Notes under the pieces: model-generated | The model's database searches: none | The model's input: only the letters and a program-made list of their open reading frames with translations | Told to the model about the DNA's origin: nothing | In this document: one piece after another, positions 1 to 64,000 of the stretch | Layout: every line of letters starts with the position of its first letter | Numbering within the stretch: the stretch's first letter is position 1 | Program-made: the position numbers and the translations under genes | Assembly: GCF_037042905.1 (NCBI RefSeq) | Contig: NC_087247.1 | Location: 5,270,001-5,334,000 of the forward strand | Length of the DNA stretch: 64,000 nt | Source: Lytechinus pictus | Taxonomy: Eukaryota | Reading direction: 5' to 3'

Positions 1-389
1 TATTACATGAATCATAAATGTTTCATTTTTTTCATACTTGTGTAAATGATGTGTCTCCATTGTGATGAAATAAGTTGCGGCAATAAATAACTAATGCTTT
101 TAATCAGTTTTCAATCCAATTGTTTTAGTTCATGGTAGAAAAAAATTAATAAACCTAATTTCATGTGATAAAATACAAAAGAACAAGTGGGGATATGACA
201 TCATCAGCCCACCTAATGAATATTCTTAATGACATGGCTAGAACTGTTTCATCGGAATTATGCAAAACTTTAAAATTCAATAACTTCGTTATTTGTTATC
301 CGATGTTGATCAAATTTTCAGCATTTTGCTTTGTGAATCTTATTCTATTAATTGATATAGAAACATCTCCATTCTGGAACATCCCTTTA
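1..389. mobile_element. Right part of a TTAA-flanked non-autonomous DNA transposon (Kolobok-like)
   Basis: Ends ...catccct-TTAA and is an inverted homologue of 59268-59640 (TTAA-agggatgg...). Confidence 0.6.
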
Positions 390-1068
390 ACAATATTTCG
401 AAGCTGTAGTAAAGGGACAAATAATGTGGATTGTATCAAGCTATCACACAAAAATGTCAATCATAAAAAAATAGTAACCGTTCTATATTTTCACATCCAT
501 TGAGTATTTGAGAAATCTTTGTGAAACTTGAACTGTCGAACAAATTTAGCGCCTTCTCGTGATGAATGAAGGTCATTCAACCCTTTTATATAGCAGAAAG
601 CTATGCACGTAGATTCTATCTTTATTCTATTTTAAATTCCATGCGTGAGAATTCATTTTGTATAAAAAATATGCAAAGAAAAAACTCATTTAAAAAAAGG
701 TCGAGAATCAAACTATTCATTTTCCATTTTGAAGGTTCGATTGAACATTTGACCTGCATAACTAGATTTTTAGATGACACCTTTTAGAAAATAAATTTTT
801 CATGATGTACTCTTTAATCATGGCTGATAATAACTTCAAACATGAAACATTACTAATCTTTGGGTTTGCCAAAATTTAATAGTTAAAACTCTTGACTAAC
901 GAGACCTCTGATTAATATGTTTAAGATCATTCGGTTTTATCTCATGTTCTTCTTTTTTTCCTGCATATTAAAGACTTTCACTTTTCCCTGAAGATAATCC
1001 ACTTTATTTTCATTTACACTCGTTTTCTTTTTGTGCGTGCAGGCAATTAGTAACAAAGGAATAACGGG

Positions 1069-2736
1069 ATGGACAGATTGTTTGTCATCGTTCTGTTTGT
1101 TGCTATGGCAACCATTACGACGGCAGCTCCTGGTAAGTCTATATAAAGATTAATGAATTTCTGTCATGGAGAATCATAACAAATTTGACTCTATCTTCTT
1201 GAAACGGCCTGTAATTACTTTACATTCTCCGAGAATGTCAAGTAGTTATAGACCGTTTCAAGACCATTTTTATTATTATCAATCGGTAAGAATATATTCC
1301 GTAACTCACATAATTATTTTGTAGGCCTAAACAGCCCATGGGCCCTCATGGGCCAGCCGTACGCATCTAGTCGCTTGTCTCACCCGAGCTTTTTGTATTA
1401 CCTTGTGATGTCAATATAAGGACAAGTTTTGTTTTCTTCAAATCAGTAGAACCTTTGATGTCCTATATCTGCATTAAAAAGGAAGCCTTATTTTTGTTAA
1501 AATTCCAAAAATGAAAAATCACAATTCCTTTCAAGCCGGGTATCCCTATTGCATAATGAATGTAATTGCATAGAAAGAGAGTTCTCCACGGTGATTCGTT
1601 GTGATGTGTTTACCGATAAATGACCGAATCTTTGAAAAAAATGTAAAAAAGGATGACATGGTTGAGGTTTCAGCTGAGAAATTTCATATACCAGGAGCAT
1701 TTGATTGGTTTACATTCCAAGTTTTAAAAAAGCTAGGTTTCTCATGATTTTTTATTCTTGGCACAAATAATGCCAAAATCCGAAATGTATTCACAAAACC
1801 CAAACTTTGAAATTACATTTAAAATGATTATCCCTACATTTTCTGAATCCACTTCATTTCTTCTTTCCATCGTAATTTTTCACTCATGTAGTTAACCAGA
1901 GCACAAGTGTGGAAGTTAAAGAACCACCGCAGAACATGTCAAGCGGCCAAATAGACACGATAGAGGGACCGAAAGAAGTATCGAGTCGTGAAGGAGAGGA
2001 ACCGAAACCGGTATCGAGTGGTGAACAGGGGAAATCGGAAGAAGTATCGAGCGGTGAAAAGGCGGAACCAAAAGAAATATCGAGTGGTGAAGAAGATGTA
2101 CCGAAAGAGATATCGAGTGGTGAAGAAGATGCGTCGAAAGAAGTGTCGAATGGTGAAGAAGAAAAACCGCAAGAAATATCGAGCGGTGAAGGAGAGGAAC
2201 CAAAAGAAATATCGAGTGGTGAAGGAGAAGATCCGAAAGAAATATCGAGCAATGAAGAAGGGGAACCGAAAGAAGTGTCGAGCGGTGAAGAAGAAGAAGA
2301 GCCGAAAGAAGTATCGAGTGGTGAAGAAGAAAAACCGAAAGAAATGTCGAGCGGTGAAGAAGATGCGTCGAAAGAAGTATCGAGCAATGAAGAAGATGTA
2401 TCAAAAGAAGTATCGAGCGGTGAAGAGGATAAACCGAAAGAAATATCGAGCGGAAATGAAGTTGGAGCTAAGGAAATATCCAATGGTGAAGGGTGGGTTT
2501 CGGAAGAGGTATCGAGTGGGGAGAAAGGGGAACCGAATGAAATATCGAGCGGTGAGGAACGGGAACCGAATGAAATATCGAGCGGTCAAGAACGGGAACC
2601 GAATGAAATATCGAGCGATGAGGGGACTATCATTAAAGACAATGACAAAGGAGATGACGACACTGATGATGACGATACCGATGATGATGATAATGAAACT
2701 GATGATGATGATGACGATGATAATGATGATGATTAG
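1069..2736 (+). CDS. Gene A: secreted Glu/Ser-rich repeat phosphoprotein, phosphodontin-like (~302 aa); join(1069..1132,1892..2736)
   Basis: Exon 1069-1132 encodes signal peptide MDRLFVIVLFVAMATITTAAP followed by G|GTAAGT (phase 1), with an upstream acceptor tgcAG at 1041-1042. Acceptor tgtAG at 1890-1891 restores the frame of ORF 1909..2736 (VNQSTSVEVKEPP...). There are about 20 repeats of 11-12 aa, E(I/V)SSGEEExPK, then a poly-Asp tail and TAG. The repeat matches my recollection of sea urchin tooth phosphodontin (no search run). Confidence 0.85.
1975..2640 (+). repeat. Coding tandem repeat, 33-36 bp unit (GAA RTA TCG AGY GGT GAA ...), ~20 copies
   Basis: Directly visible. It explains the spurious overlapping ORFs in other frames and on the minus strand. 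Confidence 0.95.
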
Positions 2737-5298
2737 GATAATTAGGATGACGGTAATGAAGCTTGAGGCAAATCATCATGTACGTAGGGTTTTGCAATAA
2801 AAAAAGGGATGGAAAATTTCATGTTACACGTACGTATGTAGTACAAGAAAAGAAATGCTGGATTAATGGAGGTGTCTGAAAAATAACTTTTTATTTTTGT
2901 CCCTTAACTTTGAGAGGTTAATCGTAGGACGTACTCTTAAAAATGTTAGTACAAAATTAAACCGATTACATTATACAAGAATATCGATAGATATAGAAGT
3001 GCTTGTCAAGATATATGATTTAATTTTGAATTCACTCGATTTATTTATTATTATTTGTAATTATTTTGTTTCAGTTTTTAATTAATTAATTGTATATCTA
3101 TATTCGCATTTTCGCTTTGCTTTCAATGTTCCTCGCTTATTTGAGTATATTGTCATGAAATATGGCGAATCATTGTTACCGAAATGAAGACTCGAATTGA
3201 TATTCCAATTCATGTCTGATTTAATTCATTATGATCGCTATACCTCCTGTTGTGTTGAATTTGACGGAAGCATGCATTGTTGAACTCAATACACGTTTTC
3301 ATACTAATGTTTCACTCAGTGATGCAAGTCAGAGGACGGCTGAAATTGAATTGAAATGCTAGTGTTATTATATATGTGTACCCTTTTTCGAGGAAATGTG
3401 TTTTTTTACATTACACACTATTGTTGATAGAAATTCGTACCTTTTTTGATAATAAAAATGATTACAACTACCTGAATATAATTTCATTTACTTGAACCGT
3501 TTGTCAGTTTCGTTGGAAAAGGAACGAAACTAGCAGTGAGAGAGAGAGTGAGAGAGAGAGGGGGAGAGAGAGGGGGAGAGAGAGGGGGAGAGAGAGGGGA
3601 AGAGATGGAGGGAGAAAGTGTGCCAGAAAAAAGACGAGAAATAGAGGGAGGGGGTAGATGGATGTTTAGAGGGTAAAGAAGGCTGAAAGAGAGAGTGGTT
3701 GCAACACTCGTCAGAAAAGTTTAACATTCGTTCTTGCTCGCACAAAAAAAAAACCGAATAAAATACACATGTATCAAAATAAGAGGAAAATTGAAGCTTT
3801 CGTTTAATATGCTTTAATGTTATACACCTCCAAATGTCACCATATACGTTTTAAAACTACAACTGTCACCAAAAATGTAACTTAAATGTATAGATAATGT
3901 AGAAATAATTTACCACCCTTTCAAAAATTAATGTGTGTATGCAGACCGAAGAGGAAAAGTAAAGGGCTGTTATCTATCTATATCAGCAAAAAGTAGGGGA
4001 AATGGCTTCACAGTATTTGCCATAACATATTTTATAGATAGCATTTATATATATCACATTTGATTACCTAGGGTTATGCCAATACACAATATTCATAAAC
4101 ATGAAGAAATCATTCCATATAATCCAATTTCAATATATTTATCACTGGTAGTATGTTTACATTAGAATGAGTCAATCGAACATTAAAATGAACATGAGTA
4201 ATCACGAAAAGATGTCCCACTTGTACAGTAAAGCTCTCTCCCAGATTCTGTGACCCAAGTTATGAAACTAATTCAACCATCAATCAAATCAAAATGAAAT
4301 AGGCATTTAATTAATTTGGAACGTATCAACGTTTGTCGGAGTAAGGTAAGTGTCAGAAAGATGGTTTCAAAGGGTTCTTTCTGCACATGTAAATGACCTG
4401 TCAGTCACCAAAAATAAACTCCTCAAAAAAGTTTGGAAATCTGACTTTGATCGATAATCCCTCCTCGGATTTAGTTAATGTCAATGTGTAATTAATATCA
4501 ATAAATAGATAATTTAATTATCTTTAAAATGATACCCTACAAGATATGATTATGGTTCATATGGAGGTGCAGTGCCTTGAAATGTGGGGCAAGGTCAAAA
4601 GTCAAAAGTTGCAAAATTACACAATATTGAAAGTCACTGTTCTTTTTTCCGTGGTGATGAGTGAGTTTCTCAGCGGTTTCTTTTAATCGTTTTCATGCAC
4701 CTTAACATTAACATGCAATCACTCGCACCTCTGCACAAGCAAGCACATAAGAAACAAACAAACATGCATGAGTATTTCAAACCACGACTCAACGGACTAG
4801 ACCTATTAAAGGCTACTATAAGCTAATTGGTCTAACCTAATTGAACGTAAAGTTCTGAATTAACCAGTTCGAAGTTAACCATAGCATTAGTCGGCATTAG
4901 GTATTAGACAGGTCCAGATTTGAGATAAGTTAATGCGCTAGCCTAAGCTAGCCCTAGTCTATCATTCTGTCTTGTCATTAATGGCAGTTTGATAAGTGTT
5001 TAAGAATTGGATCTAGATATAAGGCCTATGTAACTTATATAAGGGTACCGGTAATTTGAGAGTGCTGGTTAATTTGTGGCAACGTGAGCGCTATAGTTAA
5101 CGACGACCACCGACGATTAATTTTGTACGCGCATGCTTACTCTTATTCCGAAGACGCAAGTCATGAATATTCATATTGGAATATTCATATTGGCTTCCAC
5201 AACTGCGGTGGGAAAAATAATTTCGCGAGCGGCGGGGGGTATAATGTAATGCCAAAGTCAGAACATAATGTAATGTGTCTGTCAGTTTTCTTTTCATT

Positions 5299-8200
5299 TT
5301 AGATTTCGGAGTGGATTGTTCGCATGTCCTGGTCGTTGCATTTGTCGTCGATACAACAAGCTGAGTAGTTTACATTCTCTTTACCGTCAACAATCTGAAC
5401 ATCGTGTAATTCACAATCATCTCCGTTCTGCTTACAACGCCGTTCGATGTTAACGGACCCGGCCTTCATAGTATCGTGGTTAATGTAGCTGAGAAGTCTA
5501 GCCTATAGAAGATAACGAGCCAGAGTGTGTGAGAAATTCATGCTGATCACTCCAATTCATATTATGTACATGTATATTACTTGAATCCATTCAATTATAC
5601 AAGATAACACGTAAAGTTCTTTTGGTGAAAAGTTTTTTTCAGTTGATTTACATGAATCAAGGAACAATAAGATCAAGATATCACCGGTATTGATGAAAGG
5701 CATAAAGAATTTCCGCTCAGCGACGTATAAGAAAATTCGAGAAGAGTGTATTTTTTGTTGAATAAAAACAGCCGTTTAGTGCTTGATTGTGGACAAAACA
5801 ATACATGTGCAATTTTTCATCAGGTCCTGAACAAGGACAAAACTACCGCTCCGGTTACCATTTTTCGACAAACATTTTTAAGTTGTTATTTGTCATTTGA
5901 CGGGCATTCGACAATACATTGACATGAACTCTATTCTTGAATCCTCCGTATACGTCGTCGAGCGAAAAGTCCCTACTATTAACAACGGGACAGAAGTATT
6001 GAGATGGTGGATCGGAGCTTGATTACATTGTTGTGCCAAAATCGCTTATTTGTTGTGGTTTGTTTAAACACGGTAAACAGTCAAAGAAAACTTGCAATGA
6101 TTCTATGTTAATTTTGCTTGTTTTATGATTTTTTCAAAATTATTATAAAAATAACAAAATAACAAAAGCTGAAAAGGTAAATATATAGAGAAGGATTCCA
6201 TGACATTTGCTCCGGCGACAATTGCTCCGATGGAAAATCTGCACATTAAGCCAAACCTAACCTCCAAAACTAAACAAACCCTAATCCTTATCTTTACACT
6301 ATTCTGAATCACAAACTCTAATTACAATCCTAACTCTAACCCCATCTATGCCCTCTGAGATGGACCGGATAAAATGTCGTATTTCCATATATAGATACTG
6401 TGATGATAAAACAACATGTGGCTCTGGTTGTAGAACTGGTTACTATGGTTACAGTATGAATATTGCTCGAGAAATAAGATTTTCCGACATGCCAGACACC
6501 AATATTGTATTCGACTTGTCTATCGCCATCATAACATTGATTCCAGGGGCGGATCCAGGATTTTCCAAGGGGGGGGGGGAAACATTTTCCCGAGGAAATA
6601 TTTAACAAGCAAAAAAAAGTCTTCAATTTCAATGGAGGTGATGGCTCACTTATGTTTTAACGGTATTTTTACATTGAAAAATTTAATCGTGCCTCTCAAT
6701 GGGGGGGGGGGGGGGGGTGGCACGGGCCGGCTTTACGCCCCGGATCCGCCAGTGATTGATTAGCATTTATTCCATTCATTATTTAAAAACACAACACAAA
6801 CAAGGTACATTAAAAAATTACATTACATGGAAAATTGTAGAATAATGCACTAGTGATAAAATTTGGAAAGTATTTTGTAAAAGAGTACATGTGTATGAAT
6901 GAGAAGGCGACTAGAAAGGCAAAGCCCTATTAGTGCTGCTACCTTTACACGTTTGTCAAATAATTCCTCATTCTCCATACATGCACCCGAACAATGTACA
7001 AACTGGTTCGCCAATGTCTTAACCGTACAAATAATAAACTTACGTAGCACTTTGTGACGCCTTGGTCACACTCTACAGGAGACATTTCATCTTGTAAATT
7101 TTTCAGGCAGTATGATTCACCCTTGTCCCCTTTGTTCTCACATGAATAACATTGGAGAGCTAGGGAGAAATCTTCAAAATAGATAAAAAACAAACATCAC
7201 AACAAACAGTATGAAAGAATTGGTTTGCTCTAAAAACGAATAAATAAAATAACAATAAACTAGAATTTTAATTCGTCATGAGGACGAATTAGGTGATCTG
7301 TCTCTGATTTGATCAAGAAGACAATCAGCATGTTTATTGAGATCAATATGATCATGATGAAAACTGAACTTCTCTTACGAAAAGAACGTGTTGAATACTC
7401 TTGAAAAAGAGGGAAATGAAAAAGTTGTGTCAAAAAGTGTAGGTCATACACATATTGTACAGGAACATGTAATGGTCATAAAGGACAATTTGTGAAGTCT
7501 GATGCCTTATTAACTGAGCTACACCATTTCCCCATAGACTTTACACATAAGCAATATTTCCCATAGACTTTACACATAAGCAAATTGAGAGGATCTCAAA
7601 TCCAATTTTGCAAGAGAAAAACGGGCATGATCCCGGCATCTGATCGAAAAATGAAAATCTTTATTTACGATAGCTTACAATCTCAGCTACAACATATTCA
7701 AAGCTCAGAGAAAACCGACAAAAATAAATGGAGATATGGCTCGCGAAATAGAGGAATGTAAAATCCAGTTTTGAGAAAAAGTCATTTCCCATAGAGATTG
7801 CACACAAAATGAGCGAAAATGACATGCCTCTATAACTTGCCATTTTTCAGAATGATCCATTCCTTTAAAAGTAAATATAACCATCAAATAAGAAAGATTA
7901 TGTCCTCAGCTACAACATATTGAAAACTGAGCGAAAATTGACCAATATTTACGGAGTTAGAGTCAAATTTGCATAATTATGATGACGTCATAAGTAACAA
8001 AATGGGAATTTTGAGTTCCGACGCCATTTTGATGACGTCATGATAAAATTTAGGGTCAAATGTGACATGAAATCATATCTCCCATTCATACTCTATTCGA
8101 ATATGAAAAAAAAAATTGGGGGTCAACGGACTTCCTGAAGAGCTATAATGAATTTTGTATAGGCATGTTTTTGCACATATATTGTTTATGGTTAGTGCGC

Positions 8201-9553
8201 GTGCGCGCGCGTGCTGTAAACTTTGATGAAGGCTACTTCCGTTATTACTTGTCGTAGAAGGTTGATCAAGGTATCAAATTGTTCAGAATTATATTATCGG
8301 TGCATTGGTATGAAAAAAAAAATGGTGATCCTATGTTGCATAGTGCCGTTACGCACGAGAACGTGCGCGTAACCGTGCGCGCCCGCAAATTTTTGAAATG
8401 CTTAAAATGGTCTGATTCATACTCTACTTTGGTCAAAAAGTGATTTTAAGCATTTTAACATTTTTGACGCGCGCGTACGCGCACGTCGTGACCTTTACAT
8501 GACTTTTGATGACATGGACAGTTGACCCTTGACCTGAAGTTAATGTGAAGTAAATATTGTTAATTTTTGATAATTGATAATGAAGATATGATTGATTATG
8601 AGATTTTACAAAATGGCGTCTAGATGACGTCATGATGACCTTTTGACCTTGAACCTGTTTCGTCCAGATGACATGGTAAGTCCCCATATCTGATGATATT
8701 TTGAAGATAATTGATAATGTAGATTTTGAGATTTTACGCTAACAAGAAAAGGGTGGAAAAATAAAAATTAAGAAATAAATAAAAAAGAAAATTCGTACGA
8801 AATTAATAGTTGATCTGTCGATTGACAGATCACCTAATAAATGACTGGTAAACCATAATCATACACAACATCCTATAGCTTTTATGTTTCATCTTAAACC
8901 ATCTAATCTAAGTTCATTTAAGGTTTGCCATATCATATGATGTCCCTCATTTCAAGGCAAACTTAATTATCTATAATATTTCCCCGTATTTTAATGACTG
9001 TTTCAAATTTGTAACCTCTTCATGAATTTAGGCCAAATTTTACAATCAAGCTTGTATATACATATTAATGCTTAAAGGTGAAATTCAAACTTTCATATAA
9101 ATATCATGAAATCAGAATTATTTGAGAAGTATACACTTTTTATTATTTGTAAAAAAAACATGCCATCCTTATAAAAAATAAGTCTCAGCATAATTATCTC
9201 ATTGAATTAGTGACTAAAATCATATTTTGGCATTCTTGGACGATAAAAATTAAGTACAATACATTATTTTAAACTGTAATAAAATGCATAAGAATATGTG
9301 AGAAGATGACGTCATCAACCCGCTTACTGCACACGAGGACATGCATAACTTTTTACCAAAAAATGCAAAACTGAGCTAGTATTTGTTTTTTATTCCTGCT
9401 TCATTTTTTTTACTTTTGATTTTACTCTGTTTATATGCTTAAACCACATGCCTTAACGATTCGCCCTAGCTATGAAAGTTATTAATGAATATTTGACTTA
9501 CCTCCCATTATGCCCATGATCACGAATGCTATCAACAGAAGTGAGCCTTTCAT
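5299..9553 (-). CDS. Secreted Ly6/uPAR (three-finger) domain protein, copy 1 (~127 aa); complement join(9553..9502,7171..7044,5502..5299)
   Basis: Spliced product MKGSLLLIAFVIMGIMG|DFSLALQCYSCENKGDKGESYCLKNLQDEMSPVECDQGVTKCY|ARLLSYINHDTMKAGSVNIERRCKQNGDDCELHDVQIVDGKENVNYSACCIDDKCNDQDMRTIHSEI*. It has 10 Cys, an L-x-C-Y-x-C start and a CCxxxxCN end. GT-AG junctions are in compatible phases (1, 0). A second in-frame acceptor 12 nt further in is possible. No hydrophobic GPI signal. Confidence 0.88.
6544..6754. mobile_element. hAT-like MITE
   Basis: TIR caggggcggatcc...ggatccgccagtg with an imperfect 8-bp TSD (attgattc/attgatta). Confidence 0.7.
7260..8837 (-). mobile_element. Non-autonomous Helitron/Helentron-like element
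   Basis: Absent from duplicate unit 2 (empty site aacaataaa|taaatga), with no TSD. It has a 3' CTAG, a subterminal hairpin aattcgtc-N5-gacgaatt, and 15-bp asymmetric inverted repeats at 7288-7302 and 8824-8838. Confidence 0.75.
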
Positions 9554-9784
9554 GTTTGCTAAACAACTAGATCTGTTAAAACAATATGAGAACATTTTAT
9601 TGGTGTGCTACTAAAAGTTGAATTCAAATACAAATTATCAAATATACTGACTATAATCTCAGTCATAGAAGCATTACGACAGGATGCGTTTTACAAGATG
9701 GAATTTGCAGCTTACCTGGTCTAGGGGAATGTTGAACGGTCACCTTGCGATAAGTCTGACTCTCATAATCCGATCGAGCTATCC

Positions 9785-9792
9785 TATTTATA
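9785..9792 (-). promoter_or_regulatory. Candidate TATA box (TATAAATA) of three-finger gene copy 1, followed by a short non-coding exon with donor at 9715
   Basis: TATAAATA lies ~70 bp upstream of CAG|GTAAG. The acceptor aacAG at 9573-9575 precedes the ATG exon. The arrangement is conserved in copy 2. Confidence 0.6.
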
Positions 9793-10494
9793 CAGTATAA
9801 TCAATTAATCTTGTTTCGAGTGACTGTCTGATGAACTACTCTTATCGTATCATATTCATCAATCAAACTTTGGAAAAATAGATAGAAAAAAATATCATTA
9901 GGGTTCAGTGATAGGAAACTGGGAATAACCCTCCCTTATTAGCGTGATCAGAAAGATCATGAAAATAATGATAGGGAATTTTTTACAACCACACTACGCA
10001 TGCACTTTCTTGAGCGTAGAGAATATATTGCCAACAGCCCTTCATGACAAAGCAATCTTGCAACTTTTTCAGCAGCTCCAAATCTAGGGACGACCAGCAG
10101 TTCCCGTTTACCATATTTCGACAATGACCTCCTAGCTGTTTTTTGTCATTTTGACAGGCATTTTCAATACATTACCCTGTTCTTGAATGCGTCCCCGTTG
10201 CAGTTGCTAAAACTCATTAATGAGAGGAGGCGTGGTTCGAGAAGAATATACAGTACATAAAATAAATTTGATTGTGATATGATTTGATACAGAGCACGTG
10301 GTGATGTGTAAATGGGATTTACGTGATCTTTAAACGTGATTTGTTTGACGTGTAAGCGTGAACAAATCCCACATGAAAGATGTCGCCATCGTGAGTTTGC
10401 TGTATAGGCGAATACCCCAGTGTGTACATGATGACCAGAAAATGTTTTAGCATTGCATTTCGTAATCTGAGAGGTATCGTGTGAAGGACTCGAA

Positions 10495-10871
10495 GGCCCG
10501 TATTGTGAAGTCAGGTTTAACTTAGACCATGGTCTAACTCTCTGCTAGAATTATGGGAAGCCAGATGTGTCAGAATTGTTTTATTAGGTTGTATGTTCCT
10601 TATATTTACTGTGCTCTTTCCTGATTCATCGATGGTGAAGACGATCATCTATTTATACTTCCTAGACAATTATGAATGATTTGAGAGCCAAATGAGCTCA
10701 AATATGATATCTCTACTGTTAGTGATTTATGTAACAATTGGCTATCCATACTTAAACCACAACTTTAAATCTGAGTTTAAGTTTAAGTAAAGCAGTTTTA
10801 AGAACTGAACAGGCCTACCCTGCAGTATAAAATAAATAAATAAAATTTAAACCGACTTCAGAATACGGGCC
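10495..10871. mobile_element. MITE (PIF/Harbinger-like), also at 25280-25591
   Basis: TIR ggcccgtattStgaagtc with a 3-bp GAA flank on both sides in this copy. It is present in both duplicate units, so it predates the duplication. Confidence 0.7.
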
Positions 10872-11916
10872 GAAGTGTCTCCAAGATATTCAGGTCCTAC
10901 CCATTGTACTCCTGTGTATGGTGTATCACGTGATATGCCCCTTGCCATGTTGTTATCGATTTGAATTTCGAAGCCATATGGATCCTTACGACATAAATCT
11001 AACTGATATTCAATCACCGGTATGTCACTTTTTAACTACAGTGTTTATTACTGAAGTGTTTTTAAAATGATGAATATCATGGCAGCTACGTGTTTTGCCC
11101 AAAGTACATCGAACCTTTCTGCTCATGAGCTCATAGTACGTTTTCATTATCTTATACGTGAATATCTTAATGTAAAACATATGGCACGAAAAACTTAATT
11201 CTATTTCAATAAATAGATGAACAAAATATATATTTGATGATTTTACTGAAATGTTTTGTGTGTGACATCTACATGTAGGCTATGTGTTCTTCACAAAGTT
11301 CATTTAGCCTTACTATTGTAGAATATATATGAACTAAATATTTTAGTGACAGAAGAAAATAACACGAGTTAGTTTATTTCCAATCAACGATTAAAGTAAA
11401 ACCAAACAACGGTGATGGCGGCACAAAACGAAGTCTTGCACAAATTGCATAGACAATGTTTTAGCTAAAAATACTGAGAGAAGAAAGATTTTTATGTGAA
11501 ATCAACGATGGAATGAAAAGAGTACAAACAAATTTGGTATCACTACCATGGTGATACTTTACTAAAATGAGAATTAAAGTATAAAAATAAAGTTGCAGTT
11601 ATTTACTTACTTTCATGCAACAGTTCTATGCAAAACATGGCTCCGACGATGTCACATATACGACCTTGAAAATGCCACAACATGAATGAATTACATTGCA
11701 ATATTTTTAACTACTATATTGTAAAACATGGTTCAATATAAACCCCAACTTTGGAAATGCAAGAAAATTGTTATCAAATTATATCAATCTCTTTGTAACA
11801 AACACATGGACAACGAAACAAACAGTTTTGTAAACATGAACCAATATAAATTATGTAGATAAGCAAAATGAAATAAAGATTGAGAAACAGAAGGGGAGAG
11901 AGACAGAGAAAGAGAG

Positions 11917-12720
11917 CAGGGGCGTAACAGGGGTCGTTGGCCCGGGGAGGGGGGGGGGCAAGAGCCATAAATTCCTGGTCATATCATGGTATGAACAGGA
12001 TTTTTTTTTAAATGATTGTACCCCGAGCAATAGGGCGAACCTCAGTGCATGATAAGTACAAAAAGAGGGGGCATAGTATGGCGCGCGCAGCAAAAAGGTG
12101 CTTAATATAAGTCCCGAGCGAGCGAAGCGAGCGAGAAAAAATTACCCCAACATGATAATCTAACTTTGAAATTGATTTTGACATGATATTCAGAAAGTAA
12201 CCTCATATCTTACATCTTCCTTTCCTTTTCTTTAATCTTTTATTTTTTGTTCTCGGTTGTAGAACAGTGAATGGATGAGAAAATTTTAAAAAGTGAAAGA
12301 ACGAAAAAGCTGTTTTGGAGCATTTTGCAGCTTTAGTAGGAGGCTTATGACAACATTTTTTTTATTTTTCAAAATTTCAGGGGTGGGGCCAACTCACTGG
12401 GGAAAATCCCCCCCGTGCCTCATCCCTTGGCGCCGCCACTGCTCTGGGGCGGAGCCCCCACAACCTTGTGATCGTTTTAAACATTGCAGATGGCCACTAC
12501 TTTATCAAATCGCGGGTACATACACAACACATAATAACGTCAATGCAGTTGCGGGTAAAACGAAATATCCTGAGACAGCAGAGCATAGCAAATGTGGAAA
12601 AAAATTGTATAATTCGACATCGAGCGAAGCGAGCCAGAGCCCTTTAAAATAATTTTGAATAAATTCTACTTATGTGATAGTAGCTTTGGAAATTTAGCCA
12701 AAGTAAACATTAAAAGGCTT
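11917..12720 (+). mobile_element. Partial copy of the hAT-like element at 13874-15489
   Basis: Starts caggggcgtaacaggggtcg and is colinear with 13874-14750. The right end is unclear. Confidence 0.6.
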
Positions 12721-13479
12721 TTACGGGGGCCAGCGTGAAGTTTTACTTAGATTAGGACATAATATAGGGCATTATATGACACCTAGATAGATCCCTGTGA
12801 TTTGATTGGTTGTTTGATATCGTTCATTCAGCCCATTTTGCAATGACATCACCAACCGTGCAATTTTGGATTCATACGCAACACGATTACATACATTTTA
12901 AATCTGCTGCCAGTTTTATGATTTTTATGGGTAATTTGCATATTTTGGCGGCCATATTGGATTTTGCCAATTTGCGGAAAATGCTCAAGGTTACACGAGT
13001 GGCATAATTCAGATTCGTAATCAGCACCCTCGAATTGACAAGAATCCATCAAAAATATTGTATATATGAAAAAACAAGGTTTTTAATCAATTTTCTATGG
13101 GGCCTATCCTGGACTATCAGTCTAGTTTGATCTGCGCTTAATTCATGCCCGCAAACACACACACCCTCACCTTCAAACACACAATAAGGGAAGTAGACAC
13201 ACACATGATTAGTGGTACAAACTGAGGGAGCGCTAGCGTACCGTTCAATGGAAAAATAAAAAAATGCACGGTCATCGTGCAATGCGAAAAATGCATGCTG
13301 TAAAGAATGGACCAAATATTGAAAACATTTCAACCAATCAGATGGCCAGAATCTTTGTTCGAGTTATATAGATTGAAATATAGCGCCATCTCTCGGTATT
13401 TTTTTTTTTAATAGGCGTTTGGACATCTACTCTACATAATTATTAGTACTAAGAAAATAAAAAGCTACTGACAAAGATT

Positions 13480-15920
13480 AGGGGAAGGCGAGGTAAGTTA
13501 TGACACTTTTTGCAAGTACCTTGCCTTAAAATTTAATTCTTCTGAAATATTTTTCACCTATATATAACTTTCTACCCCCACGCTGAAAGTCATTGTCACC
13601 TTTAAAAAAAGGAGATGTCAAATGGCTCAACTTGCCCCATCTGTGGGGTAAGTTGAGCCACCTTCTTGGGTAGGTTGAGCCACAAAAACTATGTACAAAA
13701 TGTATGGGGGAAGAACCGTCATATCAATTTTTTATTAAAGTCTTTTCACTTGCCAATTCTCTATAAATACTAACATCATCTAAAAGGAAAAGATCAGTTA
13801 TGTAAATTTGCTCAATTCTGCCTGCATATCGATGGCTTTTTAAGGTTTTTTCTATTTTTATATACATTACCATCAGCGGCGTAACAGGGGTCGGTGGCCA
13901 GGGGGGGGGGGGGCAAGAGCCAAAAATTTCCCGGTCATATCATGGTATGAACAGGCGTAATGGTGTAAAGAGGCGACTATTTTGAGAAGACCAGAATTTA
14001 TCTTTAAAAAAGTTCCGAGCGAGCGAGCAAAATTTTTGATCTTTTTAATACAAAAATCCAATTTTGTGATATATTTTGACATAATAGCAAGAGAATAATA
14101 TATTTCACTCTTCTCTCTTTAGACTCCTTTTTTGTCACTGTGGTCTTGTACGCCACTGTGAACAGGATTCTTTGCGGCAGTAGCGTGAATAGTAAAAAAA
14201 AAAAAAAAATAAATAAAAAAACAAAGAGGGGCGCAGTATAGCACATGTGCTAAAAAGCTGCTTTATATATAAGTCACGAGCGAGCGAAGCGAGCAAGAAA
14301 AAAATCAACTTTTCATGAGAATCTAACTTTGAGCTATTTTTGACATTATATTAAGTAATTAAAATCATATCCTACAATTTTCCTTTGCTTTTCTCTCTTC
14401 CTTTTTTGTTGTTCTTGTCTGTAGAACCTTTTGGGGCCATGGCCCAACTCTTCCATACGCAGTGCTGTGCGTTTGGGGTCCGGGGCGGAGCCCCCGGAAC
14501 TTCTTGATATCAAAGCCATTTAAACCTCGCAGATTTCCGCAATTTTAATCAAATCGCGGTCATATACAGAATACAGCTTTTACACAACACATTTATTCAA
14601 CCCAGTTGCGTAATGAACCAAATATTTTGACGGGGCAAAACATAGCAATGTGGGAAAATTGTGTAAAATGTTGCCAGCGCGCAAAGCGAGCTGAAAAAAA
14701 AATGCCTATTAAAATTAAATTATAATTATGTGATAGATTTTTCCATTATTTTCAGCAAATAACGCATTTCATTGTTTCCATTCATTTCATTAAACGTTGT
14801 CTCCTATAAAATTTCTTTTATTTCCTCTTGGGTGTGGAACCACGTACGACCCCCCCCTTCTCCGCGCCTGTATGCTAGTGATTGAACGTGACTGAACAGG
14901 GGGGGGGGGGGGCGTTATACAGCCATTTGAAGGTTATAAATGAAGAGCCCCTACTGCGTGGGGTCTGGGGCAAAGCCCCGCGGTAGCTTATTTGCATAAA
15001 ATTTAGCAAGCTTATAGCACAATGTTGCATGCAGTCCATTCTTCCCGCTCTTTAATTTCAATCATCGGCAGCCCGGTCGTGTTATTATTATATTTTTCTT
15101 GTCCCTTTTCTTTGTTTTCCAATTTAGCTTTTGACTAAATACATTCTACCTTCGTTTCCCGCTATTGTTTGCCCTTTTGTTTTCTTTTAATTTCTTTCCC
15201 ACTGTGCTATCGCATTTCATAGGCCTATTTTTCAATGATTTGTCCTTTCTCAAATGTTCATTCGTACATTTTCCCGCTTTCCTTCCTTTTCCATTAAAAA
15301 AAGTTTTTTTCTTCGTTTTCTTTTCATTTTTCTCTTTCCCTTACCTCCTTTTCTTTTCCATTTCCTTCCCCTTTCCCTTTCTTTCTCCCTCATTTTTTTC
15401 CCCCCGTTTTTCTTTTATTTTCCCGGTGAAATCCGCCAGGGGGGGGGGGGCAACTTGCCTCCCCCTGCCCCCCGCCTGTTACGCCACTGATTACCATAAG
15501 AAATACCATGGCTTAACTTGCCCCATGTTGTCTGGCTCAACTTACCCCATTCCGAACTGGATGCGATAATTTCGCATCCACACATTTCTTATGCATCCAT
15601 CATGTTAAAGACTATGACAAGAATGAAGATCCATACCTGGACTAACAATGTTGTTCTTATGTCTTTATTATATTTAAAGACGTGTGTGTGTAAAAGCACT
15701 TATCTATTTCACACACTTTTTTTTACTTTTTTTGCTGAAATCTATATATTTCCCTCTAAGAAAGTACTTTTTGTTTCAAAGTTGAAATCAATGTGGTGGG
15801 GTCAGGGGTTATGCGATGGGTCATCAATACATGACACCAACACAATGTCTAACTCATTCATTATCGGACTGGGGGTGGTGGCAAAACTTGCCCCTATGCT
15901 CAACTTACCCCGCCTTCCCC
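13480..15920. mobile_element. TA-flanked non-autonomous DNA transposon (Tc1/mariner-pogo-like), interrupted by a nested element
   Basis: TA-ggggaaggcgRggtaagtt...aacttaccccgccttcccc-TA. An uninterrupted copy lies at 38233-39086. Confidence 0.85.
13874..15489. mobile_element. Nested hAT-like non-autonomous element
   Basis: TIR cagYggcgtaacagg with a perfect 8-bp TSD ATTACCAT (13866-13873, 15490-15497). The empty copy near 38665 has a single ATTACCAT. Confidence 0.88.
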
Positions 15921-16270
15921 TACATCCTGGAATTTTCAGCCCATTCCATGATTGAAAAAGTATTATAAAACTCATACAACGATTCTTGTAATTTGATTGG
16001 TTGAAAGCCATTCAATATTTGATCCATTTTGTGCTACATGCAAATTTTATTTTCCATTGCACGGCGACCGTCCATTTTTGTATCTTTCCATTGCACGGTT
16101 GAGATCTCTCCTTCATGTGTGTGAACGAACATTTTGTGTGTGTGTGTGTTTGCGCATATCGAAGAAAGCGCATCAACAGGGCTGACTGTGCGCATTTAGA
16201 TTCATGAATCAAAGTGCGTCACCAAAGAACAAAACAATTAACTGTTTTTATATCCTACATAAATTGAATC

Positions 16271-16447
16271 CAGGAGACCGTTTCATAAAGCTGTTCGTAA
16301 GTTAAGAGCGACTTTAAGAACGACTGGTGAACCTTTCTTACGCGCTAAGTAATCACCAATGAACATATAATTTACCACAAGAAAGGATCACCAATCGTTC
16401 TTAAAGTCGCTTTTAACTTACGAACAGCTTTATGAAACACCGCCCTG
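16271..16447. mobile_element. Foldback MITE
   Basis: About 70-bp inverted arms: gtttcataaagctgttcgtaagttaa...ttaacttacgaacagctttatgaaac. Confidence 0.75.
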
Positions 16448-16769
16448 TATAGTGATTGGTTCAAATAGCATCATGTGACCGAATATATTTCAACTATGAT
16501 GTTGCGTGACGTCAGACCTCGATATATTTTTCGCTATACCAATATTCTGACGTCACTATTTTAGAAAACTGGATATTTAGCTAAACTCTCGGGCGCACCG
16601 GCCAGCGTGCTATCTCTCCCGGGCAAGTCCCGCGATGCGTCGGCGCAGGCACTCATCTGCGTTTCGCTGAGCGCGGTGGCTCGGAGAAAAGGAGGTAATT
16701 CAAGGCAAGTAACTGGACTTTGCAAGCTCAGCGCAAAGATTGTGGTTATAAATTATTAAAAGTAGGATA

Positions 16770-16950
16770 TAAAACAAATACATCAGGCGTTTCATTCGAA
16801 AGCAAATAGTGGGAATTATTAATCCTCGGTTGAACTGGCAAACTACTATTTTTCCCTCGGGGCTTCGCCCCTCGGGAAAAATAGTAATTGCCAGACCAAC
16901 CTCGGATAAATAATTCCACTATACTTTCTCAAAGCCTGATATATTTGTTT
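16770..16950. repeat. Imperfect ~180-bp palindrome centred on GGCTTCGCC
   Basis: Arms aaacaaata-atcaggc...ctatttttccc and gggaaaaatag...gcctgat-tatttgttt. Confidence 0.7.
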
Positions 16951-17829
16951 ATCATACGGGGGGAAAATAAAAATATTTTCAGAGTAAATGAATTGTCAGA
17001 CAAAGGAAAAATAGGCCTTAATTCCATCTGATTTAGTTTTTTCTTCTTTATTGTCAAATAACAAAATCTAGAAAATTCGTTGTATAAACCAAGGGATGCA
17101 TGTCTTCATTCGTCCATTATGCGACCTATCCACTCTCGCTGAGGCTGTGTTCACCCACATTGCACTCGTGCAATGGGTTGAATAGAGCCTCAACTCGTGT
17201 GAGGATAGATCACCTAATGAAATCATGTGCATGCATTATATTATAATTTTATAAACAAGTAAAGAATACGAAGATATTTAATTTTGTTCGGTCCCCTGAT
17301 CAAATTAGATTTTATGTAGAATCTTTAAATTTATCAAATAAAAACATGTTTTCGTTTATATCCTTCCCACCACAACAGCTTTAGGGCACCTGCATTGATA
17401 TTATCTAGTAATAAATTGTAATAGTGACATGCCCTTTTTTTTTTTTGGGGGGGGGTTACCAAAACTAAAGATAGGCTTTAACAGTCATTCTAAAATTCCA
17501 AATGTGTAACTTCAGAGAGTGAGAGAAAAACAAAATACAGATCTTTTCTATAGGCCCATGCGTGCCCTGTGTTGAAGTTTGTAACGAAGATTTGTTTTAG
17601 AATGCTTGCTCAAAAATTGAGATTTATACAATCATTATCATTTAGGTACTTTGCTAGACATTATGCCATCAAAACCTCAACTTTGATGATGGTTTTGATT
17701 GCAAACGACTCCTTCAAAAAAATAGATAGTCGTACTACGTTCCTTATAATTTGCGTTAAATAAAATGAATTTGATAAGAGGTCGTAAAAAACCCTTTACA
17801 GTTGTTATTATTAATTTCGATAACTTAAG

Positions 17830-18369
17830 TTGACAGGAGGAATACTGATGCATTAAATGGACCCAAACTATTGTCAAGCGGTTGGAATTGACAATTATGG
17901 CGCCCTGACCAATCGTTATGGATTTGACGATACATAAGATGGCTGTGATGACAATGAAGTAGATAACTGTGTTGACAATGATTGCCACATCGATGATGAC
18001 AGCGAAGGTAACGGCGATGATGATGCTTGTGATGACGACGTCGGTTGTGATATTGATGACGACAATGATGAAGATGATGATGACGATGATGACGATGATG
18101 ATTGCGATGATGATGATTGTGATGATGACAATGCTGATGATGATTGTGATGATGACGATTGTGATAATGACGTTGAATGTGATGACGATGACGGTAGAGA
18201 TGACACGGCTACTGATGATGGTGATGATGATTGTAATGATGGCGATAATTGTGATAATGACGGTGATGATGACGGCAAGGGTGACGATTGCGCAGATGAC
18301 GATGGTTGTGCATCTTTCACCGACGACGATGCCGATGATGGTCCTAGTAAACTTCTCACCCTATTTTAA
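17830..18369 (+). pseudogene. Orphan Asp/Cys-rich acidic exon, probably a disabled family member
   Basis: Frame 17938-18369 reads DGCDDNEVDNCVDNDCHIDDDSEGNGDDDACDDDVGC...DDCDDDDCDD...GPSKLLTLF* (143 aa, 14 Cys by my count). It is preceded in frame by TAA (17935-17937) and MDPNYCQAVGIDNYGALTNRYGFDDT. No signal-peptide exon was found upstream. Confidence 0.55.
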
Positions 18370-18951
18370 CAAATCAAGTAAATTGCCCTTGCTATGAATT
18401 ATTCATATCCTCGTCGTTTTCCCACTAGAAATATGATTGTTTTGCTAATGCAGTGTTTGTGGTATTAATGATTATGAGCTAGTAATTGGTGTGTTAATAA
18501 GTTCAGTGTGATCAATTATTTAAGTTTTGAGTGTAAGTAGGTGATAATATCCTGGTATGGCTCATTTTAGCAGTAATGAAGTCATGCGATTGTATTTTTG
18601 TGTACCTCACGAAATATACAAGTTCATCAAGATATTTTAAATTCTGTGTTTTTATGATAAAACATAATGCACAACATATAGCTTATACATTGGAGATGAG
18701 AATTTTCATTTTCTTGAGAGGACCTCGAAGGAAATACCACGGGAATGACGGTAACAGATATGATCGTTTATTTTTTATTTTCACAATAGACTTATCGTCA
18801 AAACTTATATAGGCCTAGGTTATATGGAATGTTGTTTGTATAAACTGATAAAAGGAAATACATGTTCACTTAAGTCAAGAAGAGATAGATGGTATATGAC
18901 ATGTCTTTTTCAGTTCAGACAACTTATGGAATAGGGGGAAGAGAGAGAGAA

Positions 18952-18983
<32 letters not shown>

Positions 18984-20059
18984 GGAGAGGAAGAGGGGGA
19001 GAGGGGGGGGGGGGGAGGGGATAGATGGAGTTTTAGAGGGTGAAGAAGGCTGAATGACAGAGTGGTAGGTACATGATATAGTAACAGAAAACATATGTAT
19101 GAAATTCATATAGGCAGTTATGTTAGCTTTCTTCTTTTAGATTAATATTACTTATCTTTCGATTAAACAAAGCCCTTTTTGGAATTTCACTGAGCTGCAA
19201 ATGCTTGCGAGGTGTTTACCACTGTTCATAAAAATGTATGAAAAAAAGTTCTTAAAAGTTTGCATTCAAGTTATTAGAAACAAAATTGTTTTCAAATTAT
19301 AGGTTTCAAAGAAGTTCGCAAATAGCTTTTGATTTCCCAAAAAGACGTTTGCAAAACTCGTCAGAAAAGTTATCGAATCAATACATTCGTTCTGACAGAG
19401 ATACACCCACAAAAATAAAGGAATAATATACACATATACCAAAATAAGAGGAAAATTGAAGTTTTCGTTTAATATGCTTTAATGTTATACACCTCCAAAT
19501 GTCACCATATACGTTTATAAACTTCACCAGAAATGTAACTTAAATGTAGAGATAATTTACCACCCTTTCAAAAATTAATGTCTGAATGCAGACCGAAGAG
19601 GAAAAGTAAAGGGCTGTTATCTATCTATATCAGCAAAAAGTAGGCAAAATGGCTTCACAGTATTTGCCATAACATATTTTATAGATAGCATTTATATGTA
19701 TCACATTTGATTACCTAGGGTTATGCCAATACACAATATTCATAAACATGAAGAAATCAATCCATATAATCCAATTACAATATATTTATCACTGACAGTA
19801 TGTTTACATTAGAATGAGGCAATCGAACATTAAAAAGGAACATGAGTAATCACGAAAAGATATCCCACTTGTACAGTAAAGCTCTCTCCCAGATTCTGTG
19901 ACCCAAGTCCTTAAACTAATCCAGTCATCACTTAAAAAAAATAGACATTTAGTTCATTTGGAACGCATCAACGTTTGTCTGAGTAAGGTAAGTGTCAGAA
20001 AGATGGTTCCAAAGGGTTGTTTCTGCACATGTAAATCACCTGTCAGTCACCAAAAATAA

Positions 20060-20775
20060 TCTCATCAAAAAAAGTTTGGAAATCTGACTTTGATCGATAA
20101 TCCCTCCTTGGATTTAGTAAATATCAATGAATAGATCATTTAATTTCCTTTAAATGATACCCTACATGATATGATTATGGTTCACATGGAGGTGCAGTGG
20201 CTTGAAATGTGGGGCAAGGTCAATATTCAAAAGTTGCAAAATGACACAATATTGAAAGTCACTGTTCTTTTTTCCGTGGTGATGAGTGAGTTCTCAGCGG
20301 TTTCTTTTAATTGTTTTCACGCACCTTAACATCAACATTAACATGCAATCAAACACACCTCTGCACAAGCAAGCATATAAGAAACAAACAAACATGCATG
20401 AGTATTTCAAACCACGACTCAAACCATGTTATCTCACAGAACCATCACTACATAAACCACAACAAAACATAAAATATGAAGAAGCAGGGGCTTGATTTGA
20501 ATAGATTTTCATCTCTATTGACACAGACAAAAGAATCATGTTCTGTAATGACCCTTCATGACTATTTCTGTTCGTTTTGCAGCGTTTCAATTCTGACCAA
20601 AATCCAACAATTTTGAATCCTGCTCTTTTTGTGATGGCATGATCATAACAGGCATGGTATCATTTTAAAGTTAATTAAATGATATTTTGAATGATGTCAA
20701 ATATGCATTGTGTTAAAGTTGGAGTTGGGAAAAATTAATGGCGAAACTCAGATTTCCAAACTTTTTTTGACGGGT
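20060..20775. mobile_element. Tc1/mariner-like MITE (family also at 33138-33858 and truncated at 4415-4790)
   Basis: TIR ...tcaaaaaaagtttggaaatctga / tcagatttccaaactttttttga, with three homologous copies in the window. Confidence 0.75.
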
Positions 20776-21444
20776 TTTTTCTATATTTTACTCCTGATTA
20801 TTACCACCAAGTTTTATGGATTCACTACACATTTCCAAATACATGTTACGTTATCTTTTATGACTTGGGATTTTGTAAAACAGACTCCAGGAAAGAGGTA
20901 TCACTGATTCCACACGGGCCATTTGTTAGATAAAACAATCTTTGGATGATATAATATCTGGAAGAACATGAACAAGAAATCCTAATTTTTATACAATTTG
21001 TTAATATGATTCTGATAAAAAACTATGATCACCGTCATTTTTTTTTCATTTTAGTTATTTCGTATGCTTACAAATATGTCCGGGTAAGGTGTTTGGCTTT
21101 TGGGATTTTTGCTTTCATTCATTCATTGCTCAACATATTATTTCAGAGTGCTAAAATGATCACAAATTACTTATATTTAATAAAATCAAAATCTCGAACA
21201 GCAGTCGAGCCGTTCTTTTTTCATTACCCGAGCCACTTCGCCAACGTTATGCTATTCTCACCTTGTTCCTAATATATTAACAATATTTTCTTGTTGTTTC
21301 GTTAATATCATCATATATCATATTTTCTATTTTTTGTTAGATTGTTCTTTGGGCCTGATAAGGCCATCATAAAATGATGAAAAGTGGCCAATGACTGTCA
21401 CTTGAATTAAATTAAAAATACAAGGTTTTACATCAAGCTATTAA

Positions 21445-22023
21445 AGGGGAATGAAACCTTTGGAACAAGTAGGCTTCTGTCAAAACAGAAAAATTAAAGA
21501 ACAAAGAAAGTTTGAGAAAAATCGGTTAAATAATGAGAAAGTTATGAGCATTTGAACATTGCAATCACTAATGTTATGGAGATCCTCCAATTGGCAATGC
21601 GACAAGGATGTGTGATGTCACATGTGAACAACTTTCCCTTTGATGGACTATAAAATACCCCAAAAATGTATCTTTTTGCTTCTTCTTATGGTGATACAAA
21701 CTCTTTATCCATGATGTATTCTTTAAAAATCTGTATTATATGCCCTCCTATAGAAAGAACATATGATCTACAGATAGATGTGATAAAAGAGGCAGTTTAA
21801 GTGAAATATATACTACAGTAATGGGGAGAGTTGTTCACAAGTGACATCACACATATTTGTCGCATTGTCAATGTGAGGATCTCCATAGCATTAGTGATTG
21901 CAATATTCAAATGCTCATAACTTTATCATTATTTGCCTGATTTTTCTCAAACTTTCGTTAATCTGTTTCTTTGATTTTTCTGCTTTCACACAAGCTATCT
22001 TGTTCCAAAGGTTTCATTCTCCT
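21445..22023. mobile_element. TTAA-flanked foldback element (Kolobok-like)
   Basis: TTAA-aggggaatgaaacctttggaacaag...cttgttccaaaggtttcattctcct-TTAA, with ~190-bp inverted arms. Confidence 0.85.
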
Positions 22024-22277
22024 TTAAAATATGAATTAACGCTGTTCTTACATCTGTCCTTGTTGAGAGCTAAAGGGAATGTGTTGGAGGGGAGTGAATT
22101 CCACAGCCGAGCCGTCCTTGAAATATATGAAGATTGATGAAGAGAAGTATTTGACTTTGGGACTGTGACTCTAAAGGGGTGGGCAGATGCAGTAGTAGAG
22201 GAGCGGGGGGGGGGGGGTAAAATATAAATATTGAAGTCGGAAAATAATGTAATGTGTCTGTCAGTTTTCTTTTCATT

Positions 22278-24336
22278 TTAATTTTCGGAGTGTATTTTAC
22301 GCATGTTCTGGTCGTTGCATTTGTCGTCGATACAACAAACCGAGTAGTTTAAATACTCTTTACCGTCAACATTCATATCACCTTGTAATTCACAATCATC
22401 GCTGTTCTGCTTGCAACGCCGTTCGATTTCAACTGTCTCGACCTTCATATTATCGTGGTTAAGGTTGTTGATAAGTCTCATCTATAAAATATAACGAGCC
22501 TGAATGTGTTATAAATTTATGCAGACCACTCCTATTCATATGCTGTACATGTATATTGATTGAATCCATTCAATTATACAAAATAACACGTTAAGTTCTT
22601 TTGGTGACAAGTTTTTAATGGACCTGGAAAGCGGGGGTGCTGGGGATGCTGAAGCACCCCAGAGATTTTCATTGGGGGTGCTGCTTGTATTATTTGCATA
22701 GGCTGCACCCCTAAGAATTATGGACGGTGTGACTACATTAACAAAAAACCCTTTCTTTTTTTGTCAAATTTTTTGGGACGAAAATGACCTGTATTTTGGA
22801 ATAAAACTTTTCTTTCTTTTGCTTGTCAAATTGATATAAGCACCATGCATGGTGTCATAGGCGGCGGAAGCGGGGGGAACCTGTCCCCCCTGAATTTGAG
22901 ATGGGGATTCTTTGTTGATAACCTTCTTTTTCTTTTTTTTTTTGCTTGTCAAAAAAAATTGTCGTTCCCCCCTTACATTTTGGTTGATAACCTTTTTTTT
23001 TGCTTGTTAAAATATGTTACTGGTCCCCCTAATTTTTTTGGCTTCCGCCGCCAATGCATGGTGTCCCCCACTTTTTTTAATGGGGGACACAATATGAAGT
23101 GTTCCTCCCCCAATACTTGTAGAGAGGGCAAATAAAAGAAAAAAGGAAGGAAGGAAAGCAAGAAGAAGAAAAGAAAACAGGAGAAAATGAAAAGCAAAAA
23201 TAAGAGGAAGACGAGTGATTAAATATCTACATAATTCTGAACCAAAAAGACTTTATTACAATCCTAACTCTAACCCCTCTAAGCCCTATTAATAATGCCA
23301 CCTTTACACGTTTCAATTGTCAAATAATTCCTCATTCTCCATACGTGCACCCAAACAATGTACAAACAGGTTCGCCAATGTCTTAACCGTACAAATAATA
23401 AACTTACGTAGCACTTTGTGACGCCTTGGTCACATTCGACGGGAGACATTTCATCTTGTAAATTTACCAGGCAGTATGATTCACCCTTGTCCCCATTGTT
23501 CTCACATGAATAACATTGGAGAGCTAGGGAGTAATCTTCAAAATAGATAAAAAACAAACATCACAACAAATAGTATGAAAGAATTGGTTTGCTCTAAAAA
23601 CGAATAAATGAAATAACAATAAATAAATGACAGGTAAACAATAATCATACACAACATCCTATAGTTTTTATGTTTCATATTAAACCATCTAATCTAAGTT
23701 CATGTTAGGTTTGTCATATCATATGATGCCCCTCATTTCAAGGCAAACTTAATTATCTATATTTCTCCGTATTTTAATGACTGTTTCAAATTTGTAACCT
23801 CTTCATGAATTTAGGCCAAATTTTACAATCAAGCTCGTATATACATATTAATGCTTAAAGGTGAAATTCAAACTTTCATAGAAATATCATGAAATCAGAA
23901 TTATTTGAGAAGTACACACTTTTTATTATTTGTAAAAAAACATGCCATCCTTATAAAAAATAAGTCTCAGCATAATTATCTCATTGAATTAGTGACTAAA
24001 ATCATATTTTGGCATTCCTGGACGATAAAAATTTAGTACAATACATAATTTCAAACTATGATAAAATGCATAAGAATATGTGAGAAGACGACGTCATCAA
24101 CCCGCTAACTGCACACGAGGACATACATAACTTTTTTACCAAAAAATGCAAAACTGAGCTAGTATTTGTTTTTTATTACTCCTTAATTTTTTTAACTTTA
24201 GATTTTACTCTGTTTATATGCTTAAACCACAAGCATAAACGATTCGCCCTAGCTATGAAAGTTATTAATGAATATTTGACTTACCTGCCATTATGCCCAC
24301 GATCACGAATGCTATCAACAGAAGTGAGCCTTTCAT
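22278..24336 (-). CDS. Secreted Ly6/uPAR (three-finger) domain protein, copy 2 (~127 aa); complement join(24336..24285,23535..23408,22481..22278)
   Basis: Exon sizes (52/128/204 nt) are the same as copy 1, all 10 Cys are kept and splice sites are intact. The last exon corresponds to ORF 22278..22481. Confidence 0.88.
22856..23056. mobile_element. hAT-like MITE nested in another repeat
   Basis: TIR catWggcggcggaagc with a perfect 8-bp TSD CATGGTGT. Confidence 0.85.
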
Positions 24337-24567
24337 GTTTGCTAAACAACTAGATCTGTTAAAACAATATGAGAATTTTTTTTGGTGTGCTACTAAAAGT
24401 TGAATTCAAATACAAATTATCAAATATACTGACTATAATCTCAGTCATAGAAGCATTACGACAGGATGCGTTTTTACAAGATGGAATTTGCAGCTCACCT
24501 GGTCTCGGGGAATGTTGAACGGTCACCTTGCGATAAGTCTGACTCTCATAATCCGATCGAGCTATCC

Positions 24568-24575
24568 TATTTATA
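24568..24575 (-). promoter_or_regulatory. Candidate TATA box of three-finger gene copy 2
   Basis: Homologous to 9785-9792. The downstream donor is CAG|GTGAG versus CAG|GTAAG in copy 1, so both are valid donors. Confidence 0.6.
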
Positions 24576-25279
24576 CAGTATAATCAATTAATCTTGTTTC
24601 GAGTGACTGTCTGATGAACTACTCTTATCGTATCATATTCATCAATCAAACTTTGGAAAAATAGATAGAAAAAAATATCATTTTATGGTTCAGTGATAGG
24701 AAACTGGGAATAACTCTCCCTTATTAGCGTGATCAGAAAGATCATGAAAATAATGATAGGGAATTTTTTACAACCACACTACGCATGCACTTTCTTGAGC
24801 GTAGATAATATATTGCCAACAGCCCTTCATGACAAAGCAATCTTGCAACTTTTTCAGCAGCTCCGAATCTAGGGACGACCTGCAGTTCCCGTTCACCATA
24901 TTTCGACAATGACCTCCTAGCTGTTCTTTTTCATTTTGACTGGCATTTTCAATACATTACCCTGTTCTTGAATCCGTCCCCGTTGCAGTTGCTAAAACTC
25001 ATTACTGAGAGGAGGCGTGGTTCGAGAAGAATATACAGTACATAATATAAATCTGATTGTGATATGATTTGATACAGAGCACGTGGTGATGTGTAAATGT
25101 AATTTACGTGATCTGTAAACGTGATTTGTTTGACGTGTAAACGTGAACAAATCCCACATGAAAGATGTCGCCATCGTGAGTTTGCTGTATAGGAGAATAC
25201 CCCAGTGTGTACATGATGACCAGAAAATATTTTAGCATTGCATTTCGTAATCTGAGAGGTATCGTGTGAAGGACTCAAA

Positions 25280-25591
25280 GGCCCGTATTGTGAAGTCAGG
25301 TTTAACTTAGATCATGGTCTAACTCTCTGTTAAAATTATGGGAAGCCAGATGTGTCAGAATTGTTTTATTAGGTTGTATGTTCCTTATATTTACTGTGCT
25401 CTTTCCTGATTCATCGATGGTGAAGACGATCATCTATTTATACTTCCTAGACAATTATGAATGATTTGAGAGCCAAATGAGCTCAAATATGATATCTCTA
25501 CTGTTAGTGATTTATGTAACAATTGGCTATCCATACTTAAACCACAACTTTAAATCTGAGTTTAAGTTAAACCGACTTCAGAATACGGGCC
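25280..25591. mobile_element. MITE, paralogous copy of 10495-10871
   Basis: Same TIRs and body, about 65 bp shorter. Confidence 0.7.
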
Positions 25592-26244
25592 GAAGTGTCT
25601 CCAAGATATTCAGGTCCTACCCATCGTACTCCTGTGTATGGTGTATCACGTGATATGCCCCTTGCCATGTTGTTATCGATTTGAATTTCGAAGCCATATG
25701 GATCCTTACGACATAAATCTAACTGATATACATACACCGGTATATCACTTTTTTAGTACAGTGTTTATTACTGAAGTGTTTTGAAAATGATGAATATCAT
25801 GGCAGCTACGTGTTTTGCCCAAAAGTACATCGAACCTTTCTGCTCATGTGCTCATAGTACGTTGTCATTATCTTATACGTGGATATCTTAATGTAAAACA
25901 TATGGCACGAAAAACTTAATTCTGTTTCAATAAATAGAAGAACAAAATATATATTTGATGATTTTACTGAGGTGTTTAGTGTGCGACAACTAGGCTATGT
26001 GTATTTCACAAAGTTCATTGAGCCTTACTATTGAAGAATATATAGGAACGAACTATTTTAGTGGCAGATTATAAATGAATTATTTCCTATCAACGATTAA
26101 AGTAAAACCAAACAACGATGATGACGGCACAAAACGAAGTCTTGCACAAAGTGCATCGAAATGCAAGAAAATTGTCAATCTATTTGTAACAAACACATGG
26201 GCAACGAAACAAGCAATTTTGTAAACATAAATAAAAACATAACA

Positions 26245-26487
26245 GAGGGTCGTGGGTTCGAATCCTAGCTATGGCGTGTTTTCCTTCAGCAAGACATTTA
26301 TCCACACTGTGCTGCACTCGACCTAGGTGAGGCAAATGGGCACCGGCAGGAAGTAATTCCTCAAAAAGCTGTGCGCACCAGAATCGGTAGACTAGCTTAG
26401 CCGCGGTAATATGTAGGAGCGCCTTGAGCACCTAGCCAGGTGGATACGTGCGGTATACAAATCCTATATTATTATTATTATTATTTA
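26245..26487 (+). mobile_element. tRNA-derived SINE, 5' truncated
   Basis: B-box GGTTCGAATCC, a SINE-like core, and an (ATT)n tail. Confidence 0.75.
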
Positions 26488-28352
26488 CATAGATAAAAAA
26501 AAAAGAAAAAAAAGAATGAGAATAAAGGGGGAGAGGGTGGGGAATGTGCCATTTATGGTTGAGCGATCAGTACAGATACTTTCATCGTTCAATAAAGAAA
26601 GTGGTGCATGGCATAAACAACTTGTCAATGAAACTCAACAATGGTGTACATCGAGCTGCTACAGGACGCACTCTAACTTGCCTTGATGTGCATAGGCATA
26701 TCAGATAACCTGCGCAAGATTTCCCAGTGTCTGAGTGTATTTGGAAAACAGGAGATGTCATTTTTCTTTGACAAGTTTCTTCATGTGTTGAATTTACAAT
26801 TTCCATCCCTTCTTTGCTATCGGTGAGTGAAAGTGAAGTATGAATTGATTTATACATTCATAAAATGTTTAGTTGATCATGCAGGATGCATGGCAAAGAA
26901 TTACAGGGCCCAGTGGTAGGCTTACACTACCCACGGCAGAGTATTTTGAGAGCACTGTCGTTTTTTTTAAGGCTCAACTCCTCGGGTGGTTCCTGATATG
27001 GGACGTTGAGGAGTAAAGACAAAAAGAAGAAGAACCATGACAAAGTGAGTGGACAAAATGGCGTCGCAGAGTTGACGCTATTGACGGACATTTATCATGG
27101 TGAGCTGTATCACAATAAGAAACATGATAACATGAACATTATGAACAATGTAATCGCGCCGCCATTGTCGAGGCTGTAGTGATTGCCTTGAGTCATGTAA
27201 TTAAAATAAAGTGATGTGGTATGCGTCGGTGATCTGCAGTGATCTCCCTTTTCGCGTATCCCTACATGTATATCCTCTGAGGGAGGGCGCTATGAGATAA
27301 TGACGTCGTATGCATAGGCATGAGTTTGTTGGATGAACTGCTTCGCATCTTTGACAGCAATTTTAAGAAATTAATGTTACATTGTTGTACAAAAAGGATA
27401 TTGTTAATGAAAAATTATCAGTTTGGTCAAGGTGTATTGACAAAATTATGTGAGAAAATTGTATACAATTGTGATTTTGGTCCGACCGTGTATTTTATAA
27501 CATTAAGATTAACGTTATTGACTGTTACCATGTAATTAACTAAAAAGTAAATTGTAAATACAAAAGCCTCGATTTTACATAAAGATCCATAATTTTCGAG
27601 TACGCATACGGCACACTGGGGCAGCGATTTACTTGCGCTTCAACTCAAAAGAGCCTCAAGCACGTCTTAAACTTTGCCCTTTTGACAATTTGTTGTCACC
27701 AAGCATCTCTCTTATTAACTTCCTATCCATCAATGTATATTCAACCAATTCAGGGTGAAGCATTACTCTTTATCCATTCACATAATCTATTTATCTCATC
27801 GAGACGTGTATGTCTGCCGGTATTTGAAAAAGCGTAGAAGTCATTATGTAGACAACAATACAACTAAAGATTTGAGCATGCGCATTAAGCACAAATTTGT
27901 TGTAAGCGAATATCGCTTGAGCCCCTGAGTCCCCATAATCCGGCCAGTCTTTTACAAACCAAAAGTATTACACATTAATATTAATCTCCGTGACTGGATA
28001 ATTATGATTTCCTTATCAAATGTAATGTACACGAAAGCTGATATTGCTTGGTCAGTATCGGTCTCAAGCAAGACAAGCCAAAACACCCCACCCCCTCTCC
28101 CCTCAAGAAATGTACAATAGTCCAACCCCTGCGATTATCTGTATGGTTCAGTGTTTTAACAAGTATTTCATTCTATTGTTATTTTTCTGTGCGAGTGTCC
28201 GTGAATTGTTCGACGAACATCAAGTTACAATCGTAATCCCTCACGCATCGCCAAGATAACCATCACTGTCCACTTCTAAGATGCTATCACCTCGTGTGGA
28301 AAATGTGACTCATTTTAGTTTGGCATGCGTTTCAAATGACCACTCTGGACAG

Positions 28353-28506
28353 TATAAATGCAGGATGAAGGTTTCCCAAGGAACAGAGAGCATCGACCGA
28401 AGTGTAGATGGTGAAACACTTGCAAGGGTACAAAGTGAAATAGTGAAACAAGTTTGGAAAGTGAATAAAGGACAGACCTTACCCGAATCGCCTAGCAAAA
28501 ACAACG
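28353..28506 (+). promoter_or_regulatory. Candidate TATA box and non-coding exon 1 of gene B
   Basis: TATAAAT at 28353, strong donor ACG|GTAAGT at 28506/28507, and acceptor cacAG at 28960-28961 ahead of the ATG exon. Confidence 0.6.
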
Positions 28507-28974
28507 GTAAGTAAGCTATCGTGAATTAACGTATCATTTCAGTAGTTCAATGTTTCAAAATATTTTTAAAAACAATCGAAATCAAAATTAATTATTCGAC
28601 CCTCGATCCTGTGACTCATTTGAAAATGCTGCAATAAAACAAAATTAAAGTTCAAACAAATTATTGCAAGATGATCACCGCGCAATTAATATTTGAAACA
28701 TGTGAAATGAAAATAGACAGAATATTTAGTTTCGCAGTGTCTAAAAAATTGCATAATGTATATGATATATACAATTCTATAATTTTTGATGTTTTGGTGT
28801 ACAGGTATTTGTAATAATTATAATTTGATAAAGATATTATGTATTTTTTTTTCTTGTGTCTAGTGTCTACCAGGAGTATCGTTATAATTATTCCTTAGTC
28901 ACATACATATTGCTATGACCACTAATTTTCGTAAATAAAATCATGGTCGTTATCCACACAGATCCTGCCACAAG

Positions 28975-31900
28975 ATGTCTCGTTTTTGGATGATGCTAAT
29001 GTCTGTTCTTGTTCTCATCACAATCGCAACGGCTGCTCCAAGTAAGTATAGGCTGACTTAAAAAAAAACACGAAATAAGCCAAACATGCCAATCGTCTCA
29101 CTGGCGATGTTGGGAAAAAAAACTGTACAAGATGCTATAACTTTCCCGTCTCACCTGTTATACACGTTCAGCATGTTCAGAAAAAAATGCAAAGGAATAT
29201 AATTTATACTTTCAGAAGGTTATTACACTATACCCCTGATAAGGGGCGTCGCTACTGGGGGCAGAGGCAACTGTTTCCTATGTTTTCTGTAAGTAGCAAA
29301 AACGGAGAAAAGGGGATAAAAAAAAGAAAAGTAAGGGAAAGCCGGAAGAAAAATGAGTGGTATAAAAATGATAGCTATGAGTCGTGTAACTCGATATTAC
29401 CCTAGTGATACTTACTGATAAAAGAATTTGTCACGTTTAGATCATCTCACCCCCTTCCAAAACATACTGTTGTCGCCCAAACCCCTGATTTCAACGCAAT
29501 TTCTGTGCCATGAGCTATGACCATGCGCAAGAGTATCGTTTTGCTCAAACGAATTATGCAAAATATAATTGAAAAGGATGCCGGTCAAAGAAACAATTGC
29601 TAAATAGGTGTCCATTGGTGAAATAGTCAATCATGTCAATAGAAAATAATATTATGGTATATACTAAATAACATGTTATAAGTTGGCCTTCAGCGTGTTA
29701 ACATTTTTTTTTCATATTGAGATTGATTATTTCTTTGGGAGGGGAGGGCACGTCCCCCTTTAATACCCGAAATCACCACCTATGCGGGCGCTATAATCTT
29801 ATCCCCACAAGTCTTCAAAAGAACAACAAAAATGGCACACGAACCAAATGAAATTATGGCCCATTGGAGAACAAGCTCATCATAACTTAACTGCTAACGC
29901 GCTGATCTGTTAAAGGACAAGTCCACCCCAACAAAAAAATTTGAATAAAAAAAGAAAAATCCAACAAGCATAACATTAAACATTTCATCAAAATCTGATG
30001 TAAAATAAGACAGTTATGACATTTCAAAGTTTCGCTTAATTTCACAAAACAGTTGTATGGAAATCCTGGTCGGTATGCAAACGAGGAGACTGATGACGTC
30101 ATCCACTCACTATTTCTTTTGTATTTTATTATATGAAATATGAAATATTCTAAATTTCTCCTCATTGTCAAGTGAAACCGCGATTAATTCCTCCCTATAC
30201 ACGTGGAATTTGCATTCTTTAATACTATATGGTTCAGTCAAGTCGGTCCCTACGTTCAAATCTGTAAACAATTGAAATATTGTATAATTCAAACAATAAA
30301 AAACAAAAGAAATAGTGAGTGATGGACATCATCGACTGACTCGTTTGCATGTCACCGAATTGTTCAAATCACTGTTTTGTGAAAAATAAGCGAAACTTTA
30401 AAATACCATAACTTTCTAATTTTACATCCGATTTTGATGAAATTTTCGGTGTTATGCTAGTTTGATTTTTCTCTATTTATTCAAATCAACATTTTGCTGG
30501 GGTGGTCACACCGACAGAACTTTGCTGGAGCGGTCCTTAATGGTAGGGAGAGGGGGTCGAATTTCGACAACGCTCGTCATCGCGCGCAAATGGGGAAAAA
30601 AACGAAAACACGGGTGTTGCCTTAGCCGTGCATCGCTGAAGCCGGCGTTGCTTTAGCGATTGTTTAGTGGTGACACCTCCATACCAACGCCAAACCGAAG
30701 TTCATCACCGCAATGGATCGCGGCTTCAACGCCCGACACCGTTCCAGCAATCCCGTGTTCGCTCGTAAAACGCTTACAACCGTTCCACCAAAGTTTGTGC
30801 AACGTTTAATCACCGCAGCGGTCGTCCAGTTTTCAATATTTCTGCGTTGGCCTAGCGGACCCTAGCGTCCACGAACTTCCGTCTAGCAGTGCCAAACTTT
30901 TACTGGACGTTGTTGGAGCGGTGGTGAACTTTGCTGGAGCAGAAAATTGTCCGCTCCTCACCGCTTGCAATATTTTGTGCAGCTCAAAACTTTCGGAGCG
31001 GTAGGAGGGTCATCAGCGGTGACCTGATGTTAAACGGTGGTGAACGGTAACGAGCGGTGATGAAAAATTTTCACCGCTCCAGGAATGTTCTGGCGTTGTG
31101 ACCACTACTTTAAAGAGATTAAAAATACCACTTTCTCTTTTTTCCCTAGCTGAGCGGTTAAGACGAGATGACAGCTCAGCATGTGATGAAGATGAATGCG
31201 ATGGGGAAGAGGACGGTGATAGTGGAGATTGCGGAGAGGATTGTGATGAACTTCAAGAGGAAGATGATGATAGTGGCGGTGATGAGGACGAAAATGATGA
31301 CGATGACGACTGCGACAGTTGCGGTAAATTTTCTTCCGTTGGTATATCGCATGAAAGCGTGTAGTCATGGTGGTATTTACGAGGATTTAGACAAACTGAT
31401 GATTTGTTTGCGTAAAATATTTTTTATTGTTCAGAAAAAGCCTACCCTATCATGATTCGCATAGACACGAAAAATGAATTCTACGTCCTACCTGATTTGG
31501 TGCATACACATTCACATAATCTAGTCGTTAATCGGAATAGTGGCATTCACTTTTATGGGATTAATATGCTTTAATCTGAGTTCAGAATGGGAATGTTTTC
31601 TATTTTCCTTCAATAAAAAAATCACTGACGTTGTAAGCTATTATAAATCTTGGCTAAATGTGTTTACATTTTACTTCTCCGTATAAAGGATTCTTAAAGA
31701 TATTTTTTCAAATTTCATTTTTGTTCATTTAAGGAGATAGAAAGAAGAGAGACGAAGAAGATGAATGCGAAGATGATGAAAGTTGTGAAGATGACGAAGA
31801 AGACGGAGATGGTAAGAATATATATATATATATTTATTAATAAATTCTACCGATAAAGTCACAGTGCTTTCAATATTTTATATCATTTTGCAAATTATAT

Positions 31901-34900
31901 ACCATCATGGTTTGGCACAGTAGGATCTTAAACATGATAAATGACGTTAAAACAGACACTCCCGAAACACAACACAGCAAAGAACATAATCAAACGAAGA
32001 GTTATATTACCTTTCGACTCTACTGCCATTTAGATTTAATTCAAACCTTCATTTGGTCACCCTGGTTAACATAGGTTGCTGTTAATTGGCCAATTATATT
32101 TCATCAAATTTGGATGTAGAATAAGGAAGCTATAATTTTTTTTTGCTGATTTTTCACAAGACAGTTATATGCGCAATACATTCAGTGGTATGCAAATGAG
32201 AGAGCCGATGATGTCACTCACTATGTTTGTATTTTATTGGAAGGGAGGGGCAACTATTCCAAATAGGGGTTCATTATTTAGAGGGGGTGGGTTAATTCAC
32301 AACATTTCCGTGGCACTCGGGGCGTAAGTATAAGTTTTCCAGGGGTCAAATATAGGTGTATATTTATTCTCGAAAAAAAACCTCTCAAAAGCGAGGGAAG
32401 GAAGCAACCGAGATTAACACAATGTTACTCTGGCATTCTCTGCTCATCTATGGTCACAAAATATTAATGGATTGATGTATATTATATTGCCATTTCAGGA
32501 GACAGAAAGAGGAGAGACGAAGGAGACTTGGAAGATGATAGCAGTCCTGAAAATGACGGTAATCCTTATCTTCTTACTACTTCTCAATCTAACTATGAAT
32601 GCTTTTTGCAGTCCTAAGACTGTAATATAAACTTATTAAACATATTAGAATGAAATATATATTCTAAATGAGCCATATGTAGTCTGGCTGCCATTAACTC
32701 CAAAGAAGTATTTGAAAATCAATGAAAAGGTTCATAACATTTAGCATGGTTGTATTGCTAATTATATCTGACTGTTAGCATCGTCAACTACTAATTATGT
32801 TTTTACTTTATCATTACTTGCTTTTTACTTGCTTTTTTGCGTCATCATAATCCTTGCTTCTGACGGGCACGTGCACAATACAACCACATAATCTTTGTTA
32901 ATGTTATTTGTAAATATAATTTTAATACCATAATTGAATAATAGTATATTAATGAATGGCAACTTTAATGTTTCAGGCGACAGAAAGAGGAGAGACGAAG
33001 GTGACTTGGAAGATGATAGCAGTCCTGAAGATGACGGTAATTATTCTTTTCCCACTTACTCCTACCAATCTAAATCTGAACTCTACTTGCTATCCTCCAG
33101 CTTCATACCCTGTAAAGTAATATATATATATGTATATAAACTCCTCAAAAAAAGTTTGGAAAACTGACTTTGATCGATAATCCCTCCTCGGTTTTAGTGA
33201 AAATTAATGTGTGATGGATACCAATGAATAGATCATTTAATTTTCTTTAAAATTATACCATACATGATATGATTATGGTTCACATGGAGGTGCAGTGCCC
33301 TGAAATGTGGGGCAAGGTCAAAATTCAAAAGTTGCAAAATGACACAATATTGGAAGTCACTGTTCTTTTTTTCCGTGGTGACGAGTGGGTTTCAGCGGTT
33401 TCTTTTGTTTTCATGCACCTACATTAAAAATGGAATCAAACACTCCTCTGCACAAGCAAACACATAACAGACATGCATGGGTATTTCATACCACGACTGA
33501 AACCATGTTATATCACTGAAACATCACTACATAAACCACAACAAAACTTAAAAAATGAAGCAGGGGCTTGATTTGAATGGATTTTCATGTCTATTGACAC
33601 AGACAAAAAAAAATCATGTTCTTTATGACTATTTCTTCATGACTATTTCTGCTCGTTTTGCAGCTTTTTAATTTAGACCTCATCCAACACTTTTGAATCC
33701 TGCTCTTTTCGTGATGGCATGATCATAACAAGCATGGTATCATTTTAAAGAGAATTGAATCATCTTTAGAATGATATGAAATATGCATTGTGTGAAATTG
33801 GGAGTTGGGAGAAATTAATGGCCAAACTCAGATTTCCAAACTTTTTTTGAGGGGTTTATATAGTCTAATTGACCTATGTTATATATTAACTGCCAATAAC
33901 TCCAAAGCAGCCATCATGGCCATTGAAAATGTAAAAGTTCCTGTAACATTTCCCTTCCCTGGTTTTCTCAATGTTTATGACTGCCAGCATCGTCAACTAC
34001 TAATTCTGTCCTTGCTTGATTATTATTTTGTTTTGTGACTCCTTTGCCTCTGAGGGGCGGAACGATATATCTCTGCTAACATTATTGATATTTACAATTT
34101 TACTGCAAATCGATAGTGAAAATAATAATAATGATTAATTATATTTCCCTTTAGGAGACAGAAAAAGAAGAGACGAAGGCGACTTAGAAGATGATAGCAG
34201 TCCTGAAGATGACGGTAATCATTTTACTCTTACCCCTCCCCTCAATCTAAATACGAGATCAACTTTCACCCCCCCCCCCGACTGGAATCATTTAACTTAT
34301 GCCTTATTAAGTTAAAATTCCATGTTCTAAATGACTTCTGAATAATATTGACTGCCACGAGCTCTCAAAGAGTGAATTAAAATCAATTTAAACCTTTTTT
34401 TGTAATATTGGGCTCGGTTGGTTCGTGAATTTATCAGACTCTTTAAAATCAACAGCAATTATTTATAATTGCTATTAAATTGTCAATGTATTTTTTTCAG
34501 TGTCACCTATGCATCTTATGGACACATGGCAATAATATAATCTCCAGAGCGTTTTAATGTTACATTTTGTTATGTCATTTGATAGTAATGGAATCAATAG
34601 ATGTTATATTCCTATTTCAGGAGGCAGAAAGAGGAGAGACGAAGGAGATTTAGGAGATGATAGCAGTCCTGAAGATGACAAGGATTACGGTAATCCTTCT
34701 CTACTAACTATTACGGGGTGTTGCAAGTCTTTTTCGGGTCCCTAAATCAGTCATAAGTGTTGCAATTAATTGCAAATTCATGATTGATTGCTGATCTGTT
34801 TCTTGAAACATGGAGTGTAATCTCATTTGCTACAGTGAAAATTCCTTTATCAGTTGTAAAATTGCTACAGAATATTTGCAATCGATTGCAAATATTTTCT

Positions 34901-36391
34901 TGCAACACCCCCTTAGTCCTTCCAACATGTCCAATCTGAACCTGAATGGGACTTTGCAATCCTTCAACCTATAAGCTATGACACATTTACATTCTCGATA
35001 AATTTTGAATATATTGGCCGCCGTGAACTCCGTGTGAATGAATAAAAATAAATTAAACTTCATGTAAATTTTACTTGGCCGGTGTTTCCCAATGTTATTT
35101 GACTGTTATCATCAACTACTAATTTTGTTCATACATTATTACTACTTTGTTCGGTGTCGCCTGTGCCTCTAGTGGGCAAGTGTATTAGATGAAAATCAAA
35201 TGAAATATACAGTATGTATATATTTTTAATACTACTTGAATAGTAATGGATTTATGACAATCGTATTCCTGTTTCAGGGGACAGAAAGAGGAGAGACGAA
35301 GGCGACTTAGAAGATGATAGCAGTCCTGAAGATGACGGTAATTCTACTCCGTTTATTCCTCCAAATCCAAATGCTACTTGCAATCCACCAAATATAAGTT
35401 GGCGGATTTTTTAATCTTTTTTACAATTTTTTAAGTTAAAAATTTTTATTGACTGCCATGAATTATGAAAATGTAATTGAAAATCAAATCAAATTTCCTA
35501 CTATTTAGTCCGCTTAATTTGCAAATCGTATCAGACTGTTATCAGATTATCGGTATTAACTCTGGATTGTTGTTCATGTTTCTTTAGTATTGCTCTTTGT
35601 TTAGTTCACCTATGATTATGGTTGGCACCCGTGCAGTTACACACCACTGTGTTCGTTAGTGTTGTATACCATTTATATATTTTTTATTTTTTATTAATGA
35701 TAATTTTCATCGCATTTCAGGAGACAGAAAGAGGAGAGACGAAGGAGACTTGGAAGATGACAGCAGTCCTGAAGATGACGGTAATCATTCTCCTCTTATT
35801 CCTCCAAATCTCAATCCGAATGCAACTTGCAATGCTTCAATATGTTATGACATATTCATCTTCAGATTTGTATAAATTGACTGCCGTAAATTCCGCAAAA
35901 CAGTAACGAAAATCAAACAATTCCTCTAAAATTTGATGTTTTTTTTCAGACTGTTAACTCAGTGCATTTATATACTCTCAGTGACATGTCACATTCAGTT
36001 GATCAATCCTGAAGCTCCTTTAGATTTTTAAATCCAATTTTCGGAACTTTGCCAATCCGGTTTAAGCGCCATTGCTCTACTTTTAGCAAAAGCTATTAAC
36101 TCACTGGATTGACATTGCTTCAGTGTAGCATAAGATATGCATTGATGCATCTTCACATTTCTCAATGAAATACATGCCGGATTTTTTCTTTGACTGTCGT
36201 ATGAGATGAATGCAAAGTGGAATTTAGAATATTTGGAAATGAATTCAGAAATTAAATGTTATCATGGTGATATAAATACAACATAATTTTTTACTCGGTA
36301 ATTTAAATGCACAAGTTTCTATTTAATCTGTAAATGTCTTTATAATAACATTATTTTTCATATTTCTCATCTTGCAGGAGACAGAAAATGA
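28975..36391 (+). CDS. Gene B: secreted acidic-peptide polyprotein with repeated RKRR convertase sites (~233 aa); join(28975..29041,31150..31323,31734..31811,32499..32558,32977..33036,34155..34214,34621..34689,35278..35337,35721..35780,36378..36391)
   Basis: Signal peptide MSRFWMMLMSVLVLITIATAAP, then TERLRR-DDSSACDEDEC...DCDSC, GDRKKR-DEEDECEDDESCEDDEEDGD, six exons of consensus GDRKRRDEGDLEDDSSPEDD, and a terminal GDRK*. Every junction is AG/GT, phase 1, and every internal exon length is a multiple of 3 (174,78,60,60,60,69,60,60). Confidence 0.88.
29914..30505. mobile_element. TTAA-flanked Kolobok-like element (family also at 44173-44563)
   Basis: TTAA-aggacaagtccacc start and inverted arms. 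The right end runs into the next element. Confidence 0.7.
30500..31105. mobile_element. GC-rich MITE
   Basis: Imperfect TIR gtggtcacaccgacagaac / gttctggcgttgtgaccac, with internal gctggagcgg repeats. Confidence 0.6.
32460..35960 (+). repeat. Tandemly duplicated exon-plus-intron units (six 60-69 nt micro-exons)
   Basis: The exons are near-identical. The introns keep decayed shared motifs (GTAAT donor, gactgcc, gactgtt, catcgtcaactactaatt). Confidence 0.9.
33138..33858. mobile_element. Tc1/mariner-like MITE in an intron of gene B
   Basis: TA-aactcctcaaaaaaagtttggaaa...tttccaaactttttttgaggggtt-TA, inserted in a TA-rich stretch. It accounts for the longer intron between micro-exons. Confidence 0.8.
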
Positions 36392-36828
36392 AGATACTTT
36401 GAGGCACTTCTGCTGCCGACGTTGAGAAAATATATTGGAGATTGGAGAATATTGCCTTAACTACGGCACATTAATATTATTTTCAAAGTATAAATATATG
36501 TTAAATAAATTAAAAAATTAAAAAAATACCCCCCAAAGAGAAAAAGATAGGTGTACATAAGAGGAAAATTTTGAGCAGGAGGCTGAATATCATGATGTCA
36601 CAGGTATTAAATTTAATATAAAAAAAATAGCGCTATACTTCTGCTTTGAAACTACTTTCATGAAAACATTTCTGCCAGTCGCAAGAGCACGTATTTATTG
36701 CGAAAATTATAATTTGCTTTCACAGAGCCCCCCCCCCCCATCTATCATTTACACGTTAATATTTCTTAATTTACATGACATATCGCTTGCATCACACTTT
36801 ACCTCGTGCGTTAATCCATTTTGACGTA

Positions 36829-37058
36829 CACTGTTAAAAATAATTTAAACAACGCTGTTTACTATGTGAATCGCACAGTAGTTTAAATAGTTTAAACAAG
36901 TGTTTAAAATCTTAAACAACCATGCTTAAATTATTGATAATCAAATATTTGAATTTAAACTTTGTTGCTTAAGATTTTAAACACTTGTTTAAAATGTTTA
37001 AACAACTACTGTGCGATTCACATAATAAACTGCGTTGTGTAAATCATTTTTAACAGTG
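36829..37058. mobile_element. Foldback MITE with CACTG termini
   Basis: TA-cactgttaaaaa...tttttaacagtg-TA, with ~100-bp inverted arms. Confidence 0.8.
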
Positions 37059-38232
37059 TAGATGCCGAAATAATAAAGAATCATAACAATTGTGTAGTGG
37101 TGACTCATATTGATGATAGCCAAGTTTTTATATCAGGTGGAGATGACGACTCTTGATTGCTGTCCGACGACCCATTTGATACGAAAAAGCGACACCGTAT
37201 AATTACTTGTGTACTGTGAAGTTCTAAAAAAAGAGCATCTACAATTTTATTTTAAGAATGTTAAATTCATTAAATGACAAAATTAATGCAAAAAGAGTGT
37301 CAGTAGAACGGTAAGATGCTCGACCTACATGAATCATTAATTGTATTATTTGTATAAGAATGTTGAAAAGAAATACGACTCGCTTTCCTTGTTTAACATT
37401 GTCAAATATATGTAAATTCATATATAAGAGTCTATTTCATCACCTTGATTTTCTTAAATACCACGGTCGTGATATTTCTGTTGTATGACTTTAATAAATG
37501 AATTGTGCTAAATAAATACATGAATATAATGTGAATTCATTCTGCCTATTCTGTATTATTTTGAAAAAAAAGTATTGCATATTCGTGCACATTCTTTCCA
37601 TTGCATGAAGTTAAAGAAGATAAGTATTCTCTAGAATGATATCAGAGCCAACGAGAGTAGGGAAAAAATGGAAGAATTGAAGAGTAGTGCAATGGTATTG
37701 TCACATACGTGGAACCGATACCAGACTGAAAACAAAATAAAACGTTATTTTGATTGGAATTCCATTGGTCGATTGGAATTCGTTTCGCTGGTGTGTCTGT
37801 AGCATAAAAGAAGAGACGAGTGAATGTGACGAAGAGAGAACAATGTAGAAAAAATGGTCAGGAAGGTATATCACGGTTGTATAGGGAGATAATAGAAAGA
37901 GAGATAAAGAAAGAATGAGAGAGAGAGAGGAGAGAGATAGAGAATCGATGAGATAGCGGTACGCACACACACACACACACACACACCCTCACCCTTACCC
38001 ACATACACACCCACATCCACGCACACACATCTGCCCCTAAACCACTACCGCATACTCACACTGCAGACATACAGTAACTCCATTAGCACATTCCAAATCT
38101 TACATATTCTTGATCTTTATCTCTGTGTTTTAATCCTCGATGTAAACAATCATGGTTTTTTTCAAATCCTTATAGTGAGATCTCTAGTTTCAATTCAATT
38201 CAATCATGGTTTATTTCGTATAAAAATCAATA

Positions 38233-39086
38233 GGGGAAGGCGGGGTAAGTTGTGAAACTTTTAGCATTTTGCATGTTAGAATTAATATGACTAATAATAT
38301 TGTAAAAATAAGTACCTTGCCTTTTAATTAGATTCTTGGGAAATATTTTTCAACTATATATAACTTTCTACCCCCACACTGAAAGTCACTGTGACCTTTG
38401 AAAAAAAACGATGTCAAATGGCTCAACTTTCCCCATCTGTGGGGTAAGATGTGCCACATTCTGGGGTAAGTTGAGCCACAAAAACTCTGTACACAATGTA
38501 TGCGGGAAGAACCCGCATGTCAATTTTTCATTTAAAGTCTTTTCACTTGCTAATTCTCTGTAAATAATAACATCCTCTAAAAGTAAAAGAACTGTCATGT
38601 GAATTTGCTCCTTTCTGGCTGCATATCAATGGCTTTAAACGTTTTTTTTAATTATTATCATACATTACCATAAGAATTACCATGGCTCAACCTGCCCCAT
38701 GTTGGCTGGCTCAAAACACCCCAGTCCGAACTTAATGCGATATTTTCACATTCACTCATTTCTTATGCATCCATTATGTAAAAGACTGACAAGAATGAAA
38801 ATCCACACCTGGACTAACAATGTTCTTATTTCTTTATTATATTTAAAGACGTGTGTGGGTAAAAAGCACTGATCTATTTCACACCCTTTTTTACTCTTTT
38901 GGCTGAAATTTGTATTTTTCCCTCTAAAAAGTACTTTTTGTTTCAAAGTTGAAAACAATGTGGTGGGGTGAAGGGATATGTAATGGGTCATCAATACATG
39001 ACACCACTACAATGTCTGACCATTCATTATTGGCCTGGGGGTGGTGGCTCAACTTGCCCCCATGCTCAACTTACCCCGCCTTCCCC
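38233..39086. mobile_element. Intact copy of the TA-flanked GGGGAAGGCGGGG-TIR element
   Basis: Perfect terminal inverted repeats and TA flanks. Colinear with 13480-15920 minus the nested insert. Confidence 0.85.
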
Positions 39087-39089
39087 TAC

Positions 39090-39930
39090 ATGTAACACAG
39101 CCAACATTCTGAAATTAGCATGTTTACAGTAAAATGTTCACATAGATAATAAATAATTTTTAAAGAGCAAGTGTGCATAATAATTCATTAAATATAATAA
39201 AAAAGAATGAAAACAATATGTAAATACAATATTAAAATGTGATGGATATTAGACAATTAAAAATTCTAATAGTAATTGGATTGAAATGAAGACTAAACAA
39301 TGGCAAATAGTTGAGTTGATTTCAAGGCTATGAAAGTAAAAATTTATTCAGAATTTAGTAAATCAATTAAATATGGTATTGCACTTTTTCTAAAACGATC
39401 TGTTTTGCATTATATCTGAGCAAATTTTGGAACGCTTCTTAATGAGATTGAGACATTTTTCCTTTTTGGTAGCCAGTCATTACAGTGAGGGTTTTTAAAA
39501 GAGATTTAGCAAACTCCATACATAGATTTTTTCGTCTTCTTTTTAGACATTCTAATCCACATATTGTTAGTGCATTTTCATAATCTATATAATCTGAACC
39601 AAGAATTATTTTGCAAACTCTTTTTTGTATTTTTTCAAGTCCTTTATTTGTTTAGCAGTTAGTGCTCCGTTGAATACCAGTACACAATACTCAAATATTG
39701 GACGAATATATGCAATGTAATTTTGAACTAGGTACATTTTTTCATTACACCTTTTTATAATATCTGAAATTTGTTTATCCCATTTTAAGTTTGACTGAAT
39801 ATAAACAAGTATTTTAACAGTTTCTGTATATTTTAGAGAAGTGTCACCAGTATGCAATAGATTAGGTAATGGTGGATTTTTAGAAAAAGTAACTCTGATT
39901 ACATTGCATTTATTCGGATTTAGTTTGTAC
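39090..39930 (-). mobile_element. Decayed non-LTR retrotransposon (CR1/L2-like) 3' fragment
   Basis: ORF 39606..39857 contains NLKWDKQI...YIAYIRPIFEYC...F, typical of the region downstream of the RT core. A probable (ATTGA)n tail at ~38190 is separated from it by the inserted DNA element. Confidence 0.7.
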
Positions 39931-41244
39931 TGCTAGATTTGGTTCTGTGTTTATATTTCGATCATAAAGCTTAGAGTCTCTTCTATCGTCAAATGAAAAT
40001 CGAGTTCAATGCATCATTCACTCACATGTTAGAAAAATGAAGAAGAAATATTAGCACAAACAAAACTAAATCTTCTGGCGAACGGTATTTAAATTTCAAA
40101 AAGAGAATTACATGTTGAGAGAGTTCTATATTTCCTCTTTGACATGAATACCCAGTAAAAATGACCAATGAATGAATAATAAAGCTATATGTGGTACGTG
40201 ATTTATTTTTGAACTTCCTCCAGCCAGGGAGTGCCGAAACTCCGACCTTTTTAATAAAAACAATTAAATTTTGGCATATTTACATTATATCATATTGACC
40301 CTTTTTCTTCTCCTTTCTTTCTCCTTCTTTCTCGGTCGTTAAACTTTTTTGGGGGACTATTCCTTCCAGCCCCACGTCAGTATGACAGTGATGGTGGTGG
40401 TGGGGGAGGTAGTTCTTAAGACCTACGGTAAGTTTTAAGTATAATATTAGCTTTATTCCCTACAAACTCCGTAAGCGTTAGATTAATCATTCGAGCGTAA
40501 AGCGTGAGCTGAATTTTTTTGTTTTGAATTTCCAGGAATATTTTCTGATTTCATGGTTATTTTCCTTTCTTACTCTTTTTTTAAATTTCAATTCTCATTT
40601 CTTTTTCATGTTTTCCACTTGATTTACATCATGAATTTTAATAAAGAAAACTAACAAAAATTAAGTGATATTCAAAAGAGTGGTTAAATAATTGGGGCAC
40701 ACCCCATACCCTTGTTGCAGGGAGGGTACATTTAAAAAAGATAATGTCATGTTTAACAAAAAAAAAACATAAAACTGATTTCTCCCTATTTTATCCTTGA
40801 TTTTTTTATGTTTGCATCCATCTGTTTGTAACAGTTTCCAAGAGGAATGGAAATCGCCATCATTATTATTATTATTACTACATGAATTAGGCGTTTAGGA
40901 GACATGAAATAAACGCGTATTTTGTCCGTCTGATGGATTAAATCAACACAAAATACGCCACAATGGCCTAGCCATGGTTCAGCTGTATGACCACTAGGGA
41001 CCATTACTTATAGCCAGGGGTTCTGAATCAAGTTCACGAATAACCTGAATTCATAAATAACAACAGGCAAACACATGAAATAGCTACAAATAATTGTTTA
41101 AATTACACATCATACAGCTGTAGGCCTATATGTAATCTGGCTTTGAATTTCCTTCAGTAGAGTCATGTTGTTCTCGTCAACGCTCGGGCTATATGAGACA
41201 TCTTGGGGAGATATATATGGTATCTCCCTTAAAGCCAGTCAGTA

Positions 41245-41362
41245 TCATATTATCATTATTATTATCATTATTATTATTATTATCATCGTTATTATTATTA
41301 TTATCATTATTAGTATTACTATTATTATTATCATTGTAATTATCATTATTACAATTTATTAT
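41245..41362. repeat. (ATT/ATC)n microsatellite
   Basis: Direct observation. It gives the spurious poly-Ile ORF. Confidence 0.9.
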
Positions 41363-43192
41363 AACTAAAATTATGTTATGATCATACTTGTCTTATGACT
41401 CATCATATTAAAATACCATGTTCTACCTGAAGGAGGGGCATGGGCTGTCCCCCAAATGGAATAATATTTGGGGGATATGTCCCTACCCCTCCCTCCGGAT
41501 TGACACCCATGCTCAGATCCATGTACAAGTTTAAGTTAAATTCACATGGAATCTTGGCAGCAACCCAGCGTTCATATTTTATATTTTAAAAAGGATCATG
41601 GAGTAATGCTTGCTATAAAAATATGTTCGGTGTAAACTAAATCATTTTCATGTACACATACTAAGTTATGGATGAAGGGATAGGCATTTTGATCCATATG
41701 CACTGAGCGCATATGCTTTGCAGTCTCCGAAAATTGTGAAAAGTAATTTATTTAATGCCCCCTTCATAGACTCTAAATCTATGCCAGATTTCTTGCCAAT
41801 CATCAGTATTCTTGATGAGTATAAGCCTGGCAAAACTAAGCATTATGTCATGGCTAGTGAGATCGATGAATTGTAGATGCAAAGATGCAGGGTGGACATT
41901 TAGATGATAGCTTATCCAAGCAAATGCTGTATTTTTACTACCTGTACGTGTGTAACAATGTGTAGAAGGAGCAAGGTGCTTTGTGATTATTTATAGGATT
42001 AAGGTTATCGATTCCAAGTTATTTTTATGTACACGTCATTATTCAGGTAAATTTATGAGAAGGTGAGCAGAGCTCCTAGTGACCACCGACTTTAGGGTAA
42101 TGATGATTTTCCGTTTTTTTTTTAAATAGCGTTTAATACATTGATTCGGCTCTTCTGGGTTGCCGGCAGCTCGGCACACAATGTAAGAACCTTGCCCACT
42201 CCCCGGGTGACATTCCAGCAAACTCAATTGCTTACTACACTGACTTTCTCATTATACCTGGTACCCATTTATGGAGCAAAGTATGGATTGACGCCTTGCC
42301 AAAGGACGCTGTGGTGGGATTCAAACAAGTCGAGACTCACAACCACTACACCACAATATGTGTGTGTATAAATATGATGGGCATATCATACCATATAATA
42401 TCATAAAGGCTATCCATTAGAATTGCACATACATTTTAGTAAAAAGTAAATAGATGATAAATATAACATATCAACGCTGATTAGTGCAACACCTCCGTCT
42501 TTTTACTGACCATTTCTTTGTAATTAAAATATATAGCATTGTTATCGTTTTTAATTAACCGAAAATGACAAAATATATTACGATCCAAAGTGTATTTTTA
42601 GTACAGTATGAATAATTATTGACAAAGCTTTTAAATGCTCATGCTAACTCCACTGAAATGAAGTCTGATATAATCAAGAAAGCCTCGTCTCATTGCTCAA
42701 ACTCTCCTAATCTTGCCACACTCTCATGAACTTTATTTCACTGATATACTAAGCGCGTTAATCGTTTATTAAATCCAAATTCATGTTCAGAGTGAAGTTA
42801 GTATTTTGGCCGAAGTGTGACGATGGGTCAGCCCAAATCCATACATATTATCCTCTCGTCTTTATTACGGATATAGAAAGTGTTCATCTGCTTTTGCAAT
42901 CAAATAATCACTTTAAGATGGTGCTGAAGTGTCTTGAACATTACCTGATCCTTGTAAGATATCATTAAAATGCGATTTAGTTAATCCAAATTAAAATGTC
43001 TTTGGGATCATAGAACGTCTTATGACACGTACATTTTCTTCCTTACAAACGACTGAGAATACGCATTGCCATTTTATTTAGAAGGGCGTTGGCACGTGTT
43101 AAATTTTGTGAATGACCACAATAGGGAAAAGACAAGGGAATAAATGGGTTAACTTTCCAGACGTCCTTTTAAAACATTAAAATACTGACTAG

Positions 43193-43363
43193 TATAAATA
43201 CGGGGACTTCTCTTGACGAAGCCATCAGTCAAACTCTCTCTCCTGAGCTGATCGCAAGCAAGAGACGCAACAGAAAAAAAGCAACTCAACAACTGAATCA
43301 AGAATTGCTGCTTCAGCGGGTTTTAGCAAGGTTGCGCAAAGTCAACTTCTATTTGTTCATAAG
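43193..43363 (+). promoter_or_regulatory. Candidate TATA box, initiator and non-coding exon 1 of gene C
   Basis: TATAAATA at 43193, Inr-like ATCAGT ~30 bp downstream, donor AAG|GTAAGT at 43363/43364, and acceptor atcAG at 44019-44020. Confidence 0.7.
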
Positions 43364-44038
43364 GTAAGTTGAAATCTTCATATTATATTTACTTCTCGTG
43401 ACGCTGTCAGTCAATATTTCCTAAATGTGCGACACATTTCATCATTTGATGAACTAGAGTTTATTGCTCCACGGTACATCAGTGGGGGAAAGCAGCACCT
43501 AAGCAGCAAGAGGGGCTGGGTTTGAAAATGAAAACTGAGCTCGCAAAATCAAGTCACACTCAAGCCGTTGGTCCTTTTATAGCAAATTAACAAAAAAAAA
43601 ATCCTATCCAGATATTCTAGAGCAGTGCTTGCTAGGTTTAACACAAAAACGGGAATGATGAAAAGGAAATTCAACTGGTCCTGGGGAAATGAATAAAACG
43701 TTTTTTTTTCTGCTTAAATGAAGGGGTCAGATAGAATTTAATCAATATTCATTTAACCTATCGTGACTATGATAGTTTTAGGCTTACATCATGATGATGC
43801 ATATAACAATTATACATCTCATTACGGATTATATTTTACAGCAGGTAGAATATCGTTTTATGTCAAACACTAGTAGGGTATTTTTTTTATTACAGGCAAA
43901 GCCAAAACCCTAAGCATATCTCATAGATATCTGTCAACCCCCTCGAAAAAAAATACTTATTAAAAATATTCTTACGAGCGGAATGCTTAATATTCTATTT
44001 TCAATCCTTCTTCTCATCAGGAAAAGAAAAGTAACATC

Positions 44039-47000
44039 ATGAACCGCCTGTGGATGTCGCTGGCTCTTCTTCTCACGCTGTTGGCCCTGTCAAACGCAGC
44101 ACCAGGTAGGGCCTATATAACGCATAATGAGTAAATCAGTCGGGGCCAAATAGAAGGAGTGGGGTTATTTAAAGGACAAGTCCACCGTAACACAAAGTTG
44201 ATTTGAAAAAAGAGAAAAATCCAACAAGCATAACACTGAAAATTTCATTAAAAACGGATGCAACAAATAAGAAGTTTCGCTTAATTTCACAAGATAGTTA
44301 TATGCACATCCTGGTCGTTATGCAAATGAGGGAACCGATGACACCACTCACTCACTATTTCTTTTGTATTTTAGTGTATGAAATATTTAAATTTTCTCCC
44401 CAGAGACTAAATTGTGCATATAACTATTTTGTGAAAAATAAGCGAGATTTAACAATGTCATAACTATCTCATTTTACATCCGATTTTGATGAAATTTTCA
44501 GTAATATGCTTGTCTGATTTTCTTTATTGATTCAAGTAATTTTTCTGGAGGTGGATTTGACCTTTAAGAGGGTGTTGTCTCAACAATGATGCACATTTTT
44601 ACTGTAGTAAACATTGAACTGGCACTGCATGATGGACAATAACTTTCCGTATTAGTCTGAGGAAAATGTGATAAAAAGTTCGGATCCACTATGTAGATGA
44701 CGCAGGTTTTATAATTTTTCTTCCACAAACTGACCTTCGGGCTGTTGATAATGTTGACTGATATTATTTAGAAGTAAGGTAGTAATGGCTGTTTGTTCAG
44801 CTTATGAAATTCAAACAAGTTGAAATCCCAGTACCATTAAGATTATAGTTCATTATTATGTACAAATACATTGCAACAAGATAAGTGAAATCCGAATTAG
44901 AATCTTATTCGCAAATAATGGCATAAAACAATTTATTTCCCGCTTCTCTTTTAAATCAGCGGAAAGAATTCGAAGAAGTAGCAGCAGTAGCAGCAGCAGC
45001 GAGGACTGTGACGGGTGCGATTGTGATGGGGATTGTGATGGCGATGGTGGTGGAGACTGTGGCGGTGATTGCGGGGGAGATGGTGATGGCGGTGATGGTG
45101 ATTGTGGCGGAGACTGTGGGGGCGATGGGGGTGACGGTGGGGGTGATGGTGGAGATGGTGGTAGTGGTGGTGGCGATGGCGATGGCGATGGGGATTGCGG
45201 CGATGGTGGCTGTAATGGTGATGGTGGTGACGGTGATTGTGGTGGTGACGGCGGTGATTGTGGTGGGGATGGTGATGGGGGTGGGGATGGGGATGGTGGC
45301 TGCGATGGCGGTGACTGTGATGGTGGTGATGGTGATGGCAGTGGTGGTAATGGTGGCTGTGATGGTGGCGACTGTGATGGCGGAGGATGTGATGGAGGAG
45401 GATGTGACAGCAGTGATAGTGACAGCGATAGTGACAGTGGAAGTGACAGCTGCGACAGTAGCTCTGAAGGGTGCGACAGTTCAGACTCCGATTCCGACTC
45501 TGATTCCGACTCTGATTCTGATTCCGGCTCGGACAGCAGCGAGGAAGGAGGATGCGGTGGTGGTGGAGATGGTGGTGGAAATGGTGGCGGCGGAGATGGT
45601 GGTGGAAATGGTGGCGGAGGTGACTGTGGTGGTACCAATGCGATATCCGTCGCAGCTCCAGACGTACAGGTAGTGGAAGTGGAAAAACCAGTGTATATCC
45701 CAGTACCGGTTCCTGGTGGTGATGACGGCGACGATGATGGAGGAGATGATGACGGAGGTGATGATGGCGGTGATGACGGTGGTGATGATGGAGGAGATAA
45801 TGGCGGTGATGACGGTGGTGATGATGGTGGCGATTATGGTGGTGATGACTATGGAGGGGATGACGATGGTGGTGATGATGGTGGTGACTACTACGGTGGA
45901 GATGATGGTGGAGACGATGGTGGAGATGATGTTGGTGGAGATGATGATGGTGGAGATGATGTTGGTGGAGATGATGATGGTGGAGATGATGATAATGGCG
46001 GTGATGACGATGGTGATGGAGGTGATTGTATTGCATTGGGAGGTGGTCCTGGATGTGGCGCAATGCAAGCTGGTGATCTTAACTCCCCAGGTAAGAAAAT
46101 AAGTCTCTGAATGTGATCGTAAATGATTTTCTCATGACTAAATATTAATATCTCATTAGGTCTAAATAGAAAATGCATGATATTTCATTAAACAATTAAT
46201 CTTAAACTGTATTGATAAAGGATCATATTTTATTATTGACATCATTTCCTGATCTAAAATTGCAAATGCATAATGAGGCACACAATTTGTATCAGATAAA
46301 TCAGGTTTATGTAGTATGAACTCCACTGATCGTTTTCGTATCGTATCACATATTAAATATAATTTCCTCCACAATGTCATGCCTATTCCACGGGACCGTG
46401 ACATGACAAACTTTTATTCTCAATCATATACATGTATACTAAAAAGACAACCGCTATTTCAATATCTGATCGACTTATTGTGGTTCGGATCTGTACATTG
46501 ATATAAATTAACCTTTTCCTATAGATGCTGTCATGAGCTCACCCTGTTCTGAATGTCCTCTCTTCATCTCCCGTACTGATGCCGTTTGCGGATCAGATGG
46601 AGTCACATACGATAACCTATGCGAATTACGCCATGCTGCATGCCAACTAGGAGACAAATCAATTCGAGTCGCCAGTGAAGGCATTTGTGCAGGTACGAAC
46701 TAAGCAAGGCTTGTTGCGCAGTCACATTTCGCCTACGGTGGCCGTCCGGTGAGTCAAAACAGCCGTTTTTTAATTTTTGGAACAGGTTCCTGAAATCCGT
46801 AAAATGGCTGTTTTTCGACTCCCCGTGTGGACATCGTAATGGAAAAGTGACTGCAGCATTAGTACCGCGGGTAAAAGGAAAATTCTGACCTTGAAATAAT
46901 CAAAATGGTCTAATATTGACTGACATCTATTCAGAGATCGATGATTCTACACGGCTGAGAGGGCTTTTCAAACTGCGACGTGGCGCCACCGTGACAACCC

Positions 47001-47654
47001 TCAAAACTGAATAGGCTTATTGAAGTCAGTGAGAACAAAATCCCCGGTTATTATTAAACAACATTGTAATTTCTCATTCCAGTTCATATAGGAGTATCCA
47101 AAGCGATAGAGCTCTTACTGATGAAAATTAATATTGCCATATTCAATTGATTTGGATTCAATTATATCAAAATCAAATTTAAATCTAAATGAAAGATCTG
47201 TTACCTAATAAGGTTCACATTCAAGCCCGATTAGGGTAATGATGTACTTGCGATGTTTTTTTTTGTGGTCATTTTGGGCTGGTTGCCGATCGGACACCTT
47301 TGGTCATCGTACGATATCCTATCCAGCCTTGACACATCGTTTAAGTATCGTCCGATGTCCAACCGTGAATTAATTATCTAGCATTGGAGGTAAAGTCATT
47401 GAGAACAGATATCGGCCGATTATCGGCCGATGTCTGTCTAGACATTGGCACTAACCGACAGATGTCCGACAGGTATACATCGATGTATGGTCAATGCGAT
47501 TGACACCGACCGGAAATGGTTGGTAATCACGTATGCACCGGGGGCACTATAAAAAAAACTTTATATTGCAATCTTAGATTAAGTAGATGATTGCTAATTA
47601 ATGTACAATTCTCTTTTTTTTTCAGCGAGTCTTGTTCAAGCTGTTGCTCCTTAA
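44039..47654 (+). CDS. Gene C: secreted Gly/Asp/Cys- and Ser-Asp-rich acidic protein with C-terminal Kazal domain (~464 aa); join(44039..44105,44960..46090,46525..46692,47626..47654)
   Basis: Signal peptide MNRLWMSLALLLTLLALSNAAP. The 1131-nt exon reads AERIRR-S8-EDCDGCDC...(GGDC)n...DSDSDSDS...VEVEKPVYIPVPVP(GGDD)n. The Kazal exon reads CSECPLFISRTDAVCGSDGVTYDNLCELRHAACQLGDKSIRVASEGIC. Terminal exon ASLVQAVAP*. All junctions are phase 1. The last exon is the least certain. Confidence 0.88.
44173..44563. mobile_element. TTAA-flanked Kolobok-like element in gene C intron
   Basis: TTAA-aggacaagtccacc...ggtggatttgacct-TTAA. Confidence 0.8.
46718..46856. mobile_element. Small foldback MITE
   Basis: gcagtcacatttc...aaaacagcc / ggctgttttt...gaaaagtgactgc. 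Confidence 0.6.
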
Positions 47655-49665
47655 GACAATAAACTCTGATGAACATGATGTTTTGTGATGGACGATCCAA
47701 TCTGAGGACACAAAACTGAAGTAACTAGAAACTCCTTAAAGTTGGATCCCGATCTCTAATGTTGGCGTGAAAACTTGGGCTGATGACGTTGAAGAAAACC
47801 GAAGCTGTGTATTACTTAATCTTTAGTATTTAATCATGCTTTATTGTTATTTATGGTAAACTATACCTCCTTTGTGTATATCATCTAATATCATATCGTA
47901 TTGTATTCTAATTTTATTTCATTTATGCAAATTCTGATACCTTTGAGTGTCGAGAGTACTTTTCAACTATCACGTCTTGTGATGCGATACTTAATTTACA
48001 AATACATTGCATAATATTTGCTGTTTTATAAGTGTTCGTCTATGTGACATTTTATGTGAAATACATGTGCAATAATAAAAATACATGTACTTATAACTAA
48101 CCTATCTTGTTGTCCCGCTACTTTTCTGTTGCCTGTGCAGGTTTGTGACATAGAACGACGTTTAACATAAACATGTGTGATAGCTCCGGAGCGAGAACAA
48201 GAAATGACGAGAGAGTATTAAAGGGGGCGGGGTGCGTAATGCGAAATTAAACCAAAAAAAAAAAGAAAAGCGAAATATAGAGAGAGAGGGGGGAAGGACA
48301 GAAAGAGAAAGAGAGCAAGGGGGAAGAGAGAAGCAGGTATTTAAAATATTCTGTCATCCTTGGACCATCATCATAATCATCACAATCACTACTGCCACCA
48401 CTATTACTACCACCATCAACAGAACCTCCACCAACATGATCACCAACATCATCATTGAAGTGAAGTTGCTTTGATTATTCGGAGTTTAGATGAGCTTTAA
48501 GAAAAATGCAAGCGAGTGAAATTAGTGCCAAAAATCGAAATTTGTCAATGAAAATAAATTATAAATTGAATTTGTGAAATTTATCCACGTCTACGAGAGC
48601 AAAAACAGTTTATGAAAATCATGATTATGTATTGTTTTGGCAAAGATATTTCGAATGAATATACTGACTCGCATTCTTCGACAATTTAGGCAGGCCATCA
48701 TAATTATTGTTTAAACAGTACCTCCGAAAAAGATAAATAGTAAAACAATTTTGTTGATACGTTCACTCACACTCTTTATCAAGTAATGTATGCAGCTTAT
48801 TAAAATTCATTCTCCTCTCCCCTCTCTCTCTCTTTCTAAAGAAAAATACATATCAAACTCAATCTGGATTTTTTTAAAATCAAATTTATTTTGAGTTGAC
48901 TTTTTCGAAATAAAAAAATAATAATCAAATAAAGAAATATTCAAGTATTCCTGATTGGCAGAAAAATAGTATAAATAATAATTTTTTGAAGAAACAAAAC
49001 CCTCCATAAATGTTTGTACCTATTGTTCAGTACTCCATCAACAATAATAATGCCACTATATAATTGTAACTAACAAGAACTCCACTGAGGATTTGGCAAG
49101 TAATTGATGACATCACCGCATCCATAAATTTGTAAGCTTCCAAAGTTCATTGTAGCACTACAAACACCATTAATGATTATGAACTTTATATTACCAAACA
49201 TAGATTTACCATCATAATACTTTACATTGTCTCTGAAAGAAATGTATATAAACATAATATTGCATAAAAACCATTAGATCTTATACTTCCAAGCAAACAT
49301 TGAGATATAACTATGACAAGATGATAATTTATAGCTATGCATTATGCTCTCAACAATAATAATAATAACAAACAAAATGCAATAGCATATCTCTTTGCGT
49401 GATAGAGGATCAATTTTGAACTTTATCTTTTACCTTGAAATAAAATTATAAAAAATAAATAAGTGAAATGTTAAATAGGGTAATAAATAACATAAGTTAG
49501 GGTTTCTTTTTTTCTTGCCAACAATACACCTAAAAACAAGCATGATGAAATAGCCATTCTCCAATGCACGTATTGAGCATAATGCGATGGTGTTTGAAGA
49601 CACAGAGCAAGGCGTCCGTCGTAACAACGCTACCAATCATCAAACGAACTTCAAGTACGGTTACG

Positions 49666-52600
49666 TTACTGAAACTGATTAGCCAGGTTGATTGTCTTTG
49701 GCGATACTGTTAGGGGGAAACAAAAGAAAACAAGGGAGGAAAATTATATTTCATTAAATTATCTACGAAGTTTAGATCATTGGTATTCATTTTACAGTGA
49801 GTACGTTGTAAGTTCAATGTTCCTATAGTGAATATTAAAAAAAACAACAATTATCACGATAAAAAATGACCTAACTAACTTTGCTTTTGAGGCAAGGGTG
49901 AGGATTTAAAAAAAAGAAAAAAGAAGCTTACTGCGGTTACGACTACAGATGGCGCTGTTAAAACATTGGTTGGCACAAAATATGATCACAAATTCGTTGA
50001 ATATAATCCGCACGGAGAGGATCACCCAGTATCTGTCATCGGTTAATCGTCCGTGGGTGTGAATCCCGATAGCATCGACTCATAAATACAAACTTCCTCG
50101 AAAATAATCCCTGAAAATTCTCAAATGACATCCCACTAGAGCGGACGAAAGAGGTGAAATAGATTTGATATGGAGAGGCAAATTAAGGGTACAATTTGAG
50201 GCCGCTTTCAGCTGCCGTTCATTAAATATAAATGTATTTTACTTGATCCTACAACTATGTAGTTTGACTTAGCTCTGAAAAAATTCCCTCCACATTAGAC
50301 GAAAATTTAGAAAGCCTATAAAAATTAATAAGAACAATTTATAAGAAAAGAAATAAAAAGAAACACAGACATGACATATCGGTATGCAACAAATCCCTTC
50401 CACTGAGAACATCCTTCCTTGAACCTCCCCCCCTAAAAAAAAAAACAGTACCCACAGTGCGTGCCACAGTGTATTCATAATTTAGAACACAATGTGAAAT
50501 CTTCTTTACACTATTAATTTGATCATTTAAATAGTATGAAGCACATATTGACATAGTTGATCATGTGAACACGCTGTGATAAGTCTCACTGTCGAGGTGT
50601 CCACAGTGTGAACATATCTTCACTCTGTTGAAATTGAGCACTTCAACAGTGTGAATAATATTTTCATATAGCCAGCTATGTAAACACAGTGATCACACTT
50701 GTTTTGTTTTCTAGTAGGAATAGCTTTGATGTATGTATAGATTTTGATTTTTAACGATTAATCTATTTATATTTTTTTTTTTGGTTTAATTGCCAACTGT
50801 GTGCCAAAAACATAATTTTTTTTTTATTCACAGATAACATGACAATAAATACAAATATGAACCTATTTATTATACTGTAGGACTTGGTATAAAACTCCTA
50901 TGATATTTTCACATCAGTTGCATATCATTGTCCTGAATTTCCCCAAAACTTACAATTGCAACTGCCCATCTTTGCTCGCTTAAGACTTGGGTCATTCGTT
51001 CTGCATGCAGCCAACTTAAGGTGACATAGGCTTTTGTAGGTTCGATTGTTTGTGCCGCACACACGCTGCGCTCGAGGGGTGTGGAATGGGCAATCGGCGC
51101 AGATGGGACTCGCTAATCTGCCAGTGCCTGCTGGAGAGTACCAGAAAAAAGGGCAATTCCATGAAATATTTTGTATGTCCGATTTTTTTTTCATTTTTAC
51201 TTGAAATTCAAGAACTGCTCATACTATGATTATTCGAGAGCATTACAAATATCAAATGAAAAAAAAGAAGAAAAGTACATGTCAAAAAAGACCCATAGAT
51301 AGTTGGACCTACTCACTAGTACTTTATCGAATTGCCCAAGAAATGTTGTTGTTTTGTTGTCGTTTCACGAGCGCTCTACTTTTAAACCAATTCGATCATG
51401 ACAATTTTTACAAGATGGGAGTGATAGCTAAACGAAGTTATTACTACGACCGGATGACGTCATTTTCTGAACGTATCAAGCTGTCCAAAATTTGAAGCGC
51501 CTCCTTCAAGATATCTTGGTCGTAGGTACGATCTAGAATATCGACCTTTTTCGTTCTACTTCCGTTGTACTTAAAACATATATAGCTTTTATGAATATTT
51601 ACCATTTCCGGGCGGTGCATTCCGTTGTTCCTTTGGACAGTCATTTCCACTGCAGTCCTCCTCGTTATCTTTGTCTTCTTCGTCTCCGTTGTCTTCCTCA
51701 TCGCCATTGTCCTCCTCGTCTTTCTTATCCCCATCTTCCTTGTCCTCCTCGTCATTGTCTGCATCTTCCTCCTCGTCTGCGTTGTCTTTGTCTTCCTCGT
51801 CCGCATCATTGTCCTTGTCTTCTTCATCCTTGTCTTCTTTGTCTTTATCTTCTTCATCTTTATCTTCTTCATCTTGATCTTCTTCATCATTGTCCTCTTC
51901 ATCCTCCTGATCCTCCTCATCTTCTTCGTCCACCGCTGAGGACGCATCGTGGGGACCTGGAGCATGAGGAGCGAAAGGGGCAGCGGGGGCGTAAGGAACA
52001 CCCGGGACAGGAGCGTGCGGGGCGTATGGTGCATGGGGTGCAAGAGGTGCGTTAGGAAAACCGGGTGCAGGAGCAGCAGCTCCTAGAACTCCAGCACCTG
52101 ATGGGGCAGCAAAGCCACAGCCGTCTTCGTCGCTGCTGTCAGATCCACCACAGCCGGAATCGGAGTCGCCAGTGGGAGCATAACCTACAGGAGCATAGGC
52201 ACCGGGTGCTGCTGGAGCATATCCGACAGGTGCGGCAGGAGCATATCCACCAGGGGCAGCTGGAGCATAACCGACTGGAGCTGCTGGAGCGTAACCTGCG
52301 TGACCACCGATGCCAGCCTCTAGTCCTGAATAATGAAAGTTAAAAGAAAGAGCATTGCTATTTTCTGCTTATATTGTTGGGTTTGGGAATGTGTTTTAGT
52401 GTGAAGGTGTACTAGGCTTATATACGTTCGTATGTGACAAACTCATGAGCACTAACCACAAAAATGTAAGAGTATGTGGATGTGTGTGTATGTGGGAGGC
52501 CTACAAAACGTTGAGTTTCATGACTGTGAATAAAACATGAGTGGGTGATACAACAAAGACAAATTGTTAATAATAGTTTAGAAAACATGAAATATCAAAA

Positions 52601-53702
52601 TGCAAATTACCATGATAATGCTCTCCGCTGTCACTGTCGTCTTGGTCTACGCCGTAGCCTACTGCGCCCCCTACAGGAGCATAACCGACACCTGGAGCAG
52701 CTGGAGCGAAACCCACACCTGGAGCATATCCAGGAGCCACTGGAGCATGGGGTGCAGGAGCATATCCTAAATCTGGAGCATAACCTGTCTCTCCACTTGT
52801 GTCACCATGAACTCCTCCCGCTGGGGGATGAGGAGCAAAAGCAGGAGCCGCTGGAGCGTGGGGTGCGGGAGCATATCCTACACCTGGGGCGAAAGCTGTC
52901 TCTCCACTTGTGCCACCATGAACTCCTCCCGCAGGAGGATGAGGAGCATATGCAGGAGCTAATGGAGCATGGGGTGCGGGAGCATATCCTCCAGATGCCG
53001 GGGCATATCCTGCTCCAGGGGATGGAGCGTGCCCATATCCAGTTTCTCCGCTTGTGACACCCTCCGTTGGAGCATGGGGTGCGTAAGGTACAACTGGAGC
53101 ACGAGGGGCGGCGGGTGCATGTGGAGCGGCGGGAACAGGCGGGGCAAATGGTACAGCTGGAGCATGAGGGGCGTAACCTCCCTCTCCATGGCATGGCCCT
53201 GAATGCGCTACTTGTACTCCTCCATTTCCATTTGTGTCATCGTCATCATCATCGACATCGCACGCGTCATTGTAGGTAACACCATTATTGCCGCATACGG
53301 TACCGCTGACTCCTCTTGTACATTTGTTGGAATCTGTCGTGGCGTAAGAGATACGGCTCATTATTTGGATATTAAAGCAAAGGATAAGGATTTTATTTGG
53401 CTGGAAAGTTGAAGAAATATGAAGGCCAATTAATTGTTCAAGCTATTTTCAGTTGAATGAAAGTATAGACTTCATAACTTATTCCATGATTAACGTTAGT
53501 GTGTATCTAATATGTGATATAGCATATGCACTGTATCTATCTTTTTGAGGCCAAAAAACCCCACATGCCTGGCTGTCTTAATGAATCATATATCATGAAG
53601 AATATTGTGCAAATGGAATATTCACTTACGTGGCGCTGCATGTGTAAAACCTGTGAGACACAAGACAGCGAGAAGAACGGTTAGAAACCTGGCGGATTCC
53701 AT
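49666..53702 (-). CDS. Gene D: secreted Ala/Pro-rich acidic protein with a degenerate N-terminal and a canonical C-terminal Kazal domain (~578 aa); complement join(53702..53630,53333..52611,52325..51603,51130..50954,49706..49666)
   Basis: Signal peptide MESARFLTVLLAVLCLTGFTHAAP, then HSNKCTRGVSGTVCGNNGVTYNDAC...VAHSGPC, GYAP/APHAP repeats and an Asp/Glu tract. The Kazal exon reads CADCPFHTPRAQRVCGTNNRTYKSLCHLKLAACRTNDPSLKRAKMGSC. Terminal exon LSPKTINLANQFQ*. All junctions are phase 1 with internal exons of 723, 723 and 177 nt. It resembles the Ala/Pro-rich Kazal-bearing proteins I recall from sea urchin tooth matrix. Confidence 0.88.
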
Positions 53703-54863
53703 TTTAGAGATCTAGGAAATACATGAAATAAGAATATGATGAAGAAAATGACACAATAACACATTCGAACACATCTCTAAGAATCATTCACTTTATAGAT
53801 GAGATAAGAAACTAAACATTAATCACTAACACAAAATATTGTTGCTTTATGATATTTATAAAGCAACTGCTATAATTCTGTATTTTTGTGGTGTAACTAT
53901 ACTTTCCAAACACATTTTGCGCGTGAATGATGGAATATAAGAAACACAGAATGAAATTTATTTTGTGACAAGACAGTACAGAGCGTTTTGTGAGTGATAT
54001 GATGAATGCGTGATGAACTGATAACTGGTCAGAATATTTCACGATTGTTATAATGGTCTATTTATAATCAAACAATATTTGATCGAAAACAATGCATGCT
54101 GTATTTATGGATATAATGTACAGTGATGATTGATTGTTGATCAGTTGATACTATAGTATAGTCAGAAATATTATTTGATTTATTCATCAATAAACTTTCA
54201 AATGAACCGTGCTACAAACATTGTCATGCCATTGTAATGAATATTTGCATTTGCACACATCCAATTACAGTACTCCTAGCAATTCCTTTAACAACAATGA
54301 AAATGCGAAATAGAATAAATAAAGTACTTCATTAAATATTAAATCACCAAGCCTAAATTCTTTCAAATATAAGTTCAGAAAGTTTCTCCAAGATAGCCAT
54401 TGAATTAACTCTTCATCACTCAAACTCTTGTATTTTTTTAAAAATCAAACATGATTGTCATGTGATGTACACTTTTCCATCTCTTTCATTTTCCTGTTGA
54501 TCAGCGATGTCCGTTTGTGAGTACTGGGGCTGGATTCTAAAGACCTTTAATCTATCTTTTTCTTATTTCCTTTTCTATTTTAATTTCCCCCTATTTCTTT
54601 TTAATTTAACTGGTTTATGCTCAAGTTGTTATTTTGATTTGTATATGCTATGTAACTACAAGAATATAGGAGGCTGCACTCTACAAGCTCCGCTTTTTAG
54701 CAGCCTCCTCCATTTCCAACCTGATATGTAATAATCTTGAATATAATTTTTGTACAGGGATACTTGAAATATGTTTTGTTATTTGTATGTCAAAATGTAC
54801 AAAACAAACTGTAATTGTTGAAAATGGAAATAAACGATATGAAATGAAACGAAATATATTTAC

Positions 54864-54957
54864 CTTTTTGCTTCGTATGCAACCCTATTCCAGTGCTATA
54901 TCCTGTGGTGAGCTCTTATTAGCAACTGATGAAACTGGTCCCAAATTCATATTTATA
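54864..54957 (-). promoter_or_regulatory. Candidate TATA box, initiator and non-coding exon 1 of gene D
   Basis: Minus-strand TATAAATA at 54957-54950, ATCAGT at ~54930-54925, donor AAG|GTAAAT at 54864/54863, and acceptor cctAG just upstream of 53711. Confidence 0.65.
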
Positions 54958-56638
54958 CACGTTTTTTTGTCCACCCTTTCCGAAAACAGAATTAGGGTTA
55001 CTTGAAGAAATATGCTCTAATCCTTCAGTAATCCTCTACAATCAATCTTCAACAAATTAAGGATGAAATATATGGCGATGTGGCGATGCCCATCGCAGCC
55101 AGCAATTAGCGGAACCTCACGTTTTCCTGTTACTTAGTGAAACAGTAACCGGACAACAGGAAGCAATACGGCTATTAAGTAGAATTGTTTATCTTTGTGT
55201 TCGGTTATTTTATCGGTTGTAATCAATATTTCTGTTATTATCAATTCATCGTTTAGAACTGTCGAGTAGAGACCATGCTCTGACTGCGCCCCCTTCATTT
55301 AAACACTCACCATTTGAATTAAACACTATTATATTGGATTAATCTAAATCCCGTTATTTGATTTCTGTTTATCTGTTTACTTTTAACGAACGACTTTGTT
55401 ATCAAGATCTGGGTAACCCTTCTTTTAGAAGGAACTGCTTTTTAAAGACGTATATGAACAAGATAAACTAAACTAGCCAGAGTCAATTGTGAAAGTAAAG
55501 AAAAGGACAACGGCTCCCGATGTCTAGCGAATAAAGAGGGGAAAAGGCATGTAATAAAAAAAGAAGAAAGAAATACGGTCACGGGTGGATCTTACTCCAA
55601 ACACTGGAAACCTGACTGAAATGCATTGGGTAGGATATCGGTGATGCTTTGGTGTTTAAAACATTCTTTTTTAACTTGGAAAAAATTTACTCGGTCGATG
55701 AAAGAATCGATGTCGTTACAATTTTTACACTGTTGTTCAGTTTTCAGTACTTAAAACTATATCTCGTTGATATTTTGTTTTCAAAAAAAAAAAACGCGTT
55801 TAAACACTTTTATAACCTATCGTTAGTTTTGGAACACATCTCCAAAAGTGCATGTTACTATTCCATTTCATTAATGCATGTGCTCTAAAACGGTTTTAGT
55901 CTTCGCACTCGAATCTATTGTTTAGTTATATAGCTATCCTGTTCACGATTACAAAAATTGATTAAAATGTTCAATTTTTATGTAGAAATATCAAAAATTT
56001 TCAGCTCGCGCTTTGGGCTCGAATTATTATTAAAAGAAAGATCCCCAATTACTCATCATTTTTTTGTATTTACAAAACATGAATAGAATGTCTTGTTTTT
56101 AGGTCTAAGTCTCGAAATTTTCCGCTCGCGCTGCGCGCTTGCATCAATTGTTTAAACTTGTTTGGTGGGTTAGATGGGCTTTATATGGTTGGTTGGGCTT
56201 GTTCTGGTAGACTACAATTGCACAAATTTTCATAATTTGCATTTGATTTGTAATTATAATTGATGTGTAGTTGTGTTAATGCATTTGATGCGTATTGATT
56301 CGTACCGTCATTTTTTATGATATACATGACGGAACTTCAAAATGAAGTTGTTTTGTTTGGTTGGATGGGCTTGCATTGGTTGGATGTTTGGGCTTGTTAT
56401 GATTGGTTGATTGGTTATGATCATAGGGATCCACGCTCTATAAGCAGATCATTTAGAAAGATCCCCTTATTTTCAACCAAGCTGATAATACTATTGTACA
56501 AATATTGAAATTTTGTCCGTAGTTAATTACAATTGATATGTATTGTCATTGTTTATGCATCATATGATGTATATTTGATTTATGTTTGTATGTGGTAATG
56601 ATGTACAAGGTAAACTAGTTAGATTGGCTTTACATGGT

Positions 56639-57878
56639 CAGTGTAGTAAAATCACGCGAAATCGTCATTACGCAAACATGTCATAAAATGAGGTCACCAC
56701 AGTGAATCGATAACAGCGAGATCGCTGCACATTGCCAACGGTTCACAGAGATTTGCACGCAAACCCTATGAGAAACAAGCGAGAGCGAACGATTCCACGA
56801 GCTCTTCCCCCTTCTTTCCCTTCCCGGCGATTTGTCCCAAAACAAAAGGATTTCCGCAAACTACGATACTTTGTTTTTCAACTTTATTAGCATCCGATCT
56901 ATCCATGCCGATTAGATTTTTACCGTGCCATTTTGTTATGAAATTAGCAAAATAACATGTACATCAGTTTTGCAAAGCTGATTAAAACGACTGGTAGGCG
57001 TTTATGACAGCTGTCATTCACGAAAACTTTTGTATCCGATATGTGAACTTTCATTCTACACCGGCGTAGTGTACTGGTATGCACACAACGCCGTACTACT
57101 ACAGTGATATTGAAGGTTATTTGCGTTAGTATCAATATTCAGAGGTGATAGCAACGGGAGCATAAGATTGACACGTACAATAAAAACCAGTAAAAACTAT
57201 ATAAAAATGATGAGTCCTTGATGCAGTTCACTGACACAGTGAAGGAGTTATCAGGATCATCAATTACAAACCAGATGAACATGATGAAATTATAAAACTT
57301 ACATGACTTGTCCAAAATCACATGAATCATAATATCCCTTATTTTTCCTTTGGCTTTATAATGATTGTTAAGTGCAGAAAAGGGGGAAACGGTGACTATT
57401 TTAACTGGTATACTGGCTGGTTGGTCCCGTAGTCAGTTAGCATGCATGTTTTGTAGGCCTACATTCACAATGATCACGATGGTCAGAGAACTATTTCCCT
57501 CATTCCTCTCAATTCTCTCTTATCATGCTTATCATTACATGTATCATGTGTATACCAGTGAGATGGGGTTTGGTGTGTGCATGGAGCTACTAACATGGTG
57601 GGTGCATGCAAGGGAAGATACCTGAGGTACAGGCCTTAGTTTGTGTGTAAGTTCATTGAGCATGCTGGGTCGGCTCTTCGGTCAAGAGCGCGGGTGCTGT
57701 GTGCATCATCGCGCGGTACAAGCTTCTGTGTCAAATACGCGCGAAACGACTAATAACAGGCTACAAAAATCACTCGACCATGCTGCCGCTATGCGAATTC
57801 GGTGTGCGGAGATTACGTAACTTTCACCGAAATTAACGCTACACCGTAATGACGATTTCGCGTTATTTTACTACACTG
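56639..57878. mobile_element. Non-autonomous DNA transposon with ~33-bp TIRs and 5-bp TSD
   Basis: cagtgtagtaaaatcacgcgaaatcgtcattac...gtaatgacgatttcgcgttattttactacactg, flanked by ATGGT on both sides. Confidence 0.88.
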
Positions 57879-59267
57879 ATGGTTGGTTGGCTGGGCTTGT
57901 TCTTGTTGACTAGTTGGGCTTGTTATGGTTGGTTAGTTGGGCTTGATATGGTTGATAGGTTGGTTAGATGGGCTTGTTTTGGCTGGTAGGATGGGCTTAT
58001 TTTGGTGTTTGGCCTGATTACTGAGTATTTTTTCTGATATCGGTAAAATTTCAACACCAGGGGGAGGCACTGTATACTAATTATGTCAAGAAAATCGGGA
58101 CAGGGGAACCCAACTTTCCAAAGTCTCCTGGTATGGAAGTCCGGCTGGATGTCTTCCGGCAGGTTCCCCTTCCAAGAATTCACGTTCTGGTCTCGAAGCC
58201 TCTCCCCCAATTTTATTTCACACATGAGATAATCTTGTATTGAATAGATGATAAATGTAAAGAGGGGAATCCGCACCCCAGGAAATACCTGTCCTTGGAT
58301 CCCGTTGGATCTCTCCCTTCTGGGAGGTCACGTGACCCGGTTTCCCCCTTAAAATCTGTTTGATTGTGGCTTGATGAATATTGTTTAGAAACTGTGTAAT
58401 TGCTAACAAATTGTAAATGTCGTTTTAACTCTTTAAATGCCATTGGCAGCTACATGTATGCGTGCCCTTAGCCCTCAAATGCCATTGGCACGTATACGTC
58501 CCCAAATAACTCTTTTTTTTTAAAACCAATTTTACAGCCAGAAAATCAACACCATATTCTCTGTTTTTTATGTTGTTATACTAGCAAGGAATTCACGATT
58601 CATTTGATCATATAAAAAATAGTGGTTTACATAGACATTGTTTGAGTAAAATTGTATTTTTGCATCATTATTTTGAAGAGTTGATTTCGGATATTGCCGC
58701 GATCTGAATCAAGATTTCCCCTATAGACACGTGTGATATAACGGTTGTGTGTAGCAATACACGTACTTCTATAGGCAGAGCAAAGGCGAATGTGCGAAGA
58801 CATTCAGCTCGGAATTGACCAATGACCGAGCGGTACGATGTTCCCCACCCAACACGACTCGCCCATTCGCTATTGTTACATGAATATTCATGAGCTATCG
58901 ATCAGGTCTTTTGCAGGCCGGTATGGTAGTATTCTTGTGTCAAGGCTTTTTTCTGCCTGCAAATGTGCACGGTTTGGGGGAGATTTTATTATTTTTTTTT
59001 TTTTTTTTGGGGGGGGAGGCAAAGGTCTTATACATTGTTTTTAGCATTCTCACAAAATTTTTCTCGTTATAAATACACGAGTAAAGAAGCCTGTCATTTC
59101 CAACTTTCGTCTGCGCACTGCAATCATCACACTCATTATTTATTTATTCATTTATTATTGTTATTAATATTATCATTATTAGTATTACTATTATCATAAT
59201 CATTATTATCATTATTGTTATTATAATTATCATTATCATTATTCTTCTCCTTCACATTCTTCTTAGT

Positions 59268-59640
59268 ATTAAAGGGATGGTCCGGGCTGAAAGTATTTAT
59301 AGTTTTATAAATAGAGCAGAATTCACTGAGCAAAAAACCGAAAATTTCATCAAAATCGGATAACAAATAACAAAGTTATTGAATTTTATAATTTAGCAAT
59401 ATTTTATGAAAACAGTTGTCATGAATATTCATTAGGTGGGCTGATGATGTCACATCTCCACTTGTTCCTCTGTATTTTATTATATGAAATTAGGTTTATT
59501 CATTTTTTTTCCACCAAGCACTAGAAAAATTGAATTGACAACTGATTTAATGCATTAAATACTTTTTTGCTGCAACTTATTTCATTGTAAGGGAGACATA
59601 TTATTCACACAAGTATGAAATAATGAAAAAATTATGATTT
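59268..59640. mobile_element. Left part of a TTAA-flanked Kolobok-like element
   Basis: TTAA-agggatggtccgggctg start. Homologous (inverted) to 1-389. Confidence 0.6.
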
Positions 59641-59644
59641 TATG

Positions 59645-60215
59645 TTGCCAGCAAAAAGATGATGGGTAAATTCCCCTACACGCTGAGCTCATATGTCAAA
59701 TCTGATAGCATGTACTACTAAATGAAAAAAAATGAATCAAGCAAATTTGATAACAACACCAAATTACGTACCAAGTTTGGTGGAAAAAATAAACATCAAA
59801 TTTGCATCGGTTACGGAAAGAAACCTAAATATTATTTTGATCATCAACAAAATATATGTTGTCAATGAGACAAGGGTGAATTAAAAAATATGATGGGTGT
59901 AAGGAAGATAAAAAAAGAGAAAAATGTGAGTGAGCGAATCGAGCGAGTAAACGCACTTTCCATGATCTTTTATTTACAAAATTCTGTGAATGTCATGCAT
60001 TTTCCGTAATGCGTTTTTTTTTTCATTCTTCCTCATTTGTTTTATTAGATAGAAATAATTTATATCAATCAATGTATAATTTCTTCCGATGATCCGCTTT
60101 ATTTTGGTTCTCCCTTTTTGCCAGCAAAAAGATAATGGGTATATTCCCCTACACGCTGAGCTCATATGCCAAATCTGGTAGCATAAACTGGATTACTACT
60201 AAATGAAAAAAATAA
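59645..60215 (+). repeat. Local direct repeat of ~90 bp (59645-59735 and 60119-60215)
   Basis: tgccagcaaaaagatRatgggtaWattcccctacacgctgagctcatatg occurs twice. Confidence 0.8.
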
Positions 60216-63200
60216 AATAAATGAATCTAATTTGATAATTGGAAATGTGAAATGTACTAACATATCGAGTATGTTAATTGTGCATAAGTCCTACCGCATG
60301 AATAAAATATTGACAATGCACGGTATAAAGAAATTTAGTGGTGTCACTTATATATCATTTGAACAGCAAATAATGTTCATTTCATTTTTTATTTCAGGGA
60401 AGGGGAAGTTAAATTAATCCTTACTAGATTTATATTTTTAATGACGGGGTAATTATAAATATCACAAATAAAGAGGTGTAGAAAATATAATTTCTTATAT
60501 TGTCGAAAGCAATATCTTTAATCCATTACAAACATATTATTTGAATAAACAATCTTAAGATTCAACAAATTATAAAGATCTAAATTTCTACAAATTGTTA
60601 GTAATTTCTTCCTTCACACCCCATTGCTTCGTTATTTCTGTTTCCTCTTTTTATCTTTCAATTTCCTCTATTTTTGATTTGTCAAGGATTATATAGCCTA
60701 TACATTTCTTCAATCTTAAATCTCATCTTTATACTTTATTTCTAATTATGCAAAATAGGCTTCAGCTACAAGTAAATTTAATTATTTTAAACTATTTGTT
60801 TTTCTTTATGCTTTTGATAAGTGGAAGTAACGATGCCAGTGTTTGTGCTGGTGGTCGTGGCGGCGGAGGTGTGCTGTTTCCCCCGTGATTTCTTGTTATC
60901 ATTCTCGACATTATCCATGCCATCTTTACCATCATCCCTATCATCATTATCATCATCATCATCATTTAGATTACAGGAAATTTGACGCATAAATATCGAT
61001 GCTAAATGTCTTAAAGTCGAAACAAATATTTGAATAAAAATTATGTATTTTAATGGCAATAAGTCAATGGAAGGTGTTGGGGAAAGAGACAGAGGAATTA
61101 TAATCTTGATCTCAACGGAGAGAAAAGTTATTGTTCGTATCGGAACCTTTGAAAGTATTCAATTGTCAAATCAAAAGACGCGCGCGTGGCCGGATTTCTA
61201 TGAACATCCTGTGCTAAATTGCTCTCCTCGATAATAGGTCAGGAGGGAGCGCGGATTAGACATTCCTCATGAAAGAGAATCTGGGCATCTATTGTTCATG
61301 ACTTGGTGGCATGAACAATAAAATGTAGTCGCTATCAGACAGGTGGCTACTTTGGTCGAAGATTATTCTTTTTAATACCGAAGCAGATATAATGAATATT
61401 TCACCCCCATCATGAAATGTCCACAGAATGAATTTTACCTGTTATGTTTATCGTTCTTTCACTGTTCAGCTACAATTTTATATCAAATAAAGATCCCATT
61501 GGGCTTCCTGGCATGTCGATGAAGACCGTTGCCTTTTTTTTCAAACCGCTTGCTTTATGTATGCTCGCTCACGGAATGAATAAAGCCTAAAGTTTGAAAA
61601 TAATCAATTATTCAAAGACAAAATATGCAATGAGGCCCTTTTCTTGTCTAAAATTGTCATTATATTTTCATATTTATATTGCATTATATTTTCCACACGA
61701 AAAAGAATATCCGGCATCTATTGTCCATTCCTTAGCATTTACGAGATGCATAGTTGGCCCAGATTAATATATTTTCATAGATGCGGCTACAAAGATCAGA
61801 TATGATCATATTTCAAAATATTTTTTTCCAGAGATCTTTATCTCCCTCTCTCTATACAAATCATCTTTATTTCATAACAAAATAGAGAAGTTACAATTTA
61901 GCCAGGTCCTTTGCCGGAAATAGTGGGGCAAAGTCCCCTTCATTTTTTCTTAGTTTTGTGTACTTTGCCAAGAACGCCCATATCATTTGTGGGATTTTAC
62001 ACCCCAAACCTGTTAGTATTGAAACTGTCCGATCCCTCTTTATCTATATTTCAATATATCATCTTTAGTTTAGTATATTTTGTCTCCTTGTGACTGGCAA
62101 TAACTTTGTTACAGTACGAAGCCCGTATAGTATGTACGACGAATAGACCCTGACAAAATATGACCAAACTTTACACTGATTTATGCTTTAGAACGATAGT
62201 TGAGTGGGTCGCAAAATATGTTTGTTGCCGACACTGGATATAAATCGCCTACATTATCCAAAACAGTATATAGTTGAGTGCATCGCACACCACATATCGT
62301 ATACAGGTTACGATTTTTCTAAAACATGTTTTGCATTACGACAATATTGACAAGAATTTAAATGACATAAAATTTACTCTGCACTAATAATTTTTCCCCC
62401 ATAGCGGTTGTTGCGGAATACCGCGCATTCTGAAAAATTACAGGGTCTTGTTTTGAAGACTACACGAATGTAAGGGTACGGTTGGCTGCACAGTGAAGAT
62501 ACATGGCTCTAATATATTATTGTGTGTGTTTGCGTGGGGATCGCAGCTGTGCTGTGATTGGTCACTTGATCGACGACAATGCCTTTTTTTGGAAAAGGTC
62601 GGTTTCAATTGCGTGTGTATAAACCATCTCGTATTTCAGAGGAAATAACTTGAATAGCAAAATAGTATTTCATTCAAAAGAGCATTATTTTTCATATTTT
62701 TGTTTGTTCAATTTCATCAATAGATACGTCATTTGAAAGGGTAAATATTGAACTTTCATTTTATCTTCTTAATTTCTTGGTATATCTGCAATTACTCAGG
62801 TTATTTACTCTTTGAAATGTTCATGAAATCATAATTTTCTAGGTTTTACTTATTGAAAAAAAAACGATGTAAAATAGTTCATCTTTTCTTAATTTTTCCA
62901 ATTGCAAATATGAAAGGTCATAACATGATCATAAAGTCCATGAACCATGCATCATTTCATGTGTAGAAGGTTTCATTATACAACGTACGGGTAAAGAGTT
63001 ATGGCCGTTTTAAAATCAGTCTCTGCTTACGTTTCGGTCAATTTAGGATTCCCTCGAATATCCCTGGCACTACAGGGGTATTGGGCCTGGCATAGTAAGA
63101 GTTAATGAAATTATGGAAATACAAGCATTGTTTCGAGGGAACATAACTTTTTTTTACTTCTTGACCATTTTTGTGATTAAGGTATCAAATAAAAAAGCAG

Positions 63201-64000
63201 ATATTGAACTTTTTAGGCATGTGGTTTTATTTTTGAAATTCAGATACCCCCGCCAAATGAGTTTTTGGCATCCTTTCTTAAAATTGTTTTTGCTCACTGA
63301 TGCGTGAATGAGGAATAATCTAAGTAATTTCAGATGAAAGAGGAGATTCTAAGCTGTGCATTGGTAGATCATTTGTCTATTGTATTTATTATTAAGTTAT
63401 GGTAAATCATCGCTAAATCTCGGTTTCGTTTTTTGTGGGACGCACTGTATAGTGTCGATTTATAAACAGATGCAAAACTAAGGCGGTGTAAAGGAGAGGT
63501 TCGTTTGTGTTCGTGTGCCGGGTGCTATTGCATTTCCCCTTTTTCATTTATTTACTTCTTTAGTTTGATTTGATTTTTTGGAGATGGGATCTTCAACCCT
63601 TTTTGAGTGCCATAGGTAATAATGACAAAAAGTAAACATTGAAAGGTTGGAAAAAATTGCTGTGGTCAAATTTACAAAGCTAAAACTGGCAAAAAATAAT
63701 AAAGAGATATAAAAAAAAGTTCAACAAAGGGAAGGGCTAATACATAGCAGTACTAAAAACGCTTAACTTCCTCGCTTGTGTACTAATGGGCCGAAAATTG
63801 TGAACCATTTTTACACACAGGGCCCGTCCTCTAATTAGAAGTAGCATTAGTCTTGATACCCGCTAGCCCTATAAGGACCGCTAGTCCTTAATCGGAGAAA
63901 GAGTTGGTTCTCATATTAGGGTCATTATTCATAAGGCTCGTTAGTCATAGTCAACGAATTGTTTCTATTTATAATACCAGAGGAGGGTCGCTCATCACAA

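Follow-up and report, generated by a model that had tools for sequence, protein, structure and literature searches.

The window (the whole 64,000-nucleotide stretch analysed) holds four genes, A-D, that are probably paralogues in a tandem cluster in which a leader module has been kept and the body of each gene evolves freely, their products being secreted, acidic, low-complexity proteins of the tooth or skeletal matrix. The cluster of acidic secreted genes proposed in the original prediction is real and larger than first described: genes with the leader exon occupy at least 5.21-5.40 Mb of C3, the window being the middle part, which adds members E-K, and related Kazal exons extend as far as C3:5.52 Mb. 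We found no paper describing a shared ancestry of A-D. The four genes, with identities read from their sequences, are:

1069-2736, + strand, gene A, phosphodontin orthologue
28975-36391, + strand, gene B, C-type derivative with RKRR mini-exons
44039-47654, + strand, gene C, Gly/Asp/Cys-rich type
53702-49666, - strand, gene D, orthologue of the Ala/Pro-rich Kazal tooth proteins (Mann 2008)

Each gene has a signal-peptide coding exon of 64-73 nt ending in Ala-Ala-Pro plus one base before the GT, exactly as had been described, and the similar starts reported earlier (MDRLFV, MSRFWM and MNRLWM) are present in the signal exons of A, B and C, respectively:

1069..1132, + strand, gene A signal exon, 64 nt, MDRLFVIVLFVAMATITTAAP plus G, MDRLFV...TTAAP+G/GTAAGT, acceptor 26 nt upstream of the ATG
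28975..29041, + strand, gene B signal exon, 67 nt, MSRFWMMLMSVLVLITIATAAP plus A, MSRFWM...ATAAP+A/GTAAGT
44039..44105, + strand, gene C signal exon, 67 nt, MNRLWMSLALLLTLLALSNAAP plus G, MNRLWM...SNAAP+G/GTAGGG
53630..53702, - strand, gene D signal exon, 73 nt, MESARFLTVLLAVLCLTGFTHAAP plus C, MESARF...THAAP+C/GTAAGT

Scans for leader patterns covered the whole genome (811 Mb). The pattern GCNGCNCCNNGTAAGT had 16 matches, of which four are real signal exons, all within C3:5.247-5.324 Mb. All real signal exons ending in AAP plus one nucleotide before GTRAG or GTAGG lie in the C3 locus, as do all those starting M-x-R and ending x-A-P plus one nucleotide before GTAAG; a scan for [G/A]AP leaders had the same outcome. 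That the AAP/phase-1 leader might be equally common in unrelated secreted genes, which the original prediction had named as grounds for its own refutation, is excluded, the leader being locus-specific in 811 Mb. Since it is common to A-D and absent from the rest of the genome, the four genes appear to be a single family diversified on the spot, comparable in this to the bone and enamel protein genes of vertebrates. At least nine leaders ending in x-(A/L)-P plus one base occur within 142 kb, and a tenth, variant one (J) lies further on. The leaders of the added members are:

gene E leader, MSRSWLTLAILFLVATLVVAAP, same leader type
gene F leader, MNRSWLFLVVIVAMVAGVFSAP, same leader type
gene G leader, ends ..AASLP, same leader type
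genes H and I leaders, end ..SNGAP, same leader type
gene K leader, MNRIWIALTILLIVSTLATCAP, same leader type
gene J leader, 67 nt, phase 1, ends ..QAMPR

Homology among the A, B and C leaders is statistically detectable at the sequence level. An nhmmer profile of the kind originally suggested, trained on the B- and C-type leaders of B, C, E, F and G and run in this genome over 253 kb, recovered both held-out leaders, A (E=1e-4) and K (E=5e-5). The D-type leaders matched this C-type profile weakly (E 0.15-0.5); they were the three best non-training matches, narrowly above decoy loci chosen for the same 16-nt tail. An ERxRR/GRVRR propeptide is common to B, C, E, F, G and K, so that the AAP-x-ER(L/I)RR continuation noted for B (T-ERLRR) and C (A-ERIRR) is found in four more paralogues.

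The coding introns in the gene models are indeed exclusively in phase 1 (17 of 17: A 1, B 9, C 3, D 4), two of those in C being backed by a spliced transcript contig (run X12); all exons are symmetric and phase 1, and the internal ones are each a multiple of three. The TATA box, the untranslated first exon and the uniform phase had also been offered as family marks, but these are weak arguments: the TATA boxes and untranslated first exons are predicted features, and the window's unrelated Ly6-like genes have the same layout of TATA-Inr, 5'UTR intron and phase-1 leader, so these features are generic and carry no family signal. Among secreted genes of animals at large, a phase-1 intron after the signal peptide is a common feature. 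Candidate TATA boxes were predicted at 28353 (B), 43193 (C, TATA-Inr) and 54957 (D, TATA-Inr); run X12 had no read depth at 43200-43399.

In the proposed common layout, a short untranslated exon (predicted) would be followed by an exon with 9-26 nt of 5'UTR and a signal peptide, often beginning M-x-R and ending in Ala-Pro plus one base, and then by downstream exons that would all be phase 1-1 symmetric. Because the internal exons are multiples of three in the same phase, they could grow, be copied, exchanged or skipped, or disappear with the reading frame intact, which would account for the differing bodies: 33-nt ESSGE repeats with a poly-Asp tail in A (phosphodontin), a string of duplicated 60-nt exons in B, a Kazal exon together with repeats of Gly/Asp/Cys, of Ser-Asp and of GGDD in C, and a Kazal-like domain, Ala/Pro-rich and acidic blocks and a Kazal exon in D. 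The bodies have no alignable sequence in common beyond low-complexity acidity; the membership of gene A depends solely on its leader exon and its position.

By its repeats and composition, gene A is the orthologue of phosphodontin (S. purpuratus Glean3:18919), and it matches the published description (Mann, Poustka and Mann 2010, PMC2830187). After a signal peptide, its product carries 11-12-residue repeats of the EISSGEGEEPK type; the C-terminus is rich in Asp and the pI very low. The published peptide EISSGEGEEPK is found in this product verbatim. Phosphodontin has 35 repeats, compared with about 20 in gene A, and the paper is silent on gene structure, on neighbouring genes and on kinship to other tooth proteins. 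A 7.7-kb segmental duplication, with its repeat ~15.7 kb further on, contains in its second copy an orphan exon (A2) collinear with the poly-Asp tail of gene A; a search for a signal exon upstream of A2 found none.

1892..2736, + strand, gene A last exon, phase-1 acceptor, 20 (E/P)(I/V/M)SSGE..PK repeats, 22 S-x-E, poly-Asp tail, stop
17939..18369, + strand, orphan Asp/Cys-rich open exon A2, second copy of the tandem duplication, phase-1-compatible acceptor

Gene C belongs to a group of Gly/Asp/Cys-rich paralogues that number at least six (C, E, F, G and K, plus another near 5.225 Mb) and whose central motif AAPDVQVVEVEKPVYIPVPVP is confined to this locus. An RNA contig from run X12 covers its last three exons, with GT..AG joints at 46090/46525 and 46692/47626. 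Judged from its exons, gene B is a derivative of this type in which just the first two C-type exons are retained. Its six mini-exons, five of them 60 nt long and the other 69 nt, each encode G-DRKRR-DEGDLEDDSSPEDD, and the gene has eight furin-type sites.

31150..31323, + strand, gene B exon 2, phase 1-1, T-ERLRR (furin-type site), then an Asp/Glu/Cys-rich stretch
31734-31811, + strand, gene B 78-nt exon
32499-32558, 32977-33036, 34155-34214, 34621-34689, 35278-35337, 35721-35780, + strand, six gene B mini-exons, phase 1-1
36378-36391, + strand, gene B last exon, GDRK and stop
44960..46090, + strand, gene C exon 2, 1131 nt, phase 1-1, A-ERIRR, eight-Ser run, Gly/Asp/Cys repeats, (Ser-Asp)n, AAPDVQVVEVEKPVYIPVPVP, (GGDD)n
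46525..46692, + strand, gene C Kazal exon, six Cys, phase 1-1, Pfam Kazal_2 45.4 bits
47626..47654, + strand, gene C last exon (coding part), (A)SLVQAVAP and stop, 9 residues including the split codon, 3'UTR to at least 48097

Gene D is, by similarity to the sequences in the cited passages of Mann, Poustka and Mann 2008 (PMC2614417), the orthologue of the Ala/Pro-rich Kazal tooth proteins described there. Among those sequences, its exon 2 is near-identical to Glean3:22278 and 17590, its exon 3 matches the C-terminal region of Glean3:22278, and its predicted C-terminus resembles the MS-verified ASLKKVNLFNE of S. purpuratus.

52611..53333, - strand, gene D exon 2, 723 nt, phase 1-1, N-terminal four-Cys Kazal-like domain (SNKCTRGVSGTVCGNNGVTYNDAC..GPC), alternating Ala/Pro-rich and acidic blocks, Kazal_2 23.7 bits
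51603..52325, - strand, gene D exon 3, 723 nt, phase 1-1, Ala/Pro-rich blocks, DEED/KDEED repeats, end ..CSGNDCPKEQRNAPPGN
50954..51130, - strand, gene D C-terminal Kazal exon (predicted), six Cys, phase 1-1, Pfam Kazal_2 39.6 bits
49666..49706, - strand, gene D last exon, coding part (predicted), xSPKTINLANQFQ and stop, 13 residues, strong polypyrimidine acceptor

As had been claimed, C and D both end with a Kazal exon, passing Pfam thresholds, and a tiny terminal exon (9 and 13 residues, the latter predicted). The two Kazal exons are reciprocal best matches genome-wide, the best non-self matches of the one in D being four C-type Kazal exons, and the N-terminal four-Cys Kazal has five copies genome-wide, all five in the cluster. 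In S. purpuratus, MS peptides in the cited passages (EEGNTRPNASLK and KVNLFNE) join exon 3 directly to the last exon, so that the C-terminal Kazal exon, present in gene D here and lacking in that MS-supported C-terminus, may be skipped or absent there; it is possibly a cassette exon. The radiation of one ancestral signal-peptide/Kazal gene, as originally proposed, is thus upheld in part: the locus-specific leader, the A/B/C leader homology and the reciprocal C/D Kazal match argue for it, but not for a Kazal-bearing ancestor, since the A and B gene models have no Kazal domain and a search for a C-terminal Kazal match in H and I, the nearest D paralogues, found none.

This distribution could also reflect a mosaic origin, in which exon shuffling or gene conversion carried a mobile leader exon, and independently a Kazal exon, into unrelated acidic neighbours, ancestry being shared in modules only. 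We regard this as unlikely, though deserving some weight: the bodies cannot be aligned, the exons are all of the phase 1-1 class that shuffles freely, the D C-terminal Kazal is nearest to C-type Kazals yet no such exon is seen in H and I, C and D are arranged tail to tail with their Kazal exons facing each other, and B retains the first two C-type exons only. However, whole-gene duplication is clear within both the C-type and the D-type (D, H and I), block duplication is active here (the 7.7-kb segment), and low-complexity bodies quickly lose alignability, so that missing similarity is expected under duplication as well.

Under diversification by duplication, signal peptidase would cut before Ala-Pro, and a furin-type convertase would remove the AP-x-ER(L/I)RR 8-residue propeptide of B and C and cut the B product at each RKRR, freeing acidic DEGDLEDDSSPEDD-type peptides. 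S-x-E sites may be phosphorylated by a Fam20C-type kinase, poly-acidic and phospho-Ser stretches would bind calcium or Mg-calcite, and the Kazal domains could inhibit proteases or anchor proteins in the matrix. A further reading, quite unlikely, accepts the cluster but gives B and C no part in the mineral matrix: they would share ancestry with tooth proteins and yield secreted acidic peptides that serve, for example, in signalling or defence. The eight furin-type sites give B a prohormone layout, and no B- or C-type protein appears in the tooth proteomes of PMC2830187 and, in the cited passages, PMC2614417; yet mature C has 8 Lys+Arg in ~440 residues and the B peptides would lose theirs in processing, so that tryptic proteomics would miss both. 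Poly-Asp, Ser-Asp and S-x-E composition is moreover typical of mineral-binding proteins, and B and C are flanked by proven tooth-matrix genes. Runs X1-X4, in which about half of the gene A stretch is present, are not among the runs listed for the C-D stretch, and co-expression is therefore not uniform; C is, however, transcribed in X12, the run in which gene A gives its strongest signal (0.91 of the sampled words of the gene A stretch present). Finally, that A-D are unrelated, their AAP ends reflecting a signal-peptidase or N-terminal Ala-Pro preference and their phase a general rule of secreted proteins, is very improbable, the genome-wide scans having largely refuted it: it is true that TATA boxes, 5'UTR introns and phase-1 leaders are generic and that signal-peptide composition is constrained, but 811 Mb hold no other such leader gene, the leaders are crowded in 142 kb, the profile finds held-out A, and family members in the cited S. 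purpuratus passages have the same leader ends.

Glean3:17587-17590 and 22278 are presented in those passages (PMC2614417) as Ala/Pro-rich, acidic Gly-rich Kazal tooth-matrix proteins with MS peptides, and their leaders end in AAP or GAP, as here. The second half of Glean3:22278 matches gene D (N-terminal Kazal-like domain ~43/47 residues, by eye; a DEED-repeat tail in both), 17590 matches H and I, and 17589 matches J. Glean3:17587 is a hybrid form, with ..AAAP-REKR, an acidic Cys/Gly stretch and then Ala/Pro-rich blocks. The gene models of this group are fused, which shows that the genes stand in tandem in S. purpuratus too. The passages treat the proteins as a group of five, and contain no shared leader exon, tandem locus, link to phosphodontin or Gly/Asp/Cys-rich genes.

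The locus also resembles a better-known system. The vertebrate SCPP (secretory calcium-binding phosphoprotein) cluster derives from SPARCL1. Both are tandem clusters encoding mineral-matrix proteins that are secreted, acidic and disordered, and both have a conserved leader (an untranslated exon, predicted here, then a signal-peptide exon), a single uniform intron phase, bodies diverged past alignment, S-x-E (Fam20C-type) motifs and a Kazal-containing relative or ancestor. They differ in intron phase (0 in SCPP, 1 here) and in mineral (apatite as against Mg-calcite), share no sequence homology, and SCPPs have lost the SPARC domains whereas many members here keep Kazal exons; we know of no SCPP counterpart of the furin-type propeptides or of the exon-per-peptide polyprotein of gene B. 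The suggested echinoderm equivalent of the SCPP cluster thus holds as an analogy, through the shared leader, uniform phase and S-x-E motifs, and not as membership. The sea-urchin SM/MSP130 clusters are likewise tandem-duplicated echinoid biomineralisation genes with fast-evolving, repetitive low-complexity regions; the SM proteins, however, are another family, in which C-type lectin domains go together with repeats that are basic or neutral, and have neither this leader nor a Kazal domain.

The window covers C3:5270001-5334000 of an 811-Mb genome. Its four acidic secreted-protein genes, A to D, have the leaders (signal-peptide coding exons) that the original prediction described: each holds 64–73 coding nucleotides and ends in Ala-Ala-Pro plus one base before a GT donor. 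A polypyrimidine tract and an AG lie 9–26 nt 5' of the ATG in every case. The leaders, from a six-frame reading, and the exons joined to them in our gene models are as follows (window positions).

1069-1132, + strand: gene A signal exon, 64 nt coding, MDRLFVIVLFVAMATITTAAP plus G, donor GTAAGT
1892-2736, + strand: gene A exon 2, joined to the leader; model of 302 aa
28975-29041, + strand: gene B signal exon, 67 nt coding, MSRFWMMLMSVLVLITIATAAP plus A, donor GTAAGT
31150-31323, + strand: gene B exon 2, T-ERLRR, then an Asp/Glu/Cys-rich stretch
31734-31811, + strand: gene B exon 3 (the whole gene B model is 233 aa)
+ strand: six gene B mini-exons (five of 60 nt, one of 69 nt), each coding for G-DRKRR-DEGDLEDDSSPEDD
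36378-36391, + strand: gene B last exon, GDRK plus stop
44039-44105, + strand: gene C signal exon, 67 nt coding, MNRLWMSLALLLTLLALSNAAP plus G, donor GTAGGG
44960-46090, + strand: gene C exon 2, A-ERIRR and a run of Ser, then repeats of Gly/Asp/Cys and of Ser-Asp, a Val/Pro motif that is conserved, and repeats of GGDD
46525-46692, + strand: gene C Kazal exon (the whole gene C model is 464 aa)
from 47626, + strand: gene C last exon, ASLVQAVAP plus stop
53702-53630, - strand: gene D signal exon, 73 nt coding, MESARFLTVLLAVLCLTGFTHAAP plus C, donor GTAAGT
53333-52611 and 52325-51603, - strand: gene D exons 2 and 3 (the whole gene D model is 578 aa)
51130-50954, - strand: gene D C-terminal Kazal exon
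49706-49666, - strand: gene D last exon, predicted from its acceptor and its likeness to a Strongylocentrotus purpuratus C-terminal peptide

In these models each of the 17 coding introns is in phase 1, as had been claimed, and the length of all internal exons is divisible by three. The body of gene A consists of 20 ESSGE-type repeats with the pattern (E/P)(I/V/M)S(S/N)x(E/Q/N); its S-x-E sites number 22, its tail is poly-Asp, DNDKGDDDTDDDDTDDDDNETDDDDDDDNDDD, and its computed pI of 4.05 is the floor of the calculator. The gene B product contains eight furin-type sites. The 578-aa model of gene D is 17% Ala, 14% Pro and 13% Gly; its two large exons are each exactly 723 nt long, which internal exon duplication may explain.

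That the Ala-Ala-Pro leader is a generic feature of secreted genes was ruled out by genome-wide scans. Across the 811-Mb genome, Ala-Ala-Pro plus one base plus GTAAGT gave 16 exact matches, against 7 with the reversed control. A signal peptide precedes four of the 16, and all four fall in C3:5.247-5.324 Mb, where they correspond to A, B, D and E. Looser scans were run in three forms (an ATG 45–66 nt upstream; an M-x-R start with an x-Ala-Pro end; a Gly/Ala-Ala-Pro end), and all genuine signal exons that they returned belong to this same C3 locus, the remaining rows being repeats or noise out of frame, about as frequent as in the control. The combination of Ala-Ala-Pro and a phase-1 junction is thus not common among unrelated secreted genes. 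Sampling the flanks of the window as alternate 10-kb pieces, which makes the number of members a lower bound, we found further genes with such a leader:

C3:5213264: gene F, leader ending ..VFSAP
C3:5234954: gene G, leader ending ..AASLP
C3:5246957, - strand: gene E, leader ending ..VVAAP
C3:5258433-5258499, + strand: gene K, leader MNRIWIALTILLIVSTLATCAP ending ..ATCAP, unusual donor GTTTGT
C3:5339967: gene H, leader ending ..SNGAP
C3:5355150: gene I, leader ending ..SNGAP
C3:5402889: gene J, leader ending ..QAMPR

A leader of 64–73 nt ending in x-(A/L)-P plus one base, found in this locus only, is carried by A, B, C, D, E, F, G, H, I and K, and gene J has a variant ending in AMP-R. Behind the leader, E, F, G and K encode an ERxRR or GRVRR propeptide and then Gly/Asp/Cys-rich bodies, as C does (C-type genes); in K, GRVRR is followed by a long poly-Gly/Cys body. 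H, I and J encode Kazal-like and Ala/Pro-rich bodies (D, H and I are referred to as D-type). The continuation AAP-x-ER(L/I)RR predicted for B and C was recovered in both, as T-ERLRR and A-ERIRR, and is common to E, F, G and K. The central motif of the C-type genes (APEIHYQVVEKPIYIPVPVP and variants) is likewise found in this locus only. Gly/Asp repeats like those of K, read in other frames, yield "acidic Val-rich" peptides resembling the N-terminus of the S. purpuratus gene model Glean3:17588, which may be mis-framed there.

A DNA profile of the leader, trained on B, C, E, F and G only and searched against 253 kb that comprised locus and decoy sequence, picked up the held-out leader of A, with E=1e-4, and that of K, with E=5e-5. 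The leaders of D, H and I were the top three non-training matches, at E 0.15–0.5. Paralogy of the A, B and C leaders is well supported.

The second link among the genes is the Kazal domain, assessed with Pfam PF07648 and PF00050 (curated cut-off 22.8 bits) and the Cys pattern. The exon of C scored 45.4 bits, the C-terminal exon of D 39.6 and the N-terminal copy of D, which has four Cys only, 23.7, all above the cut-off. In order of match, the C Kazal exon is followed by three C-type paralogues, two loci outside the cluster, and then the cluster Kazals on the minus strand, D among them; conversely, the best non-self genome matches of the D C-terminal Kazal are four C-type Kazal exons. The four-Cys form occurs in five copies, all inside C3:5.32-5.42 Mb. 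We consider the Kazal link between C and D well supported. Two Kazal exons outside the cluster, at C2:17855372-17855533 (54% identity to the C-type Kazal) and C3:13230017-13230157 (50%), are nearer to the C-type Kazal than most cluster Kazals are; they may belong to the family as dispersed members, or be its closest outgroups. A further non-cluster Kazal match lies at C14:9.16 Mb.

RNA data bear on the 3' part of gene C. A transcript contig from RNA run X12 has joints at 46090-46525 and 46692-47626 with GT..AG ends, confirming the Kazal exon and the short last exon; since the rest of the gene C intron space has no depth in X12, this run behaves as RNA. Thus C ends in a Kazal exon and a short last exon, as proposed for both C and D; for D the last exon is predicted, and a search by similarity to the last exon of C gave no match. 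The signal exon of C was not clearly covered in X12, and the predicted first exon showed no depth at 43200-43399 in that run. X12 also contains 0.91 of the sampled words from the gene A stretch, and runs X1–X4 contain part of gene A and were not listed for the C–D stretch.

Other features of the original prediction, namely a TATA box, a 5'UTR exon and phase 1, were rejected as family markers on account of a neighbouring secreted gene:

3741-11458 and 19408-26163: segmental duplication of 7.7 kb, copies 85–97% identical and ~15.7 kb apart
9502-9553 and 24285-24336, - strand: signal exons of a Ly6/uPAR-like secreted gene within the duplication
6948-7196 and 23282-23560, - strand: its Cys-rich exons (weak Pfam UPAR_LY6 match, E=0.029)
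17939-18369, + strand: orphan Asp/Cys-rich open exon (DGCDDNEVDNC...) in the duplicated block, collinear with the gene A poly-Asp tail

The Ly6/uPAR-like copies are interleaved with the acidic genes. In this unrelated gene, too, a TATA-Inr promoter is combined with an intron in the 5'UTR and a signal exon in phase 1, so these three characters are uninformative on the family; the end of its leader is Gly or Ala, not Ala-Pro. The TATA boxes and first exons of B, C and D are themselves predictions. A search for a signal exon belonging to the orphan exon found none; the exon could be a pseudogene remnant or, as its phase would fit the gene A leader, an alternative 3' exon used from a distant leader. 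The first coding introns of C (44194-44560) and B (29910-30505) share one repeat family, whose summed contig word depth of ~20,000–39,000 in three contig runs points to an element with very many copies, or with strong transcription, across the genome. Positions 1-390 are a high-copy interspersed repeat; at least 40 near-full-length copies, 89–92% identical, are spread over many contigs and often lie next to a partial copy in inverted orientation. A tRNA scan of the 64-kb window found none.

The resemblance of individual protein types to urchin tooth proteins was borne out for A and D. Phosphodontin, an abundant and heavily phosphorylated tooth-matrix protein, has a secretion signal followed by many 11–12-residue repeats of the EISSGEGEQPK type (PMC2830187), and gene A agrees with that description in its repeats, with EISSGEGEEPK verbatim, its Asp-rich tail and its strong acidity. 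Gene D is a good fit to the Ala/Pro-rich Kazal proteins described from the tooth proteome (PMC2614417); it closely matches 17590 as well as Glean3:22278, the latter in both the N-terminal domain and the DEED tail. Searches of protein databases with exon 2 of A and exon 2 of D gave no match, probably because low complexity overwhelmed the word filter. The window proteins are close, not identical, to the published S. purpuratus ones. In the S. purpuratus models, the leader ends ..LSNGAP-YSNKC in Glean3:17590 and ..SAAAP-REKR-DDNGNGCDNGG, followed by Ala/Pro-rich blocks, in Glean3:17587, and the fused model Glean3:17588 has an internal start, MNILRSAVILMLVFSASLAAP-RSPRDSCD (PMC2614417). These ends show that the leader is conserved across species and that there are intermediates linking C-type and D-type; from the fused models and their consecutive numbers, the genes are in tandem in S. 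purpuratus too. The S. purpuratus MS peptides EEGNTRPNASLK and KVNLFNE lead from exon 3 of the D orthologue straight to the last exon (PMC2614417), so the C-terminal Kazal exon of D may be a cassette or specific to this species.

As for how such products would form, the motifs suggest that signal peptidase cleaves before Ala-Pro, that a furin-type protease removes the AP-x-ERxRR propeptide and cuts the gene B product at each RKRR, that a Fam20C-type kinase phosphorylates S-x-E, and that the acidic stretches bind calcium. A Fam20C orthologue is reported from the urchin tooth, according to PMC3416761 citing Mann 2010. Phase 1-1 exons could expand, duplicate and swap while the secretory leader stays. 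Shared ancestry by tandem duplication, the core of the original prediction, is partly supported: the A/B/C leader paralogy and the C–D Kazal link favour it, the D-type leaders, which match the profile at E 0.15–0.5, less so. We tentatively propose, with slightly less than even confidence, that most or all tooth-specific acidic urchin proteins (phosphodontin, the Ala/Pro-rich Kazal proteins, the Gly/Asp/Cys-rich hyperacidic proteins and the furin-processed acidic-phosphopeptide polyprotein) derive from one leader-bearing ancestor, probably with a Kazal domain, that radiated within a single locus of >300 kb as phase-1 exons expanded and were swapped.

Such an origin would tie phosphodontin to the Kazal/Ala-Pro proteins; the literature searched, which spans part of the journals, treats them as unrelated and makes no mention of a shared leader, of the locus or of that link. 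The leader exon is also a concrete marker, able to pick out matrix genes that homology search misses because their bodies are so repetitive. The B and C products have too few Lys and Arg for detection by tryptic proteomics, and the locus therefore offers new candidates for proteins that regulate the formation of the Mg-calcite tooth.

[quoted passage not shown] With another intron phase and another mineral, the echinoderm example would show this route to biomineral proteins to be repeatable. All coding introns of vertebrate SCPP genes are in phase 0, and the genes descend from SPARCL1 and lie beside it. The suggested echinoderm analogue holds for the conserved leader (a signal-peptide exon and an untranslated exon, the latter predicted here), the S-x-E motifs and the tandem cluster, but not for the defining phase-0 rule, the introns of A–D being in phase 1 throughout. 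The likeness to SCPP is one of design only.

Follow-up and report, generated by a model that had tools for sequence, protein, structure and literature searches.

A micro-exon gene in a sea urchin tooth-matrix cluster with the predicted layout of a precursor of repeated acidic peptides

Known acidic peptide precursors and the locus in Lytechinus pictus

In the diatom Thalassiosira pseudonana, a repetitive secreted precursor gives rise to silacidins, short and strongly acidic phosphopeptides rich in Asp/Glu, with a modulating effect on mineral formation (PMC4557024). Among described systems, silacidins are the closest match in overall design to a gene located in a 64,000-nucleotide stretch of the Lytechinus pictus genome (the window; contig NC_087247.1, positions 5,270,001 to 5,334,000), the predicted product of which starts with a signal peptide and continues as eight hyperacidic modules, each with an R-x-K/R-R site ahead of it. 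The original prediction called this design silacidin-like; the analogy holds for the layout but not for cleavage or Ser richness, since silacidins are cut at RXL by an unknown protease and are Ser-rich and heavily phosphorylated (PMC4557024), whereas the sites here are R-x-K/R-R and each repeat peptide has 2 Ser. The RXL motif bounds no unit of this protein, in which the repeats end in G-D/G and are followed by RKRR. The setting also differs, a diatom and silica as opposed to an animal and carbonate, and we assume, with no alignment behind the assumption, that the sequences are unrelated. To our knowledge, an exon-per-repeat structure is not a feature of silacidins.

The ASARM peptide of MEPE is released by proteolysis, is phosphorylated by FAM20C, binds mineral, and inhibits mineralization (PMC7422707). 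It is acidic, Asp/Ser-containing, and about 18-20 aa long, with Arg-Arg ahead, and human ASARM (RRDDSSESSDSGSSSESDGD) and the repeat (..RRDEGDLEDDSSPEDDGD) both have RRD, DDSS, and a DGD end; this resemblance, in low-complexity sequence, is most likely convergent. In contrast, ASARM of MEPE and other SIBLING proteins is a single C-terminal copy in a large protein, is released by cathepsin B and not by a convertase, belongs to a phosphate mineral, and has many more Ser. Pif from pearl oyster nacre likewise belongs to an animal carbonate matrix and is made as a precursor that, once cut at RMKR, an R-x-K-R site, gives functional products, including one that binds calcium carbonate (PMC11291548); its one cut, however, yields two large domain-bearing proteins rather than multi-copy peptides, and its sequence is unrelated. 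Phosphodontin and the Kazal/Ala-Pro-rich proteins have in common with this gene the genomic cluster, the style of the signal-peptide exon (…AAP, phase 1), acidic short repeats, and an SSxE core (PMC2830187, PMC2614417), which in phosphodontin is phosphorylated on the second Ser (PMC2830187). Unlike the arrangement here, with a micro-exon per repeat and furin-type sites, the phosphodontin repeats lie in one large exon (open frame 1909-2736), are separated by single Lys residues, and lack convertase sites; moreover, phosphodontin was found as a matrix protein, whereas the product of this gene has been seen in no proteome.

Multi-copy neuropeptide and prohormone precursors combine a signal peptide, repeated units, basic convertase sites, and carboxypeptidase trimming. 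Their conserved unit is the receptor ligand and their acidic stretches are poorly conserved spacers, whereas the protein described here has no other content than the acidic stretch, which is strictly conserved. Neuropeptide features, i.e., a C-terminal Gly and hydrophobic or aromatic residues, do not characterize the repeats, only one of whose six copies would end in Gly.

Gene model, transcripts, and flanking elements

A 233-aa reading frame was assembled from 10 coding exons at 28975-36391 on the plus strand, with a GT donor and an AG acceptor at all introns and a pyrimidine tract ahead of each acceptor. Exon 1 ends in phase 1, and the eight internal exons (174, 78, 60, 60, 60, 69, 60, and 60 nt, each divisible by 3) are all symmetric phase 1; every element of the model originally proposed, with 10 coding exons and one phase-1 exon per module, was found in place. 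All features given in this section lie on the plus strand. The first coding exon (28962..29041) contains 13 nt of 5'UTR, the ATG at 28975, and a signal peptide ending ...ATAAP at a phase-1 GTAAGT donor (coding part 28975-29041). By inspection of the sequence, Arg3 gives the n-region a positive charge, the hydrophobic core spans 17 residues, and the c-region reads A-T-A/A-A-P. The protein is predicted to be secreted; the signal peptide named in the original prediction is present, and its exon is conserved in the orthologue described below.

Exon 2 (31150..31323) encodes the RLRR site and a 54-aa hyperacidic module with 6 Cys, and exon 3 (31734..31811) encodes the RKKR site and a 22-aa acidic module with 2 Cys, giving a total of eight Cys in the protein. 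The six repeat exons that follow encode RKRR and near-identical peptides of 16-19 aa: repeat exon 1 (RKRR + DEGDLEDDSSPEND..; 32499..32558); repeat exons 2 (32977..33036), 5 (35278..35337), and 6 (35721..35780), with the canonical peptide; repeat exon 3 (34155..34214), whose peptide ends ...DDGG because the next exon begins GG; and repeat exon 4 (34621..34689), a 69-nt variant with an E>G change and a KDY insertion. The peptides are as first quoted, namely, three canonical copies and the ...PENDGD, ...PEDDGG, and ...KDYGD forms. The last exon (36378..36509) is a truncated repeat reading ..DRK before the stop codon (36389-36391) and a 3'UTR with AATAAA at 36504-36509, its 3' end being predicted. 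The basic sites lie at residues 25, 83, 109, 129, 149, 169, 192, and 212 (RLRR, RKKR, and six RKRR), and all eight, as anticipated, fit the furin consensus. Asp and Glu make up 56-63% of the repeat peptides, which have a net charge of about -10 and one Leu, and in which the only aromatic residue is a Tyr in one variant.

Contigs from two public runs (X1 and X2) contain GT..AG joints between exons 2 and 3, exon 3 and a repeat, exons 4 and 5, and exons 7 and 8. The alignment of these contigs to exon 2 starts exactly at 31150, and they join 31322/31733; the joint 32557/32976 links repeat exons 1 and 2, and the joint from repeat exon 4 to exon 8 carries one synonymous G>A difference. Contig depth is low (3-26) and falls on exons 2-10, with zero in non-repeat intron bins; repeat exons 2 and 5 are represented in RNA contigs, repeat exons 3 and 6 have depth in both runs, and the last exon has low depth in run X2 only. 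Words from exon 2 occur in six studies' runs (6 studies); in the raw RNA runs X35 and X5, by contrast with the contigs, the only coverage was transposon-derived and in introns, with no exon coverage. An RNA joint at 31810/35720 could be read as skipping of exons 4-8 but was rejected as evidence of it, the 30-nt side of that joint being identical in exons 4 and 9. Four predicted junctions in spliced contigs and coverage of exons 2-10 support the joining of the micro-exons, and the gene is real, spliced, and expressed.

Upstream of the gene lies a conserved block (27862..28368), probably a promoter or cis-regulatory element, whose 3' limit is a TATA box read from the sequence (TATAAAT, 28353-28359). 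The block is 73% identical over 532 nt to a contig of a related species (L008:332-851), while the introns gave no alignment. A non-coding 5' exon is predicted at 28385..28506 (start approximate, GT donor at 28507), ~30 nt 3' of the TATA box; the layout of L008 matches it, with a donor after ...gaacactg, and RNA contigs reach 105 and 362 nt 5' of exon 2, exceeding coding exon 1 alone. No promoter blocks common to this gene and the other cluster genes of the window were found.

Selection on the repeats, orthology, and the tooth-matrix cluster

Pairwise comparison of the six repeat exons gave 49 synonymous versus 15 non-synonymous differences over ~10 synonymous and ~50 non-synonymous sites, i.e., dN/dS ~0.05 and dS ~0.44. 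With this dS and flanking introns that are only ~50% identical, the copies are old and kept by selection rather than recently converted. Because the differences between the repeats are mostly synonymous and the introns have diverged, the whole 20-aa repeat, acidic peptide and basic site together, is under strong purifying selection; the claim that the conserved repeated unit is the acidic peptide therefore holds, with the basic site to be added to it. The RKRR residues are invariant in the six copies, while their codons vary synonymously (AAG/AAA, AGG/AGA). The first 24 nt of exon 3 are identical to a repeat exon at 22 positions, and by their sequences exon 3 is a diverged copy, and the last exon a truncated copy, of the repeat exon. 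The repeats escaped detection by Tandem Repeats Finder owing to the 440-1180 nt spacing of the units and the divergence of the introns. Searches of the species' own genome returned the repeat exon only as the six copies of this gene and exon 2 once; since the matches are confined to this gene, it has no paralogue.

The related species has orthologous exons 1 and 2, of which the 67-nt coding exon 1 lies at L008:1384-1450; the signal peptide, RLRR, and every one of the 6 Cys are retained. When exon 2 was searched with HMMER against 1.84 billion representative proteins, the single match was an ORF of 92 aa that lies on a genomic Logan contig from the related species and is not an annotated protein; a word-indexed search that took the 106-aa open frame surrounding exon 2 as query, covering proteins of 58-185 aa, returned only the same ORF. 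The open frame around repeat exon 6, used as a query for orthologous repeat exons, gave no candidates. Pfam assigned no family to exon 2 or to the neighbouring acidic ORFs, and a reading of the 6-Cys acidic module as LDL-receptor class A-like was dropped, having no Pfam support. A literature search for the peptide strings found no paper. The gene is lineage-restricted, and, in agreement with the statement that it was not recognised as a described gene, these searches of the literature and protein collections gave no annotated or described counterpart; it is a real and probably new gene, apparently unannotated.

The gene sits between a phosphodontin orthologue (signal-peptide exon at 1069, open frame 1909-2736) and a Kazal/AP-rich/DEED gene (51589-53702, minus strand), and the mineral-matrix cluster of the original prediction is thereby borne out (PMC2830187, PMC2614417). 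The sequence EISSGEGEEPK, a phosphodontin peptide of S. purpuratus, occurs unchanged in the phosphodontin orthologue, which also has an Asp-rich tail; because the phosphodontin-like ORF as a search query gave no significant match, presumably owing to low complexity, its orthology is based on these two features and on the repeat type (PMC2830187). The Kazal match of the other neighbour in Pfam is below the cut-off, and this type of gene is known from the S. purpuratus tooth matrix (PMC2614417). Four signal-peptide exons end in ...AAP plus 1 nt, a phase-1 end, and then GT: that of the gene described here, those of the phosphodontin orthologue (1069) and a Gly/Asp gene (44039), and that of the Kazal gene (53702, minus strand). 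None of the supplements to the S. purpuratus tooth, phospho-, and spicule-matrix proteomes contains the peptide strings; those studies concern another species and use workflows that small Lys/Arg-free peptides escape, because such peptides are lost in dialysis and tryptic steps. The micro-exon gene is probably missing from the S. purpuratus proteome search database as well, and the absence of the strings is weak evidence.

Peptide release, rival readings, and meaning

Our leading reading, plausible yet tentative, is that the gene encodes a secreted precursor cut into repeated acidic peptides that control mineral, with cleavage, phosphorylation, tissue, and mineral role all inferred. A furin-type proprotein convertase in the secretory pathway would cut after each R-x-K/R-R, and a carboxypeptidase would then trim the basic residues; processing would remove a 4-residue stub (APTE plus basic tail) and release a 54-aa peptide with 6 Cys, a 22-aa peptide with 2 Cys, and the six 16-19-aa peptides. 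The last copy ends ...GDRK-stop, so trimming alone would make it identical to the others. The Ser in SSPE, which in its SSxE context corresponds to the mapped phosphosite of phosphodontin, would probably be phosphorylated by a Golgi Fam20-type kinase. The peptides, small, soluble, and supplied in high copy number, may modulate calcium carbonate deposition through Ca/Mg binding, for example, by stabilizing an amorphous phase or inhibiting growth.

All eight sites have Arg at P4 and P1 and a basic residue at P2, with variation only at P3 (L/K) and P2 (K/R), a pattern that, as read from the sites, is that of the furin consensus. R-x-[KR]-R followed by an acidic residue is absent from the other acidic frames of the window (>=20 aa, >30% Asp+Glu), and the genome contains at least 5 loci with a convertase P-domain (P_proprotein) and at least 3 Fam20 loci. 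The Fam20C motif S-x-E occurs once per repeat, as S-P-E, the 16-aa peptide having two Ser, and once in exon 3, as S-C-E; the motif thus lies in a predicted secreted protein with kinase loci present, the Pro at +1 being a caveat. A single S-x-E per peptide with Pro at +1 may be a poor kinase site, which speaks against phosphorylation. By analogy with the silacidins, it is possible, though rather doubtful, that this would be the first animal strategy of that type, in which an exon-duplicated gene serves solely to make one small acidic (phospho)peptide in many copies, freed by furin-type cleavage and tuning calcium carbonate formation.

The main rival, which we consider unlikely, is that the protein is an intact secreted polyampholyte of the matrix, whole or minus a short N-terminal stub, with structural RKRR patches whose possible roles are binding of anionic partners, self-association or coacervation involving the acidic blocks, and attachment of the protein to matrix polysaccharide or to sulfated components. 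Alternation of basic and acidic residues is common in the cluster, as in the Lys-preceded DEED repeats of the neighbour (PMC2614417), and in neighbouring matrix genes Lys residues are interspersed with acidic blocks where there is no cleavage consensus, so basic patches can be structural. The eight Cys could cross-link the whole protein, a structural repeat would be expected just as much to show purifying selection over its whole unit, and the acidic residues at P5, P1', and P2', which count against processing, are not optimal for furin or ideal for convertases generally. However, all eight sites are exact R-x-K/R-R and vary only where the consensus permits, and the six old copies show no K/R interchange despite synonymous change, whereas an electrostatic patch would tolerate such interchange. 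The gene also ends in a truncated basic site, DRK-stop, and a secreted protein with eight sites would pass through compartments containing convertases, which the genome encodes.

That a convertase-processed precursor serves a role outside mineral, either neuropeptide- or hormone-like signalling or that of a granin-like acidic protein in Ca buffering and granule sorting, appears distinctly improbable, even though a signal peptide with multiple basic sites and repeated peptides is the classic prohormone layout, one copy has a Gly before RKRR as a possible amidation site, one has a Tyr in a sulfation-type acidic context, and expression is sample-restricted. Five of the six copies lack the hydrophobic or aromatic residues and C-terminal Gly typical of neuropeptides, the net charge is about -10, the gene lies inside a tooth-matrix cluster and has its signal-peptide exon style, and the SSxE core matches the phosphosite of phosphodontin (PMC2830187). 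Low contig depth and the lack of an annotated protein in large collections would suit low-level spliced transcripts whose product has no selected function, a reading that we find scarcely credible: the dN/dS of ~0.05 among old repeat copies already opposes it, the related species retains the exons, the Cys pattern, RLRR, and the promoter block, and all ten exons have intact frames and splice sites.

The sea urchin skeleton and tooth are leading models of biomineralization through amorphous calcium carbonate, and their known organic matrix consists of proteins from tryptic proteomics of dialysed extracts. If the processed-precursor reading is true, acidic peptides of ~1.7 kDa, six to eight copies per transcript, would constitute a low-mass matrix peptide fraction missed by current methods, and would offer a defined, easily synthesized peptide for crystallization assays. 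The gene is also an example of a micro-exon gene overlooked by ORF-based annotation. The signal-peptide exon common to the phosphodontin/Kazal cluster suggests an echinoid gene family that expanded through tandem duplication, with a logic similar to that of the vertebrate SCPP cluster.

Exon structure and transcripts

The region 28700-36700 was read, and the exons of the gene at 28975-36391 (+) were then joined by script, giving a 702-nt reading frame in ten coding exons on the plus strand and a product of 233 amino acids. Introns begin with GT (mostly GTAAG or GTAAT) and end in AG after a run of pyrimidines, without exception; the end of exon 1 is in phase 1, and each of the eight internal exons is a multiple of 3 nt long. 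The layout put forward in the original prediction is present in this assembly, i.e., a signal peptide, R-x-K/R-R at eight places (once RLRR, once RKKR, six times RKRR), and eight modules on phase-1 exons: 54 residues with six cysteines (exon 2, 31150-31323), 22 residues with two cysteines (exon 3, 31734-31811), and six short peptides of 16 to 19 residues (exons 4 to 9), three of them identical and three the variants that the prediction had listed. The mature protein comprises 51% Asp plus Glu and 16% Arg plus Lys. Two further exons are copies of the repeat exon: exon 3 in diverged form, with 22 of the initial 24 nt identical, and the last exon, cut short by a stop after ..GDRK. Upstream of the coding exons there is a TATA box at 28353, followed by a predicted non-coding 5' exon at approximately 28385-28506. 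The 69-nt repeat variant (34621-34689, exon 7) carries a Lys-Asp-Tyr insertion that places Tyr amid acidic residues, a tyrosine-sulfation-type context; the copy preceding it would end in Gly ahead of RKRR, a possible amidation site.

RNA was mapped to 30900-36700 using two contig sets (X1 and X2) and two raw runs (X35 and X5). Contigs of both X1 and X2 contained the GT..AG joints 31322/31733 (exons 2 and 3) and 32557/32976 (exons 4 and 5), as well as the joint 34690/35280 (exons 7 and 8), the latter with a synonymous G>A difference. Another RNA-contig joint connected exon 3 to the initial 30 nt of a repeat exon, but it is uninformative on exon skipping because exons 4 and 9 do not differ in these 30 nt. 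The contigs start to align precisely at 31150 and extend beyond it on the 5' side by 105 and 362 nt, which shows that the acceptor of exon 2 is used; the partner upstream falls outside 30900-36700. Depth was observed on exons 2 to 10 in X2 and exons 2 to 9 in X1, and the intron bins of the gene had no X1 or X2 depth except at transposon-like segments, where it reached thousands. Exon coverage within 30900-36700 was absent from both raw runs, indicating that expression is sample-specific; words of exon 2 were found in transcriptome-sized contig sets of six studies, X1 and X2 being two of these sets. The intron segments 32064-32257, 33034-34003, and 34780-34973 were covered very deeply by each of the four RNA data sets, with many variants and rearranged internal joints, and look like expressed multi-copy transposable-element fragments that do not belong to the gene.

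Selection on the repeat unit and conservation

In a search of the 812-Mb genome, exon 2 occurred once and the repeat exon only in the six copies at 32499, 32977, 34155, 34621, 35278, and 35721. These copies share 92-97% identity, while the 150-nt flanks on each side share only about 50%, with many gaps. Pairwise Nei-Gojobori comparison of the six exons yielded 49 synonymous and 15 non-synonymous differences over approximately 10 and 50 sites, respectively, with a mean dS of 0.44, a mean dN of 0.021, and a ratio of about 0.05. Given the high dS, low dN, and diverged flanks, the copies are old, and their silent sites, those of the RKRR codons among them, have drifted. Of the 20 columns of the repeat unit, 15 are invariant, and each of the other five differs in a single copy. 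Three of these are scored as substitutions (in exon 7 E>G and D>G, in exon 4 D>N); the remaining two are where exon 7 has its 3-residue insertion. The dN/dS ratio supports the earlier proposal that the acidic peptide is no spacer. This selection is the strongest computational result; taken alone, it would fit a structural repeat as well as a cleaved one.

When exon 2 was searched with HMMER against 1.84 billion representative proteins, no annotated protein carrying it was found, and the single match was a 92-residue open reading frame on a 2320-nt genomic Logan contig from a related species. This contig carries orthologues of exon 1 (67 coding nt, phase unchanged) and exon 2 (171 nt), retaining the signal peptide, the ...AAPTERLRRD junction, and all six cysteines. 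Word-indexed searches returned no further relatives, and the peptide strings did not occur in the literature searched. The introns gave no alignment to the contig; an upstream block at 27862-28368, ahead of the TATA box, aligned with 73% identity over 532 nt. The block has no counterpart at the other cluster genes of the window and is a candidate cis-regulatory module.

Neighbouring matrix genes and the first exon

The original prediction placed the gene in a mineral-matrix cluster, and its neighbours agree with this setting. An open frame at 1909-2736 (+), with a signal-peptide exon at 1069-1132, contains 11-residue repeats including the exact peptide EISSGEGEEPK and ends in an Asp-rich tail; because these features define phosphodontin, the major tooth phosphoprotein of S. 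purpuratus phosphorylated at the second Ser of EISSGE (PMC2830187), we identify it as the phosphodontin orthologue. A database search with this frame returned no significant match. On the minus strand, a gene with a signal exon at 53702, a weak Kazal match and Ala/Pro-rich YAPHAP-type repeats at 52567-53361, and an acidic tail of DEED repeats with Lys at 51589-51933 fits what is described for the Kazal/AP-rich tooth-matrix proteins Glean3:17590/22278 (PMC2614417). In a Gly/Asp-rich secreted gene (GGDDDGGDD...), the signal exon is at 44039 (+) and the reading frame at 45673-46110; the signal peptide, MNRLWMSL...NAAP, resembles the MSRFWMML...TAAP of the acidic-module gene. The frame at approximately 17930-18360 (+) is aspein-like, with extreme Asp content and Cys every 5-10 residues; its composition is similar to that of the six-Cys module, and exon 2 of the related species gave weak blastn matches to it.

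The signal-peptide exons at 1069 (+), 28975 (+), 44039 (+), and 53702 (-) all end in ...A-A-P plus one nucleotide followed by GT, i.e., in phase 1. This suggests that the first exons of these otherwise dissimilar acidic genes, and of the whole matrix cluster, go back to one ancestral exon, in a manner comparable to the vertebrate SCPP family. Given the neighbours and the matching exon ending, the gene belongs to a tooth/skeletal matrix cluster. Two further signal-peptide exons, at 24336 (-) and 9553 (-), are near-identical (MKGSLLLIAFVI...) at a distance of about 14.8 kb, and so are their flanks, which indicates that a segment with another secreted minus-strand gene was recently duplicated.

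Proposed processing of the product and comparison with known systems

The proposal that the product yields processed phosphopeptides is supported in part: the secretion signal, the furin-consensus sites, and the selected acidic unit stand; that the product is cut and phosphorylated, in which tissue it is made, and that it acts on mineral are inferences. Our tentative reading is that the gene may encode a convertase-processed precursor of acidic peptides that modulate mineral. Released in this way, the short peptides would have monoisotopic masses of 1708.571 Da in the canonical form and of 1707.587, 1650.565, and 2042.735 Da in the others, plus 79.966 per phosphate, against about 25 kDa for the intact product. 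All eight sites have Arg at both P1 and P4 and a basic residue at P2, with variation only at P3 (L/K) and P2 (K/R), a pattern that favours cleavage because these are the positions left free by the furin consensus. The lack of any K/R exchange in RKRR of the six old copies, despite silent codon change, also speaks for cleavage, as does the gene end (...GDRK-stop), where the last peptide would need no more than trimming by carboxypeptidase to become the same as the others. Convertase and Fam20 kinase loci are present in the genome, and the SSPE core parallels the SSGE phosphosite of phosphodontin. Against processing count the acidic P5, P1', and P2' residues, which are not ideal for furin, the Pro at +1 of S-x-E, and the neighbouring genes, in which basic and acidic stretches alternate without a cleavage motif. 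An intact polyampholyte matrix protein, for which such alternation and a structurally selected repeat would be expected, is the main rival and somewhat less likely. No peptide match was found in the supplements to the tooth, phospho-, and spicule-matrix proteomes of S. purpuratus, which counts weakly against cleavage, as these come from another species and from workflows blind to small Lys/Arg-free peptides, and the databases used there probably lacked such a micro-exon gene. A processed secretory peptide with a non-mineral or granin-like role would share the convertase sites; it is improbable, and the gene lies among matrix genes. That the locus has no function is hardly credible; its repeat exons are spliced and selected.

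In layout, the convertase-processed precursor proposed here is closest to the diatom silacidins, acidic phosphopeptides cut from a repetitive precursor (PMC4557024), but it differs from them in cleavage motif, Ser content, mineral, and lineage and is not a member. The nearest animal analogue of the proposed peptide function is the ASARM of MEPE, approximately 20 residues located after RR, which is freed by proteolysis, phosphorylated by FAM20C, and inhibits mineralisation (PMC7422707); the RRD...DDSS...DGD pattern common to both is most likely low-complexity convergence. Pif, cleaved at RMKR in a convertase-type manner (PMC11291548), is a precedent for such cleavage of an animal carbonate-matrix precursor. 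To our knowledge, no animal precursor has been described in which many copies of an acidic peptide are each encoded by an exon of their own, and our searches found none. Altogether, the gene, apparently undescribed so far, is real, under selection, and in a fitting neighbourhood.
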